Shown in pieces: positions 1 through 64,000 of a stretch of 64,000 nucleotides of DNA. A program made the translations under genes and the position numbers. Numbering within the stretch: position 1 is the first letter of the stretch; each line of letters begins with the position of its first letter. The notes beneath the pieces are model-generated. The model was given only the letters and a program-made list of their open reading frames with translations. It was not told the DNA's origin and ran no database searches. This DNA is from Takakia lepidozioides. Lineage: Eukaryota > Plantae > Bryophyta. The stretch covers positions 47,306,001 to 47,370,000 of the forward strand of contig CM060734.1 of the NCBI GenBank assembly GCA_030704615.1, in the 5' to 3' direction.

Positions 1-373
1 CCAAGGAGAGGACGGGATTTTTTAGAGGCATAGTGGAACTGATGCATCACAGAGCTCGGAGGATGAGGGGGATGAGGGGGATGAGGAAGAAGGTGGGGCA
101 AGTTCCTTGGAGGGTGTAGGAGAGTAGTGCCCATTCTGGCTATGACAGTTAGAACACACTTGTATAGACGTGGCTTGCCACAAAATTTGCAATAAAATGT
201 TGCATTTCAAGTCCACTGGTGCCACATTCCAACTTCACATGACCCTATTTCCGTGCCTCCTAACCCTATTTCCGTGGACTCACAATGGTCTGCTCATGCT
301 TTTTTTTTTTCCGCTCATGCTCATGCCGCTCATGAAATAGCAGCCCCCAGGGCGAGGACCCAATGGTGAAGAA

Positions 374-3300
374 CTATGTTACTATTGTAATCAGCCAGGG
401 GATGTCCAGAATCCGCCCTTGGACATCCGAGCACGTCTCCATGAGGGTTTGGATGAAAGCAGGGCTCCGGGTCCGGCTGTACCGCCACGGTTTGCCTGTC
501 TTTGTGTCCTTCGGCATACTGGAGTGGGGCACATAGTTGTAGAGGACATCGTAGGTTACAGGGTCCACAACGGCATCAACAAGACGACCGTCGTTGCGGA
601 ATTTGAACGTAGACCCTCTCTTCACAAAGCAATATGCCTCAAACACCAATGTCTGCACATCCAACAAAGAAGGGATCAACTCCAGGGTCTACTTAACATA
701 CACCACAATATGAAGTGAATGCAATAGATTGATAACTTACACTTTGGCCCTCTGTTCGCAACCCCTGTGTACTGATGCAGAACCATTTTCTGAGGAGGAC
801 CGGGGTGACACTTTTCGGTGTCCACCTTGCCACCGCATTCTCTGTGGTCTTCCCTCTCGTGGCAAGGACAACCACACATCCACCGTCATCCAGAAGCATC
901 CCCGCCAGCCCAAACCCGGCTTTCCAGTAGTCCTCAGTAAACCTGTTCCAGGTGGGCACACCATCCAGGCCCTCCAGCAGCTCCCCATCTGGAATGTCGA
1001 GGAGAATCATGTTGCAAGCTCTCTCCACCTCAACCCCCCTCCCCCCCCCCCCCCGAGTGCTCTTGCAATTCGTGCTCACAGCCGTGAAGAATTCCATCAT
1101 GGCTTCAAAACCAGGGGTGTCTTTAGGCTCTGTACCGCCAGCCCTCTTCTTGGCTTTCCCCTTCTGCTCCGCCAGAGACTTGCTGTGTGCCACCTTCTTC
1201 ACAGCGAGAGCGTCAAGGAAGCTCTCATTGACGCATTGGATGATGGTTGGAGGTTCTAGCTTTGGCCTATGCGTAAACGTCACCGCCGTGTAGGCTCGCC
1301 CTCAAATGCCAACTTCTTGGCAGAGCCAGTCCCACTCCGAACTGACTTGGGAACCCGGACGACCGGTGACTGGGTAGGAGCAATAGCAGTCGCAGGACCT
1401 TGAACAAAGTCGTCGTCCGAGTCACTCTCTTGGGTCCCCTCCTGCGCCTCCTCCGATGCCCCGATGGTTTTCTTCTTTTTGGGTGTTACTGCACTCACCT
1501 GTTTCCTTGTCCTTTTCCTTTGGCCTTTACTCTTCTCATGCAATTTCTCCTGAATTCCTGCCTGAGCAAGCTCTGCCGCTTTCCTGGAGTTCACAAGCGC
1601 TTTTGCCTCTTTTGCACCCAACGGAGGCAGCGGAGCCCGGTTTCGTCGGAATTCAGCATCCAGCTTCAATTGAAACTCGGATGGGTCGAGCGAGCTGGGC
1701 GGAAGGTCCACATACCAAGGGCAATCACGCGAATGTTCCAGATGCCACTCCTTCACAATATCGTCAGTGTACATGGAGTCAGCCCCAGGGTTCCTCCATG
1801 CCAGGAAGAATGGTGGCTCGAAAGACAGATGACCTTTCTCCAAAATGGAGAACTTGCAGTACCTGCATTCATGAAAAACACAATGAGGTCCCTGAAATGC
1901 ATATTCGGCACCATTTTCCCAGGTTGGGGCGGATGTGAGTGGGCCTAGAAATGGAAAAATGGCGCCGAATTTCGGTTTTCGGTGACTGCCACCCTAGGGA
2001 CTTAGCCATCTTGGGAGCCCTGAACTGGAAATTCGGCGCCATTTTTCCCGGTTTGGCCCGAAGATGGCTAAGTCCCAGAACCGCAATAGGGCCTAGAACT
2101 GGAAAAATGGCGCCGAATTTCTAGTTCAGGGCCAGCCACCCTAGGGACTTAGCCCGAAAATGGCCAAGTCCCTGAACGGCAATAGGGCCTAGAACTGGAA
2201 AATGGCGCCGAATTTCCAGTTCGGGGCCAGCCACCCTAGGGACTTAGCCCGAAAATGGCCAAGTCCCTGAACGGCAATAGGGCCTAGAACTGGAAAATGG
2301 CGCCGAATTTCCAGTTCGGGGCCAGCCACCCTAGGGACTTAGCCCGAAAATGGCCAAGTCCCTGAACGGCAATAGGGCCTAGAACTGGAAAATGGCGCCG
2401 AATTTCCAGTTCGGGGCCAGCCACCCTAGGGACTTAGCCCGAAAATGGCCAAGTCCCTGAACGGCAATAGGGCCTAGAACTGGAAAATGGCGCCGAATTT
2501 CCAGTTCGGGGCCAGCCACCCTAGGGACTTAGCCCGAAAATGGCCAAGTCCCTGAACGGCAATAGGGCCTAGAACTGGAAAATGGCGCCGAATTTCCAGT
2601 TCGGGGCCAGCCACCCTAGGGACTTAGCCCGAAAATGGCCAAGTCCCTGAACGGCAATAGGGCCTGGAACTGGAAAATGACGCCGAATTTCCAGTTCAGG
2701 GCCAGCCACCCTAGGGACTTAGCCATTTTCGGAGCCCTGACTGGAAATTCGGCGCCATTTTCCCTAACACCACATGAGGCTTCTAACATCCTGAAATGCA
2801 AGGACTTGAAAGAAAGACAGCGCGTATGTACCTGTACAGAAGGCGCATTGCTGCTTTGTCCGCATTCGGCTGGTCGGTGAACTCGTGGCTCCGGCGAGCA
2901 TCTGCTATCTCCCGAAAGAATAGGTTGGTTTTGTAGAGCAGAAAGTACCTCGTCACATAGTCACGTAGGCTCTCTGCTGCAGGAGATATCTCCATCTTGA
3001 ACTGATGTGCTTGTGTGTCCAGCTGCTCTTGCGCATTCGTCGTCACCTGTGGAGATTCTCCATCAGATCGCTTTCCTGAAAAAATACAATGAATCCACCC
3101 CCTACTAGAGTAGAAGCCCCAAACGAAGCGTGGGGAAGTACCTGAAACCACCATGTCATGCGGTTCATCCACATGTCGAATGTGGGGTCAGAGAGTTTGT
3201 CCGGTTTGGGGAAGCTCCACATGTCCCTGGTACTTTGGGAACCATTCCAGATTTGGAGCCACCGGGTCTGTCCAACCACCCAACATATTCGTAAGCGCCA

Positions 3301-5471
3301 AACACCACAAAAAGGAGTTGTTGCCACCACAATTTGGTTAAGAATGTATCACCTTTTCTGTTGCATCCACACAGGATGTGGCTAGACGATGGAGCTTCTC
3401 CAATGTCATCGTGGGCTTCAGAGCGCGAGAGTAGTGCTTCCCCACCTCCACCAGAAAGTCGGCACCAAGGGCGGGATCAGCTATGGCCACGTACTTTACC
3501 ATCCGCGACTTGTACTTTATGCGGGCCCTCACCTCCGCAGCTTTGACATACGATTCGAGTTCCGGGAAGGTTGGATTCTTCTCCTCTGACTCCATGTAGA
3601 ACCTCCGCGCATGTGCCAAATCCTGCTGTATTTTCGTCTGTCAAGAATGCGTACATAAGATTAGAGATCTTGCTCAACACAATTTCTTCTATTGGGGGAG
3701 GAGACACAGATTAGCTCAACAAAACTGTCAGGAGCTTTACCCGAAATATGTAGTCCACCATGGCGTCGACGCTCAGCCTATACCAGGTTCTGTCTGCCTT
3801 TGCCTCCGACTTGCGCAGGAGGTCGGCACTGAGGGAATTGGCAAACTCTTGCACCCCCTGCTTCCCGACATCCTTCACTCGGAAGAGCATATGGGACAAG
3901 TTGGTGGCAATGAAGGCATTCTCAGTCACCCTGCAGTGCCACATTTCCATCAAACAATACTGAAATGGGAATTTTCATCATATATGAGGATTCGCAATGA
4001 AATGACTTCCAAATTCAAAGTCCAAAAGCGAGAGGGGTTGTAGCTTACGAGTTGATGTCGGCCATTGCAGCTTTGAGAAGACTGCGATCTTTGGGCCCCG
4101 CAACCTTCAGCACAACACAATCCACGGCAAAATGCCAATCGAGGTCTTGGGGTGGGCTTGGGCAATGTGCTCCATCCATGCCAGGAGGCGATGATTGCCG
4201 TCCCACACGTAGAACATCTTACCGGACAAGTGCTGGAAAAGAGGATCACTAGCAATCGATCTCTCGAACTCCTCATTTCGCGTTTGCCAATGGGGACCCC
4301 ATTTGTCCACCTCATCGGAAGTGTGGGCACGGGAAGCTCCGTGGTCGTTCTCAATGGAAACGTAAAACGCGGCAGACCACATTCGATATCCATCCCGGAA
4401 AGAGAATTTCAGCTTGTCGATATCGCCTGGGAGGGCAGGTCTCACCACCTGCAATGACACCAAGCGGCAAAGGGGAATTCGAAGCTTGGCTGGGTACACC
4501 ATGCCCCCCAGCACCCTGCCAATGTTGTTGTGGGTTGCCTCCAACATCTTGGCAGCGGCCAACTTCATATCCGCCTCAGACATGACGTCTGCTGCAGAGG
4601 GGTTTTCCGGCAGCCCACTAGGACCGCCAAATCCAGCCTGTATGCTCCGGGTTTGGGGCTTGGGGATGTCCGGGAGGATGTCATCCTGGTCAGAAAGCTC
4701 CCTGTCGTCCTCCTCAACAGGGTCAGCCGCCTGCGAAACCACCTCCAGCACTCTCCCCGTCTCTACTGCCCTCTCCCTGGCTTCACCTCAAACTTGCACA
4801 ATCCGTGCTCTTTCTGGTGTTCTTTCCTCTCCTCCACTCTCCACCGTATGGGTAATTGCGGGGGCTGCTCTTGCCCGCGATGGTCTAACCGGTGTGTTAC
4901 TGCCTCTCTGTGGTGTCTTGGAGGGATCCACCGTCTCTGTGCGTCCCTCGCTTACATTGGCATCTGTCATTTGGGCACCCTTGGCCTCTTCAGTGGCCTT
5001 TTCTCTTTCCTCCTGGCTAGCATTTTGTCTCGTCTGTTCTTTTGCCCTCTCTTTTGCCCTCTCACGGGCTTTCTGTTTCTTACTAGGGCTAGCAGCAGGG
5101 GAGCCCTCCAGGACGACCACCTTTGATTGAGGCGAATTGACACCCTCGCGCGCACTGCTCACTCCCCCCTCCGCAGCCCGTGACGGCTCTCTCGCCGGGG
5201 ATTGCATGTGCTTAGCTTTCTTCTTTTTCTTTGCGTGGGCGGGCCCTACTGCATGTGCATGAACAACCTCCATTGCCGGATCTGCTGTCCTCATGTCCTC
5301 ACGCCCTTCACCTGCCATGCCGCCTGCACCAACCTCCCCAATGCCTATTCTGTCGTACTCTCGTTGCAAGTCCTCCCGTCCACCAACAAAAGGTTGAAGT
5401 TTGCCCTCTCGCCCCAAGTTGGGCGATTCAAACATGCGATGAGTTGGAGCTGTGGATGATACCACCAGCAT
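374..5471 (-). pseudogene. Spliced gene: low-complexity N-terminus + ParB/Srx-like domain + helical middle + beta-class N6A/N4C DNA methyltransferase-like domain (disrupted)
   Basis: VWDGNHRLLAW, with DGNHR at 4188-4202. CNMILLDIPDG, with DIPD at 987-998 (motif IV-like). LAGMLLDDGGCVVV, and RSPAFIQTLMETCSDVQGRILD (motifs X/I-like). GT..AG introns at about 4048-3931, 3741-3690, 2830-1864 and 738-654. In-frame TGA at 4788 and several frameshifts. Confidence 0.6.
1940..2762. repeat. 95-bp tandem array (about 6 near-identical units plus degenerate flanks) inside a predicted intron
   Basis: TGGCCAAGTC recurs at 2161, 2256, 2351, 2446, 2541 and 2636. Each unit carries AACTGGAAAATGGCGCCGAATTTCCAGTT and AGGGACTTAGCC-n7-GGCCAAGTCCCT. 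Confidence 0.95.
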
Positions 5472-6219
5472 GCCGGGCTTGTCGTCACTCTGTCATTCCC
5501 AAAAATCGTGAAAACCAACATCGGTGCAAAAACCAGCATCGCAACGAGCAGCGCAACCACCATAGCAACAATCGTGTAACAAAAATGAAAACATAACAAG
5601 TTTAGGAAGTATGGAGAGCCATGCAACAACAATGAAAACAAATGCAACCATTGCCTGAGAATGACATGCACAAGCAGCCTTCTCCACAGCTGCCGGATTT
5701 GCACATGCATTGCAAACAATGTAAGGTTCACTCAACTATCTAAAGTTCACTCATCCAGCGAAGCCAGGATGAAGATGCAAAAACAAAGCGAGGCAACAAA
5801 GCGGAAGCAAAAAAGAAATCGAACAAAGCGAAAGCAAAAGTGGCTTGCCTGAGAGTACTCGGCTTCAGTTGGCGCGGGTTGTGAGCAAGACACTGGAATC
5901 TCCTGCTGGAGCTTCAGTTTGGCCATGCGAGAGATTGGCCGTCGTCCGTAGTACAGAGCTTTCAACTTCCGCCGCGGTCTGGATGTGAGGTCTCTCTTAG
6001 GAGAGCCATGCCCTTCAGGCGGCATAAGTCCCAGCCAAAATGGAAAAAGATCTCCGTTTTTGGGGTACATGCCTCGAATAGCATGTTAAGCCAAGATTAG
6101 CATGAGATTTAGGGTACGTATCCAGGAAGCCATGTGTCGCCAGCCCGAATGAAAACCGACGGCGGTGGACATTTATTGCCCAACTGCGCAATTAAATGTC
6201 AGATGAAGCCCTCCATGTC

Positions 6220-7860
6220 GGATGAAAATCGACGGAACTCGGCCCGGAATTTCCAACGTAGAGGTAATTCGGAGCGCTGCAGGATGGAAATCCGGCACCG
6301 GATTTCCATCCTGCAGGTAATTCGGAGCGCAGCAGGATGGAAATTCAGCGCCGAATTTCCATCCTGCAAGGTAGGGCGGCGCGTGAAATTTCCCTCACGC
6401 AGGTAATTCGGTAGCGGATGGATGCAAATCCGGCGCCGGATTTCCATCCGCGCAGGTAGGGCGGCGCGCCAAATTTCCCTGACGCAGGTAATTCAGAAGC
6501 GGATGGATGGAAATCGGGCGCCAGATTTCCATCCGCGCAAGTAGGGCGGCGCGCGAAATTTCCCTCAAGCAGGTAATTCGGAGGCGGATGGATGGAAATC
6601 CGGCGCCGGATTTCCATCCGCAAGGTTGGGCGGAGAGCGGATGGATGGAGATCCGGCGCCGAATTTCCATCCAGCAGGTAAGTCGGATCGCTGGCGGATG
6701 GATATTCGGCGCCGAATTTCCATTCGCCAGGAATTTCGAAACGCTGAATTACCTTCCTGCAGGTAATTCTGAGCGTGTCCGATTGATTTTTCGGATTTTC
6801 CTTGGAATCCTTCACTGCTAGAGGCAAATCGGAACAGCCTTGGACGGAAATTCGGCGCCGTTTTTCCATTCTGGGAGGTTTCTGCGACTTCCTTTGAGGG
6901 GGCCCCGATGGAAATTCGGCGCCGAATTTCCATCCGGGGGATGGTCTCTGTCGGAGAGGTGCCGGCCTCTCCGCCGCTCTGTTGGATATTCGGTGCAATA
7001 TGACGGCCAGGTGCCGGCCTCTCCCCCCTCCCCGACTGCATGGGAACGGCCCCGGATTGAAATTCGGCGCCGTTTTTTCCATCTGGGGAGGTTTTTATGT
7101 CGACCAGTTTTCGGTCTGACCCCCCGACACGACTTCCTTTGGGGGGGGGCCGGATGGAAATTCGGCGCCGAATCTCCATCCAGGGGATGTTCTCTGTCGC
7201 ACACGCGCCGGCCTCTGCGCCCGAGGCGACTTCATCCGGGCGTCCCCTGCTGGATATTCGGTGCCGAATTTCCGTCCGGGGGTTGAAATGTGACGGCCAC
7301 ATGTCGGCCTTTCCCCCCTCCCCGACTGCATCCGAACCGCCCCGGATGGAAATTCGGCGCCGTTTTTCCATCTGGGGATGTTTTTATGCCGGCCAGTTTT
7401 CGGCCTGACCCCCCGACACGACTTCCTTTGGGGGGGCCCGGATGGAAATTCGGCGCCGAATCTTCATCCAGGGGATGTTCTCTGTCGCACACGCGCCGGC
7501 CTCTACGCCCGAGGCGACTTCATCCGGGCTTCCCTTGTTGTATATTCGGTGCCGAATTTCCGTCCGGGGGTTGTAATGTGAGGGCCAAATGGCGGCCTTT
7601 CCCCCGAGCCGACTGCATCCGAAAGGCCTCGGATGGAAATTCGGCGCCGTTTTTCCATCCGCGTAGGTTTTTATGTCGGCCAGTTTTCGGCCTGACCCCC
7701 CGACAGGACTTCCTTTGGGGGGGATCCGAATGGAAATTCGGCGCTGAATTTCCGTCCGGGGGATGTTCTCTGTCGGACAGGTGCCGACATCTCTGCCCCA
7801 GACGACTTCATCCGTGTGGCCCCTGTTGGATATTGGGTGCCGAATTTCCATTCGGGGGTA
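6220..7860. repeat. Complex array of GGAAATTCGGCGCCGAATTTCC-type palindromes; about 288-bp higher-order units from about 6840
   Basis: Perfect 28-bp palindrome GATGGAAATTCGGCGCCGAATTTCCATC at 6907-6934 and many variants. Unit marker ...TCGGCGCCGTTTTTCCAT near 6850, 7060, 7350 and 7640. Confidence 0.9.
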
Positions 7861-8571
7861 ATAATGTGACGGCACGGTGCCGGCTTCTCCCCTTCAGCCG
7901 TCATCATCCGGACGGCCCCCCACTTTCTGACTGCATACCGTTGGCAGTTATTGCGCAAAGACCAGGGGCCGCATTCCGGAGACAAGGTTCATTAACACTC
8001 TGACTGTGGATTTTTTAGATAGTTGGCTCCCTGGATTTGGTCAGGCTTCGTCGCTCGGACAAATCGGCACCGCATTCCTTCCCATCGCTGCATCCCCCTT
8101 CTACCAGGGAGCTTCCCCGCATGCCATCCTGGTAGTCTTGTGTGCACATCTCCCATGGCGGAAAACTGAAGCGCTACAGTGTACTGCCCTCCTCACGAGC
8201 ATAGAGCTTCATTTCCGTGCAGAGGGGACATCTGCCGGGTGATGGAGAAATATTTGTGCGTTCGATACCACCTGAAACCGGGGTCGGTTTTTTTGGAGGA
8301 GGAAAGGAAGGACTCAAACGGCCTTGTTGTCTACTCTTCCTCTTCCAATTTCTTCTCTCTATTTTCATCCTCCAAGTTCTGCCCTTGGGTTTCTTCTTCA
8401 TTCATGTAACTCAACTGCAATGATGTTGGAGAGTCTGAACTCTCCGTTGGCTCTGCCACTTCTTCTCCTCCTTCTTCACCTTCCGCTTCAGAAACTGGAG
8501 ATCCTGCTTTTGGTGTTCTATGCCAACTCTTATCAAAGATTTCTGTCAAATCTTTTATCCAGGGATGTACC

Positions 8572-8817
8572 TCAGATCTTTTGATCTTCTTCCCGTACCA
8601 ATTCCCTTAATCTTTCTTGCAAAGAAAAAGAAGGAGTGGCATCCAACTCTAGTTCTTCCGGTATGGGTGATGTACTCTCTGATCTTAATGGTGTGAGAGG
8701 TCCAGATGATTCCCCTATGTCTATTCCTCTCTCCCAAAGATATGGATAATTAGCTTTCAGATAGCTTTCTCTTTTTGCTGAATATCTCTGGCGTCTAGCT
8801 TCTCTTTCATCACTCAT
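8572..8817 (-). CDS. Small charged orphan ORF, 81 aa
   Basis: ATG lies 21 bp after the stop of 8839-9534. Charged, helix-like sequence. Confidence 0.3.
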   Translation of the reverse strand: MSDEREARRQRYSAKRESYLKANYPYLWERGIDIGESSGPLTPLRSESTSPIPEELELDATPSFSLQERLRELVREEDQKI

Positions 8818-8838
8818 GTCCCATGTCTTTCATTTCTT

Positions 8839-9534
8839 TTAATGTGGCAATAACCAAAACTCTCTTCTGTAATATCTCTCGTATATGCCTGGGTTTTTTT
8901 CAAGCTTCAATGCACCCTTGGCTATACTAGAAGTCTCCGTTACCATATAACCATATGGCAAACAAGTTTGGAAAGCTGTTCTTGGTGTGAGTTTGATCCA
9001 CAAAATATCCTTTGGAATCCAATTCTTTACCAGTACAAGCTCTTCATGCATATGAGTAAAAACATTCACCTTCCTTTCCTCCCAGCCTTCAAACTCTACT
9101 CGCTTAATGGATAGCAATGTTATCACATAAACCAGTGTTGGTAACCAACGTGCTCTTCCTCTACAGGCCACCTGATAAATCTTTATCACTCCTTTCTCCA
9201 GACCCCACTCACCGTCAGCATCATGCACTCTCTTAAGAATGTTTTCTTTACAACCGTCTGGCAATTCCAAGAACCTCTGAAAGAATCGTTTGGACAATCT
9301 TTCCTTCTCAGTTTCACAAGGAATTTGATTCACATCAAATTCTTTAATTCTCCAACCACCATGATCCCACCAGATGTCTGTCACATCTGGTTGTTCATGA
9401 CCCAGTTCCCCAGTATGGTCGCCAAATGTTGCGCGGCTTTTGCTCACCCATCCCTTCGCTATCCGAGGCGGAAACTCCAAGATAGAAGAGTTGGAAATCT
9501 CTAAGCACTCAGCCCGCTCAGAACAATCAGTCAT
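8839..9534 (-). CDS. Intronless orphan ORF, 231 aa, unknown function (transposon cargo)
   Basis: Uninterrupted ATG-started ORF with globular-looking composition, followed closely by co-oriented ORFs 8572-8817 and 8331-8549. No motif recognised. Confidence 0.45.
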   Translation of the reverse strand: MTDCSERAECLEISNSSILEFPPRIAKGWVSKSRATFGDHTGELGHEQPDVTDIWWDHGGWRIKEFDVNQIPCETEKERLSKRFFQRFLELPDGCKENILKRVHDADGEWGLEKGVIKIYQVACRGRARWLPTLVYVITLLSIKRVEFEGWEERKVNVFTHMHEELVLVKNWIPKDILWIKLTPRTAFQTCLPYGYMVTETSSIAKGALKLEKNPGIYERYYRREFWLLPH

Positions 9535-9989
9535 GACCTACAGCTAGTGTATCATGGGGGTGTTTCCTATTTGTTTTCCTTCCCGCATTCATGTTAGCTA
9601 GTTACCTTATTGTTGGTAATTAAGTATCAGTTTGCTTCAGCAATCTATCGGATTCCATCAACTCATCCATTCATTCCACAGTGTGAGTATGAAACTGCTT
9701 GCATTCATCAAGCATCAACAGATCGTCCTCCTCCTACTCTGTGCTCTCCCTCCTTCCGCTCAGAGATGCGCTCTCTGCCTCCTTTCCTCCCCAGTGATGT
9801 CCGAAGTCTCCCCCCAAGAAGGGTGTCCCCCAGAATTGATTCATTTCCAGTCCTTGCTCCTGGCTTTATCTTCCTACCCGTTGTTATAACCGTTTCCCTC
9901 ACTAACCGTCATCCGTGAACTAATATGTTCCATTCGCAGATGTTGTTCCCCACGGTCGTTCCCTGTCCTGCTATCCGTTCCATATGGTC

Positions 9990-10225
9990 GTGACAGCTGT
10001 GTCAAGCTGTGACTGGCTGTGTGAAACTGTGACCGGCTGTGACCGGCTGTGTCGGGCTGTGACTGGCTGTGCGACTGTGTTGGGCTGTGTCGGGCTGTGT
10101 CAGGCTGTGACTGGCTGTGTGGCTGTGACGGGCTGTGTTGACTGTGACTGGCTGTGTTGGCTGTGTCGGGCTGTGTTGGACTGTGACGGCTGTGACGGGC
10201 TGTGATGGACTGTGTTGGGCTGTGT
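9990..10225. repeat. GGCTGTG(AC/TC)-type minisatellite
   Basis: Degenerate ~10-bp units (GGCTGTGACT, GGCTGTGTCG) repeated about 20 times. Confidence 0.9.
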
Positions 10226-11515
10226 ATCTCCCCCCCTAAAGCGTGCTGCTGTCACCCCTAAGGCTTCTGTTGGTCTCACTCTGTGCAAAAATTAAGGGTA
10301 CCCCACAGATCTCGTAAAAGCGTCTAAGTCCCAAGCAGTCCTCTAACACAGGTCTGAAATATGTACTGTCAAAGGTGCTAAGCTGGTAAGAAATTGGTTC
10401 CAATTCAATCAGAAACAAAGCTTGATTCTCCAAAAGCAACTTATAGCTCTAGCACTTGAGCACTTGAGCACTTACTTTCATGTCCTCCCTGCCTTGGGAA
10501 AAAGGCCAGTTTCATCTTCTCTATTGCCTGCAACACACAACAAAAAAGTGAGAGATGTGCATGCATGAGCTCCGACTAAGTTACATTTGCGCATCAGCCT
10601 CTCCACTCACTTCTCTTACCCAACTCCCACTTTCACGTGATTATTGCCATAAACTAAACTTCATTGACAAATTTTCCTAGGTTGTAGACGACGAGTCTAG
10701 TGAGAGAAAGGGAAAGGCCATATTCAACTAACTGTCAACAAGAAACAACAGGTCTAGTGGATACAAAAAGTCTGATGATTTTTTTCCTGGTTCTGCTTAC
10801 CTGATAGTGAGTCTAGTGCCAGCAAATCGTAGTCAGAGAGAACTCCAACCTGTGCCAATTTAGAGGAAAGCCAACACACAAATCACCCCCATGTCCAAGC
10901 ACTCAATGAGATACTGCTAGGCACTGGTTTAAAGTTGGCAGCTTTAAAGCCGGCACAACGATCCCAGAACACAGAAAGCCAAGAGACGGGGGGTGAAGAA
11001 GAGGAAAGCCGTGAAGGAAGATAAGGAACATAAGGAAGATAAGGAGGGGAGAGAGAGCGCGGGAGGAATCCTTCCAGCAGCCCAAGGAGCAGGGGTGTCA
11101 CTTGACAACGCCGAAATGGGGAAGACAGAAGCAGAATGGAGTCTTTTCCAGGACGGTAGAGTGTACGAAATAACTCGCCATAAGCCACCTCTGGGAGATC
11201 GCCATGTCAACGCCGCCCTGTCTCAAAATAGTTGAGAGGGGAAAGAGAGAGATAAAAGCCGGACGGAATGAAAGCGGACAAAAACGGACGGGGACTAAGG
11301 AACCGTAGCGCTTAGAGCTACGCTTAGGGCAGAAAGAAGGAAAGCGCAGCAGTCGAGGAGCCCTGACAGGGCCGCACAGAAAGAGAACAGAAGAACGAGA
11401 GACAATAAGACAAAGGGATCTGGGCAGAAGCAGGTGAATGCTAAAACACGAAACTCAGTTTGTCGCACTCTCTGTCCAAAACTGATGAATGAGTAGGTAG
11501 TTATAACAGCTCTGT

Positions 11516-11539
11516 GTTTAGGGTTTAGGGTTTAGGGTT
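11516..11539 (+). promoter_or_regulatory. (TTTAGGG)3 telomere-like / telo-box tract upstream of the transposase
   Basis: gtttagggtttagggtttagggtt. Any regulatory role is inferred. Confidence 0.4.
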
Positions 11540-12751
11540 GAAAGTTGAAGGTCTATGTGTTAACTAAAGGCAGACTGTGTTTCAGGGATGTTTTTATCCT
11601 CTATTTGAATTTAATCTTGTTTGATTGATCCTGCAGGTTTGTGCGTTTTATCTGGTATTGCAAGGGCTTGATACAGTTGGTAAGCATTTTCTTTTAACAG
11701 AGGGCGGTTTTGTTTAGCCTGGTTTTCTTAATGTAGGAGCATTTCCCCATTTGAGGGTCCTGTCAATAGAAGGTTGGACTTGTGACCAATAATTTGTATT
11801 CTAGAACTTTAACACAAAGTCTGTCATATACTGAAATCGAATTTGATGAAACTGTGGGAGGAAGATTTATTTACCTGGCGATGATGCAAAGATGGTTGCA
11901 GCCAGACCAAATAACAACTTTAGTGGTGCACAGACATGTGGTTTGCCCGGAAGAGGTTGACTGGCAGCACGAGGGTGAATTCCATTGCCCTCGTTGGCAG
12001 GGGATGTACATCCTTCAAGCGTCTTCCATATTGAAGGTTATGTGTCAACAATGTGTATTCAGTGCAACAAAAACAACAGCTCGCACATGAACTTTGTCAA
12101 ATTCTTTGCCAACTTCGCCCTTCCTTCATCAAGGTATTTGGTATTCCAGCCAGGACGTCAAAAACTTAGAGCTTGGCTGAAGAAAAAAAACAATCAAGAA
12201 CTAGGGGATTAGAAAGTATGTTCTGAATGGGGAGGGTGGTGGTTGATTGTTGCACATGTTAATTCATTTTTGTCGAGGTATTTGAGAATGGATATGGATG
12301 CAAGCTTAAAAGGGGAGAGCTGCCACATCTTCTAAGCGGACTTTGACTTGACAAGCAGGTAGGGCAGCGCTGTCAGTGAGGCCTGATATATGCCCACCAG
12401 CGTATGTGGACGAGTTCGCTGTACTGCAGGTAAGCAACATTTGAGTTCCATTCATGTTTAGAGTTTTGTCCATAGTGGTTCAGTTTCTCCTAGTTATTCT
12501 TCCTTGCATCTAACTAGATGTTCTTTCTGCTCCAATGTCTGGCAATCTATGAGTGGTTGAGTACCCATGTTCAGGAACTCGTTATGTTTCGGATTACTGA
12601 CAACATCACTCCGACACCATCCGATAGTTGAAGTGTCAAGTCACGACAAACACATTACTTGAGGGATCAGCTGCCATCCAGCGGAAACCTGGGCCATTTT
12701 GAGTAATCACTTGACCTCCTCTTCCCCTAGGAAGTCCAGACTCCACGAAGA

Positions 12752-15634
12752 ATGTCGGAGGAAGAATATCCTCAACCGCAACCTGGGTGGACCATTCACC
12801 AAGCCCTACTAAAGGAGATATATCTTTACCAGGGACTGGGATCACCATGCCACCTAGTGGAACTCCAAGATTATATGCTTAGGCAACTCTTTGGAGGTAT
12901 AGCAACTGAACATGATGTACCTGAAAGATTCGACAACCTGAGCATTGGAAAGCTTTTGAGTCATTTGCCTCATGACTCGGATGGTTACTTGGATGGATTT
13001 AAGGCCCCCACGAGCTGGAAGACAATGATGGATCTGTATATTGAACTGGGGGCGGTAGAGACAAACAGATGGCGGATGTGTGTGGGAACTGAAGCCTATC
13101 CACATGAGGTTGAAGTCATTAGGCCTAGCACCGAAGATGCCTATGAAACTGGGCATGTGCAACAGTGTGATTGTGACCTGCCAAGAAATAGACGGGAATG
13201 CACAAATTGTGTGGAGAGATGTAGGCGATGTATGATGATGAGGAAAGAGATGGTGGCTTTTGATTATTTACCGTTTGCTCCTCAATTTGCACTTCTTATG
13301 CGGTCAAGAAGCCATTCGTATGCGATGCTGGCCATGTGGAGAGCTCGAGATCAGTGGTTGGGTAAGGGTGTTGGGGACGTGCCTACCACCATAAAGGACT
13401 TTTGGGATGGAGTGAAGTTGCGTGCCTATCAGCAATTTTGGGATCCGGAGTCACAATGGGAACTACCTGTCCTTTGCAGGAATCCACAATGTGGGCAGAG
13501 CTACAAAGCATTTCCAGGAAGGTGCGAGGTATTGGAGGGTGCATGGGATCCACATAGAATGCTATATGATTTTGAATGTACGCGTTGTAGACAGCCAATC
13601 CTCGCTCGCAGAGTAATGGTGAAATGAGATCCGAGAAATATTGCAATCATGGCCCACTGGGATGGGTTCTCATCCACTCGACACACGAATCGTGGGTTGT
13701 AGAGGTGAAAATCTTGAATGTAGACAAAGATAGTGATTTAGGTCTCCTTCCTATTCTTTTCATCCCTTTGGACTCTATTCACGACGGACTTTTGGATAGA
13801 GTCAAAAATTCTAAGATTGCTTTCTTGAAGCCGTTAATTGAGGAATTGCAAGGTTCCTTCTTAGATGGATTTGAAGCACCTATTTCATACCCTCCTCATC
13901 TAATCTCTCCTCATCTACCAGATGAGGAGATGACCACCACTTTGAGGGTGATCCTCATGCTATTTGCAGGGGACCACCCTGCCCAATGTAGCATTGGGAT
14001 GGTCAAACAATCAGGCAAATCTGGATGTAGACGATGTATCATGCAATCGACAGCCCGTGATGGGAGGTATGTTTACGATGGGAACAAGAGACAATTACTA
14101 AATCCACCACCAAGACGCACATCTGAAGCATTGTACACCAGTGTGCGAGCATGGAAGCGTGCATCTTCAGAAGAAGAGAAACGTCAAATTCTGCAAAAGG
14201 GGGGCATATCGGGAGAGTCTGCTCTTTGGACTTTATACCATTTATATGGGTTTGATATAAGCCAGGACTTGACTTACGATGTAATGCATATTGCCAGTTT
14301 GAACTTGTTCAAGTCTTTCATATCAAAATTATTTCTGGAGCTTCAAGGTGATGCCAATGCTCTTCAGGATGTGGCCAAAGTGTGTAAGGCAGTAAGCGCA
14401 GCCTTATGAGCTTAGAAATGGTCGGTGGCCTTACAAGCCTGTGGATAATCACAATTCATTCTTGGGTGAGGAACACCAGCATTTTATTCAATGGATGTTA
14501 CCAAGCATTCTAAATGTTCTCCAGGGGCGGATCAGCGAGGAGCGGAGAGTTCTTGGACTCATCATGATTGACATTGCCCACTTCTTGTTCAATTATTGCA
14601 GGAGATGGGGTTGGACATCAGAGGTCCTTAACATTGTTCGGACCTTATTTGCCACTTGGAGAGTCTGCTCAGAGGAATTGGATGGTCCCAATGGAGCTCC
14701 CTTAGAGCATGTGGCCAGTGCAGGGCACATCCTTGAGGATGTGGTACGATTTGGGCCTCATGAATTGTACTGGTGTTTCCCATACGAGAGAGAGATTACT
14801 CGCTACCATCGAATCAATACAAATAGAAAACAAATGGAAGTTTCATTCATCAAGTACTATTCCCGCCGTTTGTTCACACAAGTTCAAGGTCATGTCTTCT
14901 TGGACAGAGATGGTATGCAGGGAGCCCAAAGGGATATTCTTGCAATTCATGCAGTGTTTATGTTCCCGGAAGGTGCTTTTTTCGAGGTTGGCAGAGATAT
15001 TGCTTGTCAAGCATGGCATTTGAAGTGCGTGTTGAAGGTCACTTCTATCCAAAAAGCGCTTGAGTTATGGAAAAGGCTCAAAGCCTTGGAAGGCATGACA
15101 TGCCTGCAATTGATGAGAAGGAAAGGAATACTACTTGGTAGGAAGAATGACAAGGACCTCCTCGTAAATATGGATGAACATACACACACGTATCTACAAG
15201 AGCACTTGATGCAGACTGGAGTCTTAGGCGCCTGGAATGTGGGATCTTTTCACACAACCATCAAACTGTACAATTCAGTGTTGCTCAGAGGAATTCTCTA
15301 CAAGTGTGAGGACAATGTGGTTGTTCAGGAGAATGTGGAGCATTCGACACCATACAAAGCAAAGGTCAAAAGCATATTCTCCTATGATTTTGGAGAAGAG
15401 ATTCATTTGTTTTTCGCTGCTGATTACTATCTGCATTTGCAAGATGCCCGAGGCCATATGATGGTTGACATGGTTGACAGGGGTACTGGAATGCACGTGA
15501 TAGTGACCAACTGCATGGTCCAATTTGACCACACATGCATTCGACCATTGATTTTCATACAACATAAGTTCATGCTAATTCCTTCCATCCATGGACCAAA
15601 TCACAGTGTGGCTTATGAAATGCAAGACAAATAG
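12752..15634 (+). pseudogene. EnSpm/CACTA-type (TnpD/Tnp2-like) DDE transposase with C-terminal BAH-like segment
   Basis: DPRNIAIMAHWDGF reads on after the TGA at 13625. Also FAGDHPAQ...GCRRC, YDVMHIASLNL and FGPHELYWCFPYERE. Stop at 13625, frameshift near 13680, and a break near 14407. Confidence 0.85.
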
Positions 15635-17019
15635 CCACGGAGCGTGCAAGTTGCTGCACATGGGGTACTATAGAAACCGCATTTTCGGGTCATCTCATGG
15701 TAGTTTTGCCCTTTGCAGCTATGCAGAAATGTACAGAGATGTGAGGGCAGCAGTGGACCTTTGCCAAGGAGATGGCACGCTGAAGCAGGCTGTCGCTCAG
15801 AACCCCAAAGCAATACATAAGTCATAGAGATGAAATTAGAAGGGCATGTTTGGACTTCACCTCACATGCAGTTTACCCATGGTTGATGTGAGCAGCTATC
15901 CAGGATTCCCTTGACTTGATTTTAGACTTTCCAATATGCTTCCGATATGGTATGTTTTGTTTGTAGTGTGCGAAGCGCAGACTCAGTAGCCTTAGATGGA
16001 ACTGCAGACATGTGTGAAGAGGGATCAAAAGACGCTACCCGTATTTGTTCCTTGAGGTTTTTCCCCCTTTTTGTAATGGGCTCCGAGTAATAGGGTTGTT
16101 TTCCCATTTGAGGGTTTTTCCTCCTACTTTGTGTTTTTTTTCCCCGTTGAGTAAAATAGTCCTTCAATAAAGTAATTGGCCAACGCCTTTTATTAATTTT
16201 CTTAAAAAGTAGGCCTTCAGCTTTTTTCTTTTTCAGTTTATCCCCCGTGAATTTCATTACTCGTGGTTTTTTTGCCCGGAAAATACCCCCCATGTTGGTT
16301 TTTTCCCAAAGGGTGTATGATGTTTTTAGCACATTGAATTTACTTTAATGAAAATGCCGATGTGCCACATTCTCGAAGTGGAGAAATATTAGCAAATTTG
16401 TTCATGCACAGTGGAGAATTTAATTCACCAACTGGACGAGCATCAACACCTGGAGAAATGGGGCATATGTCTAGTTTCACGATACGGTGATCTGACCAAA
16501 CCTCCCTGTGGGAGCAAACATAATTCATTTGGACCCAAAACCACAATTTTGCACTCCAAACTTCATTTGTGTTCAATTTCATGCACTCTTCATAAAGAGT
16601 TCTGCAATAGTGAGCGAAGAGAACACTTTTTTTTTGGGGCATTTTTGATTGGTCCAAATTTTGGCGGGGGAGTAGCGGTGGGATGCTTGAAGCCGCAGAA
16701 CAAAATTGAGCCAAAAAAAAAATCGATGCGTGCCAGAAACCCCCAATGAAAGGCAGTGCAAACCTATTTATTGGCTTAAAATTAATTAAATTCAATTAAA
16801 TTGTGGAATGGCTTGAGGGGTGAGCGCGTCGATGGGGAGGCAATGATTTATTCGTCTAATGTGTCTCCGCACATGTGTCGCACACGTGTTCCAGCACATG
16901 GGGGCAAAAGAGGGGCTTCAACCACATCCGTTCAATGGGTACAATAGTCGTGCACGCATTGCAGGATCTTTTTTTCGCATTGAACAAAAACCAGATGACA
17001 AGTGAACGCCTCATTGGAC

Positions 17020-17430
17020 AATTGAACGAATTTTGATTGATCTCGTATTACACTGGGACGTATCAGAGGGTACATTGAACACACTGGCCAAGTTTCAAAG
17101 CGAACAAAAATCATTTGGATGGGCAACCATCCGTTGGCCCATTGAACGAATTTCGATTGATCTCATATTACTCTGGGGCCTCTTACATGGCACATTAAAC
17201 ATAGTGGCCAAGTCTCAAAGCAAACCAAAATCATTTTGATGGCCAACCATCCGTTGAGCCATCGAATGAATTTCGATTGATTTCATATTAATCCGGGACC
17301 TGATACATGGTATGTTGAACATAGTGGCACAGATTGAAAGCAAACGAAAATCATTTGGATGGGCAACCATTCAATCGCCCATTGAATGAATGAGATTTCG
17401 TCTTTGATTATACTGGGACCTGTTACATGG
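17020..17430. repeat. 120-bp tandem repeat, about 3.4 diverged copies
   Basis: ATTGAACGAA-like starts at 17021, 17141, 17261 and 17381. Confidence 0.85.
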
Positions 17431-17449
17431 TTGTGTCATTTGAAGTTTT

Positions 17450-17740
17450 TTTTGTAGTGTCTCCTGTTTCGTAATGCGGTGCTTCTCCATGTCCACTTTA
17501 TCCAATATGTTGATGTTTTCCACCTGGAACAGATCCACACATGTGTGCAGAAATCCTTAAATAAGCAAATGACCATCTCCACTTTTATAAGCCTCATCCC
17601 CAGCTTTCAGTTTTGATGGTCATTTAATTTTTTAAGTCTTTATATACGCATGTGTGGATATGTTCCAGATGGAAAATATGAACGTTGGAAAAATAAGAGT
17701 TAGAGAAGCACCTCATTACGAAGCAAGAGACATTACAGAA
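17450..17740. repeat. Imperfect inverted repeat (MITE-like foldback)
   Basis: TTCGTAATGCGGTGCTTCTC...CTGGAACAGATCCACACATG is mirrored by CATGTGTGGATATGTTCCAG...GAGAAGCACCTCATTACGAA. Confidence 0.7.
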
Positions 17741-18479
17741 GATCTCAGCATGTTGAACATCTGGATGAAGAACCTTACCCATCGTCGCTTCAAAGTTCAA
17801 GCGCTTATGAAATGATCACATGTTTGTCGGTGAAAGTTCATCTCGTAGGCCACATTGATCTCGTACCCATCGAAGACTCCCGTAGGCCACATAGAACGGT
17901 TCATGTGATACATTTTCACAAATGCGATGTGATACATTTGTGAAATGGTATCACATCAACCGTTTAATGTGGCCAATGCACCTCTTCCGCACCATGGCGG
18001 AAATGTTCGTCAGTTGAAAGCACAAACACAAATAATCCGTGCAAACAATCTCAAGAATCATATGTACTGCAAGGTGTTTCATACTGCCGATGTTCATGTA
18101 GCTGAATTATTTATGAATCGTTTTGCTACTCCCATGCCAACAACATCAGGTCCACTGCGACTGCCATATTCCGAATTCCGTATCAGCCACCACAGACATG
18201 AAACCAGGAATTTCGCACAAAATCTCCAATTCATTCAATTTATGGTGGTCCGTGGCTGATACGTTCGTTTGAACATGACAGTCTCAGAGGACGTTGGCGA
18301 GGGAATAGCAAAAAGAGTACTACAGAATTCAGTTAGAGGAACAACAATAGCATGAAACACCTTACCGTAAATATGATTGTTGACATTGGTTGTGACAGCT
18401 CTAATCAATAGAGAACTCGCACCATCAGTTGCGCTCCAGCAGCAGTACCGGTCCCCCGAGTAAATAAAGTTCCGTTGTA

Positions 18480-18985
18480 AATAATAAATTGCATACGCTC
18501 GAACCTCACAGATGTCATTTCAACAAAATCGGCCGTGTATTGTGGCACTGTTTGTAACTTCGAATGTTTCAATGTTTCTGACATGGTATTGAGAAAATGA
18601 TATATTGGTTCCCTAGGAGTTAGACAACAAACGTTCCATATCTCATTCAAATGTCGACACTACCATGAGTGGTGTGGATAAAAAAATAATAGGTGTATAT
18701 GCGACCTCCGGACATTCAAGTAGACCATTCGTTGGACCTAGTATCAAACGTTCGGACTTCGGAGGTCGCATGTGCACCCATTACTTTCCGATCCATGCAG
18801 CCTCTCATGGTAGTGTCGCACAGTTGAATGAGATATGAGACGTTTGTTGTCTAACTCCTACGGAATTAATATATCGTTTTCTCATAACCCTATCCGAAAC
18901 CTTGGAACATTACAAATATAAACTGTGAACTAGTACACAAACCATTTATGTGCGAGGGTCGAGCATATGCAATGTAATATTTACA
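18480..18985. repeat. Long imperfect inverted repeat (arms about 230 bp)
   Basis: TAGGAGTTAGACAACAAACGT...CACTACCATGAG...GCGACCTCCG is mirrored by CGGAGGTCGC...CTCATGGTAGTG...ACGTTTGTTGTCTAACTCCTA. Confidence 0.85.
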
Positions 18986-19199
18986 ATGAGATTTTATTTA
19001 TTACATGCACAATCAAAATTGAGTTATGTTTTCATAAAAGAACCATTGTACCGCCACAAATCTCATATCTACGAGACTATGGTCTACTCCGTCCTATATA
19101 CGTCTTTCGGCTCAGGCCAATTGAATGACTTGCCTATGAACCGAAGTACTACATGGGCTAATGTGACTCTCTCATTCTTGTTGTTGTCGTACAACCTTT

Positions 19200-20270
19200 G
19201 TAGCATTGAGTGCTAACAACCTCCCGTAAATTGGTTCTCGAACATATTTTCATCATAATGAGCGCCGCCATTTATTCATATCGCTATCTTCCCAACGGCA
19301 AAGGCCTCCGACGTCATGTCCCTGGGGGAAGGGGGGGGGGGGGGGAGGGGGGTGGCATTCGCATTGAAAACTGATGCAATATCTTTTTCCACCCACCATC
19401 TTTTTGCGAGTTCTCGGTCCAGCTTGTCTTGGTTTTCAAACTAGTACGGCGAGGCTTTGCGTATGCCTAATGGGGTGGCTAAGCCCCAATCATACACCCC
19501 AATCTTGATCTCCTTGGTGTCATCTGGAAAATGCAACAAGATGTTGTCGAGGGACAAGTCGTTGTGCAGGAAACCGTTCTTGTGGACAACATCCATGATG
19601 CACACCAGTGCCCATGCAAGTTTACTGCGCATTTTTTGGAAACGAAGCAAGCGATCGAATTCCTGGAACTTCCCCTCTGTTCCAAAATCACCCCGTTGTT
19701 CGAATCGTTGCCCCATTTTCTATCAAGGTTCATCATGTCGCGTATTGTCCCCCCATTCCACCAGCGAGTGTAACCCTCTACCTCACGTGCATTCACAGCA
19801 AAATATGAGATGACACCCGGATGTTGGAACTTCACTGCCAACACGCCGCATTAACTCAGCTTTGGCGGAGGGCACTCGACCCTCGGTTGCTCTACCCTTC
19901 CATGTCTTCAGTAGCTACCTCAAATTCCACGTGGAGTCTTTTGCTTTGCTTTGGATCCACCGATTGAACTTCGGTTTGTCCCTGTCCGCCGTCCACTTAG
20001 CCCCCGCCAAAACGTTTGTCATTTTCCTCTCCATATTTTGCTAAAAAATCTGAAACCCCTCCCATCCATGCCTGACATAAGCACTCTCCAGCCTCATCAT
20101 GTCCATACCCTTGAAATAATCCACTACCACTTCTTTCACTCTATCCAAGGCATACGGTCTTGGATAGTCTGACTTGTTGATCTGGCTATCCCGCTCATGG
20201 GCACGTTTTCTCTTCTTCCGACCCCCAGACGACCCCGCCCCAGAACTGGAATTCACAACCCCTGACATTG
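19200..20270 (-). pseudogene. Divergent protein kinase (frameshifted), transposon cargo
   Basis: Across frames: Gly-rich GGG*VDGGQG, QHPGVISY, LHNDLSLDNILL, YDWGLAT, RWWV and SEAFAVGKIA. N-terminal NLS-like RKKRKR. Confidence 0.75.
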
Positions 20271-20899
20271 TATAAACCTTTGCCCACTCCAGGGTCCAAA
20301 ACCTCAGAAAACGGCAATGGACGCGTGTGGATGGTGTCTTCGTAGTTTCTGCAAAAAAAACAGGCCGCCGGAGATCCGAAAACGGCAAAATGGTGATACG
20401 ATGATTGAACCGTGAACAAGGGTGTTGGACTGACCAATAGAAAACCGACAAAACCTCTCTCCCCAACCTTCCCAAATAATCACCTTTGCACCTCCCATTG
20501 GAAGTGCCGAGCAACGAAGTCCGAAAGGACTACAGGATGCGAAAGAACCGCACCACGAGAAGGGCAAAAGTGATCAGAAAAGGAGGGGGGAATGGTTTGT
20601 ATAGGCGCCCACCAGCCCCCCCCCCCCCCCCCAAAAAAAAAATGACATTATGCTTGAAAAAGAGCAACAGGCCAGTGGCGCCTCGCCACGTGTCCGCACG
20701 GCACGACTGGCCAGTCGCACCTCGCCACGCGCACCCACATGGGAGAGGTCAAGGGTTCAAAACCACCTTCCCCTATCCCGTTTGTTTTGTTTTTCCTGAC
20801 CCGTGGCACCTCGCCACGTGGCTGGCCAGGCACTGCTTCAATTTAAAAAAAAAAAAAAAAACGCCCACGGTGGTCCCTGGATTTCTAAGAAAAAAAAAA

Positions 20900-21750
20900 A
20901 AAACGTGACCGTCGCTAAACAAGAAGAGCGACCATCGTTGTTTTTAAAAAAAATATATATTAAATAAGCGACTGCCTACTGGCGGTCGCTTAATTCAAGA
21001 TTCAAAATATAAATAAGCGACCACCGCTAAATGGTGGTCGCATCATTTAAAAAAATATGTTAAGTAAGCGACCGCCAAACGGCGGTCGCTTAATTTAAGA
21101 ATCAAAATCAAATCGAGCAACCGCCTCCAAATGAAGGTCGCTGTATTCTTTATTAACAAAAATAGCAAACGGCCGCCAAATGGCGGTCGCTGCATTTTTC
21201 AAAAATTTACTGAAGAAGCGACCGCCAAACGGCGGTCGCTTTATTTAAGAATAAATAAAAATGAGTGATCGCTACTAAATGGCGGTCGCTAAATTAAATA
21301 AATAAATAAATATAGCGACCGCCACATGGCGTCGCTAAATTAAATAAATAAATAAATATAGCGACCGCCACATGGCGGTCGCTGTATTTTTACAGAATAT
21401 ATCAAAGATATAATAATAACAATATAATAAAGTGCAAGCGACTGCCAATCTAGGCGGTCGGTTCATTTAAAACATAATAAACTTCAACCGACTGCCAATA
21501 TAGGCGGCCACTTATTTTAAAATATAATAAAATACAAACGACCGCCAATATGGGCGGTCGCTTCATTTAAAAATAAATAAATTACCGGCGACCGCCAATA
21601 TAGGCGGTCGCTTAATTTAACAAAATATTAAATTACAAGCGACCGCTAATATGGACGGTCGCTTTTATTTAAAAAATAATAAGCTCGCTCCCACGTTTCA
21701 TTTAAAATAAATAAATAAATATGCGACCGCCAATATAGGCGGACATATTT
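20900..21750. repeat. Subterminal repeat array of AGCGACCGCC-n3..6-GGCGGTCGCT palindromes in AT-rich spacers
   Basis: About 15 copies at roughly 50-55 bp spacing, e.g. AAGCGACCGCCAAACGGCGGTCGCTT at 21066. Confidence 0.9.
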
Positions 21751-21956
21751 TAAAAAAGAATTAATAAATATTAATAATTGGTCACGTCTGTTTTACACCG
21801 TGGCTGCCATATCATTAGAAAGGGTAGAAGTAAATCGTAAAAGTCAAATGTGAAAAAATTACATGGATAAACGTCCGGATTGGACGTGACGTGACGTATG
21901 TCGGACGAGACGGCCGACGTGTCAACGCCACGTCACGTCAGGAATGATAACTAGGG

Positions 21957-22760
21957 TTGTTGTGTCTACTACAGAGGCTGAATACATGGCAGCTGCCCAA
22001 GCTGCAAAGGAGGCGATGTGGTTGCGAACGCTCTTGAATGATCTGAACTTCATTCAGGTGAAAGCAACCCCGATCAAGAGCGATAACCAAGGTAACCTTT
22101 CTTTGATTAAAAACCCAGTCTTTCATGCTCGAACCAAGTATGTTAATATTTAGCATCATTTTGTCAGGGAGCAAGTCCTTGCGCAAAATATTGTCTTTCA
22201 TTATTGTAAGACAGAGGAGCTGGCATCTGACATTTTGAAGAAAGGTGTTCTAAGACCGAAGTTGGAACAATGCAGAATACAGCTAGGGTTATGTGAACAG
22301 TGAAGATTCATAAAGTGAGAGACAGTTTGTTCACTTCAATGTAACTGATGCTCCCTGAATAGCTGCTTGGATATTGCTAGATACTTTTGCTATTCATGTC
22401 ATGACAGATAGAGAAAAGGCAGAGGAGTGCAGATAGAAATAGCACTAGGACTTCAAATAGAATTGAGGTTTGTGTATTTAAGAAGGCACTTCAGGCATTG
22501 AATAAAATCTCTTTCAATCTCTCTCTGGAATAAAGTGTGTCTCTCCAGAAACCTATCTTTGTCTCTGTTTCTATATAGTTAGCATAGTTGTATGCTAGAC
22601 TACTCATTGTCTTTCCTCCTGTGAAAATCCCGAAGTTAAGTCATCATGAGTTATGGTGCAACCAGCTCTAAGAAGAATTTAGGTCAACAACCGACTGATG
22701 GGACTGCTGTGCAGTTTGTGGACTTAGATGTACTGCCACCCTATAATTGTTCTTTCAACA
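21957..22760 (+). mobile_element. Ty1/copia 3' remnant (RNase H + probable 3' LTR)
   Basis: VSTTEAEYMAAAQAAKEAMWLR...SDNQG...KNPVFHARTKY. Downstream sequence ends in TTTCAACA at 22760. Confidence 0.85.
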
Positions 22761-22955
22761 CAATATGAAGGATAAGTGCAATCGTGTCAAGTTGGCACCA
22801 ATTTGTTTATAAGCGGTTCATCTTAATTAACTAACTCTGCTGTGGAATCAATCTTTGTAATCGATGTGTCAATAAAGTGGGACTCGTACTACAACAATTG
22901 AGGAGTCGGTGTGCAACTTCTCTAGTGAGACATGCGTTTGGACCAGTGTTTGGAC

Positions 22956-23884
22956 CAGTGTTGTGCGGGTTCTCTCTTTTTAAGGAACCCACCGGGTCCG
23001 GGTACGGGTTTTTTTTCGGAGCCAAGTCCGGGTCCGGATCTGGGTTTTTGAAATTTGGAAAATCCGGGTCCGGGTTCGGGTCCGGGTTTGTCAACACGGA
23101 CTCGGGTTAGGGTCCGGGTAGTTGTTGGGAAATATTAGCGAGTTCACGGGTTCGGATCCGGGTCCTAATTTATTGATTAAATAAATTATAAAAATAAGAT
23201 TAATTAGGGATAAAATTATTTTTGGCTGGAAAAAAACTTTAAATCTTATTTTAAGAGACATTCCTTCAAAATATACCATGAATATGAATATGTATACCAC
23301 GAATAAGAATTAAAATAGAAGTTTGAGTTCCATTTTCTATTTTTCAATATCAATTCTTTAAACATGTTAAGAATAGTAATATGCCTCAAGGGTAGATCAC
23401 TATAGCATGGATGTGTGGGATCTGGCCTAATAATAATATATGACGCCTCCTTTGGGAGGTGTAAATTATGGTCCCATAGGGCACAACTTTGTGACACCAC
23501 TCCGTGGATTGAACCCACAACCGCTTTTGAGGTGGTATGTGGGCATTAGCACTCGGCTACAACGTGGTGGGGCTGGCTGCTCCAGTGGCCTATCGCTTCT
23601 TGTCCCCTCCACACATATGACAAAACCTACCAGATCTAAGGTGGACCCCGCATGCCCCATCTAAAATTAAGACCCGGACCCTGACCCGCTACATTGGCCC
23701 ACAGGTAGCAACGGGTTTAACGGGTTCTGGACCCAGGCGGGTCCAGTTCCGGGTTCATTTTAGAAATGAACCCGGGTCAGGGTCCGGGTTTTTTGTGATA
23801 GCACGGGTCCGGGTGCGGTTCCGGGTAACCCGGATCCTAACCCGCAGGGTACCCGCCTTCAAAACCCGGACCCGCACAACACTG
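22956..23884. mobile_element. Non-autonomous hAT element (MITE), 929 bp
   Basis: TIR CAGTGTTGTGCGGGT / ACCCGCACAACACTG. 8-bp TSD GTTTGGAC at 22948-22955 and 23885-23892. CGGGT/ACCCG subterminal motifs. The empty site is present in the paralogue at about 42487. Confidence 0.95.
23433..23562 (-). mobile_element. tRNA-derived SINE-like sequence nested in the hAT element
   Basis: Minus strand GTAGCCGAGTGCTAA...GTGGGTTCAATCC (A/B-box-like). Related copy at 56833-56992. Confidence 0.6.
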
Positions 23885-26800
23885 GTTTGGACAGATGAAA
23901 GGTCCAGAAATTAGTCATCTTCAAACCTAAGAAACTCCAGCTCAATCGTACAGTCAATATCAATAATTAGGGATATAAGCGTAACTAGTTGCAACCAGGA
24001 GTCTATCAACTTCACAATTTCGAAAAATCCTTGTGATCTTTCCAATCACATAATGGATATCAAGCTTATAGGGCTCACCCCCTAAAGGGAGCAGTAGTTG
24101 CTGCAAGGTGAAGTGGCTTTTAGTTATGCCGGCCTAGGGGCCAGAGTCTTCTCTCTCTAGACATCAAGCTCAAGTAAATTAATAATGGGATAAGCTCAAC
24201 TCACTATGCACATTGGAGCACCGACCTCACGCCCACCAAGACTTTTGGAGAGAAACGCTCACGCTGTCACCTCCACATTTGCTTTGCGCATGATCAGCTA
24301 GTTGAGCGCTCCAGACGGCTCCTGTGGAGCCAAAGGCTTAGGCTATCACCTTCACATCATTTGCTTTGCGCACATTGCCCCAACTGGGCCAGGCATGATC
24401 AGGGCATGATCACATTGCTGATCCAACTGTGCCACCAAATTAATTATCAGTCAAACAGCTCAACTCAATGCGAAAATTGCTCCAACTGAGCATCGACAAA
24501 CGCAGTGCACATCGGCCGTTCTATCATCTCTCCAACCATCGCTCGAGGATGCAAACTGGTCTTGGTAGTTTTAGAGTCATTAGCATCCGCGATTGATAGA
24601 AATCAAATCCCAGAACTCTCAGTCTCGCAGCCATGCCAGACTGCAGTTTTGGTTTGTGAATGGGCTGGTTGAATGGATCGATCGTGAATCCTTGATTTAT
24701 ATGGATCACGAAAGAGATCACACGGGACTGGTTTTTCTCTACTTTTTAACAGACTTCAAAAGATCTCAAGTGACACGCTGCAAATAACCGAACTAGTGAA
24801 AATTAAATCCAAACCAGTGACCACTGTCCCAGTGTGAGGCCAGCTCCTTTTTGAGCCAACAAGTTAAAATGATAATAACATGGAGACTCTGGAAAAGTAA
24901 AAATTCAACCTGTTAAGGAAAATCCATATTGCACGATATTCAGTTTTATGGGTTTCGAATCCACTTAACTTAGTTACACCTTACCATCATACCAAAAGTT
25001 TCCTTCCACGTAATTATCATTCTGGTTAACTAGCATTTGTTTTAGCAGAATCGCAGATTGATCTGATTATTGCCTCCGAGTCAACATGGATGGTAGAATC
25101 CAACAACAGTTTGACTCTTCAAATCCCTGATGTGGTCAATTCCAGCAATTCTACTTATTGAGTTGGAAGGCCAAGTTCCCTAGAAGATTATGTGAATAAT
25201 TTGGAAAAGTGAAAAAGTATGTTTTGCTCCTTTGATAAAAAGGTAAGGTTTGTTTATGGAACGTCCAGCAATCTTACGGAGTCTACTGGCAATGGGCGGT
25301 TGAAGGCACACATTGAACCCCTCCTCATGCACCTGTTCAAGTGCAAATAACCGAACAGAACTGAGTGAATACCTGTCAATGGCAATAACAAACTGGCCCA
25401 CAGCAATAGGACAGGTGGCGGGTCCATCCTGGTGGGATAGGCACCTGATATTCCACCACTGGCAGATTATGGTGAATTTTCCGGCCTTTGTACAAGTAGC
25501 TCAGCCCGAATAACTTTCCCTAAATAAAACCAAGTCGAAGAAAAAAAAGCAAAACAGAAAACATATTGAAGTACACATTACCTAATATGATACATGAAGC
25601 CGCTATCTGTTGTGTATTTGAACTTTTTGCCATCCACAGTTATTTACCATTAGGTACCCAATCAGTGGGATTCGGTATTTGGGGGCGTGCCTCTTGGGAT
25701 CTTTTTAAAGTCTGAGCTAAGAAAATAAGAGAAAAAGCCCTACCCGTGTGATCTCTTCCCGTGATCCCTACAAATCAAGGAAATATCAAGGATTCACGAT
25801 CGGTCCATTCAACAAACTCGAACCAAAGCTGCAGTCTGGCATGGCTGCGAGACTGAGAGTTCTGGGATCTCTTTCCTGATGACTGTATCCCTACCGCGAT
25901 GTGCAGGGGCGGCATGCGAGCAGTGGTGAAGGTGATAGCCTAAGCCTTTCCCTCCAAACGCGTGTACTCTGCCTCAGTCCGCCAGCGATGGTTGGAGACA
26001 TGACAGTACGGCGATGTGCACTGCGTTGTCGATGCTCAGTTGGAGCAATGCTAGCTGCCTGACTCATACTCAATTTGGTGGCATGGTCGGTGGCACAATT
26101 GGATCAGAAACGCTGATCTACACCCTGAGCATGCTCTTGCAGGTCGGTGCAGTCTCATCGCAACGTGCACAAAGCAAATGTGAAGATGACAGCGCCATGA
26201 GCGTTTCTCTCCAAACGTTGAGCAAACGTCTCGATCGTTCAACAACCTGATGCACTTGGTCGGTGCTCCGACTGCGCATAGTGGGGAGTATTAATTTAGG
26301 CTGGGCTTTGATGTCCAGTATGTGCATGAATTTTCGAAATTGTGAAGTTGATGGACTCAGGTTGCAACACGTGCAAAGAGTTGCGCTTATCCCAAACTGC
26401 TTAAGTTGAGCTGGATATCCACTCTGTGATTGAGCTGGATTTTCTAAGTTGTGAAGATGACTAATTTATGAGCCTTTCGTGTCTCACTTCAGAAGTTGCA
26501 TGTGCACTGACTGCTCACTGGTTGCAGTACTACCAGTCCTTGCACTTTGATATTGACACATCTAAACAAAGATTGATTCCACAGCAGAGTAGGTCAAGAT
26601 GAACCAGCCCCCTTGCCACGATTGTACTTATCCATGATATTAGCACATCTGTGTTCAAAGACCAATCGCAGGGTGGCACATCTATGTCCACAGACTAATT
26701 GCAGTCCGGCCACCAGCTGTTGGTCGGTGAATATGACCTACACTCAGGCTAAAAACATGATGGATGTGCCACGACGGCTGAACAGATTAATGCTAGACAC

Positions 26801-29635
26801 GTCTGGCAACAACGGCTTGCAGGGGCAGGCTACATGAAAACAAAGGAAAAAAACAGAAAAACAGAAAAGCGGCTCACAGGCAGCATCGATTTCACAACAG
26901 CTCTGAATCTGAGAGTCCAAGCCTTTGCTTCCAAACGCCTGTCTATGCAGATTGGAAAAGATCTTGGGGTCAGTAGCTAAATTATGCCCAGTGTGTACTG
27001 TTTGCAGATTTGAAGAAATTGTGAACTGGATTTGTTTCTGCAGGCGGATGTGACCCTGAACCTTCAGAGCCTTTTGCTCCAAACATGTGTCTCGCTGGTG
27101 GAGCCAATGCGATTATTTTATCCTAGGATACTTGCACGACTTGCAGGAGATAAGGGATCAGTACACTGTGTCGGTGCATCTATGCAAAGCGTACCAGTTA
27201 CCAGTTGCTAGTTATCGTTAATTACCTGTGCAACGAGATGCAATGTTCAGCTATAAAAGAGCTCACTTGTTGCAGGATCCCTCAAACATTTAGGGCTTGC
27301 CCGCTTGTGGGCAAGCTATGATGAACTTCTACACCTCTAGCTCCAAACTCTTGTGCCCGGGACATTTACTCTGTCTCAAAGCAGTCTCTAGCTCCGTCTC
27401 TAGCTCCAAACAATTGTGGGGAACATTTCTCTGTCTCAAAGCAGTGGGTGAGCAACCTAGGATCTTCTGTAATCTCTCTATGGTGTCCTGCCTACATCTG
27501 CATGACTTCATGAACCTGGGAAAAGTTAACATTGGGTTGTATCCTCAAAGAGGATCCCTCAAAACTGTTCATGGGTGACCATACGCAGAGCACTACTAAT
27601 TGTGAGTATGGAAAGGAGTCTACAGCGGATATAGGTTGGAGCAGTCTTGCCAGTTCATGAGGAACGGGACTATGTCAGGACTGGCACTTGCACAAGGTCG
27701 AATACGGTCACAAACCACCCTCTTCTGGTCACGGCGATATAGCGAATTTGCTCGCTGTTAATTGCAGGGGGCCTTTCATATATCCGTGCCAATTGGGCCT
27801 TTGCTGCTGGAGGTGGATTGGCATTCTGATGTATACCACATGCATCTGTGTCTCTCCACCCTGCTCCCTTTGTTGTGGTATGCGACTGACCCACACAAGC
27901 CCAATAGCAAGCATGCAGTTGTGTAAGTATTCAACTATGTGTGCGCATACTCTTGAAAAATGTATACATGTGCGGACTAATGAAAAGGTGTGTGGAAAGT
28001 GGAAGGTACAGGGTAGACAACACTTTTGGCACAGCTGCTGAAAATTTCCATTGGTCTCCACATTGGAATTCTTGTGAATGATCTAGCCAAGGTAAAACCT
28101 TAATGTCCCACTCTTACTTGGTTCCTATTGTGGAAGGGCGACCTGAGAGAGGGAGAGGGGAGAATGTACTCAGAGGACTTTGGCTGCCATAGCTATGTGG
28201 CCATAGACAGAGCAAATTAAGTGAAAAGACACTACCTTTGTGAGGGGCTCACTCTAGTAGGAGGACCTAGGCAATATGAACAATTTGTTCTGGCTTTCGA
28301 CATTTCCTCTAGAAGGCCCAGCAAACTTGTAGATTGCAACACTAGGGTAGGCTTTAGGGTCATCTCAGTGATCAAGATTTTGAAAGTTTCTGAATAGAGG
28401 TGCCAGGAGTACATGTTCTTGATGTACCCAGGAACAGGGTACCACTCTCTGATGAGAATACCCTAGAGATTGTGGATACAGAAAAGTGGATATAGACTGG
28501 AAACAATTTTTGAGAAGTTTTGTGCCCAGTTCTTTGTTTTGCTCCGACAATCTTTGAGCTATGAGAGAGAGATAAATGAAATGGTGCTTTATATGAGAGA
28601 GAGCGGGTGGTGAGGGCGCGGGTTGTAAAGGAGGTACTTCCTTTGTCCCATTTATATCTTGGTATTATCTAGAGCAATTTGCAAACATTTGAGGGAGGAA
28701 CAGAGGAACATAAGTGTGAATGAAAGGAATGGGGGTTGTGACATGAGTGTGCCATGTGGAGGTGAATGTGGATGCACAAGTTTTGCAACAGAAGGAATTA
28801 GGCTCTAATGGTTAATTTCCTTTGGCCAACTTAAGAAAGCAAATTTGGATGATTTCTGCATAGGAAGGTCTATTGAGGCAAGGTCACACCAAGTACAGGT
28901 CAACACCTGTATATCCTCTTTCTTGTAAGGTGATTACGTTTAGAGTAATGTGTCTGAAGGGTTGAGCTAATGTCGAGTACTTGGTAACAGGATGTTGTGT
29001 TGTAGTACAGATGAGGAGCTGATGAGGGCAGTAACACCTGTAGCTCCTTCAAGAGGGCTCGGGTAGTTGGATCATATGGTGGTTGAGTGTTGATCTGGTA
29101 TGGCTCAGGTGTGCGTGCAGTAGCCTCATGCTCTTACCAGTGATGAATCAGTAAAACTTTCGATACAGATGTTCTAATATGTGTTGTCTGTCAACTATGT
29201 TTCCCTTATGAATTTGGTCTCCATCTTCTCTCTCACCATGGCTGCTGACTTTTGATAGGAGATTCAAGTTTGGAATATCTGAGAGTGGTGACTTTAGACT
29301 GATGAATAATCAGCATGCCAAAGGCTCTAAGAATGTACCTAGTATGTTTGTTAGTATGCTCTACGTTAGGCAAGCTTCATATTTGGCAAATTCTCTCGGG
29401 CATGTTATAGGAGGTTATAGGTAGTGATTACCTATGTGAAGATTTGTGACTGAATGAATGAGTTGTTGGTTGTCAAGTTTCTCTAATGCTACAAGGGAAA
29501 GCAGAAGCTTGCACACAGATAGTGAAGAAATTGTTGATCTCCATTCAGACCTAAAATAGCTTTGGAGTTGGACAAGAGTGCAGGAAGGTGCAATTGCTCG
29601 ACAAGTATAGCGGAGGATCGACCACTCAACTCGTA

Positions 29636-29727
29636 AAAAAAGGTTGCTGGTGGAAGCTTGAATGAAGAAACGTAATAATAATATTATTATTACGTTTCTT
29701 CATTTGGGCTTCCACCAGCAACCTTTT
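29636..29727. repeat. Near-perfect spacer-less palindrome (about 92 bp) at the junction of a ~190-bp tandem duplication
   Basis: AAAAAGGTTGCTGGTGGAAGC..AATGAAGAAACGTAATAATAAT | ATTATTATTACGTTTCTTCATT..GCTTCCACCAGCAACCTTTTT. Confidence 0.9.
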
Positions 29728-30426
29728 TGCAGATCTCCATTCAGACCCAGAATAGCTTTGGAGTTGGACAAGAGTGCAGGAAGGTGCAATTGCTCGACAA
29801 GTGTATCGGAAGAATCGACCATTCAACTCGTAAAAAAAGGTTGCTGGTGGAAGCCCGAATGAAGAAACGTAGCCTTGTGGCCACTAGGTCCCTGTAGTTT
29901 TGCAGTCTACCTAATTTCTTTAAGCCTTGATGTGTTTGTTAATGCCTTAATGCGTTAATGTGTTTGTTGTAGCCTTGTGGCCATAGGCCCCTGAGGTTTG
30001 GGCTGAACAAGAGCAAACAGACACTATGAGGGGATTCTGACCTGAAATAGCTTTGTAGTTCAACAAGAGTGCGGGAAGGCGCAATTGCTCGACAATTTTA
30101 GTGGAAGCATCGACAACGAGTGAACTCGCATTTGAAAAGAAGGTTGCTGGTGGAAGCTCGAATTAAGAAACGTACCGAGGTCTTCGGTAAACGTTCAATG
30201 CTTACGCTTCGGTAAACACGTTTATCAATGCTTACGACAAAGGCTAGAGATTGGGTAACCTGAAAAATTGTAGGGCTCTAGTGGTCAAGCATGACACGTA
30301 GCGATTGAACGCCCTAGCATTTGCGTAGCCTTTAAAGGTGGATGGCAGCAATTTGCCACTGATAACGACTTGAAGATGGAAGATGTGACACCTCGACGTC
30401 GACTTTCTCTCTTGCGGCATGGGGCA

Positions 30427-30640
30427 TCAAAAATTCCAGTATTGTTGAGTTGTGAGAGCGCTCATCTTTTGCACACCAGTTTTTATGTCAAACAGCTTGA
30501 CTGAAAACTCCGACTTTCTAATCGGCGGGAACACTTGAAGACTATCTTCCATCTCCATGTGGTTGTCAGCAGCAAGTCCCCTCCACCCATCTCTGAAGGC
30601 TACACAGTGTGTAAGGGTGTCCAATTATAAGGTCCACTTG
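30427..30640 (-). pseudogene. B3 (REM/VRN1-like) DNA-binding domain fragment
   Basis: FRDGWRGLAADNHMEMEDSL-VF...SEFSVKLFD matches the B3 C-terminal GW..F..DN.L..GD..VF....F.V..F pattern. Second copy at about 47040-47210. Confidence 0.6.
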
Positions 30641-31519
30641 CACCACTAGTCCCTTCCAGTTTCATAGTCTGCCCAATTTCTATGCCGTAAGAATTGATGA
30701 ATGTGTTTGTCGTAGCCTTGTGGCCATAGGCCCCGTGTCGAGTTTGGGCTAAAAGAGCGACAGACACTACGAGGGCTTCACTCGAGTAGGTGGACCTACC
30801 TTGGTATAAACAATTCCTGGCCGCTTTCCAGGTTTTCTCTTAAAACCCCTTCACACAAGCATCAGTTTGTTGTGTGTGAGCTGCCCAACAATTAGACCCC
30901 AACAGGGTCAGGGCGTAGGGCATTAGGCTCAGCCTTAAGATTATAAACAATGGTCTACTTGGTCGCTTTCTGATGAGAAACCCTAGACATTGTATAAAAA
31001 ATGGATATTGTCTTTGTGATGTCCACACATTGGGCATTGACAATCTCCCTCTTCTCTTTGCATCTGTTCATTGTTAGACTCCTACCCCTAGTTTAAATTT
31101 TAGTTAAGTGCCGAGGGTAGATAGGCCTTTCAGATCATCCGTAATGACCTCACATGTCACAAACTTGAAACAAGTTCATGGAAGTCTTATGCCTTTGTCA
31201 TACAACGATTGAGCTTTACATTGCTCTTTGGTGTCTATGCTTCTATCTTGTTGCACTAGCTAGTGTCCCCTGGGCCTCTGTTCAACAATCTCGTAAAGAA
31301 CCTTGAAATGTTGTTTCTTGACAAGGTTGTTGGGGTCCCCACTTTTCGTTTTCTATCTTCTTTTCGTTCTCTTGTGTTCCATAAGCGCTTTGGGTCCCAG
31401 GCTGGACATTATAAAGTTGTTTTTGTTCTTCTTTCTCACTAGAGCTCTTATTTGGTGCCTTATACACAGTTCAGGTCCTCATTTGTAAAGGCCCAAGGAG
31501 ACAAAGAAATACACAGAGA

Positions 31520-32357
31520 AATGAAATGAAATGAAATGAAATGGTGCTTTATAACGTCCGCGGAAAGCTCGTAGAGCTTATGGGACAAAATGGAAGAAAA
31601 CATGAGAGAGGAACAAATCCAGAAACCACAATTAATGTTCTAGCAATTGTCTAAGGGTGAAGGCCTCGTGTAGGTAGGCTACCACACATTTTTGATCCTC
31701 ATAGTGAAAGACATCAGTGAGAGTTTGGGTTCCACTGAATAAACAGTGAAATCTCCCATGGATCTCGTAGTATAGAGGGCAGTAGAAGAAGAAGTGTTCT
31801 TCAGTTTCAATTTCCTTGCTGCGCCCTATGCAAGCTGGACATAGGCGGTCCTCCCGTTGCAGGTTTTCCCATCTGCCAGTCTCTATCCGTAGTTTGTGGG
31901 AACCCACCCTGAACCGCCCCAATGCCCTCAAGAGGGAGGAGATAAGGGTGCTGAAAGGTAATTTGGTCTCAAGATTCTATCATCGCGGAGCACCAAGAAT
32001 GTCTCTCGATAGAAGTGGAGCTTTGTCGTGAGATTGGGTAGCATCCAAGTTCTCTTGACATGTAATTCCATAAGCTCTCTCCGAATGAGTCTGTTGCGGT
32101 CATGTCTGGATGTGATGTCCACCTCATCTGGGTTCATTGGTAATAGGAAAGCAGTAGAAAGTCCGTTACGTTGAAATAAACTGTCCACTCGAGCATACCA
32201 GGAGTTCCTGAAACCTGCAGCATTGAGCCTCATAGATGTTGTGAGGGCCCTTGCCACTAGCCCTTTGGGTGGAAGGGCCTGCAATCTATGGAGAAAGATT
32301 GTAAGCCTGAAGAGGGCCTCGGATTGCAATGGTCTGAGATGGAGTTGTGCTCCTGGA
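31520..32357 (-). mobile_element. 5'-truncated non-LTR retrotransposon (RTE/RTEX-like) with C-terminal Zn finger and (ATTTC)n tail
   Basis: RFRVGSHKLRIETGRW...RLCPAC...ETEEHFFFYCPLY. Tail reads (GAAAT)n on + at about 31518-31542. Absent from the paralogous site near 54510. Confidence 0.85.
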
Positions 32358-35300
32358 CAAAGAAAGAAAAAGAAATGGACTTTATAAAATTCATGGGGAC
32401 CCTCAGTGGGGCAATAGGCCTGATATGATCAGAATGAAATTTAACCCTTTTGTCTTTGTAAACAGATTGATGTGATCAGTAGAGACAATGACCCCTTCTA
32501 CTCCACTGGATAATATGTTGAATAGAAGGAAGGACCGAGAAGGAGGGGGTGTCTGTTGGTCGTTCCCTGGAAGGAAGATGTATGGTGCTTGTTCATTGGC
32601 TGGCCTGCAAGAGATGGACAGAATGGTTTCCTGCACTTCCAGGGAGAGAGATGGGATTTCCTGCAGAGAAGAGGACGCTTACCATGGATCTCTGGCAGAC
32701 TAAGAGAAAACAAAGCAAGTGATACATACATACTGATGAAGCCTACCTCCTTCGCAGAATGAGCGATGAAGACTGCAGAGGCGGCTCTTGATGGCACTGA
32801 AAAGGGAATGCTCTCGCTTAATTGAGGCAGATGGCCCTATCTATTCACGCACATACTTCATTCTTACAGTTTCATCCAGTCCATCTACACAGAATCCATC
32901 CAAATGATACGACGACATCCATCTGAAGTCTATCTACTTTCGTTGAAGCCATTCAAGTGTTTCCCGTTGGTTCCCGGGGAAAAACAGGCTGTTGCCTGTC
33001 AAGTGTGGGGCAGATGACTGGCTAATGCCGGTGGTAGGAAGGGTTCCTTGATGCGTAGTGCGGGCGAAAACGAGGATGGACGCAGGAAGGAAGGAACAGA
33101 CGAGTGTGGATCGTAGAGAGGGTGCCAGGATGCAGGGTTGCGTTGCCCGTGTGCCCGCCCTAATCCCAGCAGAAGACTGAGCATTTTGCTTTAGAAAACA
33201 AAGGTGTCTAGCTCCAGTTTGGCAACGATGGAGGCCACCCTGAAGGTTAGTATGTGCGCACGAAGTTACCACAAACAATGCTAATTCTCTGACTGATCAT
33301 GAATGGCTATCTGGATTATGTCATGGAGTATACCATTTTCCATGACCGGAGAAATCAGCAGAAAAGCCCTGCTTTGAGGGGAGGCCTGCATGCATGGACA
33401 TGAAATCTTTGTTTTGAAATACCTTGCTTTCGAGTAGCCTCTACATAGAACACAGAATCGGTTCTTATAGCAATTCGCTCATTGACGTATATGTTTCGAA
33501 GGGCAGCCTGAATAAATGGACTTGAAAGTCTTCTTTTGAGATGCCATTAGCACCTACACACAGCATTCGATTAGTTCTTGTATCAATTCAAGCTCATATG
33601 TTACTTACCTTTTCTTTGCGCTTCACCAGCGTAATTTTGTCCTTCTCTCCCAAATTGAATCCAAGTCAAACCTCGTATCTATTCAAAACAATTTACATGC
33701 GTATGCTTGCCTGATGGAGGGCGAAGGGCAGCAGATCAAATTATGAGAAGGGGTTTTAAGAATGAATGTTTATATCTTCTCCTGCCACACGGGTTTAGGG
33801 TTTATTGGAGATCTTTGGTCAGTTTCCTCTCGATCGGATGATACTGTAAAGCATGAACGGAGTTGAAAAAGACGGACCTTGATATGTCAGAGTTCATCAT
33901 TTTGCACAAAAGGGTTGGAGAATGTGGTAGCTCGTTATTTTATGCAATGTAATCAGAGTATGACACTTTATCGGAATGAAGGCTTGCACAATGTTCGTAA
34001 TTGTGGTGAAATTGGGCTGAGTGTGCTTTCCCTATCCTGAGTAAAGAGCTGGTGCCTTTTCTCATTTACCGTGATGCCTTCACCAGATTCAGGTTATTGG
34101 AATCAGTGCAGATGAACAAAATGTGAGGTATGAGGTCAAATGTACCAGATTGACTTCCAACTGCCGGTTGCCATGACGACTAAGCAATCCTTTCCTTTCA
34201 GAATGTGGGATACAACCTCCTTTTGGAATGGGCGGAAAGATGAATACCCAAAGAACTCCTGTTAATCACAATAAGACAAAGATAATGGCGGCCGCCTGAG
34301 CGCTGCCCTTGAATATAGGAGATAGATTATTTCTACTTGCAATGAACACATGCAGCCAGTGAGTGGGAGTGTTGAGAATTTACACTGGCATAGTGTTATT
34401 CAAGTAGATTAATCTCAGGATTAGTGTTAGTGTTTACTCCTCCAGGCTGTCCAAGTAGACGATTTAGCTAGTGACACTTGTCTTTCACTTGGACCACCTA
34501 TTTTTGAAGGGGGGGGGGATTTTCCCTCCATGCTCCGCTGGTGGGATCTACATAGGCTGTAGATTAACGTAGTGATGTTGTCTTCTTGTTGAACATGTAA
34601 TGCACCATTGTGCTTCTACGACTGATCTTAAGCAAAAGACAAAGCTCATGCATATGAGTGCATCCTTTGTTAATCGTTCTTTGTAGCATTTCAACAAGTT
34701 ATGGGCCCACTCCTCGCAAGTCGTTGTGGGGTAGAGTTTGTGTTTTCTGTATTTCTAGAATAGATTAAGAAATAACAGACAACATGAGTGTATCAGTTGT
34801 TTCCAAGGATATTGCAAATGTTGAGAAGTTCACCGGTGATAACTTCTCTTTATGGAAGTTCCAAATGCAGATTCTATTCAAAGCCAAGAAACTATGGATG
34901 TTAGTGAGCGGATAGGAATCGAGAGAGACAACCAAAGACAAGGAAGCGTGGGATGACAAAGATAGCATAGCTAGCATGTATATAGTGCAGGCGGTTGATA
35001 AGAAACATCTACAGCAACAAATTAGCTGCAATTCTTCGATTGAAATGTGGTCAAAGTTGATCGCAATACACGAGCAGAATGCCAGTGAGAACGTGCATGT
35101 ACTCCAAAACAAGTTGTATCATCTCCACATGGAGGAGGGTGATAGCATAGCAAGTTACTTTAGTAACATTGAGATGATGGTGAGACAGCTCGCAGATCTA
35201 GGAGAGAAAATTCCACAGTCAGCAGTGATGGCGAAAATCGTATGTACCCTGTCGCCTAGCTATGAAAATGTTCTTGATGCCTGAGACAGTGTTCCAATGG

Positions 35301-35430
35301 CTGAAAAGACATTAAACAATCTGCAAGCAAGATTGCTCAAGAAGGAGGCCATGAGAAAAGCAAGAGGAGGAAATGATCATGCTATTGATAAGGCTTTCTT
35401 TACAAGGAACCTTGGAGGCAAGAGTGCTAC

Positions 35431-38400
35431 TCTTACATTCCTCTTGTCTTATTCCAAGAATGGCCAAACACCGCCATTTACTTTATGTACAGATCCTTCA
35501 AGTCACAATGATTCTTGACTCAACAGGAACTATAAACCAATTCTAGAATTTGCACATGGTACTGGGACACACCCAGTCCTCCCAACCGCCACACCATGCA
35601 TCACTTCTGTATCGTCTCTCTTCCCTCTAGACACTGTTCACCATGGCCGTACATCTTCCCACTCTATACAGCCAACATCTACGAGCTCTCTCTTCTAAGA
35701 AGAAAAGAAAAACCAGGAGAAGAGAGTCCCTAATCTCCTCCCTGTACACTTCTCAGCCATCGTCATTTGAGCTTTTAGTCTTGATCAACGGAAGCTTGCC
35801 ACACACCACCCCACTGTTCAACGTGACTTCCCCATCACCTCCCCCATACAGCCGTCGACGATTGCTGAACTGTTCAACATCCTGCCAAGAGGTTTCGAGT
35901 TCACAGGTTATATTACCTCCCTCCTATAAGGGAGTATTGTCCTCAATATTGAACTGGGGAAAATTCTTGCGAAGATCATCTTCTCTCTCCCATGTAGATT
36001 CTTCTATAGGGTAATTCTTCCACTTAATCAAGAACTCATTCCAAGAACGAGATCTCAAGGTTTTCACCTCTACCTTAAGAATCTCTTCTGGGTTCTGCCA
36101 CAATTTCTCCTTCAGTTGTGACCTTCGGCAAGTCTAGGAGAACATGGTTGGGATCTGAAACATATTTCCTTAAGAGGCTCACATGAAATACGTCATGTAT
36201 CTTCCACCTAACAGACAGTTCCAGCTGGTAGGCGACTTTGCCAATCTTTTTGATAATCTTGAAAGGTCCACAGTACCTTGGGGAAAGCTTATAACACTTT
36301 CCCAGGCTCAACTGGCTCTTCTTAGGGATCACTTTAAAAAATACTTGATCTCCAATCTCAAATTCTCTAAAAGACCTTTTCTGATCAGCATAGGTCTTTG
36401 CCCTTTCTTGAGCTCTCCTCATGCTATCTTTCATTAAGTCCATCATCTTGTTGCATCCTTGCTATCATCTGATTGACACTTTCGACCTTAGTATTTGAAA
36501 CATGCCAAGATGCTAGTGTCAAGCAATCTTGCCCGTAAACAGCTTCAAATGGGCTTACCCCAATAGCTGTATGCATGTTCTTATTATAGGCAAACTCACA
36601 AAAATGCAAATATTGTTCCCAAGAGCTTTGCCTTTGCCCCACATACATTCGGAGCATGTCTTCTAAGGTTCTATTTGTCCTCTCTATCTGAGCATCAGAT
36701 TTTGGGTGGTAAGCACTGCTAAAACATAATCTGGTATTCAAAGCTTTGAACAAAGCAGTCCAAAATCCACTCGTAAACTTCGAATCCCTGTCAGACACAA
36801 TTTCTCTTGGCAAGCCATGCAGTCTGTATATCTCTTTTACAAAGAGATTAGCTGTGTCTATAGCAGTTGCACTCATCTTTGTGGGTATGAAATGCGCTTG
36901 TTTTGACAAGCGATCAACTACCAGATGGCATCATGTCCATTTCTTGTCTTAGGCAATGAGACAATGAAATCCATACTTATAGACTCCCACTTTGCCCTGG
37001 GCACATTCAGAGGTTGCAAATGTCCAGGAGTCTTGATCTGTTCTGTCTTGGTTACCTGACAAGGGTAACACCTTTCAACATATTCTCGTATGTTCTTCTT
37101 CATCCCAGCTATCCCAGGCCAGAAAAATTGTTTCCTAATTGCAAGATATGTTTTCTGAAAGCCAGGATGGCCTGCAATGGGTATGTTATGACAGTCGTAC
37201 ATAATCTTTAGTCTATAGTCTGCAACCTGAGGGATGCATAGACGCCCATCACAGTACAATAACCCATCCTTCAACAGATAAGCAAGATACTTGCCAATTT
37301 CATCAGGAGTCTTAACCCCACGAGACAGGCTTTCAAACGGGCCAGCGAAATATGCGTCTTTAGCATACTGACCTCTTATCTCTTCTATCACAGTGCTTCT
37401 TATCACTGAAATAGCAGTTGCCCACTTTTCTTCTGGACAATGCATCTGCCCACGTTCTCTTTCCCTTTCACATAATGCAATTCAAAGAAGAACTGCTGGA
37501 GGAACTCTACCCAACGACATTGTCTGCGATTGAGGTTGGGTTGTGTAGCTAGATACTTCAGGCTTTCATGGTCTGTCTCAATCTTAAATTCCCTTCCCAG
37601 CAGATAATGCCGCCAAACCTTTAAGGCATGTATGATGGCTAGCAATTCTTTTTCATGCACTGGGTGGTTCAGCTCTGCTGGGCTTAGTTTTCTCGACTCA
37701 TAAGCTATTACCTGTCCGTGTTGCATTAACACAGCTCCTATGGCCAGGTCACTCGCATCTGTGCAAAGTACTAGACCACTTGTCTTGTAATCCATTAATT
37801 TCAAGACAGGAGCATGTGTTAACATATCTTTAAGCTTTTCAAAGCTCTCATTACAATCCTCGGTCCAGGTAATCGCTCCTAAGCCTTTCAGCAGGCTAGT
37901 GAGAGGGGCTGCAATCTTGGAGAATGCCTTTATAAACCTTCTATAAAAGCTTGCAAGTCCTAAGAATGCTCTCACATCTGTTCTATCCTTCGGGACTGGC
38001 CATTCTGCCACAGTCTTTACCTTCTTGGGATCAACTAAAATGCCATCTTTTGACACTGTAAATCCCAAGTATTCCATCTGGGAAACAAAAAACTCACACT
38101 TGCTCTTCTTAGCATAGAGTTTATTCTCTCTCAAAATCTCAAGGACACTTTTCAAGTGTTCTATGTGTTCTTCTTCAGACTTGGAATAGATTAAAATGTC
38201 ATCCATGAAGACTAACACAAATTTCCCCAGATACTTTCTGAATAAGGTATTCATTAAGCACATGAAAGTGGCTGGTGTATTTGTGAGTCCAAAAGACATC
38301 ACTGTATATTCATAGTGGCTAAATCTAGTTCTGAAGGCCGTCTTAAACGTGTCCGAGTCTTTGACACGGATCTGATGGTATCCACTTCGTAGGTCTATCT

Positions 38401-41187
38401 TTGAAAATACTTGCGCATCATGCAAGTAATCAAATAAGTCATCTATCCTAGGAAGTGGAAACTTGTTCTTTACGGTTAGTTTATTCAACCATCTGTAGTC
38501 CGCACACAACCTTAAAGTCTCATCTTTCTTTTTCTTGAACAACACTGGTGCTCCCCAGGGAGACTTGCTAGGCTTGATATAACCTTTATCTAGCAAATCA
38601 GCCAGCTGTCTCTCCAATTCTTCATTCTCCACCAAAGAATGCCTATAAGGAATCCTAGAGGCAGGAACTGCTTCAGGAACCAACTCAATGGCATGATCTA
38701 CATCCCTTCCAGGAGGTAGTCCAGGCAGATCACTGGGAAACACATCTGAAAATTCAGATAGGACCTTATTTGCTCTGTTGAGATTGTTCAACTCCACTTC
38801 AATGCCTTCGTCATCATTCTTTTGAATGCTTACAAAGAACAGCTGACCGGCTGTCTTCCGTATGCATCACTTCATTTGAAGGGCTGACCACAAAGGAACA
38901 TTGGGTAGGGCTCTCGTACCTGTAAGCTTGAATCGCTTACCACCAGGCAACACCCCCTCCACTGAACAATTTCGGCATGCCACTTGAGCGTCCACAGCTG
39001 CCAGCCACTGCATTCCTAAGATGATGTCGTACCTTGCGCCATCCCAGACTTCAAAATCTACCTCTGTGGTGATCCCTTGCATTGTGACAGTGACCTCCAA
39101 ACTTCTTTTGTTGGTAGATCCTGCATCTCCATTGGGCAATAGAATGGTACTGGTGCCAACTTCCTTCAACTGCAGCTTGCACTTGTTTGCAAAATTTTGA
39201 GACAAGAAGTTATGGCTGCTTCCTGGGTCAATCAAAACAGTCGTGGTTTCTCTTCCCACCTGACCATTTAATCGTATGACTGTGGGATCATGGTCTATCT
39301 CTTTACCCATCACAGTCGTTGAGATCCTCAGTTGTTTACCTTTGCTCGTCCCAGGTGCATCCACATCCATTTTATCCCCAACCTCTTGCACAATCACAGC
39401 TGCAGCTGCGCGTTGTACGCGTTTGGGACACTCAAACGCCCGATGGCCTTTCTCATGACAGATAAAACACTGACCCAACCGTTGGTGTTCTTCCTGTTCC
39501 TTCTCTGATAGGTGTTTGGTCGCTAAGGCTCCAAACTTCTGATTACCCCTAGGCTCAGTCTTTGTTGTCTTCTTATTGAACCTTTTCCAGTTCTTTCTTT
39601 TCTGACCTCCACCAAAAGGGAATGACTTTGGCTTGAAATCCCTATCAGTAGGTGCACTTGCACCCAGATGTGCTCTGTGCTGGCTCTCAAAATTGATAGC
39701 TAGTCTATATGCATCAGCCTCTGTCTTCGGCTCATATGCCTAAACCAAAAATCTGATTGCTTTGTCTAGCCCAGTCAGGAAGAAATCCACCCTGTCAGAC
39801 TCCTTCAAGGAATAGAAGTATGAAGCGTGTTCGTCAAACTTCACCTTGTAGTCTGCCACACTCATTCTTCCCTGGCTAAGTTCCATCAAACCCATTTTCA
39901 TCCTGTGCGCATAGTCCTCTGGCAGGTACTGTTATTTGAAGACCCGTTTGAACTTAGCCCATGTGGTAATCAGGTCCACTCTCCCTTCCAGACCCGGCTT
40001 CTCTTTCATTCTAATCCACCATTCTTTAGATTTGCCTCTCATTTGCAATGAGGCTGTGCGGATCTTATCTGCATCCGTATAGTCCTCACTGAAGAACTCT
40101 TCCAGAGTCTCCAGAAAAGACAGCACCTCAGTGCAAGGTACATTTGGGCGACCGTGGAATTCAGGAAGATGTGTCATCTTCCTAATTTCCTTGTCAACCG
40201 TTCTTCTCTTAGAATCCCTTGCCATCATGGAGCGGCTATCCTGTGAGGAGGCACCTGAGGCAGAACCACCTCTAGCCTCTTTTCTTTTTGTCCTAGTTCT
40301 TACATGCAGATCATTATGGGGAGCACTTACTGGTTGGTCTACTGCTTGCTGGTCGGGTGGCACCACCGGTGGAGTTGGATTTCCTGTAGGTCTCTTGCCA
40401 ACAGCGGCTATGCCCTCCTTCACTCCACTAGCCATCGCCTCGCGAATGACCTGAGCTAGATCTCCCGCTTTCATAATGATAAGTTCTTCTGGTACAACAA
40501 TTTCTTGTGTTTTCTCAACTGCAGCCTGTGTATGGCTTGTCTCTCCTTCCATCGACTCTTGAGATGTGCTACAGCTACCTTTGGAGATAATATTCCACTG
40601 AAGCAACGAGCTTCCAGAGCCGAATGTCAATTGGCTCATAAACCACAATTCCCAAAAAGGTCGAAATATGCTCTGATACCAAGATCTTACATTCCTCTTG
40701 TCTTATTCCAAGAATGGCCAAACACCGCCATTTACTTTATGTACAGATCCTTCAAGTCACAATGATTCTTGACTCAACAAGAACTATAAACCAATTCTAG
40801 AATTTGCACATGGTACCGGGACACACTCAGTCCTCCCAACCGCCACACCATGCATCACTTATGTATCATCTCTCTTCCCTACTCGTAGACACTATTCACC
40901 ATGGCCGTAGATCTTCCCACTCTATACAGCCAACATCTACGAGCTCTCTCTTCTAAGAAGAAAAGAAAAACCAGGAGAAGAGAGTCCCTAATCTCCTCCC
41001 TGTACACTTCTCAGCCATCGTCATTTGAGCTTTTAGTCTTGATCAACAGAAGCTTGCCACCACATCGCCACCACCTGCTGTTCCACGTGACTTCCCCATC
41101 ACCTCTCCCAGACAGCCGTAGACGATTGCTGAACCGTTCAACATCCTGCCAAGCCTGTCGTAGGTTCGAGTTCACAGGGACGTTATA
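35431..41187 (-). mobile_element. Full-length Ty3/gypsy (chromovirus-type) LTR retrotransposon with frameshifts
   Basis: LTRs at 35431-~35911 and 40685-41187. 5-bp TSD GCTAC. PBS TGGTATCAGAGC (40670-40681) and PPT AGGAGGGAGG. CFICHEKGHRAFEC, LIDPGSSHNF, RT FMDD, RNase H TDAS, integrase SMDF/SDRD, GPF motif. Confidence 0.95.
37403..38797 (-). CDS. Gypsy reverse transcriptase-RNase H
   Basis: [38 protein letters not shown]. Confidence 0.9.
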
Positions 41188-42269
41188 GCTACCTCTAGCA
41201 GTGGGGGCATGTGGACAAGGGAACAGAAGAAAGAAAGAGCAGAGAGGATTGCCGAGTTGAAGAAGAGAACTCGCTGCAATAAGTGTCATCTGCCGGGACA
41301 TTAGGAAAAAGATTCTGAATGTCCATTAAATGGTGCAGCAAACACTGAGAAAGGATCTGTCAGTACAGCAAACGTGGCAGAAATCCTGAAGATAAGCGAT
41401 GTCTATGCTACAGAGAGCGTATTTGACATAGAAGCAGTGGGAGGAGTCCATCAAATGAGTCGTGCATATGTGACAAACAATGTTGCCAAACAAAGTACAC
41501 ATCTCGAGGATGATGCATGGTATTGTGACAGTGCTGCTTCTGAGCACATGACGAACAAAAGGTTTTGGTTCAAAAATCTTAGAAAGATTGAAGATAAGTG
41601 CTGGGGTGTACAAGTTGCTACAAATCTTGTAAGTATGGGCTGAAGGCATCAGAGACATTGAAGTTCTCTCACTGGTGAATGATGGTGAGTGGAGGAAAGG
41701 AACTATTAAAGATGTTCTTTACATCCCAGACCTCAGGAGAAACCTCTTTTCACTAGCAAAGCAGTTGATAACATGATTGCTCTTCTCAGCAAAACTACTT
41801 TTAAGCTTTTTGCAAATGAAGGACATGGAGCACTTGTCTTGGAAGGACACATGGAAGGAAATCTTTGGAAACTACGAGTCAAAGTAGTAGTTCCAAACAG
41901 TGAAGCAGATCTGGCTATGGAGACTGAAGCAAATCTGGCTGTAGCGAGAAGAGGAGTTTCTTTGAAGGTTTGGCATGACCGCCTGGGACATATCAGTGAA
42001 GGGATGATTAAAGAAATGGCAAAATCACAAGTAGTGGGAGGTCTGCTGATAAGTGATTCAGAGTCTCAACAATTCAAAGTCTCAACTTCCTTACTGCGAA
42101 GGCTGTGTGTTAGGAAAGATTCATCGCCAACCATTTCCGGTGAACCAAACCAGAAAAAGATCTCAGGTACTGGGAGAGTTCTATCATGCTGACGTGTGCA
42201 CGATGAACCTCAATTCTCTAGGAAGAGCAAGGCACTTTGTACTCTTCAAAGATGATCATAGCAGTTACA

Positions 42270-45200
42270 GCTGGTGGCCGGACTGCTATGAGTCTGTGCC
42301 ACCCTGCAATTGGTCTTTGAACACAGACGTGATATCACGGATAAGTACAATCGTGGCAAGTTGGAGCTGGCCTGGTTCATCTTCACCAACTCTGCTGTGG
42401 AATCAATCATCAAAGTGCAGGGACTGGCCGTAGTACTGCAACCAGTGAGCAGTCGATCTGTGTGCAACTTCTTTAGTGAGTCACGCGTTTGGACAGATGA
42501 AAGGCTCAGAAATTAGTCATCTTCACAACTTGTTTAGAATCCAGCTCAATCGCATAGTCGATATCTAGCTCAACTTAAGCAATTGGGGATAAGCGCAACT
42601 CGTTGCACATGTTGTAACACGAGATTCACAATTATGTTCCAGTCACATACTGGACATCAAGCCCAGCCTAAATTAATATACTCTCCACTATGCACACGTC
42701 GGAGCACCGACCAAGTGCATCAGGTTGTTGAATGATCAAGACGTTTGGAGAGAAAAGCTCACGCTGTCATCTTCACGTTTGCTTTGTGCACGTTGCTCCA
42801 ATGGGCCTGCACCGACCTGCAAGAGCATGCTCAGGGTGTAGATCAGCGTTTCTGATCCAACTGTGCCACCGACCATGCCACCAAATTGAGTATGAGTCAG
42901 GCAGCTAGAATTGCTCCAACTGAGCATCGACGATGCAGTGCACATCACATCGCCGTACTGTCATGTCTCCAACCATCGCTGGCGGATTGAGGCAGAGTAC
43001 ACGCGTTTGGAGGGAAAGGCTGAGGTTGTCACCTTCACCACTGCTCGCATGCCGCCCCTGCACGTCTCGGTAGTTATAGAGTCATCATCCGCCATCGATC
43101 GAGATCGAATCCCAGAACTCTCAGTCTCGCAGCCATGCCAGACTACAGTTTTGGTTTGAGTTTGTGAATGGGGTGGTTGAGTGGATCGATCGTGTATCCT
43201 TGATTTATGCGGATCGATCACACGGGTAGGGCTTTTTCTAAACTTGGACTTCAAAAAGATCTCAAGTGACATGCTGCAAATAACCCAACCGATGAAGATT
43301 AAACCCTAACCAGTAACCACTGTTCTTTTTGGGCTATGATATTTTGTTTCTACTCTTGGGGACACTGGGTCTTTTTGTAAAACGAGTCAAACCACTTCGG
43401 TCTTATTATAAAACTATGCGGGTGTTGTATTGTACAAGTGGTCCCTCCCAGTGTGAGGCCAGTTCCTTTTTGAGCCAACACATTAAAATAATAATAACAG
43501 GGAGACTCTGGAAAAGTAAAAATTCAACCTGTTAAGGAAAATCCATATTGTGATATTTAGTTTTATGGGTTTTGATCCACATAATTTAGTTACACCTAAT
43601 TACCATGATACATAAAGTTTCCTTCCACGTAATTATCATTCTGCTTAAGTAGCATTTGTATGTAGCAGATCGCAGATTGATCTGATTATTGCCTCAGAGT
43701 CAACATGGATGGTAGAATCCAACAACAGTTTGACTCTTCAAGTCCCTGATGTGGAGATGAACTTCAATTCCAGCAATTCTACTTATTGAGTTGGAAGGCC
43801 AAGTTCCCTAAAAGATTATGTGAATAAGCTGGAAAAGTGAAGAAGTATGTTTTGCTCCATTGAAAAACAGTTGGTCAACGTTAGATATATTTAACGCATC
43901 CAGCAATTCTACGGAGTCTACTGCTGAACGCAAAGCCCATTGAGGGGACAATGGGCGGCTGAAGGCACACATTGAACCCCTCCTCATGCACCTGCTCAAG
44001 TGCAAACCCATCTACTAAGACCTTCCTGCACGGAAGCCCGGCGGAAGTTAGTAGCTCCATAATTTAAGCTTTGCTTGCGCAAGGGGTCCATATATATATG
44101 ATCTACCAGACTTTAAGAAGATCCCAAGTGACACATTGCAAAAAGAACTGATTGAATAACTGTTAATGGCAATACATAACAGATCATACTAGCCTAGCTT
44201 ATATGTAGTTGTATATTATAAAAATTATTATGTTCAATTATCTTTAAATAATGAATATTTTTAAATAATGATCATATGAAAAATCCTCTCTTTATTTTTC
44301 CTCAGAGGTTGTAAATTTTTCCCCTGTAATTAGTAATTTGACAACGGCCTTCCATCCCTCTTCCTTATTAAGTAAAATAAAATAGACATCAATATATTAA
44401 CCCAGTCAAAAGTCCACATTATGCTTAACATTAAGTTTAAAATGTTGAAGTTGTTTCCTGGCAAGATCCAAACGTACTCCTTCTCAGTAAGGATGAAGGT
44501 AATATTGTCAATCATGGAATGTTGGGATTCTATGGGAACTTTTCTTTCATCTTTCAGAAGTTGTCCACCTATGTATTCTACCCAACACCCATATGCCAAA
44601 ATAATAAGCTGGCACATTTTTTAAAGGTGGCAATAGGACAGGTGGCATGTTTTGACGGGCCTGTGATGGTGGGATAGGAACCTGATATTCCACCACTGGC
44701 ACATATCCAGATTTTATTCCCTTTATACAACTAGGCCAGCATTTACTGCAGAGTCCTTTATCAGATGTTTAATACTAATCAACTATCATCGTGCAGTAGT
44801 AGACAATCAAACTACATGAACATCAAAACCTAGCAGAGACTACCAAGCATGAATATCAAAACCCTGCAGAGACTACCAAGCATAAACACCTAACGTAAGA
44901 ATCAAGAAGCATCGAAACCAATCAAAGAAGACACTAAGCAGTAGCACAAATGAATAGTAACTTGTCGCTAAACCTAATGAAGTATTTAACTACAAGCTAT
45001 ACTAAACGTAATGTAGTGTTTAACTATAAGCTGTACTGTAAATGTCCAATAAGAACAATGAGCTAGGGAGTTACACACTGGTGTCGGTGCATCTATGCAA
45101 AGCGTACCAAGGTACAAGTTACCAGTGGCTAGTTATCGTTAATTACATGTGCAACGAGATGCAATGTTCAGCTATAAAAGAGCTCACTTGTTGCAGGATC

Positions 45201-47215
45201 CCTCAAACACTTACGGCTTGCCCGCTTTGTGGGCAAGCGACGATGAACTTCGACACTTCTAGCTCCAAACTCTTGTGCCCGGAACATTTGCTCGGTCTTT
45301 GTATCCTCTCAAGGGTCAGAGGAACCCTCAAAACTGTTCAGTGACCATACGCAAAGCACGTAGATGACAAGTTACATCCCAGAATTAAGGAAATCCATGC
45401 TGAGCTGAGAAGATTGTCTGGGACTAATTGTGATATGGAAAGGAGTCTACAGCGGATATAGGTTGGGGAGCATTCTTGCCAGTTCATGAGGCACGGGACT
45501 GTCAGGACTGGCACTTGCACAAGGTCGAACACGTCACAAACCACCTTCTTCTGGTCACGGCGATATAGCACATTGCGCGCTGTTAATTGCAGGGGGCCTT
45601 TCTTATCTCCACCACCATGACTTGAGGTACATAATTCACAGGTGAACTCGATCTGTGACTTAAACTGTTGTCAACTGTCAAGCCGGAGCACTGGTTTAAA
45701 CAACATTTTGGTGGAGCCCTTTGCTTGCATTTTCTATGTGCATTGACCCTTCCAAGGGATGGTGTTAGAACATGTTGCTCAAAGGTAATTTAAAAATGCA
45801 TGCATATCCGTGCGAATTGGGCCTTTGGTGCTGAATGACAGGAATGGGGGTTGTGACATGAGTGTGCCGTGTGGAGGTGACTTTGGATGCAGTTTGCGAA
45901 AGAAGGGAGTAGGCTTTATAGGTTAATTGCCTTTGGCCAACTTAAGAATGGTGAAATTCAAATCTTTTAGTCTTATAGCACAGTTGGATGATTTCTGCAT
46001 AAGAAGGTCTACTGTGGCAAGATCACACCAAGTACAGTTCAACATATACTGTATATCCTCTCTCTTGTAAGGTGCTTAGTTTTACAGTAATGTGTTTGAA
46101 GGGTTGAGCTAATGTCATGTACTTGGTAACAGGATGATGTTAACAGGATCATGCATGTTTGTGTTGTATTACAGATGAGGATTTGATAGGGCAGTAACAC
46201 CTGTAGCTCCTTCAAGAAGGAGGGCAGCTGGATCATATGGTGGTTGAGTGTTATTCTGGTATGGCTCAGGTGTGCAATAGCCTCATGCTCTTACCAGTGA
46301 TGAATCAGTAAGACTTTCAGTACAGGGGTTTTAATGTGTTTTGTCTGTCAACTATGTTTCCCTTCTTATCAATTCGGTCTCCATCTTCTCTCACCATGTC
46401 TGCTGACTTTTGAGAACGGCCCTAGGAGATTCAAGTTTGGAATATCTGAGATTGGTGAGTTTAGACTGATGAATAATCAGCATGCCAAAGGCTCTGAAGA
46501 ATGTAGCTAGTATGTTTGTTAGTATGTGCTAGGTTAGGCAAGCTTCATATTTGGCAAATTCTCTCGGGCATGTTCTAGGTAGTGATTACCTACGTGAAGA
46601 TTTGTGACTGAAGGAATGAGTTGTTGGTTGTCAAGTTTCTCTAATGCTGCAAAGGAAAGCAGAAGCACACAGATAGTGAAGAAATTGCAGATCTCCATTC
46701 AGACCTAAAATAGCTTTGGAGTTGGACAAGAGTGCAGGAAGGTGCAATTGCTCGACAAGTACAGCGGAAGGATCGACCACTCAACAGAATGAAGAAACCT
46801 ATCTAGGTCTACGGTTAACACATTTATCAATGCTTATGGCAAAGCCTAGAGATTGGGTAAACTGCAAAACTGTAGGGGTCTAGTGGTCACGCATGGTAGG
46901 TAGCAATTGAGCGCCCTAGCTGTTGCGTACCCTTTAGAACTGGATGGAAGCAATTTGCCACTGATAACGACTTGAAGATGGAAGATGTGACACCTCGACT
47001 TCGACTTTCTCCCTTGCGGCATGGGGCTATTGTTGAGTTGTGAGGGCGCTCATCTTTTGCACACCAGTTTTTATGTCGAACAGCTTGACTAAAACTCCGA
47101 CTATCTAATCGGCGGGAACACATGAAGATTATCTTCCATCTCCATGTGGTTGTCAGGAGCAAGTCCCCTCCAGCCCCCTTTGAAGGCTACTCAATGTGTC
47201 ATGGTGTCCAGTTAC
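42270..47215. repeat. Copy 2 (left part) of the duplicated mosaic unit, including a PPR E+/DYW-like fragment near 45355-45425
   Basis: Blocks match 23885-25350, 27160-27780 and 28720-30630. HVDDKLHPRIKEIHAELRRLSG is read near 45357. Confidence 0.75.
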
Positions 47216-49337
47216 AGGTCCTGTAGTGTGAATGCAGGGGAGTGACGTTACATTTTGTGTTACATTTTGTTTTACCGTTAAGACCCTGCATCACTACAAC
47301 GGGAGTGCCCGTTGTACAACTGCAGGAGGGATATATCCCTGCATACAGGTAATTTCATGGGCATACTGCTTATGCTTTGCCAGGATAAAAATGGCTAAGT
47401 CATGACCATGCGTATTTTCATCCGTAGGATGAACGTTTTCATCCCAGGTGTTTAACCTAGAAACGCGGGTTGAGGAAAACAAAGAGGAAGATGACGGGCA
47501 ACTCTTAGCAGCTGCTGCGAGCAGTGGGGTTGGCAGGGCCGTCTGTTTTTGGGAGGTTGTACCTACGCTATGGGACTCTGCTTGGTATTCTGTGTAAAGG
47601 GAAGCGGTGCCGCTTTTCTCGTAGTGATGATCAATTCCTGGAGTAGGAGCATGTAAGAAGAGCGGCGCACCACCGCTGTCGCCATTGCCTTGAAGAAAAC
47701 AGTTATGGGCAGATGAGCAAGCAAGGAAAACGGCCAGCTACCGGAAGCACAAGGAAGTGAGTTGTGGGCACAATCAATGGAGGGGATGAGGCATGTGAAG
47801 TGCTGGCTGGATGGCAACTCAGGTTATCTGTAATCAAAGCTTATAGCTGTTTTTGTGTCTTCTTACTATAGGACCATGTCAATTCTTAGGGAAGAATTGC
47901 ACGCATAGAAGGATAGAGTATTTAGTTGGTAAGCCACAGGATGTTCCATAGGATGAAGAGGAGCCATCATGGCATGATAAATACTGGAATCAAGACAAGG
48001 AGAATAGGTTGAAGTGGCTGCTGACAGGCGATGGTGAGGTGCCATCTTGGCAGGCAGATCCACCGCTTCGCTGGAGGATAAAACAGATAAGTTCGTAGAC
48101 TGTGGGCTTCGGGTGGTGACTTAGAAATCGTTTTGGTGTGGATTTAGGACTGGCTCTTGGTAGAGGATAAAGAGGTAGAGATATGTGATGGAGGAAAAAG
48201 GTTTTGGAAATGGAATGGAGACTCTGGACTTCAAACCAGGATAGGGAAAGGATGCACTACAACAAATTGCGGCTTTTACGTCTCTGTGTTATGACTGCAA
48301 ATGCAGTCATGGAAGCCATTTACGACTTCCTGACTCTGCAGACGTAAAGACCTAGTCAGTTGTGACATGGCAGATATGACTCTCCAGGCTGGCTGTCACA
48401 TGGCGCCAGAGCAGCTGTGGGGGTAGTCATACACGCTGGCTTTACTGAATGACTGAACGGACAGTGTAGTCCATGTCAGCGGCTGTGCAAGAGTGGCACG
48501 TGCTCGATGCAGGAAATGACACGTGGCAGAGTGTTTAGCTCTCCATGACTGCGAACTATGACTACGGGTATGCTAATCCGGTTGCAACACGTGGCGCGTT
48601 GCAGTTTTTACACGTGGTCCATCAGCAGATTGACATGTGTCATGATGGGTGTTTTTTTGGGGTGTATTGCTATTTTTTTACATATTTGTATTTCTGCCAC
48701 GTGGTGTAGTACTATTGGAGAGTGAAAATAGATGTAGTCATTATTATGACTATGATAGCAGTCATGTACATGTCTAATACAACAATGAAATATAATATAT
48801 AATACAAAGAGAACAAGGCAGCAAGACATAACTGCAACAAGCTGAGCAAAACCAAGAGATTACCTATTTTTTGACACTTTCCTGTTGTCACATTGGCAGT
48901 ATCATGTCAAAGTCACTCCAAACTAGATTCACTCAACCAGCTAACTTGCAGAATTGAACATGTAAATTTAGGGCCGATTATGATAAGAGGGAAAAACAGG
49001 GTGAAATGTGTTGAAGAAGATGCCTTCATTAGCAGTGCCTGATTTTATCACTTGTGCCGCTGCTCCCAGTTGACCATCTACCCATGCAGGTTTCTTGTAG
49101 CTATTGATCCACAGGGAATCACAGGTAATCTTGTGCTTGAAATCTGGCCTTCTTGGATGAATCTGGACCCACACGAAATCCCTGCTCCTTCAGCTATCCA
49201 TGCCTCTGCACAAATCATGCATACATCCTCGCCTTGCTGCTAGCAGCTGACAATGACAGCCTAGAATTGTCAAAGCAAACACTAGCAGGGAAAACAGGGT
49301 GAAATATGTTGAAGAAGGTACCTTCATCCTTTTCTCA

Positions 49338-49829
49338 TCATTTGCTTTCAGGTGTCCAAAGCCCCATCCCGCGCTCCTGCTCTGCACACCCTTCAAGCAT
49401 CGCATTCCACGACACCACATCTAGTTCAGCCATAGTGTTGAACACTCCCTTGGCATCCTCAATGCTCCCACATTTAGCATACATGGCCACCAGAGCCATG
49501 TTCAGGATGACATCTGGTACAATTGCAGATTTGATGATGTCACCAGGGATCTCTTTGCCCTTTTCCAGGGCTGCAGACGCACTGCAAACGCACACAAACG
49601 TTATGTCGGCGGCCTTCACCCCTTCCCCCATCATTTTCTCAAAGGTTGGAGCCTCCATCCCGCACCCCAGCTGTGCATACCCAGCAAGCATCGCACTCCA
49701 CGACACCACATCTCGTTCAGCCACAGTGTTGAACACTCCCTTTGCATCCTCAATGCACCCACAATTGGCGTACATGTCCACCAGGGCAGGGGCAGTGTTC
49801 AAAAGGACATGTGGTAATTTGACAGGCAT
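49338..49829 (-). pseudogene. Captured PLS-class PPR gene fragment
   Basis: ALVDMYANCGCIEDAKGVF...RDVVSWSAMLAGYAQLG, DITFVCV, ALVAMYAKCGSIEDA. Confidence 0.9.
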
Positions 49830-50569
49830 TCACCTCCTGACTTGGCTATTCCCAACCCATCCTGCCATTGGCAAGAGATTCCACAGAAACTGATAGTTGT
49901 CTGTTTGACTGTATAACTATGTATCTCTTGCTTTCTTACAGCTTGTACTGACACGCGTAATGCTCTTGTTGTGTTGAATCATTTCACGCCTTCAGGTTTC
50001 AGAACAAACATTACCGTCTTTCTTTATCAGACATGTGCACCAAGACAGAATCTCACCAAAAGATTGTTGGTGTTCAACAGTACCATACATGAAGATAACT
50101 AGCACCAAAAGGGCATATGAAGCTTATTCTGCTCTCCACTGGTATTAACTTGCACCAGGACTTTCAATGGCTGTCTTCCAGTCCACCCACGGCCCGCTGT
50201 AAATGGCTTGCAACCTACAGATTTTCAAGAGAGCTGATTACCATGAAAATTTCAAAACTGGCTTTACAAACCTAATAATTCAAGCATAATCAGCATTCAA
50301 GCTAAGGAAGCTTTACAAGCATCGTGTTGCGAGTAAAGCCTTGGCAATGTCACCAGGAAATCCCTGGCTGAATGGATGACACTGAAATAATGGAGCTTGA
50401 AATCCGGCCCTCTTGGACGAATTTGGGCCCACACTCTATCCCTGCTCCTTCAGTTATCTATGCATACATCCTTGCCTTCCTGCTAGCAGCTGACAATGAC
50501 AGCACCCCCAACCCTACTTATCAACGAGCAATGAGCTAACTTACAAAATTCAATATGCATCTCAGGGCG

Positions 50570-51380
50570 TCTGATGAGAGGGCAAAACATGCTGAAATAG
50601 GTCGAAGAAGAAGGTGCCCTCACCACACTGTCCTTGACCTTGTGTCATGACCCATGGAGGATTTGACCTTGTGTGTGATGCTTGTGTCTGTAGTCAGGTA
50701 ATGTCGGATTGGTCAATGAGAACCTGCACCACGGTGCAGCTGAGCAGGCAGACTTTGAAACACGGTCTGCTAAGACCAAGCTGACTCTCCCAAGAACCTT
50801 GTAAACATCAGGAAGAATATCAAATCATGGTACTAACAGGAGCCAACAACCCACATTTGCAGGATGGACAAAATTCTACACATCGTACAAATTCAGGGCC
50901 GAGTCTGATGAGAGGCGAAGAAGAAGGTGCCCTCACCACATTGTCCTCGACCTTGTGTCATGACCCATGGAGGATTTGACTGAACATGAACCTAAGATGA
51001 CCTCTAGTGTGTGCTGCTTGTGTCTGTAGTTAGGTAATGTCGGATTGGTCAGTGAGAACCACCACGGTGCAGCTGAGTGGGCAGAGATTGAAACACGGCC
51101 TACTAAGACCAAGCTAACTCTCCCAAGAACCTTGTAAACATCAGGAAGAATACCAAATCATGGTACTAACAGGAGAGCCAACCCACATTTGCAGGATGGA
51201 CAAACTTCTTCACATCGTACATTAAGAAAAAACCACACCTTGCGATTGCGGTTGTCCCACCATCGTGAAGGATCTTTTAGGAACTCATGCCAGCTCTGCT
51301 CCGTGCTGTAAAATCAGGGCCGAGCGGGTAGAGATTGAAACACGGCCTGCTAAGACGAAGCTGACTCTCCCAAGAACGGC
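50570..51380. repeat. Internal ~320-bp tandem duplication (2 copies + partial) in the Pack-CACTA
   Basis: CGAAGAAGAAGGTGCCCTCACCACA at about 50603 and 50916. GAAACACGG..TAAGAC.AAGCT occurs three times. Confidence 0.8.
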
Positions 51381-53439
51381 GGGCTCCCAGCCGAAACCTC
51401 CTCGCACACATACCCTAGCGTTTCTAGGGTTGCTTGCTCCAGATGCGAAGGTTGATCCAACTGCGGGCCTCCCATGCATGTTTGCCCTCTCTCCCGCTCG
51501 CTCTAAGTCCCAACCCTCTCTCTCTCTCCCTCCCGCTCGCTCTAAGTCTGTTCACGCTACTGTGATGGGCAACTTTTTAAGTTTTTTAACCTTTTTGTAA
51601 ACCCTAAAAGCCCCTTTTTGATTTTTTTCTTTTTTTTTTTCTTAAAGGAAACCACAAGCCCTTGAGGAGGGGAAAATTCACCCGCCTTCATTTATGGGCC
51701 ATAAGACCTACAGGACGATCAACGTCAAGACATACCGTCTCGAACAATCCCACACACGGGATAAGGGCAGCGGTTTGAACCCCAAACCACAAGGGCGACA
51801 CACTGTGCACTTACCAGCCGATGTGATTTTTTTTTAATCTTTGTTTTTTTTGGGTTTTTTTAATTCATTCTAGTGGTAAGAGTCTCCGTTTTTTTAAGAT
51901 ATAAATACTCATATATTATATATATAACCAGAAAAAAGCATGTGTCGACACGTGTAGTCATGTAGTGATTCATCCATGTGATGATCTGGCATAATGCATT
52001 AGAGTGAGAGTCATGAAGTCATATGTCTGTCTTGCAATATGCACACGTCATTCTAGTGTAGCCATGACCGTGACTGGTAGTCATATCTGCCATGCCAATA
52101 TTCGTGGTCAAACATGTTTGACCTGTGTTGCGCAGAGTCCGAAGCCATGCAGTCGCATATACGCCTTCTCCAGACCTGCATTATGACTTCAAAAGCATTT
52201 TACGACTGCAAATGGCATTTCTGCCACAAATCTGTCATGACTGCGCACCCATGGGAGTCATAAAAGCCGCAATCTGTTGTAGTGATGGATGCACCTGATG
52301 TTATAGTGTCAGTAGGAGAAATGAGTGGGGGGAGAGACTGCTTGTCACTGAATCAGAATGGTCACTGTTTGTCTTCATTCTTGTTCTTTGTTTTAGTGTT
52401 ATGAACCTGCACACAATGCTGCCCTGGGTATTGATACACTGGAACCAATGTAGACCTAGCTTGGCTGATTGAAAACACCAGTGAGGGTTAGTTAGAACTG
52501 TTGAAAACAGAGAACGGATAATGTGGATGGGGAAGCAACACCGACACTGATTTGGTTTTTGGAACTGATTTCCAGCATGGTCTCAGGGTATGAACAACTG
52601 AGGTTCACAGTTGAAGGGAAAAGAGGGCTATTGGGGTATTTGGTTGAAACCTGTAGAAAGGCTGAGAGCTGTTTGGGCAATGGCTTCTTTTGGAAAAAGG
52701 TAGTGTGAAGGGTTGGTCATTGGCATGAGAGAGAGAGAGAGAGAGAGAGACTGAGACTGATGAATGGGATGGTTATGCCTTGTGTGACCGAGGATGATTT
52801 CAAGGCTGGTGCACTGGATGCCTGGTTGAGTTGTGCATTGCATTGCATGATAGATATGCTACTGTTGAAGAAGTGAGGAACCTGTAGACCAAGGTTAGAG
52901 AGAGAGAGAAAAGGATTTGGGAAGGGAGAGAGCTGCTCAGTAAAAGGGGTTGATGGGGGATGGCCAATTTGGGGAGATGAGATGAAGAAAACATGAACCC
53001 TGAAAGAGACCAGTGGCCCTGCAGTTCATGGCAGATCTGAGCTGCCTCCCTCTAAATCTGTGTCACCATTACAAAGGGGGCTTCCGACGTGTCACTGCTC
53101 AAGGGAGCTTCACATTAAAGGTCGTGTTCAGCGCTGTCATAGGGCTGGTTGCATCACAGAAAAGATCATGGCAGCACTGTTGGCGCTGAGATCATAGGGC
53201 AAGGCTGTTGTATAAAAGTAGAACCAAGAGCAAGAACAATTCAAAACTCCCCATCCATGTCTTCTCTTCCGCTGCGGCGTGGATGAGGATTGCATGAACT
53301 CTGATCACGAACGAACTAAGGGAAACCCACAGCCATGTGAAGATGGTTGGATCACTAGAACGTTCCTTCCTTTTGCTTTGACTTCAACTGGGGAGGAGTA
53401 CAGATTAGAATCACCCAGAAGGGGATTCACGCCCCTTCT

Positions 53440-56220
53440 TTTCACACTACAGTCCACTTGCACACCACTATGCCTTCCAGTTTTGAAGTCTGCCCAATTT
53501 CTTTGCCATAAGCCAGGATAAATGTGTCTGTCGTAGCCTTTTGGTTTGGGCAGTACAAGAGCGAACAGACACTATGAGGGGTTCACTCCAGTAGGTGGAC
53601 CTACCTTGGTATAAGCAGTTGTTTATGGCCGCTTTCCTGATTTAATCCCTTCACACAAGCATCAGTTTGTTGTGTGTGAGCTGCCCAACAATTGGACCCC
53701 AACAAGGTTAGGGCTTTAGGCTCAGCCTCAAGATTATAAACAATGGTTTACTTGGTCGCTCTATGATGAGAAACCCTAGACATTGTATAAAAAATGGACG
53801 TTGTCTTTGTGATGTCCGCACATAGGGCATTGACAATCTGCCTTTTCTCTTTGCATCTGTTTATTGTTTATTGTTCAAAGAGTAGACTCCCACCCGGAGT
53901 TTAAATTTTAGGGTAGATAGGTCTTTCAAATCATCCGTAATGACCTCACCCATGTCACAAACTTGAAACAAGTTCATGGAAGTCTTATGCCTTTGTCATA
54001 CAACAATTGAGCTTTACATTGCTCTTTGGTGTCTGTGCTTCTATCTTGTTGCACTAGCTAGTGTCCCTTGCCACGGCTCTGTTCAACAATCTCTTAAGGA
54101 ACCTTGAAATGTTGGTTTTTGACAAGGTTGTTGGGATCTCCACTTTTCTTCTTCTATCTTCTTTTTCTGTTCTCTTGTGTTCCATAAAGCACTTTGGCTC
54201 CCCTGGACGTTATAAAGTTTTTTTTGTTCTTTCTCTGAGCTTTCCGCGGACGTTATAAAGCACCATTTCATTTCATTTATGTAGAGCTCTTATTTGATGA
54301 TGAAACGTTGCACAGCTTTATTTACAAACTGACATGAGGTAACTGAAGGATGGAAGGTTCCCATAGCGAGGGAAGAGATAACATAAAAGAAAAGAAATGA
54401 AAGCGTAGCAAGCCAATCAAACCAAATGATCATCCCATCCAACTGCTCTTATTTGGTACACACATCAGGTCCTCATCTGTAAAGGCCCAAGGAGACAAAG
54501 AGATGGTCGCAGAGAAAGAAAGAAAAAGATATGAACTTTATAAAATCCATAGGGACCCTCAGTGGGGCCAATAGGCCTGATGATCAGAATGAAAATTAAC
54601 CCTTTTCCAAGACATGGACGGAATGAACTTCCTACACTTCCAGGGACAGACATGGGATTTCCTGCAAAGAAGACGACACTTGTACATGGATCTCTGGAGA
54701 AAATAAAGCAAGGGATACATAGTGAGGTACCGCCTCGTTCAACAACCCGTGCACTTGGTCGATGCTCCGACCTGTGCGTAGTGAAGATTATTAATTTAGG
54801 CTGGGCTTGATGTCCAGTATGTGACTGCAAGCATCTTGAGGAATTTTCGAAATTGTGAAGTAGATGGGCGCGGGTTGCACTAATTTCTGAGCCTTTTGTA
54901 TGTCTAAACCTGTCTTACTAGAAGTTGCACACAGACTTCTCACTGGTTGCAGTACTACCAATCCCACTTTGATATTGACACATCTAAACAAAGATTGATT
55001 CCACAGCAGAGTTGGTGAAGATGAACCAGGCCAGCTCCAACTAGCCACGAATATTCCTTGATATTGGCACGTCTGTGTTCAAAGACCAATCGCAGGGTGG
55101 CAGATATTCTCAGTCCACAGACTAATTGCACAGTAGTCCCACCAGTTGGTCGGTGAACTTATATAACTCAGGCTAAAACATGACTGGATGTGCTAGGAGT
55201 GCACATGTCTGGCAACAACGGCTTGCAAGGGCTAAAGGAAAAATAAGAAAAGAAACAGGACGTTGGATGTACTCCATCTAAGGAAGCAGCTTGCTGGCAA
55301 CATCGATTTCAGAGCAGCTCTGAATATGAGTGTCCAAGCCCTTTACCTCCAAAAGCGTGTCTGTGCAGTTTGGAAAAGATCTTGATGAGGTGAGCAGTAT
55401 ATTGTAGGTCCAACTATATACTGTGTGCAGATTTGAAGAAATTTTGAGGATTTATTTTGGCGGATGTGACCCTGACTCTCCGAGCCAGTTTGCTCCAAAC
55501 ATGTGTCTCGCTGGTGGAGCCACTGCAATTATTTTATCCTCAGATACTTACACGACTTGCAGGAGATGCCCGCAATGAGAACAATGAGCTAGGAAGTACA
55601 CTGTGCAAAGCATACCAACTGCTACCAGTTACTGGTTATTGTTAATTACGTGTGCAACTAGATGCAACAGTTACAAAAGACACTTGTTGCAGAATCCCTC
55701 ATACACTTACCGCTTGCCCACACGATGAAGTTCTGCACTTCTTGCTCCAAACGAACATTTTCTTTTGTCTCAAAGCAGTCTCTAGCTCCAAACACTTGTG
55801 GGGAACATTTTCTCTATCTCAAACCGCAGTGGGTGAGCAACTATGTTCTTCTATAATCTCTCTATAGCGTCCTGCCTACATCATGACTTTATGAACCTGC
55901 GATAACTTATCCTTGGGCTGGATATTTCTCTCTCAAGGGTCAGACGATCCCTCAGCACTGTTCAGTGAGGACTAATTGCGAGTATGGAAAGCGAGTCTAC
56001 AGCGGATATAGGTTGGGAGATTCTCGCAAGTTCATGAGGAATGGGAGTATGTCCTGGCACTTAGTCTTGCACAGGCTCGAATACGTCACAAACCACCCTG
56101 TTCTGGTCACGGCGATATGGCGAATTGCGCTGTTAATTGCAGGGGGCCGTTATTATCTCCACCACCATGACTTGAGGTACATAATTCACAGGTGCAAGCT
56201 CTACAAACTTGATCTGTGAT
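53440..56220. repeat. Copy 2 (right part) and partial copy 3 of the duplicated mosaic unit
   Basis: 53440-54720 matches 30640-32730 minus the LINE. 54730-56220 matches about 26240-27780. Confidence 0.8.
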
Positions 56221-56832
56221 TTAATTGTTGTCGTCAATTGATTATCCATAAGCTTTCGGCCGACTGGAAACTACATAATCTAATGTTGACATTTGGTGGC
56301 TTTACTTCCTGGATTTTCCATGTGCCTTGACCCTTATTCTTACTTTGGAATATGCTCTCTCTTTCTAGTTTCTTTCTTTATCTTGTCAACAAGCTCCTTA
56401 AGCTTCCATGTTGAAGTCCTTAAGCTTAGCTGTTTTTTTTTTAAAAGAGAAAACTCCATGTTAAAGTTACAAAATAGGTGATAAAACCTAGTTTTATCTT
56501 TCATTGATTTGTTTTTCGAAACCCTTGGGCCAAAATACAAAGCATGACATAGAGTGCACCCTCCACAACTAGCCAAGAAAACAAGTATTATTCAATGGAA
56601 TGTGTGAGACAATCTCTCGAGTAATAATTGTTTTTTGGCTTCTTGAGGAATGCACTTTCTATTTCTTGTTTCCTTCTCAAATTGATGTCATACAAGCTCT
56701 AAGTTCAGTGAGCTTTCATGCTCAAGTTATAAAATAAGTGATAAAACTTAATTCGTCAAGTTTCTTTAATTTTTTTCTTAGATCTGTTGTCATATTATAA
56801 GCTAGGCTTTTAGCTTTCTTTCTCACGTCAAA

Positions 56833-56992
56833 ATATGACGCCTCCCCAAGGGAGCGTAACTTATGGTGTCATTTGACCCCCAAGGGCTACTGCCTTCCAG
56901 CAGGGTGGTGGACACCTTCATGACACACCAAACGGTGGTTTGAACCCACAACCACATCCAATGTGGTATATGCCCATTACCACTGGGCTACA
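56833..56992 (-). mobile_element. tRNA-derived SINE-like sequence
   Basis: Minus strand GTAGCCCAGTGGTAA...GTGGGTTCAAACC. Shares TATGACGCCTCC..GGGAG with the copy at 23440. Confidence 0.6.
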
Positions 56993-56999
56993 TGTTGGT

Positions 57000-59900
57000 T
57001 GTCCCCTCACGTCAAAACACTAGAGCTTCGCGTTGCTCCGCACTACTAGCGACGACTTTTGATAACATGCTCGCTTCGCGAACAAAGATGCGCGTAGCGC
57101 CCCACGTGACGAAAAATTTCGGCAAGACAAAAATGCAAAAGTACCAAAGGTATTCAACCCCTGTTTCTTGGAGCTAGAGCCTTCATGAGAGCTACGAAGA
57201 AAGACGCGACATTTGCACTGTATGCGACTCCGATCAAAACCACAACAGACCAAGGTACTTCGACATTACCCACTCAATATCAAAACTTCAATGATGTCTT
57301 CGAGAAAAAAAATGCAGACATGTTGCCAGAACATCGACCTTATGATTGTGCAATTGAGTTGCAAGAAGGAGCTCAACCACCATTCGGTCCGATTTACAAT
57401 TTATCTCAGACGGAGTTGGCTGCTTTACGCGAATACATTGATGAAAATTTGTCAAAGAATTTCATTCGACATTCGAAATCACCTGCAGGAGCATCTATCT
57501 TATTTGTGAAGAAGAAAGACGGATCGTTACGCATGTGTGTAGACTATCGTGGGCTCAACAAAGTCACTATATAAAATCGTTATCTACTACCGCTGATTTT
57601 AGGACTCCTCGAACAACTTGGACGAGCAATTTTTTTCACAAAGATCGACTTGAGATAAGCTTACAACCTTGTACGAATAAAAGAAGGAGACGAATGGAAG
57701 ACAACTTTTCGCACAAGGTACGGACATTTCGAATACAGTGTTATGCCTTTCGGTCTTACAAATGCTCCAGCAATCTTTCAACGCATGATGAATGACATCT
57801 TTCGAGAATTTTTAGATGACTTTGTAGTCATCTATTTGGACGACGTTTTGATATTTTCACAGAATGAAGAAGAACGTGGTTGCCATGTACGCCTTGTCCT
57901 TGAAAATTGAGGGAAAAATGATTATATGCCAAATTGAAAAAATGTCTTTTCCACCAATCTGAAGTCGAATTTTTGGGCTACATTATTTCCGACAAATAAG
58001 TCTTTATGGATCAGAAGAAAATACAAACCATCATCGAGTGGATTAAACCAACTTCGGTCCGAGATGTACAATGTTTTCTAGGATTTGCAAATTTATATAG
58101 AATATTCATCAAGGACTACTCCAAAATTGCTGCACCATTGACACAACTCACAGGAAAGGACAAATTTGTATGGGACGAGAAGACTGACCAAGCATTTAAA
58201 AGGCTGAAGCAGACATTTACAACGGCTCCAATACTAGTACATGCAGACCCATCTGAACCATTCTTTTTGGAAGCAGTACATCGGACTTTGCACTTGGCGC
58301 GGTATTTTCTCAATATGGTACAGATGGTCGACTTCACCCTGTTGATTTTCGTTCTCGAAAATTTTCCGCTACGGAGATCAATTATGAAATCCATGACAAA
58401 GAACTTCTAGCGATTATTGATGTTTTTGAGGAGTGGCGTCATCTATTGGAGGGAGCTAAACATCATATCACAGTCTATACTGATCACAAAACCTCGAGTA
58501 TTTTATGAGTGCTCGTGTTTTGAATCGACGTCAAGCGAGATGGAGTATGTCACTAGCAAGGTTTGATTTTGTTATTACCTACCGTCCGGGACATCTTCAA
58601 GGAAAACCAGATGCTCTTTCTCAACGATTGTATCTTGCGCCAAAAGAAGGGGATGCAGCTTTTGACCAATAGAAATCAATCATCTTGAAACCAACAAATC
58701 TCCAATTGAATATGATATCCATGTCCACCTATGACGATGTAGAGGACATAAAGGAGATTCAAGAAGCACTGAAGAGCGACAAATTTGCTACGACACTACG
58801 AAATCAACTAAATCGACCTCGAGACAACCCACATGTTACAAACGACTTCGAATTCAAAGATGACTTACTTTATTTCAAGGGACTTCTCTATGTATCTCCA
58901 GGACCTACACGACTTCGAATTCTTCAAACATGTCATGATCTTCCGGCTGCAGGACATTTCGGCTTCAACAAAACAATAGAATTGATATCCAGGGACTACT
59001 GGTGGCCGCAGATGTGGAAACTCGTGAAAGAATTTATAAAATCTTGCGACACATGTGCTAGAGCGAAGGGACCACGACATCGACCTTATGGCCTTCTTCA
59101 ACCATTACCCATTCCCAAGGGTCCATGGTCATCCGTGTCTATGGACTTTATTACGGACCTTCCAATTTTCAAGACCACCGATTCAATCCTTGTTATTGTA
59201 GATCGTTTTACGAAGATGACACATTTCATTCCATGTAATAAGACGGTTACCGGCGAGGAAACTGCAAGACTCTTCCTCAATAATATGTACCACATTCATG
59301 GACTCCCGAAGGACATCGTATCTGATCGAGGACCACAGTTCATATCAAATTTTTGGAGGGGACTATTTCACATATTGGATACTAAGATCAACCTCTCTAC
59401 AGCTAATCATCCACAAACTGATGGTCAAACCGAACGTGTAAACCAGATTTTGGAGCAGTATTTTTACTGTACGATAAATTATCACCAAGATAATTGGACG
59501 GACCTGCTGTCATTGGCTGAGTTTGCCTACACCAACACTATACATTCTTCGACCAAGCAAACTCCATTTTTCTCCAATTATGGTCATCATCATCGAGCAA
59601 ACCCTTTCCACATGAAGATTGTTGGAAGCCCTGCTGCAGAAAACTTTGCTATTCATCTCGCTATGATTCACAAGGAGCTTACATTCCACCTCGCAGAAGC
59701 TCAAAAACAATACGATGAGTATGCAGATCAACGTCGCCAACTCCAACCCCAGTTCAAAGTCGGAGATCATGTGTGGCTTCTTCAACGGGACATACAAACC
59801 TCGCGATCATCAAGGAAGTTAGATTATCAACGCATGGGACCATTCAAAATTATTCGACAAATAAATCCGGTTAGTTTTCGGCTTGAACTCCCACGAAGTA

Positions 59901-61374
59901 TGCGCATCCATCCAGTCTTTCATGTTTCATTATTGGAGTTGTATCATCCATCGAATATTCCAGGGAGAGTCTCCGTACCACCTCCACCAATCGAAGTCAA
60001 TCAGGAAATTGAGTATGAAGTCGACAAAGTCCTAGACTCTCGCATCAAGTATAAACGTCTTGAGTATTTCGTACATTGAAAAGGCTACGACATCAGCGAA
60101 CGAACGTGGGAACCTTCATCCAACCTCGCCAATGCATCTGACAAAGTCCAAGAGTTTCATCAACGATATCCAGCTAAGCCCCGAGCTACATGTCAATAAG
60201 ACGTCACAACGATGATGTCAGCCAAGTTAGCTTAAAAGTGTACCTGATACACGCTAAGGAGGGAAAAGCACCACACATAAGTATATATAGCTACACTTCC
60301 AGCACTTCCAACACTCTTGCATCTTGTATTGGCAGTATGGAGTCACAGGAACCAGATACATTGGAGTTGTCGCTTACCTAGCTACCACATCAGCCGTTCC
60401 AAACATCACACCGACGCTCTCGAGACGATGGGCCACCAGTACGACGCATACTTCCTCGTCTGGACCCCGTACGACGGCATGTGAAGCCTACTCGAAGTCT
60501 GATAATTCTGTTGGAGGTTGAGGCTTCGGACCCAGAGGGCAACGAAATCATGTTTGAAGGCAGCTTCGAAAATCAGAATGCTCAAATCACTGCGTGGTCC
60601 CAAGTTCAAGGAGTTGGACACTATCGATGGTTGCATGGACCTATAAATCATTTGAGTCAAGAATGAAAAACCGAATACTTGGCAAGAACCATTCGCCGGA
60701 TTTTGGATTTTCTCCAACTCTAAGCAAGTCCAAGATGAGGGGGGGTGATGTCACGGACATAGCCCAGAGGAACTAACCAGGAGTAAATATCAGAAGTTAC
60801 CAAGTTACCAAGTTACCAAAAATTGCCATGATTTACCGTAATTTATCATGATCTACCATGATTTACCATTACTTACCAAGTTACCGAGAGTTTATCAAAT
60901 TACCAAGAGTAACTTGAGAAACTGCTCATGAAGCTTCTTTTGAAGGAAACTTCTCCATCAAGATACCTCTTTTGTTTAAAGAAGCTTTTCCATCAAGAAA
61001 CCTTTGTTTAATCTTGGAAACTTCTCCAGCAAGAAACCTCCATATGGGAAGCTTCTTAGGGAAGCTTTTTAGTAGTCAGTATATATAAGAGGCAAGACTA
61101 GACATTCTTCAGTCTCGCCAACACCAGTTCAAGCTACTTTTGTTTCCAGTTTCCAGTACTCTAGCCCAGTTTCTGGTACTCCAGTCCAGCTTTCCAGCAT
61201 TCCAGTATTCAAATCGTGTTCCAATATCTTGTACTCTTGCTCATTGTTATAAAGATCGTCTTGATTCCTATTTACTCATCGTGCATATGGCCACGCCAAC
61301 CTTGACTTCTTGTCTAGTCTTGTACCACTAGTCTGATCTCTTATTTGTGTTCAGTCATGTTCTCGTCCTTGACA
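57000..61374 (+). mobile_element. Tcn1-like chromovirus pol (RT-RH-INT-chromodomain) plus 3' LTR, degenerate
   Basis: [45 protein letters not shown], and the chromodomain EYEVDKVLDSR..LEYFVH*KGY..TWEP. PPT GAGGGGGGGTGA. LTR TGTCACGGAC..GTCCTTGACA at 60749-61374. Confidence 0.9.
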
Positions 61375-62049
61375 GAGGTGAGAGTCAAGACTAGATAGCT
61401 TCTACCACAATGGATGATTATTAATTCACATTTAGCATTATGATGAACGCTGGAACAAATATGCATTAAATAAAAAACAGCCAAGTTTTTTTCATGAAAC
61501 CGTGACATTAAATCAAAATCCAAACGATTTGAAACCTAAACCAAGTGAAAATAAAGATAAAAATATATCATATAAACAACATTTATAAGCAAAATCTACT
61601 TGTTGTATCAAACGAGCCAAAGTCATTACACCGGTCAAATTAATATCAAATGAAACAAGCCTCAAATTGCAATGGGCTCTCTTGCTTTGGCAAAACGTAA
61701 GAGGAAGGGAAAACTAGGGAGCATGATTCAGCATACCACAACAATCAGAGGCTTGACACAATATAAGGTCATTTGACCACATTTCTCCTTTGGTTTTAGC
61801 ATGATGCGTAGTCTCTCTACAAGACAGTCAATAAATGTTCATCTGTTCATAAAACCTGAATATAATCCATATGGTGACACTTGTCAGTCGTATAGTTCAT
61901 GTCCTTATTTGCTCGTAAGACCTCCTCCAGGGCATTTTGAACTCCAACATCAGCTGCCTCAGCCTCACCTATCACAGAGACAAGCATTTGTGTCTTAGCT
62001 TTGACCCCCGTGATCCCCTGATTCCCCGATCTCCGACTGTAAAGTCTCG

Positions 62050-62297
62050 CATGCACCTTCACTTGGAGGTAATCACCAAGTGCCCGCATCACCTTCTCAG
62101 TCACGTAGGCAAACTCACGAGTGGGAGCCAATACAAGCGCTTGGCACCCCAATAGTTGGTAGTCCAATTGTTGAAGAATACCAGAACCGAAAGTAGTTGT
62201 CTTTCCCGTCACAGACTGAGCTTGCTGAATGACATCGAGGCCCTTGGTAAAGGGCACAATACCACGTTGCTGGATGGCTGAAGCTTTCTCAAAACCG
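62050..62297 (-). pseudogene. eIF4A: eIF4A DEAD-box helicase fragment (Q motif to motif Ia)
   Basis: [33 protein letters not shown]...[10 protein letters not shown]...[17 protein letters not shown]. No flanking exons found. Confidence 0.85.
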
Positions 62298-62404
62298 ATG
62301 AATCTGAGGAACCTGAGTGTGATGAGCTGCAAGGAGAAATTGAATTCAATCAGTATGGAGGCAACAGTGAGATTGTCACAGAAAGGATGCAAAGGGAGCT
62401 ATTG

Positions 62405-63370
62405 CAACTTGCAGTCGATATCAAGATTATGAAGTACAAACCAGGGAAGTCCAAGGATCACAAGATTTGTCGGAGACTGGATGACATTGAAAACAATCTA
62501 TGATGCTTGATTTTTAAGCTTCACTTCAAGGGGTTGAGTTTCATGGTCAATATTTCCTGATGTTAACGGTCGTCTATCGATGACTTCAACAGGGGCAGAG
62601 AATTTCTTTCTTACGAGCGTTAAATTGTGTTGTTTCGCAAAGTTTTTGGCAATAAAACACGCTGAGGCGCCCGAGTCCAAAAGTGCTTCTACGGAGATAT
62701 CTCGATTTTTCATCCTGATTTTTACTGGAACTGTGAAACAAGGTACAGGGTCTGGAGGTAGAAAGAGACTTTTTTTTTGTGAGGAATTTGGGGTGTCCAG
62801 CCGCATGGTCCCTACTGTGATTGGACATCTTCGTTTTCCGACCTCCTACACTTGAGTTGTGCCCCAAGCTTTGAATTTTCTCTTGTTGGGGCAGTTTAAT
62901 GTTATGTGATCATCTTCTCCGCAATAAAGGCATAATCCATTCGAGCGTCATCTTTGTTTTTCTTGTGGCGTCAACGGCTTGAATCGGACAGCATTATCTG
63001 CATATGATCATTACCGGATGTCTGATGGATCATTGTGTTTGGTGTCGTAGTAGCAGCTGCATGGCGGGTCGTCGACCATCCAGATCGTTTCTACGTCTGT
63101 CGAACAAACGATTATCGTATGCAATGACTTGGGTGATGAATTCGCTCAGTGTATTCACGTTTGGCATTGTCAGCAACAAATCTTTTACATCATCTTATAG
63201 CCCACATTGAAACTGACTGATGAGACTCTTCTCATTCCAGTCGAGGTCGCACGCAAGTTGTCGAAATTCGGCAGCATAAACGGAAGCAGGACGTGCTTCT
63301 TGTAGAAGATTTCGCATCTTTGTCTCTGCAACTCTCTCTCTATCATTCTCTTCAGTAGGGTGCAGGTCTT
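62405..63370 (-). mobile_element. Tcn1-like gag-protease fragment
   Basis: ASVYAAEFRQLACDLDWNEKSLISQFQCGL, LCLYCGEDDH knuckle, ALLDSGASACFI, ILGLPWF. Confidence 0.85.
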
Positions 63371-64000
63371 TACCCACGGGATAACCAAAAGCTGAGATGG
63401 ACCGGCGGTCGCCGACTTTAACCACAGCGGTCCACGGTTCGGATCGCTCCACGCGGATCCACGCCCCGCCATGTGGCAGGGGCGGTTTACCCAGTGGGGC
63501 CCGGGCAACACAGCTACAATTCCCTTAAGGGGGGGTATTCTTACCTTTAGCTATTAGCTTTAATTTAGACCCCTTTAAGGGTTAGGGGCCTCTAACCAAG
63601 GCGCCAGTGGTAGATAAAATGTAGGATTTTGGGATGACTTTAAGGAGCTAGTGTGATTTCACCGGTTTATATTACTTTAAGGAGCTAGTGTGATTTCCCT
63701 CCTTGGAAAAAGTCATCCCCTACCTTGGGCTCTGACACAATGATTCACTGTAGCCTAAATTTAAGGATAGAGTACTTTTGTTCATCCCTTGTCTCTCAAG
63801 GTCTCAGCCTCTAGCTCGTAGACCTACCATTGATTATTAGTTGAGCATGCATGTTCTGGACTAATGAATGTAGTGGAAGGGATGAATTCTCAGCGGGATT
63901 CATTCATCCGGTAGGGCTGCGACAGTTCTCTGCGGCAGGGAACGGTTCTCAGACGTTCCCCGGTTATCACTTGGTTCCCCAGAGGTTCCCAATGGCATTT

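Follow-up and report, generated by a model that had tools for sequence, protein, structure and literature searches.

A decayed, probably CMC-type transposon in Takakia lepidozioides lies beside a ParB-like/methylase-like fusion gene that is paired with a different transposase elsewhere

We analysed a stretch of 64,000 nucleotides from the bryophyte Takakia lepidozioides (contig CM060734.1, positions 47,306,001 to 47,370,000), which we refer to as the window. Positions 1–21956 show no similarity to retroelement proteins, in agreement with the original prediction of a non-retroelement block. This block ends sharply at 21956, where the insertion cuts the coding region of a copia-type RNase H that starts at 21957. 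In the best explanation, a dead DNA transposon sits here within a copia element, and the block is its right-hand part of at least 22 kb. The left end, the target-site duplication and the remaining half of the copia fall outside the window. The sequence is plant-like: the window also includes Ty3/gypsy and copia elements, a fragment similar to plant eIF4A and a TTTAGGG repeat. Within the block, a fusion gene is followed by palindrome arrays and then by a divergently oriented transposase.

The transposase is a pseudogene probably of the CMC type (EnSpm/CACTA, Plavaka-like DDE transposase; 11770–15631, forward strand), which was recognised by weak Pfam matches and by its relatives. It consists of three forward ORFs (12731–13624, 13591–14406 and 14396–15631) and possibly a 5' exon (11770–12087, forward strand). 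As these pieces lie in different frames here and in one frame in a relative (L002), two frameshifts must separate them. The only Pfam matches are to the Plavaka and Transposase_21-type families, and they are below the curated cut-offs both for the window (Plavaka, E 0.0096; Transposase_21, E 0.016) and for Transposase_21 on two relatives (P0001, E 3.6e-5; L002, E 5.3e-4). Similar to plant CACTA/EnSpm elements (En/Spm, Tam1 and Caspar) and fungal Plavaka, the transposase appears to have a Tnp2-type signature; the motif GDHPAQ...C..C was found by eye at 13969–13986 on the forward strand. No TnpA-like second gene was recognised in the block.

The right end of the element is the 16-mer CCCTAGTTATCATTCC, which reads inwards from the boundary (21941–21956, reverse strand). 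No second such site was found; the one other match, at 12488 in intron-like sequence, has three mismatches and is at chance level. Next to the terminus, a subterminal region of about 0.8 kb (20946–21760) contains approximately 15 palindromes of the form (A)GCGACCGCC-N3-6-GGCGGTCGC(T), set in A+T-rich spacer sequence. They are confined to this region, and their 9-mer half-site has 30 matches at one mismatch compared to 4.3 expected. Short motifs are thus arrayed here in direct and inverted orientation, as in the subterminal regions of CMC elements. These palindromes are probably binding sites of a transposon protein. A short terminus with hundreds of base pairs of subterminal motifs in both orientations is a further likeness to CACTA and Plavaka elements, as are internal tandem repeats. 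The block has a 120-bp tandem repeat at 17014–17430 and a cluster of local foldbacks with arms of 41–100 nt at 17509–18911. In contrast to CACTA elements, the terminus reads CCCTAG instead of CACTA, all Pfam matches are sub-threshold and only one end lies within the window. The ORF pieces, the terminus at 21956 and the motif counts bear out the predicted EnSpm transposase and CCCTA-type end with subterminal repeats.

Between the foldbacks and the subterminal region lies a decayed protein-kinase-like gene fragment (19444–20529, reverse strand), flanked by poly-G/poly-C runs at 19325–19356 and 20607–20632. The Pkinase model matches 19444–19719 on the reverse strand (E 6.5e-6; 26.2 bits, under the cut-off of 31.7) and covers only the segment from the catalytic loop to DFG. 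By inspection of the reverse frame, HNDLSLDN is found at 19543–19566 and DWG at 19483–19491. Thus, a kinase-like fragment is present as predicted, but its match is sub-threshold and it is missing from a related CMC locus. A predicted chromatin-reading BAH domain was not recovered, as no ORF has a Pfam BAH match. Further to the left, three orphan ORF pieces on the reverse strand (8334–8606, 8575–8829 and 8842–9537; overall 8334–9537) have no detectable relatives and no Pfam or NCBIfam match, and they belong to no ORF family that recurs in any of the compared loci.

The left part of the block contains a broken ParB-like/methylase-like gene on the reverse strand, running from about 5492 down to about 377. 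The window ORFs have no direct Pfam matches here and the gene was recognised through its homologues. Its 5' part (4110–5492; homologues and a structure model) starts with a low-complexity N-terminus (4791–5492), which is followed by an in-frame TGA (4788–4790) and by the ParB/sulfiredoxin-like (ParB/Srx-like) domain (4110–4505) with the motifs PLCRL (4461–4475) and DGNHR (4188–4202). Middle pieces lie within 2786–3974 (3714–3974, 3341–3640 and 3046–3348, and possibly 2786–3187); they were placed by tblastn, in which moss-like loci, Riccia and ENA loci all have these pieces in a collinear arrangement. A conserved middle to C-terminal piece (1283–1993; WRNP at 1787–1798, PWYVD at 1706–1720) matches Riccia P0108 (BLASTP, E 5e-5) and, in tblastn, other loci as well. 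The methylase-like C-terminal domain (377–1301) is split into two pieces (696–1301 and 377–688), which were identified by a profile and by BLASTP to the C-termini of Adiantum P0081 and P0132 (E 1e-9 and 1e-8). It has DIPDG at the position of motif IV (984–998, in the first piece) and ends in GRILD, the start of motif I (404–418, in the second). A stop follows the start of motif I, and the SAM-binding loop is therefore destroyed in this copy. The gene is dead here, and together with the frameshifted transposase it confirms that the copy is decayed.

Homologues show that the fusion is real and conserved. The family comprises 379 cluster representatives at E<=1e-3, which share a domain at query residues 100–214, and its hosts are a liverwort (Riccia), ferns (Adiantum) and the sources of moss-like metagenome contigs. 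Both domains are found in Adiantum P0081 and P0132 and in Riccia P0156 (1207 aa). The intact protein is best explained as one of about 1,200 aa, which begins with a ParB/sulfiredoxin-like domain and has at its C-terminus a domain resembling circularly permuted beta-class N6A/N4C DNA methylases. The family is uncharacterised and its N-terminal domain has no Pfam model. No sequence match to ParBc or to solved ParB/Srx proteins was found in Pfam, NCBIfam or the PDB for the ORF, nine homologues or a 65-sequence profile. The AF2 model of the N-terminal domain has a pLDDT of 88, and ParB/Srx proteins make up nearly all of its top Foldseek matches in the PDB and BFVD (TM 0.34–0.46, E 0.15–5), with sulfiredoxin, Noc, SbnI, Atu1540 and a phage ParB among them; each match is insignificant on its own. 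Furthermore, the window carries the ParB/Srx motif of the DG(H/N)HR type, which precedes a helix with a conserved Ala/Trp, as DGNHRLLAW. Across 65 sequences, G, N and H vary hardly or not at all, and among the 12 closest sequences D and R are nearly invariant. The same domain order is known from mobile-element-borne prokaryotic and phage fusions of a ParB-like nuclease and an N6_N4_Mtase (PF02195 and PF01555). Unlike these, the family here has no ParBc match, a replaced DPPY-type motif, approximately 600 additional residues in the middle and introns. No close prokaryotic relative was detected in a narrow scan.

The methylase-like domain is weakly recognised by Pfam in the relatives (N6_N4_Mtase, PF01555; 23.7–26.2 bits in Riccia P0154, P0156 and P0157 compared to a cut-off of 26.7), and four Riccia paralogues have a precomputed PF01555 annotation. 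The family profile has nine PDB matches, every one a DNA amino-methylase of the beta class; CcrM (6e-4) and DpnA (7e-4) come first, and RsrI, N4CMT, MboIIA and similar enzymes are among the others. In the relatives, the motif-I SAM-binding region is homologous to that of these enzymes. The order of motifs is permuted: in P0156 and P0157, LD-x-P-x-G lies about 170 residues ahead of the DFAGGWGAT-type loop, and another, weak alignment to CcrM comes after the DPPY region of CcrM. None of the family members examined has the canonical motif IV, (D/N/S)PP(Y/F/W). In its place there is a loop of the type D-[LIVMF]-[PS]-x-G (DLPTG, DLPSG, DMSSG, DVPFG and DFPIG in relatives, DIPDG in the window). The structure model of this domain is poor (pLDDT 38.7). 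The methylase-like domain that had been predicted is there, whereas self-marking of the DNA by 4mC or 6mA is doubtful, because the catalytic motif is non-canonical throughout the family. From the motifs, we consider binding of SAM or DNA more likely than efficient methylation. Among bryophytes, the prokaryote-type N4/N6 amino-methylase class is also represented by Marchantia MpDN4MT1a/b, which are N4-cytosine DNA methylases encoded by sperm-expressed host genes with a canonical TSPPY motif, and for which, unlike for the family here, no ParB-like domain or transposon context has been reported (bioRxiv 10.1101/2021.02.12.428880).

The fusion gene is accompanied by arrays of GC-rich palindromes. 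Tandem arrays with periods of 53, 85, 96 and 288 bp (6187–7893) lie 0.7–2.4 kb upstream of the gene and contain 11 copies of the palindrome GGAAATTCGGCGCCGAATTTCC, whose core is TTCGGCGCCGAA. Within the gene, a second tandem array (2009–2863) consists of about 7–9 units of 95 bp that are up to 99% identical, with one half-degenerate palindrome copy, GGCGCCGAATTTCC, per unit. In the two arrays, GGAAATTCGGCGCCGAATTTCC has 17 matches compared to 0 expected, so the dense palindrome arrays of the original prediction are real. Arrays of 10–19 GC-rich palindromes beside or inside the gene occur in five lineages (the window, L088, L012, Riccia and L090), and the ParB-like domains of the other four are 31–50% identical to that of the window at the protein level. 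L088 and L012 have the same core upstream of the gene, and L090 has a comparable intragenic array with its own palindrome. In the family, the layout of the palindrome arrays is conserved. Four of the five lineages have half-sites that are the same or akin to one another (TTCGGCG / TTCCGGCG), and that of L090 (GGTCGG) has only TCGG in common with them.

Could these arrays be ordinary satellites or MITE-like repeats that lie near the gene by chance, with no functional tie to it? DNA transposons, those of the CACTA type included, often contain tandem repeats, A+T-rich arrays without an evident relationship occur at many moss-like loci, and the arrays here show CpG-to-TpG decay, as is found in neutral methylated DNA. 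Nevertheless, we consider this improbable, given that such arrays recur at the gene in five diverged lineages with mostly related half-sites, and that 947 kb of loci contain 16 matches to the 12-mer core compared to 0.18 for composition-matched palindromes, with 13 of the 16 matches in L012 and L088, mostly upstream of the gene. The gene is thus physically tied to its own palindrome arrays, as would be expected of a module that binds or marks itself. As lineage-specific arrays flank the gene in five lineages, they support a self-recognition module. By analogy to ParB and parS, the fusion protein would recognise its own arrays and may act in cis on the chromatin, expression or inheritance of the element.

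The wider genomic company of the gene indicates that it is borne by transposons, as had been claimed. In Riccia, copies lie on repeats of 10.7–13.5 kb that are 97.5% identical between different chromosomes, include a neighbouring transposase-like gene and have sharp common ends. One could instead take it for a gene of the host or for a captured fragment of such a gene, since capture of host fragments is frequent in CACTA elements, no transposase lies within 10 kb at some loci and dN/dS among the Riccia copies is approximately 1. This is very improbable in view of these repeats, the at least 26 Riccia paralogues on many chromosomes, the 170 relatives in a single set of moss-like metagenomes and a family pattern that lacks single-copy orthologues.

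The transposase that usually accompanies the gene is a different one. In nine locus groups (L084, L085, L087, L088, L016, L036, L044/56, L045/46/65 and L055), a partner transposase lies upstream on the opposite strand, head-to-head with the fusion gene. It has a WRKY/FLYWCH-type finger, a DDE-like core and a SWIM finger, which is why it is probably Mutator-like, an assignment based on sub-threshold matches (SWIM, E 0.0065; ZSWIM1-3 RNaseH-like, E 0.18) and motif reading. The fusion gene of the window clusters with partner-linked L087 and L088, and the head-to-head pairing with a non-CMC transposase is ancestral. Among locus groups whose upstream flank is 6 kb or longer, 14 lack the partner, and the 64-kb window has no trace of it at E<5. 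A CMC transposase beside the fusion gene is absent from all of the approximately 50 independent loci, and this window has the sole linkage. Conversely, in the one CMC relative with a 24.7-kb context, the transposase is the only part in common with the window, and fusion gene, arrays and kinase are all absent. The fusion gene thus occurs independently of the CMC transposase, which the original prediction had named as grounds for its refutation, and the idea of dedicated EnSpm accessory genes is not supported. Elsewhere the gene travels with a different transposase, which marks it as a mobile accessory module rather than a fixed component of the CMC family.

A close published precedent exists in red algae, which bears on the novelty that the original prediction had left as a question. 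The giant Plavaka (EnSpm/CMC) transposons of Bostrychia moritziana carry the accessory genes PAG1-3, and other red algae have accessories of this type in Mutator, Zisupton and Fanzor elements (bioRxiv 10.1101/2025.02.11.637652). As at our locus, these are very large DNA transposons of which most copies are degenerate (bioRxiv 10.1101/2025.02.11.637652), with accessories that have ParB and N6-adenine-methylase domains, with tandem inverted-repeat arrays beside the ParB-domain gene and with accessory genes that pass from one transposon superfamily to another. Unlike in red algae, the hosts here are land plants, the usual carrier looks Mutator-like, and a single protein unites the ParB-like domain with the methylase-like one, whereas the red-algal proteins combine ParB with a 2OG oxygenase and methylase with SET. 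The scanned ORFs have no Pfam domains of a 2OG, SET or PAG1 counterpart, with PAG2 and PAG3 compared by description. A regular linkage to a Plavaka transposase in the red-algal manner was not encountered, the linkage being found in this window alone.

Following this precedent, the whole block might be one giant EnSpm/CMC (Plavaka-like) element with the fusion gene, arrays and kinase as standing accessories, similar to PAG1-3. Neither retroelement sequence nor a second pair of termini is present in positions 1–21956, no nested-element boundary was found between 8 and 12 kb, the gene, arrays and transposase are laid out divergently, Plavaka is the best weak Pfam match of the transposase, and ParB- and methylase-domain accessories with inverted-repeat arrays are known to move between families in Plavaka elements of 17–19 kb. 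We nonetheless regard a single giant element as rather unlikely. Fusion-gene loci without a CMC transposase, a related CMC locus without the accessories and nearest relatives that are paired with another transposase all argue against it, as do a left end outside the window and a break in base composition near 8 kb, with a GC content of 51–63% in 1–8000 compared to 39–50% in 8500–22000.

On balance, we consider it probable, if only just, that the block has two separable parts: a CMC element, and a mobile ParB-methylase module that is not dedicated to the CMC family. The first part would be a CMC/EnSpm (Plavaka-like) element at about 8.2–21.96 kb, with the transposase, kinase-like fragment, foldbacks and right terminus. 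The second part would be the accessory module at 1 to about 8 kb, comprising the decayed fusion gene and the GC-rich palindrome arrays. A derivative of the module's usual carrier that lacks the transposase may have inserted into the CMC element, or the CMC element may have captured the module recently. We lean towards nesting, yet capture by the CMC family is plausible, since red algae offer a precedent for it. The block is available in one copy only, which bears on capture by the CMC family as one true giant element. The divergent layout mimics the usual layout with the partner and could mean functional replacement rather than accident.

More tentatively, the protein and 10–20 copies of its cognate GC-rich palindrome could form an undescribed, portable self-recognition module of non-seed land plants that hops from Mutator-like to CMC/Plavaka-like elements, with the window as the first capture by a land-plant CMC element. 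Such a module might act in cis on the DNA of its carrier, through ParB-like binding, spreading or clamping or through base modification of an unusual kind, so that the carrier evades silencing or is inherited more readily, and it might share ancestry with red-algal PAG2/PAG3. A comparable working principle is found in the anti-silencing protein VANC of the Arabidopsis VANDAL (Mutator-like) elements, which recognises short repeated motifs in its own element and changes the epigenetic state of that element. The likeness is in principle only, as there is no sequence relation and VANC has neither a ParB nor a methylase domain.

Accessory genes for the self-recognition or self-modification of transposons are rare, and VANC is, to our knowledge, the sole worked example. 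A similar role was proposed in 2025 for the ParB- and methylase-domain proteins of red-algal Plavaka elements (bioRxiv 10.1101/2025.02.11.637652). The methylase-like domain touches on the debated non-5mC DNA marks in plants, where its non-canonical loop calls for caution. Since an apparently full-length gene model from Riccia and obvious candidate sites are at hand, the idea of self-recognition is directly testable. A family with hundreds of members extends this idea to land plants, in a fused architecture, and suggests that modules are exchanged between transposon superfamilies.

An exhaustive HMMER search with the minus-strand ORF 4110–4787, which belongs to the fusion gene running from about 5492 down to about 377, returned 379 cluster representatives at E≤1e-3. 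These have in common a domain of about 115 residues (the N-domain) that carries PLCR and conserved Trp residues and whose GNH core, DGNHR in the window, hardly varies. The named members are proteins of two ferns, Adiantum nelumboides and A. capillus-veneris, and of a liverwort, Riccia sorocarpa. Another 170 relatives are found in a single group of metagenome contigs, presumably from peat-moss-associated samples; the metagenome scan used an alignment of 12 close sequences, the wide alignment having no conserved stretch. A single narrow pattern scan over 185,579 genomes found no prokaryotic relatives.

The window pieces of the fusion gene were located by tblastn at 4110–4787, 3714–3974, 3341–3640, 3046–3348, 1283–1993, 696–1301 and 377–688, all on the minus strand. 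The same order of pieces is found in many foreign loci, and we thus conclude that they are parts of one gene. In the minus-strand ORFs of the window, ParB and methylase domains gave no Pfam, NCBIfam or PDB sequence match, and a word-index search for homologues of the methylase-like ORF found nothing. Both domains are present in intact relatives from Riccia and Adiantum, which bears out the ParB-like/methylase-like gene of the original prediction. For instance, the Adiantum proteins P0081 (605 aa) and P0132 (651 aa) contain the N-domain, and their C-terminal region matches the window ORF 696–1301 (E 1e-9 and 1e-8, respectively). In the Riccia protein P0156 (1207 aa), the N-domain is followed by a conserved block (WRNP...PWWVD) with a match to window 1283–1993, by an LDLPTG segment and, at the C-terminus, by a loop of the DFAGGWGAT type. 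The window copy is decayed, as had been proposed: it is interrupted by an in-frame TGA at 4788–4790, by ORF pieces that overlap in different frames and by a stop where motif I should begin, after GRILD at 404–418. Among three recent Riccia copies, dN/dS ranges from 0.65 to 1.15, which reflects neutral decay after insertion and is uninformative on function.

We then turn to the nature of the two domains. For the N-domain, AlphaFold gave a confident model (pLDDT 88) from an alignment of 65 sequences. Foldseek searches of this model against PDB and BFVD yielded no significant match, and the top ranks were almost purely ParB/Srx: sulfiredoxin, Noc, Atu1540, SbnI and ParB in PDB (E 0.4–5, TM 0.34–0.46), and phage ParB/sulfiredoxin and ParB-like nuclease proteins in BFVD (probability up to 0.89). 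The 65-sequence profile found nothing relevant in PDB. Based on the top Foldseek ranks and the DG-x-HR motif, a ParB/Srx-like fold is likely, although not proven. The C-domain was compared with PDB through a profile built on 24 sequences of the family; it gave nine matches, every one of them a beta-class N6A/N4C DNA methylase; these include CcrM (6e-4), DpnA (7e-4), RsrI, a rotifer N4-cytosine methylase and MboIIA. At their motif-I end, three Riccia proteins score 23.7–26.2 bits with Pfam N6_N4_Mtase (cut-off 26.7), and this model is a precomputed match on four other Riccia paralogues. Several Riccia members (P0154, P0156, P0157 and other paralogues) bear the UniRef label 'Trimethylguanosine synthase'. 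We set this identity aside because the Pfam and PDB profile matches are only to beta-class DNA methylases; the name looks like a mis-annotation. The order of the C-domain is permuted, with the motif-IV position preceding motif I, and the catalytic motif is never canonical: relatives have DLPTG, DLPSG, DMSSG, DVPFG or DFPIG at this place, and the window has DIPDG. An AF2 model of the methylase domain from the 24-sequence alignment was unusable (pLDDT 38.7). From these comparisons, the fusion protein appears to be a homologue of ParB–methylase fusions, and the catalytic competence of its methylase-like domain is doubtful.

The palindrome arrays of the original prediction were recovered at the fusion gene. 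The window palindrome GGAAATTCGGCGCCGAATTTCC occurs in 11 copies upstream of the gene (6347–7836), and eight more half-degenerate copies lie inside it (1961–2679) in a very young 95-bp array. Its 12-bp core, TTCGGCGCCGAA, is also found in tandem arrays upstream of the fusion gene in L088 and L012, two of the fetched loci. At no more than one mismatch, the core occurs 16 times in the 947 kb of fetched loci, compared to a mean of 0.18 for 40 composition-matched palindromes. In Riccia, ten TTCCGGCGAG-N-CTCGCCGGAA copies occupy a 1-kb spacer between the fusion gene and its neighbour, termed here the partner gene. The Riccia repeat has a second array, of GTCCAGCGGAC-N-CCGCTGGAC palindromes, on the downstream side of the fusion gene at about 14632–15166. 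In L090, a locus from another ENA assembly whose N-domain is 49.6% identical, GGTCGG(A/G)TCCGACC is present in five copies upstream of and five inside the fusion gene, the same two-array layout as in the window. Thus, five lineages (the window, L088, L012, Riccia and L090) have retained arrays at the fusion gene, of palindromes that are lineage-specific yet related. Most core variants in the window (6344–7748), L012 and L088 are CpG-to-TpG/CpA changes (TTCGGTGCCGAA, TTCGGCACCGAA); CpG-to-TpG variants are a deamination signature of methylated CpG, as expected of methylated, silenced DNA. The comparison between loci supports and strengthens the general idea that a transposon encodes a ParB-like/methylase-like protein together with its cognate palindrome arrays.

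The remainder of the block 1–21956 probably belongs to a CMC (EnSpm/CACTA-type) element. Its transposase is represented on the plus strand by three overlapping ORFs (12731–13624, 13591–14406 and 14396–15631) with sub-threshold Pfam matches, all of the CMC group (Plavaka, E 0.0096; Transposase_21, E 0.016). Relatives are few in the searched database: three, at 38–40% identity. For two relatives Transposase_21 scores better (P0001, E 3.6e-5; a 440-aa ORF of the related CMC locus L002, E 5.3e-4). An EnSpm-type transposase, as had been predicted, is likely. In L002, a single frame spans the three parts, whereas in the window the frames are 2, 1 and 2; the window copy thus has two frameshifts and is decayed like the fusion gene. 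We read GDHPAQ...C..C (13969–13986) as a putative Tnp2-type signature around the second catalytic Asp. Three tandem copies of the plant-type telomere repeat TTTAGGG are present at 11517–11540, about 250 bp ahead of what may be a 5' exon of the transposase. For ten window ORFs, an exact look-up in the sequence collection turned up no sister copies.

The block has a sharp right end, where ...GGAATGATAACTAGGG ends at 21956, immediately before coding sequence for a copia-type RNase H. This terminus is of the CCCTAG / CCCTAGTTATCATTCC type, and the terminal 16-mer has a single exact occurrence across the window. About 15 palindromes GCGACCGCC-N3-6-GGCGGTCGC with A+T-rich spacers occupy 20946–21760, in the last 0.8 kb before the right end. 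With one mismatch, the subterminal 9-mer half-site has 30 matches (4.3 expected), nearly all of them in this segment. The CCCTA-type end with subterminal repeats and the non-retro character of the block are thereby confirmed, the latter since no retroelement protein similarity was found in 1–21956. The block has no DNA in common with the remaining 42 kb of the window. Neither a second CCCTAG terminus nor a second subterminal palindrome block was found within the window; we thus ruled out a left end inside it and conclude that this end lies off the window or has been lost. The GC content is 51–63% up to about 8 kb and 39–50% beyond, and no inverted-repeat pair bounding a CMC element nested in 7.9–22 kb was found.

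To compare loci, we reduced 90 fetched loci to about 50 independent places. At every fusion-gene place, the CMC transposase is absent up to 10 kb on either side. Homologues occurring independently of the transposase were what the original prediction had named as its refutation, and on this comparison the fusion gene is not a dedicated accessory gene of the CMC family. Co-occurrence was not seen from the CMC side either: the sole CMC-transposase relative on a long contig (24.7 kb of context) has only the transposase in common with the window, and no informative terminal arrays were found there. In the eukaryote assembly ENA ERZ25073694, the CMC transposase (L002/L083) and the fusion gene with its partner (L087, L088) are unlinked, on different contigs. 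Three Riccia copies of the fusion gene, two on chromosome CM100801.1 and one on CM100799.1, share 97.5% identity over 10.7–13.5 kb (L084 5031–15850, L085 3688–17186, L086 6209–14102) and have sharp ends in common (left ...CCGTGTTGCATCAC, right ...TTACATGGTCTC), at which no terminal inverted repeat was found. It follows that the Riccia fusion gene travels on a young multi-copy element. Its regular neighbour in Riccia is the partner gene, upstream on the opposite strand, which contains a Cys/His finger, a core (ZSWIM1-3 RNaseH-like match, E 0.18) and, further on, a SWIM finger (Pfam SWIM, E 0.0065). In our reading the core may be D...D...E with a C-x2-H motif, and these sub-threshold features suggest a Mutator-like transposase. 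Partner homologues occur in the same position in L087 and L088, the closest relatives of the window gene having flanks (E 1e-34 to 1e-38), and in five groups of moss-like loci. In the topology of an N-domain tree (FastTree), loci with the partner are spread over the whole tree, and the window gene groups with L087, L001 and L088. Fourteen locus groups whose upstream flank extends 6 kb or more lack the partner, and no trace of it was found in the window. The module family thus appears normally to ride with another transposase, not with CMC.

The module in the window, which comprises the fusion gene and its arrays, is either nested in the now-dead CMC element or a recent capture by it. A parallel for capture is found in the red alga Bostrychia, where giant Plavaka elements of 17–19 kb carry PAG2, an N6-adenine methylase with SET, and PAG3, a ParB with 2OG oxygenase, with inverted-repeat tandem arrays adjoining PAG3 (10.1101/2025.02.11.637652). 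The red-algal accessory genes are also found in Mutator, Zisupton and Fanzor elements (10.1101/2025.02.11.637652). This case makes recent capture plausible; we lean towards nesting.

Other predicted contents of the block fared unevenly. The kinase-like sequence exists, as a fragment of 92 residues from the catalytic loop to DFG amid frameshifted neighbours; its Pkinase match (E 6.5e-6) is below the cut-off, and the kinase is absent from the related CMC locus. Poly-G and poly-C runs of 26–32 nt (19325–19356 and 20607–20632) form an inverted pair bracketing the 1.25-kb segment with this fragment, as if the segment had been inserted or captured separately. The ORFs at 8334–9537 are orphans as described, with no Pfam or NCBIfam match and no family common to the fetched loci. 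A BAH domain, also proposed, found no Pfam match on the window ORFs. At least six local foldbacks (arms of 41–100 nt, 76–85% complementarity) lie at 17509–18911, beside a 120-bp tandem repeat at 17014–17430.

By its contents the window as a whole is of plant type and not human; it includes coding sequences of Ty3/gypsy and copia elements. Direct repeats at 35431–35802 and 40685–41060 (97–98% identical, 5.25 kb apart) flank minus-strand Ty3/gypsy gag-protease-RT ORFs (37403–40648) and probably represent the LTR pair of a young element. An inverted duplication of about 0.9 kb (25812–26680 and 42290–43165) is 87–98% complementary across about 16 kb. Further repeats link 29511–31272 with 46665–47214 and 53709–54070, and other families have several copies in both orientations. 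The minus-strand ORF 61847–62392 has a plant eIF4A-like DEAD-box N-terminal segment with divergent sequence after it, and is probably a captured fragment or a pseudogene.

Lastly, we compared the module to known systems. A review of eukaryotic adenine methylases gives no land-plant clade of ParB with a permuted methylase (PMC4738411). The Marchantia DN4MT1 enzymes are host genes with a canonical TSPPY motif, whereas the fusion-gene family never has the canonical motif. The Bostrychia preprint is the closest precedent for the fusion-gene module, and no land-plant report of such a module was found in the literature searched. As a whole, the original observation was largely right. The window copy is a relic, and the interest rests with the fusion-gene family and its arrays.

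Follow-up and report, generated by a model that had tools for sequence, protein, structure and literature searches.

Between positions 374 and 5471 of the stretch of DNA analysed here (64,000 nucleotides from the moss Takakia lepidozioides, hereafter the window), the minus strand carries a series of open reading frame (ORF) pieces, which the initial annotation joined into a fusion of a ParB/Srx-like domain with a beta-class DNA amino-methyltransferase. This raises the question of whether a plant genome encodes a host DNA methylase with a targeting domain of its own, or whether a gene of another kind resides at this locus. The reading that we favour, and hold to be moderately likely, is that of a repeat-borne family whose members combine a ParB/Srx domain, a linker and a phage-derived methylase pseudo-enzyme, and which would serve a mobile element as one of its accessory genes.

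Splice reconstruction connects the pieces into about 211 plus 687 open codons via seven GT-AG introns and one frameshift, and the 687-codon spliced frame of the window copy is free of stops across all junctions (Table 1). The proposed joining of the pieces is thus borne out, except that several frameshifts had been postulated and only one is firmly needed. This frameshift lies in a CCCC run and may be a genuine mutation; alternatively, the homopolymer was misassembled and the copy is possibly intact. The out-of-frame segment 4048-4158 aligns to residues 204-237 of the related proteins P0001-P0003 above 300 of 300 shuffles. A further change of frame, between pieces p7 and p8 near 1283, is tentatively read as a GTGAGT...AG intron (1498-1260) or as a frameshift near 1283-1301. 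The upstream open stretch is in frame with the ParB-like exon, from which it is separated by a single TGA (4788-4790); a homologue was sought in the relatives and found in none. The stretch may represent a 5' leader or what was once an extension of the N-terminus. Intron 5 contains a tandem array of seven 95-bp units (2056-2724) that includes a half-site akin to the palindrome found upstream of the gene, and in the related locus L007 the exons bordering the position of this intron are only about 80-130 bp apart.

Table 1. Features of the locus and its surroundings (window coordinates)
Feature	Position	Strand	Description
Upstream open stretch	4788..5471	-	227 codons, Lys/Glu/Arg-rich
Exon 1a	4153..4787	-	low-complexity lead-in, then ParB/Srx-like core (PLCR...VRP...FYVWDGNHRLLAW)
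One-base frameshift	4149..4152	-	CCCC run
Exon 1b	4049..4148	-	end of ParB/Srx-like domain (DLDWHF...AAMADIN), shifted frame
Intron 1	4048-3931	-	118 bp, GT-AG
Exon 2	3741..3930	-	TENAF...WYRLS...YIFR
Intron 2	3740-3638	-	103 bp, GT-AG
Exon 3	3353..3637	-	conserved linker part (VAIADP...EKLHRLA)
Intron 3	3352-3268	-	85 bp, GT-AG
Exon 4	3142..3267	-	linker part (WLQIWNG...)
Intron 4	3141-3047	-	95 bp, GT-AG
Exon 5	2832..3046	-	linker part (...QPNADKAAMRLLYR)
Intron 5	1863..2831	-	969 bp, GT-AG
Exon 6	1499..1862	-	YCKFSILEKG...CPWYVDLP...
Intron 6, tentative	1260..1498	-	239 bp, GTGAGT...AAAG
Exon 7	741..1259	-	methyltransferase-derived domain, first half
Intron 7	740-653	-	88 bp, GT-AG
Exon 8	392..652	-	TRD-like stretch and motif X to start of motif I; 3' end uncertain
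Tandem arrays	6228..7919	.	periods 53, 85, 96 and 288 bp
CACTA/EnSpm-KDZ-type transposase remnant	12752..15634	+	three consecutive ORFs

Judged from the sequence, the region would constitute one spliced multi-exon eukaryotic gene. The gene structure does not reflect chance, because more than 10 independent loci contain homologues of the pieces in an identical order; colinearity was found in L001, L007, L026, L034, L035, L045 and L064, and order together with spacing is kept in at least seven loci. Two neighbouring genes, one ParB-like and one methylase-like, might nevertheless mimic a fusion, and the annotation of the fern relative (P0113, 611 amino acids) indeed starts downstream of the ParB part, while the biggest intron, with its minisatellite, sits between linker exons. 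However, not only is the spliced frame open over every junction and the arrangement conserved, but L007 also contains everything from the ParB-like part through exon 6 (p7) as colinear, abutting ORFs with no recognisable introns, and P0012 and the fern protein each unite the linker, including the exon 6 segment, with the methylase-like part in a single protein. The breaks between the ORFs of L007 appear to be in-frame stops plus one frameshift, the frames having been deduced from coordinates. Compared by eye, exon 5 resembles the N-terminal part of P0113. On this sequence evidence two separate genes seem very improbable, and the relatives speak against the separation that the initial annotation had considered as an alternative.

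Within this single gene, the N-terminal domain is supported as a ParB/Srx alpha-beta fold, at the fold level only. Its DGNHR motif is present in exon 1a (4188-4202), although not near the N-terminus as originally described: it lies about 190 codons after the TGA, or about 420 codons in when the upstream stretch is counted. The longer string Y-V-W-D-G-N-H-R, the phosphate-binding motif after a beta-strand, is invariant in all six aligned sequences, and exon 1a is 47-53% identical to P0001-P0005. The AlphaFold model of P0001, which shares 53% identity with the window domain, has a core with pLDDT values of 80-95, followed by helices of low confidence. In a Foldseek search of the PDB, the top 23 matches of this model were all Noc, Srx, KorB, PadC or ParB, and its BFVD matches were ParB, Spo0J, ParB-like nuclease and DndB (probability 0.9-1.0), together with a phage 'DNA methylase'; SerK was also among the top matches, which in the two databases together were almost all of the ParB/Srx fold. 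The probabilities of the ParB/Srx matches reached 1.0, but their E-values were weak (0.009-0.1). At the profile level, hhalign comparison with IbrB/YbdM-type ParB nucleases was not significant (P = 0.13-0.41), with the DG-x-HR register correct and DGNHR falling on the I-D-G-F-H-R of YbdM/IbrB in the best local alignment. A Pfam search gave no assignment for the ParB-like domain (best, DndB with E = 0.26 in one member), and an HMM search of the PDB with this domain found no significant match.

The C-terminal domain, as far as sequence can tell, is a divergent homologue of the beta-class (PF01555-type) methyltransferases with the permuted motif order IV...X-I-II, in agreement with the order that had been recognised by eye. 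The class is characterised by the circularly permuted series IV-V-VI-VIII-TRD-X-I-II-III. A spliced alignment of five family members matched 10 genuine enzymes over 202 columns in this order (hhalign probability 97.4%, P = 1e-11, score 81.9), the controls scoring at most 19.4 (shuffled), 17.3 (reversed) and 13.9 (ParB alignment). The exon-7 family on its own matched the 10 enzymes with P = 1.4e-4 and motif IV in the correct register, the exon-8 family with P = 0.018 at motif X-I; exon 8 is 45% identical to L064 (E = 4e-20), and the relatives retain GRHIFGFEGDPEMY or HFFGIEADPLIY. Taken alone, the spliced window sequence did not reach significance with the methylase profile (score 16.3), and a structural model of the exon 7 half-domain had no clear fold match. 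No window piece matched PF01555, and the best relative, P0112, fell below the gathering threshold (profile positions 147-194, E = 0.062; 13.7 bits, cut-off 26.7); with HMMER/Pfam neither domain was assigned in the window copy. The profile and structure comparisons thus support the methylase at the level of the family and the ParB fold by Foldseek, but not ParB as a significant sequence or profile match.

Homology does not imply activity, and the residues that would be required for catalysis are those that have changed. The motifs of the initial annotation are in place: exon 7 contains motif IV, D-I-P-D-G (984-998, within ILLDIPDG at 984-1007), a conserved W-N and LLDDGGCVVV (867-896), and exon 8 contains SPAFIQ...ILDIP (SPAFIQTLMETCSDVQGRILDIP, 398-466). 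It was also correct that no glycine loop follows: ILDIPWLIT is free of glycine and departs from the motif I pattern D-x-F-x-G-x-G, which in the beta class precedes GR-x-x-I-G-x-E. A search of window positions 1-373 with an HMM built from the last exon of the relatives found no match. The window copy, which has one frameshift, lacks a glycine loop and has its last exon nowhere in the window, is probably decaying. Catalytic motif IV of the class is (D/N/S)-P-P-(Y/F/W/H) or D-L-P-Y; in the relatives it reads D-[LIVMC]-P-[D/S/E/N/T], for an overall D-x-P-x-G/N, and the comparison of paralogues that had been envisaged returned an aromatic residue in one relative only, P0014 (F; DLPFG). It had been pointed out that the GAT codon of the second D of DIPD is one base from TAT, which is the case; a recent slip from TAT was nevertheless rejected, because the aromatic residue is missing across the relatives (D, S, E, N or T, and F once). 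The SAM loop varies among the relatives and has degenerated in several lineages: there is GAGTG in the fern, CGMG in a moss-type sequence, CNTG plus GRHIFGFEGD in L064 and TSST plus HFFGIEAD in L001.

Because key catalytic residues have been lost, DNA methylase activity of the domain is improbable, and so is a role as host 4mC/6mA methylase. An active, or recently active, host N4C/N6A methyltransferase guided to its targets by a ParB-like domain would agree with homology to PF01555 enzymes that spans the whole domain, with the conserved Asp and Pro of motif IV, with DLPFG in one relative and with the G-A-G-T-G loop and GR...D motif of the fern copy. It is difficult to reconcile with motif IV, where all lineages except one have D, S, E, N or T at the fourth position, with the defects of the window copy and with a family that is multi-copy and mostly decayed, while Marchantia DN4MT1 retains TSPPY; taken together, our analysis gives this explanation little chance of being correct. 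Bdelloid N4CMT and Marchantia DN4MT1 both belong to the PF01555 class. These amino-methyltransferases of prokaryotic origin are described as active single or few-copy host genes (PMC8885841). The likeness to them that was originally drawn extends to prokaryotic derivation and residence in a eukaryote, but not to a working host methylase, as both have a canonical SPPY-type motif IV, in contrast to the aromatic-less, multi-copy and decayed family of the window.

The gene appears, from its sequence relatives, to belong to a previously undescribed, multi-copy, largely decayed and repeat-borne eukaryotic family and not to be a single host gene. Fifty-one related metagenome loci were found, many with stops or frameshifts, and related loci on the metagenome contigs have in common a dispersed repeat block that spans at least 13 kb. 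The family would be plant-type, with which its one fern relative, Adiantum nelumboides protein P0113, is consistent. It is probably mobile, a property deduced from copy number only; no transposase was recognisable within the repeat in the relatives. The break between ORF pieces p8 and p9, read as an intron, has an identical position in every relative examined, which argues for the long residence in eukaryotes that had been suggested from the introns.

Tandem arrays lie just upstream of the gene, and each unit bears a 30-36 bp palindrome (GGATGGAAATTCGGC/GCCGAATTTCCATCC); 17 of the 20 copies of its 20-nt core in the window fall within the arrays, with none expected, and L064 has an array of 5.6 units of 84 bp upstream of its own gene copy. 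These palindromes are a candidate cis site of the ParB-like domain. About 7 kb from the gene, and divergent from it, is the transposase remnant, one ORF of which matches both Plavaka (E = 0.0096) and Transposase_21 (E = 0.016) in Pfam. The gene could thus be an accessory passenger of this adjacent CACTA/KDZ-type transposon, a land-plant counterpart of the cassette of red-algal Plavaka elements, in which ParB-like and PF01555 accessory genes are found beside tandem inverted repeats (10.1101/2025.02.11.637652). In Bostrychia moritziana, PAG2 combines PF01555 with SET, and PAG3, next to tandem inverted repeats, combines a ParB-like domain with a putative 2OG oxygenase (10.1101/2025.02.11.637652). 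The location of the arrays between the divergent gene and transposase ORFs fits such a passenger, as does the GC content of 52-57% at 1-8 kb compared with 41-47% elsewhere. However, the transposase matches are sub-threshold (E about 0.01), none of the relatives had a homologue of this transposase at a distance of up to 10 kb from the gene, and the ends of an element are undefinable, its left side being cut by the window, so that the passenger explanation is doubtful, if worth keeping in mind. The red-algal genes, compared by description only, have both types of modules on giant DNA transposons, with tandem inverted repeats adjoining the ParB-like gene and a KDZ/CACTA-type transposase nearby; in the window the arrays are likewise present, and the transposase remnant would be a counterpart. 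In contrast to PAG2 and PAG3, the window family has both modules in one protein, with neither SET nor 2OG seen; its methylase domain is far more degenerate than that of PAG2, which matches PF01555 directly, and its relatives are from a fern and metagenome contigs and not from red algae.

The favoured repeat-borne family would encode a ParB/Srx-fold N-terminus, a conserved linker, about 450 residues long, for which no fold is known, and a descendant of a phage-type beta-class (PF01555) methylase. Its most likely origin is a fusion gene captured from a phage or bacterium that gained introns after its capture, because the combination of ParB and an N6_N4 methylase is common in phages and prophages. 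Fusions of ParB and PF01555 are enriched in phages (PMC12704722), and an association with mobile DNA is common to these fusions and, probably, the window family. The ParB-CTPase-fold plus N6_N4_Mtase fusions of phages and prophages have the same order, ParB-like at the N-terminus and beta-class methylase at the C-terminus, and the methylase part resembles the phage D-L-P-Y-G...N-C-M-G-S-G-T-T...GR-FIG-E subtype. The window gene differs in being eukaryotic and in having seven introns and the extra linker, and its family in lacking the aromatic residue of motif IV, in its degenerate glycine loop and in having both domains below the Pfam threshold. Chlorophyte-type Dam methylases, traced to phage ParB-terminase loci, also unite a eukaryotic methylase with a ParB-derived module, but theirs is an N-terminal ParB-type HTH with a group-2 (EcoKI/TaqI-like) enzyme (Iyer et al. 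2016, PMC4738411), in contrast to the ParB/Srx nucleotide-binding fold and group-1 beta-class PF01555-type domain found here.

Loss of the motif IV aromatic residue in all relatives but one, and the variable SAM glycine loop, suggest that the methylase-derived domain may now be a DNA- or SAM-binding pseudo-enzyme. The ParB-like domain might recognise the adjacent palindrome arrays, and the protein would then act on its own element by tethering, marking or anti-silencing. A far-reaching and, on balance, unlikely generalization is that land-plant-type genomes (ferns, probably mosses) carry large selfish repeats in which a ParB-like protein, a palindromic 'parS-like' array and a fused methylase-derived pseudo-enzyme make up a module of self-recognition by which the element DNA is tethered, marked or shielded; eukaryotes would thereby have put a phage ParB-methylase system to new use, in parallel with the accessory genes of the red-algal Plavaka elements.

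It should be noted that a convincing order of methylase motifs is not enough to identify a eukaryotic 4mC/6mA enzyme, as the window family shows, in which the catalytic residues are gone. To our knowledge, eukaryotic transposon accessory genes that act on the DNA or chromatin of their own element are rare; the cases known are the VANDAL anti-silencing factors, the fungal KDZ-TET/JBP elements and the red-algal PAGs. The ParB-like domain and the adjacent palindromes offer a directly testable protein-site pair, and, if the proposal is true, the theme of self-acting transposon accessory genes would reach land plants, in fern and moss-type sequences.

The minus-strand reading-frame pieces that the initial annotation had reported within 374-5471 were found in the ORF list as described, and the motifs that it quoted all lie where it had placed them. 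It had joined these pieces through GT-AG introns and frameshifts; reading of the DNA together with comparison with relatives yielded seven introns, all of them GT...AG (see the table), and one one-base frameshift, located in a CCCC run at about 4149-4152. Downstream of about 4150 the spliced gene is one stop-free frame of 687 codons, and 211 more codons lie upstream, from an in-frame TGA (4788-4790) to the frameshift. When translated, the out-of-frame stretch 4048-4158 matches residues 204-237 of the related proteins P0001-P0003, directly C-terminal to their DGNHR region, with a score higher than that of all 300 shuffles. The sequence as it stands does contain the frameshift, but because of its homopolymer location it could alternatively be an assembly error. 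Exon 7 contains a G12-A-G6 run (1031-1049, minus strand), read as GGGGRG, and the two runs together prompt one to ask whether the assembly has homopolymer errors. As noted initially, no GxG motif follows ILDIP: the window copy has no glycine loop there, and an HMM built from the last exon of the relatives finds no match in window positions 1-373, so that the last exon of this copy has been lost or lies outside the window. A frame-B stretch, LADYNSN...VLALG (333-416), was considered as the missing motif I plus helix and was rejected, as it has no similarity to the last exons of the relatives.

Coordinates of the gene features and of the elements upstream of the gene
Feature	Position	Strand	Remark
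Intron	4048-3931	-	GT...AG
Intron	3740-3638	-	GT...AG
Intron	3352-3268	-	GT...AG
Intron	3141-3047	-	GT...AG
Intron (intron 5)	2831-1863	-	GT...AG
Intron, tentative	1498-1260	-	GT...AG
Intron	740-653	-	GT...AG
DGNHR	4188-4202	-	motif of ParB-like part
ILLDIPDG	984-1007	-	quoted motif
LLDDGGCVVV	867-896	-	quoted motif
SPAFIQ...ILDIP	398-466	-	quoted motif
Tandem arrays, periods 53, 85, 96 and 288 bp	6228-7919		~750 bp upstream of gene; units carry 30-36 bp palindrome
CACTA/EnSpm-KDZ-type transposase remnant	12752-15634, possibly from 11782	+	three consecutive ORFs; Plavaka E = 0.0096, Transposase_21 E = 0.016, both sub-threshold

Metagenome proteins include homologues of the ParB-like exon with identities of 47-53%, and a pattern scan of metagenome contigs gave 51 related loci; the contig names Ga01162xx and Ga0209611 presumably denote peat-moss-associated metagenomes. 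At seven loci (L001, L007, L026, L034, L035, L045 and L064) the window pieces follow in the same order 3' of the ParB-like match. L007 carries a colinear gene copy (473-2507), which extends from the ParB part through exon 6 as abutting ORFs with no recognisable introns. Judging from the ORF coordinates, its breaks would be only in-frame stops and one frameshift, and this copy may have arisen by retro-copying or may represent an ancestral form without introns. In P0012 and in the fern protein P0113 (annotated Adiantum nelumboides protein MCO5554666.1, 611 aa), the linker and the methylase-like part are continuous. Taken together, the overlaps favour a single gene over two.

Exons 7 and 8 are separated by a break, read as an intron, that has the same position in all relatives examined, which fits the long residence in a eukaryote that had been proposed. 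A search of the representative library with exon 7 returned only short fragments and a spurious repeat protein (P0006), and no full-length or bacterial close relative. A DIRS-type retroelement methylase and bacterial contamination were both rejected as explanations: 374-5471 contains no reverse transcriptase, introns interrupt the gene, and the repeat context is eukaryotic.

The ParB/Srx-like identity of the N-terminal domain held at the level of the fold, but not at that of sequence or profile. Each ORF piece and each sequence in the family alignments A1-A3 was run through Pfam hmmscan with E-values up to 10, which gave nothing meaningful, HMM searches of PDB sequences with alignments A1-A5 gave no ParB or methylase match, and no HMMER-level method names this domain. 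The AlphaFold model of P0001, a close ParB-like relative, was built with a 28-sequence alignment and has a confident core. When this model was compared with the PDB using Foldseek, the top 23 matches were all of the ParB/Srx fold (Noc, sulfiredoxin, KorB, PadC, ParB), with E-values of 0.03-0.6 and probabilities of 0.21-0.93 (most of the top 14 at least 0.75). A viral library added matches to ParB, Spo0J, ParB-like nuclease, sulfiredoxin and DndB-like proteins with probabilities of 0.9-1.0, and its structural matches include a phage 'DNA methylase'. W-D-G-N-H-R is invariant in the family alignment, and hhalign placed DGNHR on the DGFHR of YbdM/IbrB-type ParB nucleases, which was not significant (P = 0.13-0.41). 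The modelled structure therefore supports a ParB/Srx assignment at fold level only.

The proposed homology of the C-terminal domain to beta-class methyltransferases emerged at the level of the family. Single C-terminal pieces match nothing in Pfam or in HMM searches of PDB sequences, and Foldseek with the AlphaFold model of the exon-7 half-domain gave MTA1c as the top match, with a probability of 0.25, followed by generic alpha/beta folds. The reference alignment used for hhalign comprised E. coli YhdJ and nine phage PF01555 enzymes. The exon-7 family matched it in the register of motif IV (P = 1.4e-4), the exon-8 family matched motif X-I (P = 0.018), and P0112, an L064 ORF that reads through the intron, matches PF01555 itself (E = 0.062, profile positions 147-194). 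A virtually spliced alignment of five members (window, L064, fern, L001 and moss-type) matched the reference with a probability of 97.4%, P = 1e-11 and a score of 81.9, and with relaxed mact it spans 202 columns in the correct order. The controls scored at most 19.4 (shuffled columns), 17.3 (reversed alignment) and 13.9 (ParB alignment); the family without the window sequence scored 80.4, and the window sequence alone 16.3. Textbook C-terminal motifs are kept, namely GRHIFGFEGDPEMY in L064, HFFGIEADPLIY in L001 and GAGTG...GRICLVIDND in the fern protein, and by eye the family motifs are closest to the phage 'DLPYG...NCMGSGTT' type. Profile matches well over the controls, together with the kept motifs, thus indicate that the family is a genuine, very divergent offshoot of the beta-class amino-methyltransferases.

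In the beta-class enzymes, catalysis requires the aromatic residue of motif IV, which stacks against the flipped base. Across the family, motif IV follows D-[LIVMC]-P-x-[G/N]; the fourth position is occupied by D, S, E, N or T, with F in one case. The initial annotation had pointed out, correctly, that the GAT codon is one base from TAT; yet the aromatic residue is absent in all relatives but one, and its absence from the window copy is therefore no recent loss. The glycine loop differs between lineages and is absent from the window copy. Loss of a residue needed for catalysis and a variable or absent glycine loop suggest that the methylase-derived domain is a pseudo-enzyme.

Many family copies contain stops or frameshifts, and the moss-type loci have a common block, at least 13 kb long, with flanks that differ between loci; the length is a lower bound because the homology reaches the locus edges. 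The gene is thus part of a dispersed repeat. Eight AT-rich metagenome contigs (L003, L011, L014, L015, L029, L034, L035 and L045) have such a block of 13 kb or more in common around the gene at DNA level, again with differing flanks, and no recognisable transposase was found among their ORFs of at least 140 aa. L003 also has a retroviral-type integrase fragment (927-1811).

The palindrome of the upstream arrays reads GGATGGAAATTCGGC|GCCGAATTTCCATCC, also given as GGATGGAAATTCGGCGCCGAATTTCCATCC. Its 20-nt core has 20 copies in the window, all beside or inside the gene, whereas shuffles give none (0 expected); 17 of the 20 lie in the upstream arrays, and the other three are degenerate and lie inside intron 5 (1954-2121), which also contains a 95-bp x 7 array with a related half-site (arrays region 1954-2724). 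In L064, where the protein shares only 31-45% identity with that of the window, an 84-bp x 5.6 array (1651-2120) is found about 1.1 kb upstream of the gene copy, with palindromic cores, by eye, of CATCCGCGG-TG-CCGCGGATG; the layout is the same as in the window, but the sequence is different. The transposase remnant has a Cys-rich lead-in and a D-H-P-A...C-R-R-C stretch and is divergent from the gene; no such transposase was found near the gene in the relatives' loci. Rfam gave no match over the whole window. The GC content is 52-57% in 1-8000 (gene and arrays) versus 41-47% elsewhere. Further features are a degenerate 10/38/48-bp tandem array based on GCTGTGTCGG / GCTGTGAC (9990-10225), a short minus-strand ORF with the protein-kinase-like catalytic-loop motif F-L-H-N-D-L-S-L-D-N-I-L-L (19441-19716), a Ty3/gypsy-type zinc knuckle, protease, reverse transcriptase, RNase H and integrase zinc-binding domain (36424-40648, minus strand), and a separate Ty3/gypsy-type integrase with a Tf2-type SH3 domain (58685-60079, plus strand).

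Fusions of a ParB fold with PF01555 are frequent in phages and prophages (PMC12704722), and this architecture is common to the window family. Red-algal Plavaka transposons carry PAG2 (PF01555 plus SET) and PAG3 (ParB-like), the latter adjoined by tandem inverted repeats (10.1101/2025.02.11.637652), and the logic of these accessory genes is likewise shared. A ParB HTH can also be part of Dam enzymes in chlorophytes (PMC4738411). The window family differs from the known systems in that both modules are in one intron-rich protein, in its long extra linker and in the loss of catalytic residues; Marchantia DN4MT1 keeps TSPPY. In the literature, our coverage of which was incomplete, we found no description of the window family in land plants. 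Taken as a whole, the initial observation was confirmed and its interpretation supported in part: the window gene is most likely a decaying copy of a repeat-borne, ParB-like and methylase-derived fusion gene, the product of which would act on the palindrome arrays of its own element.
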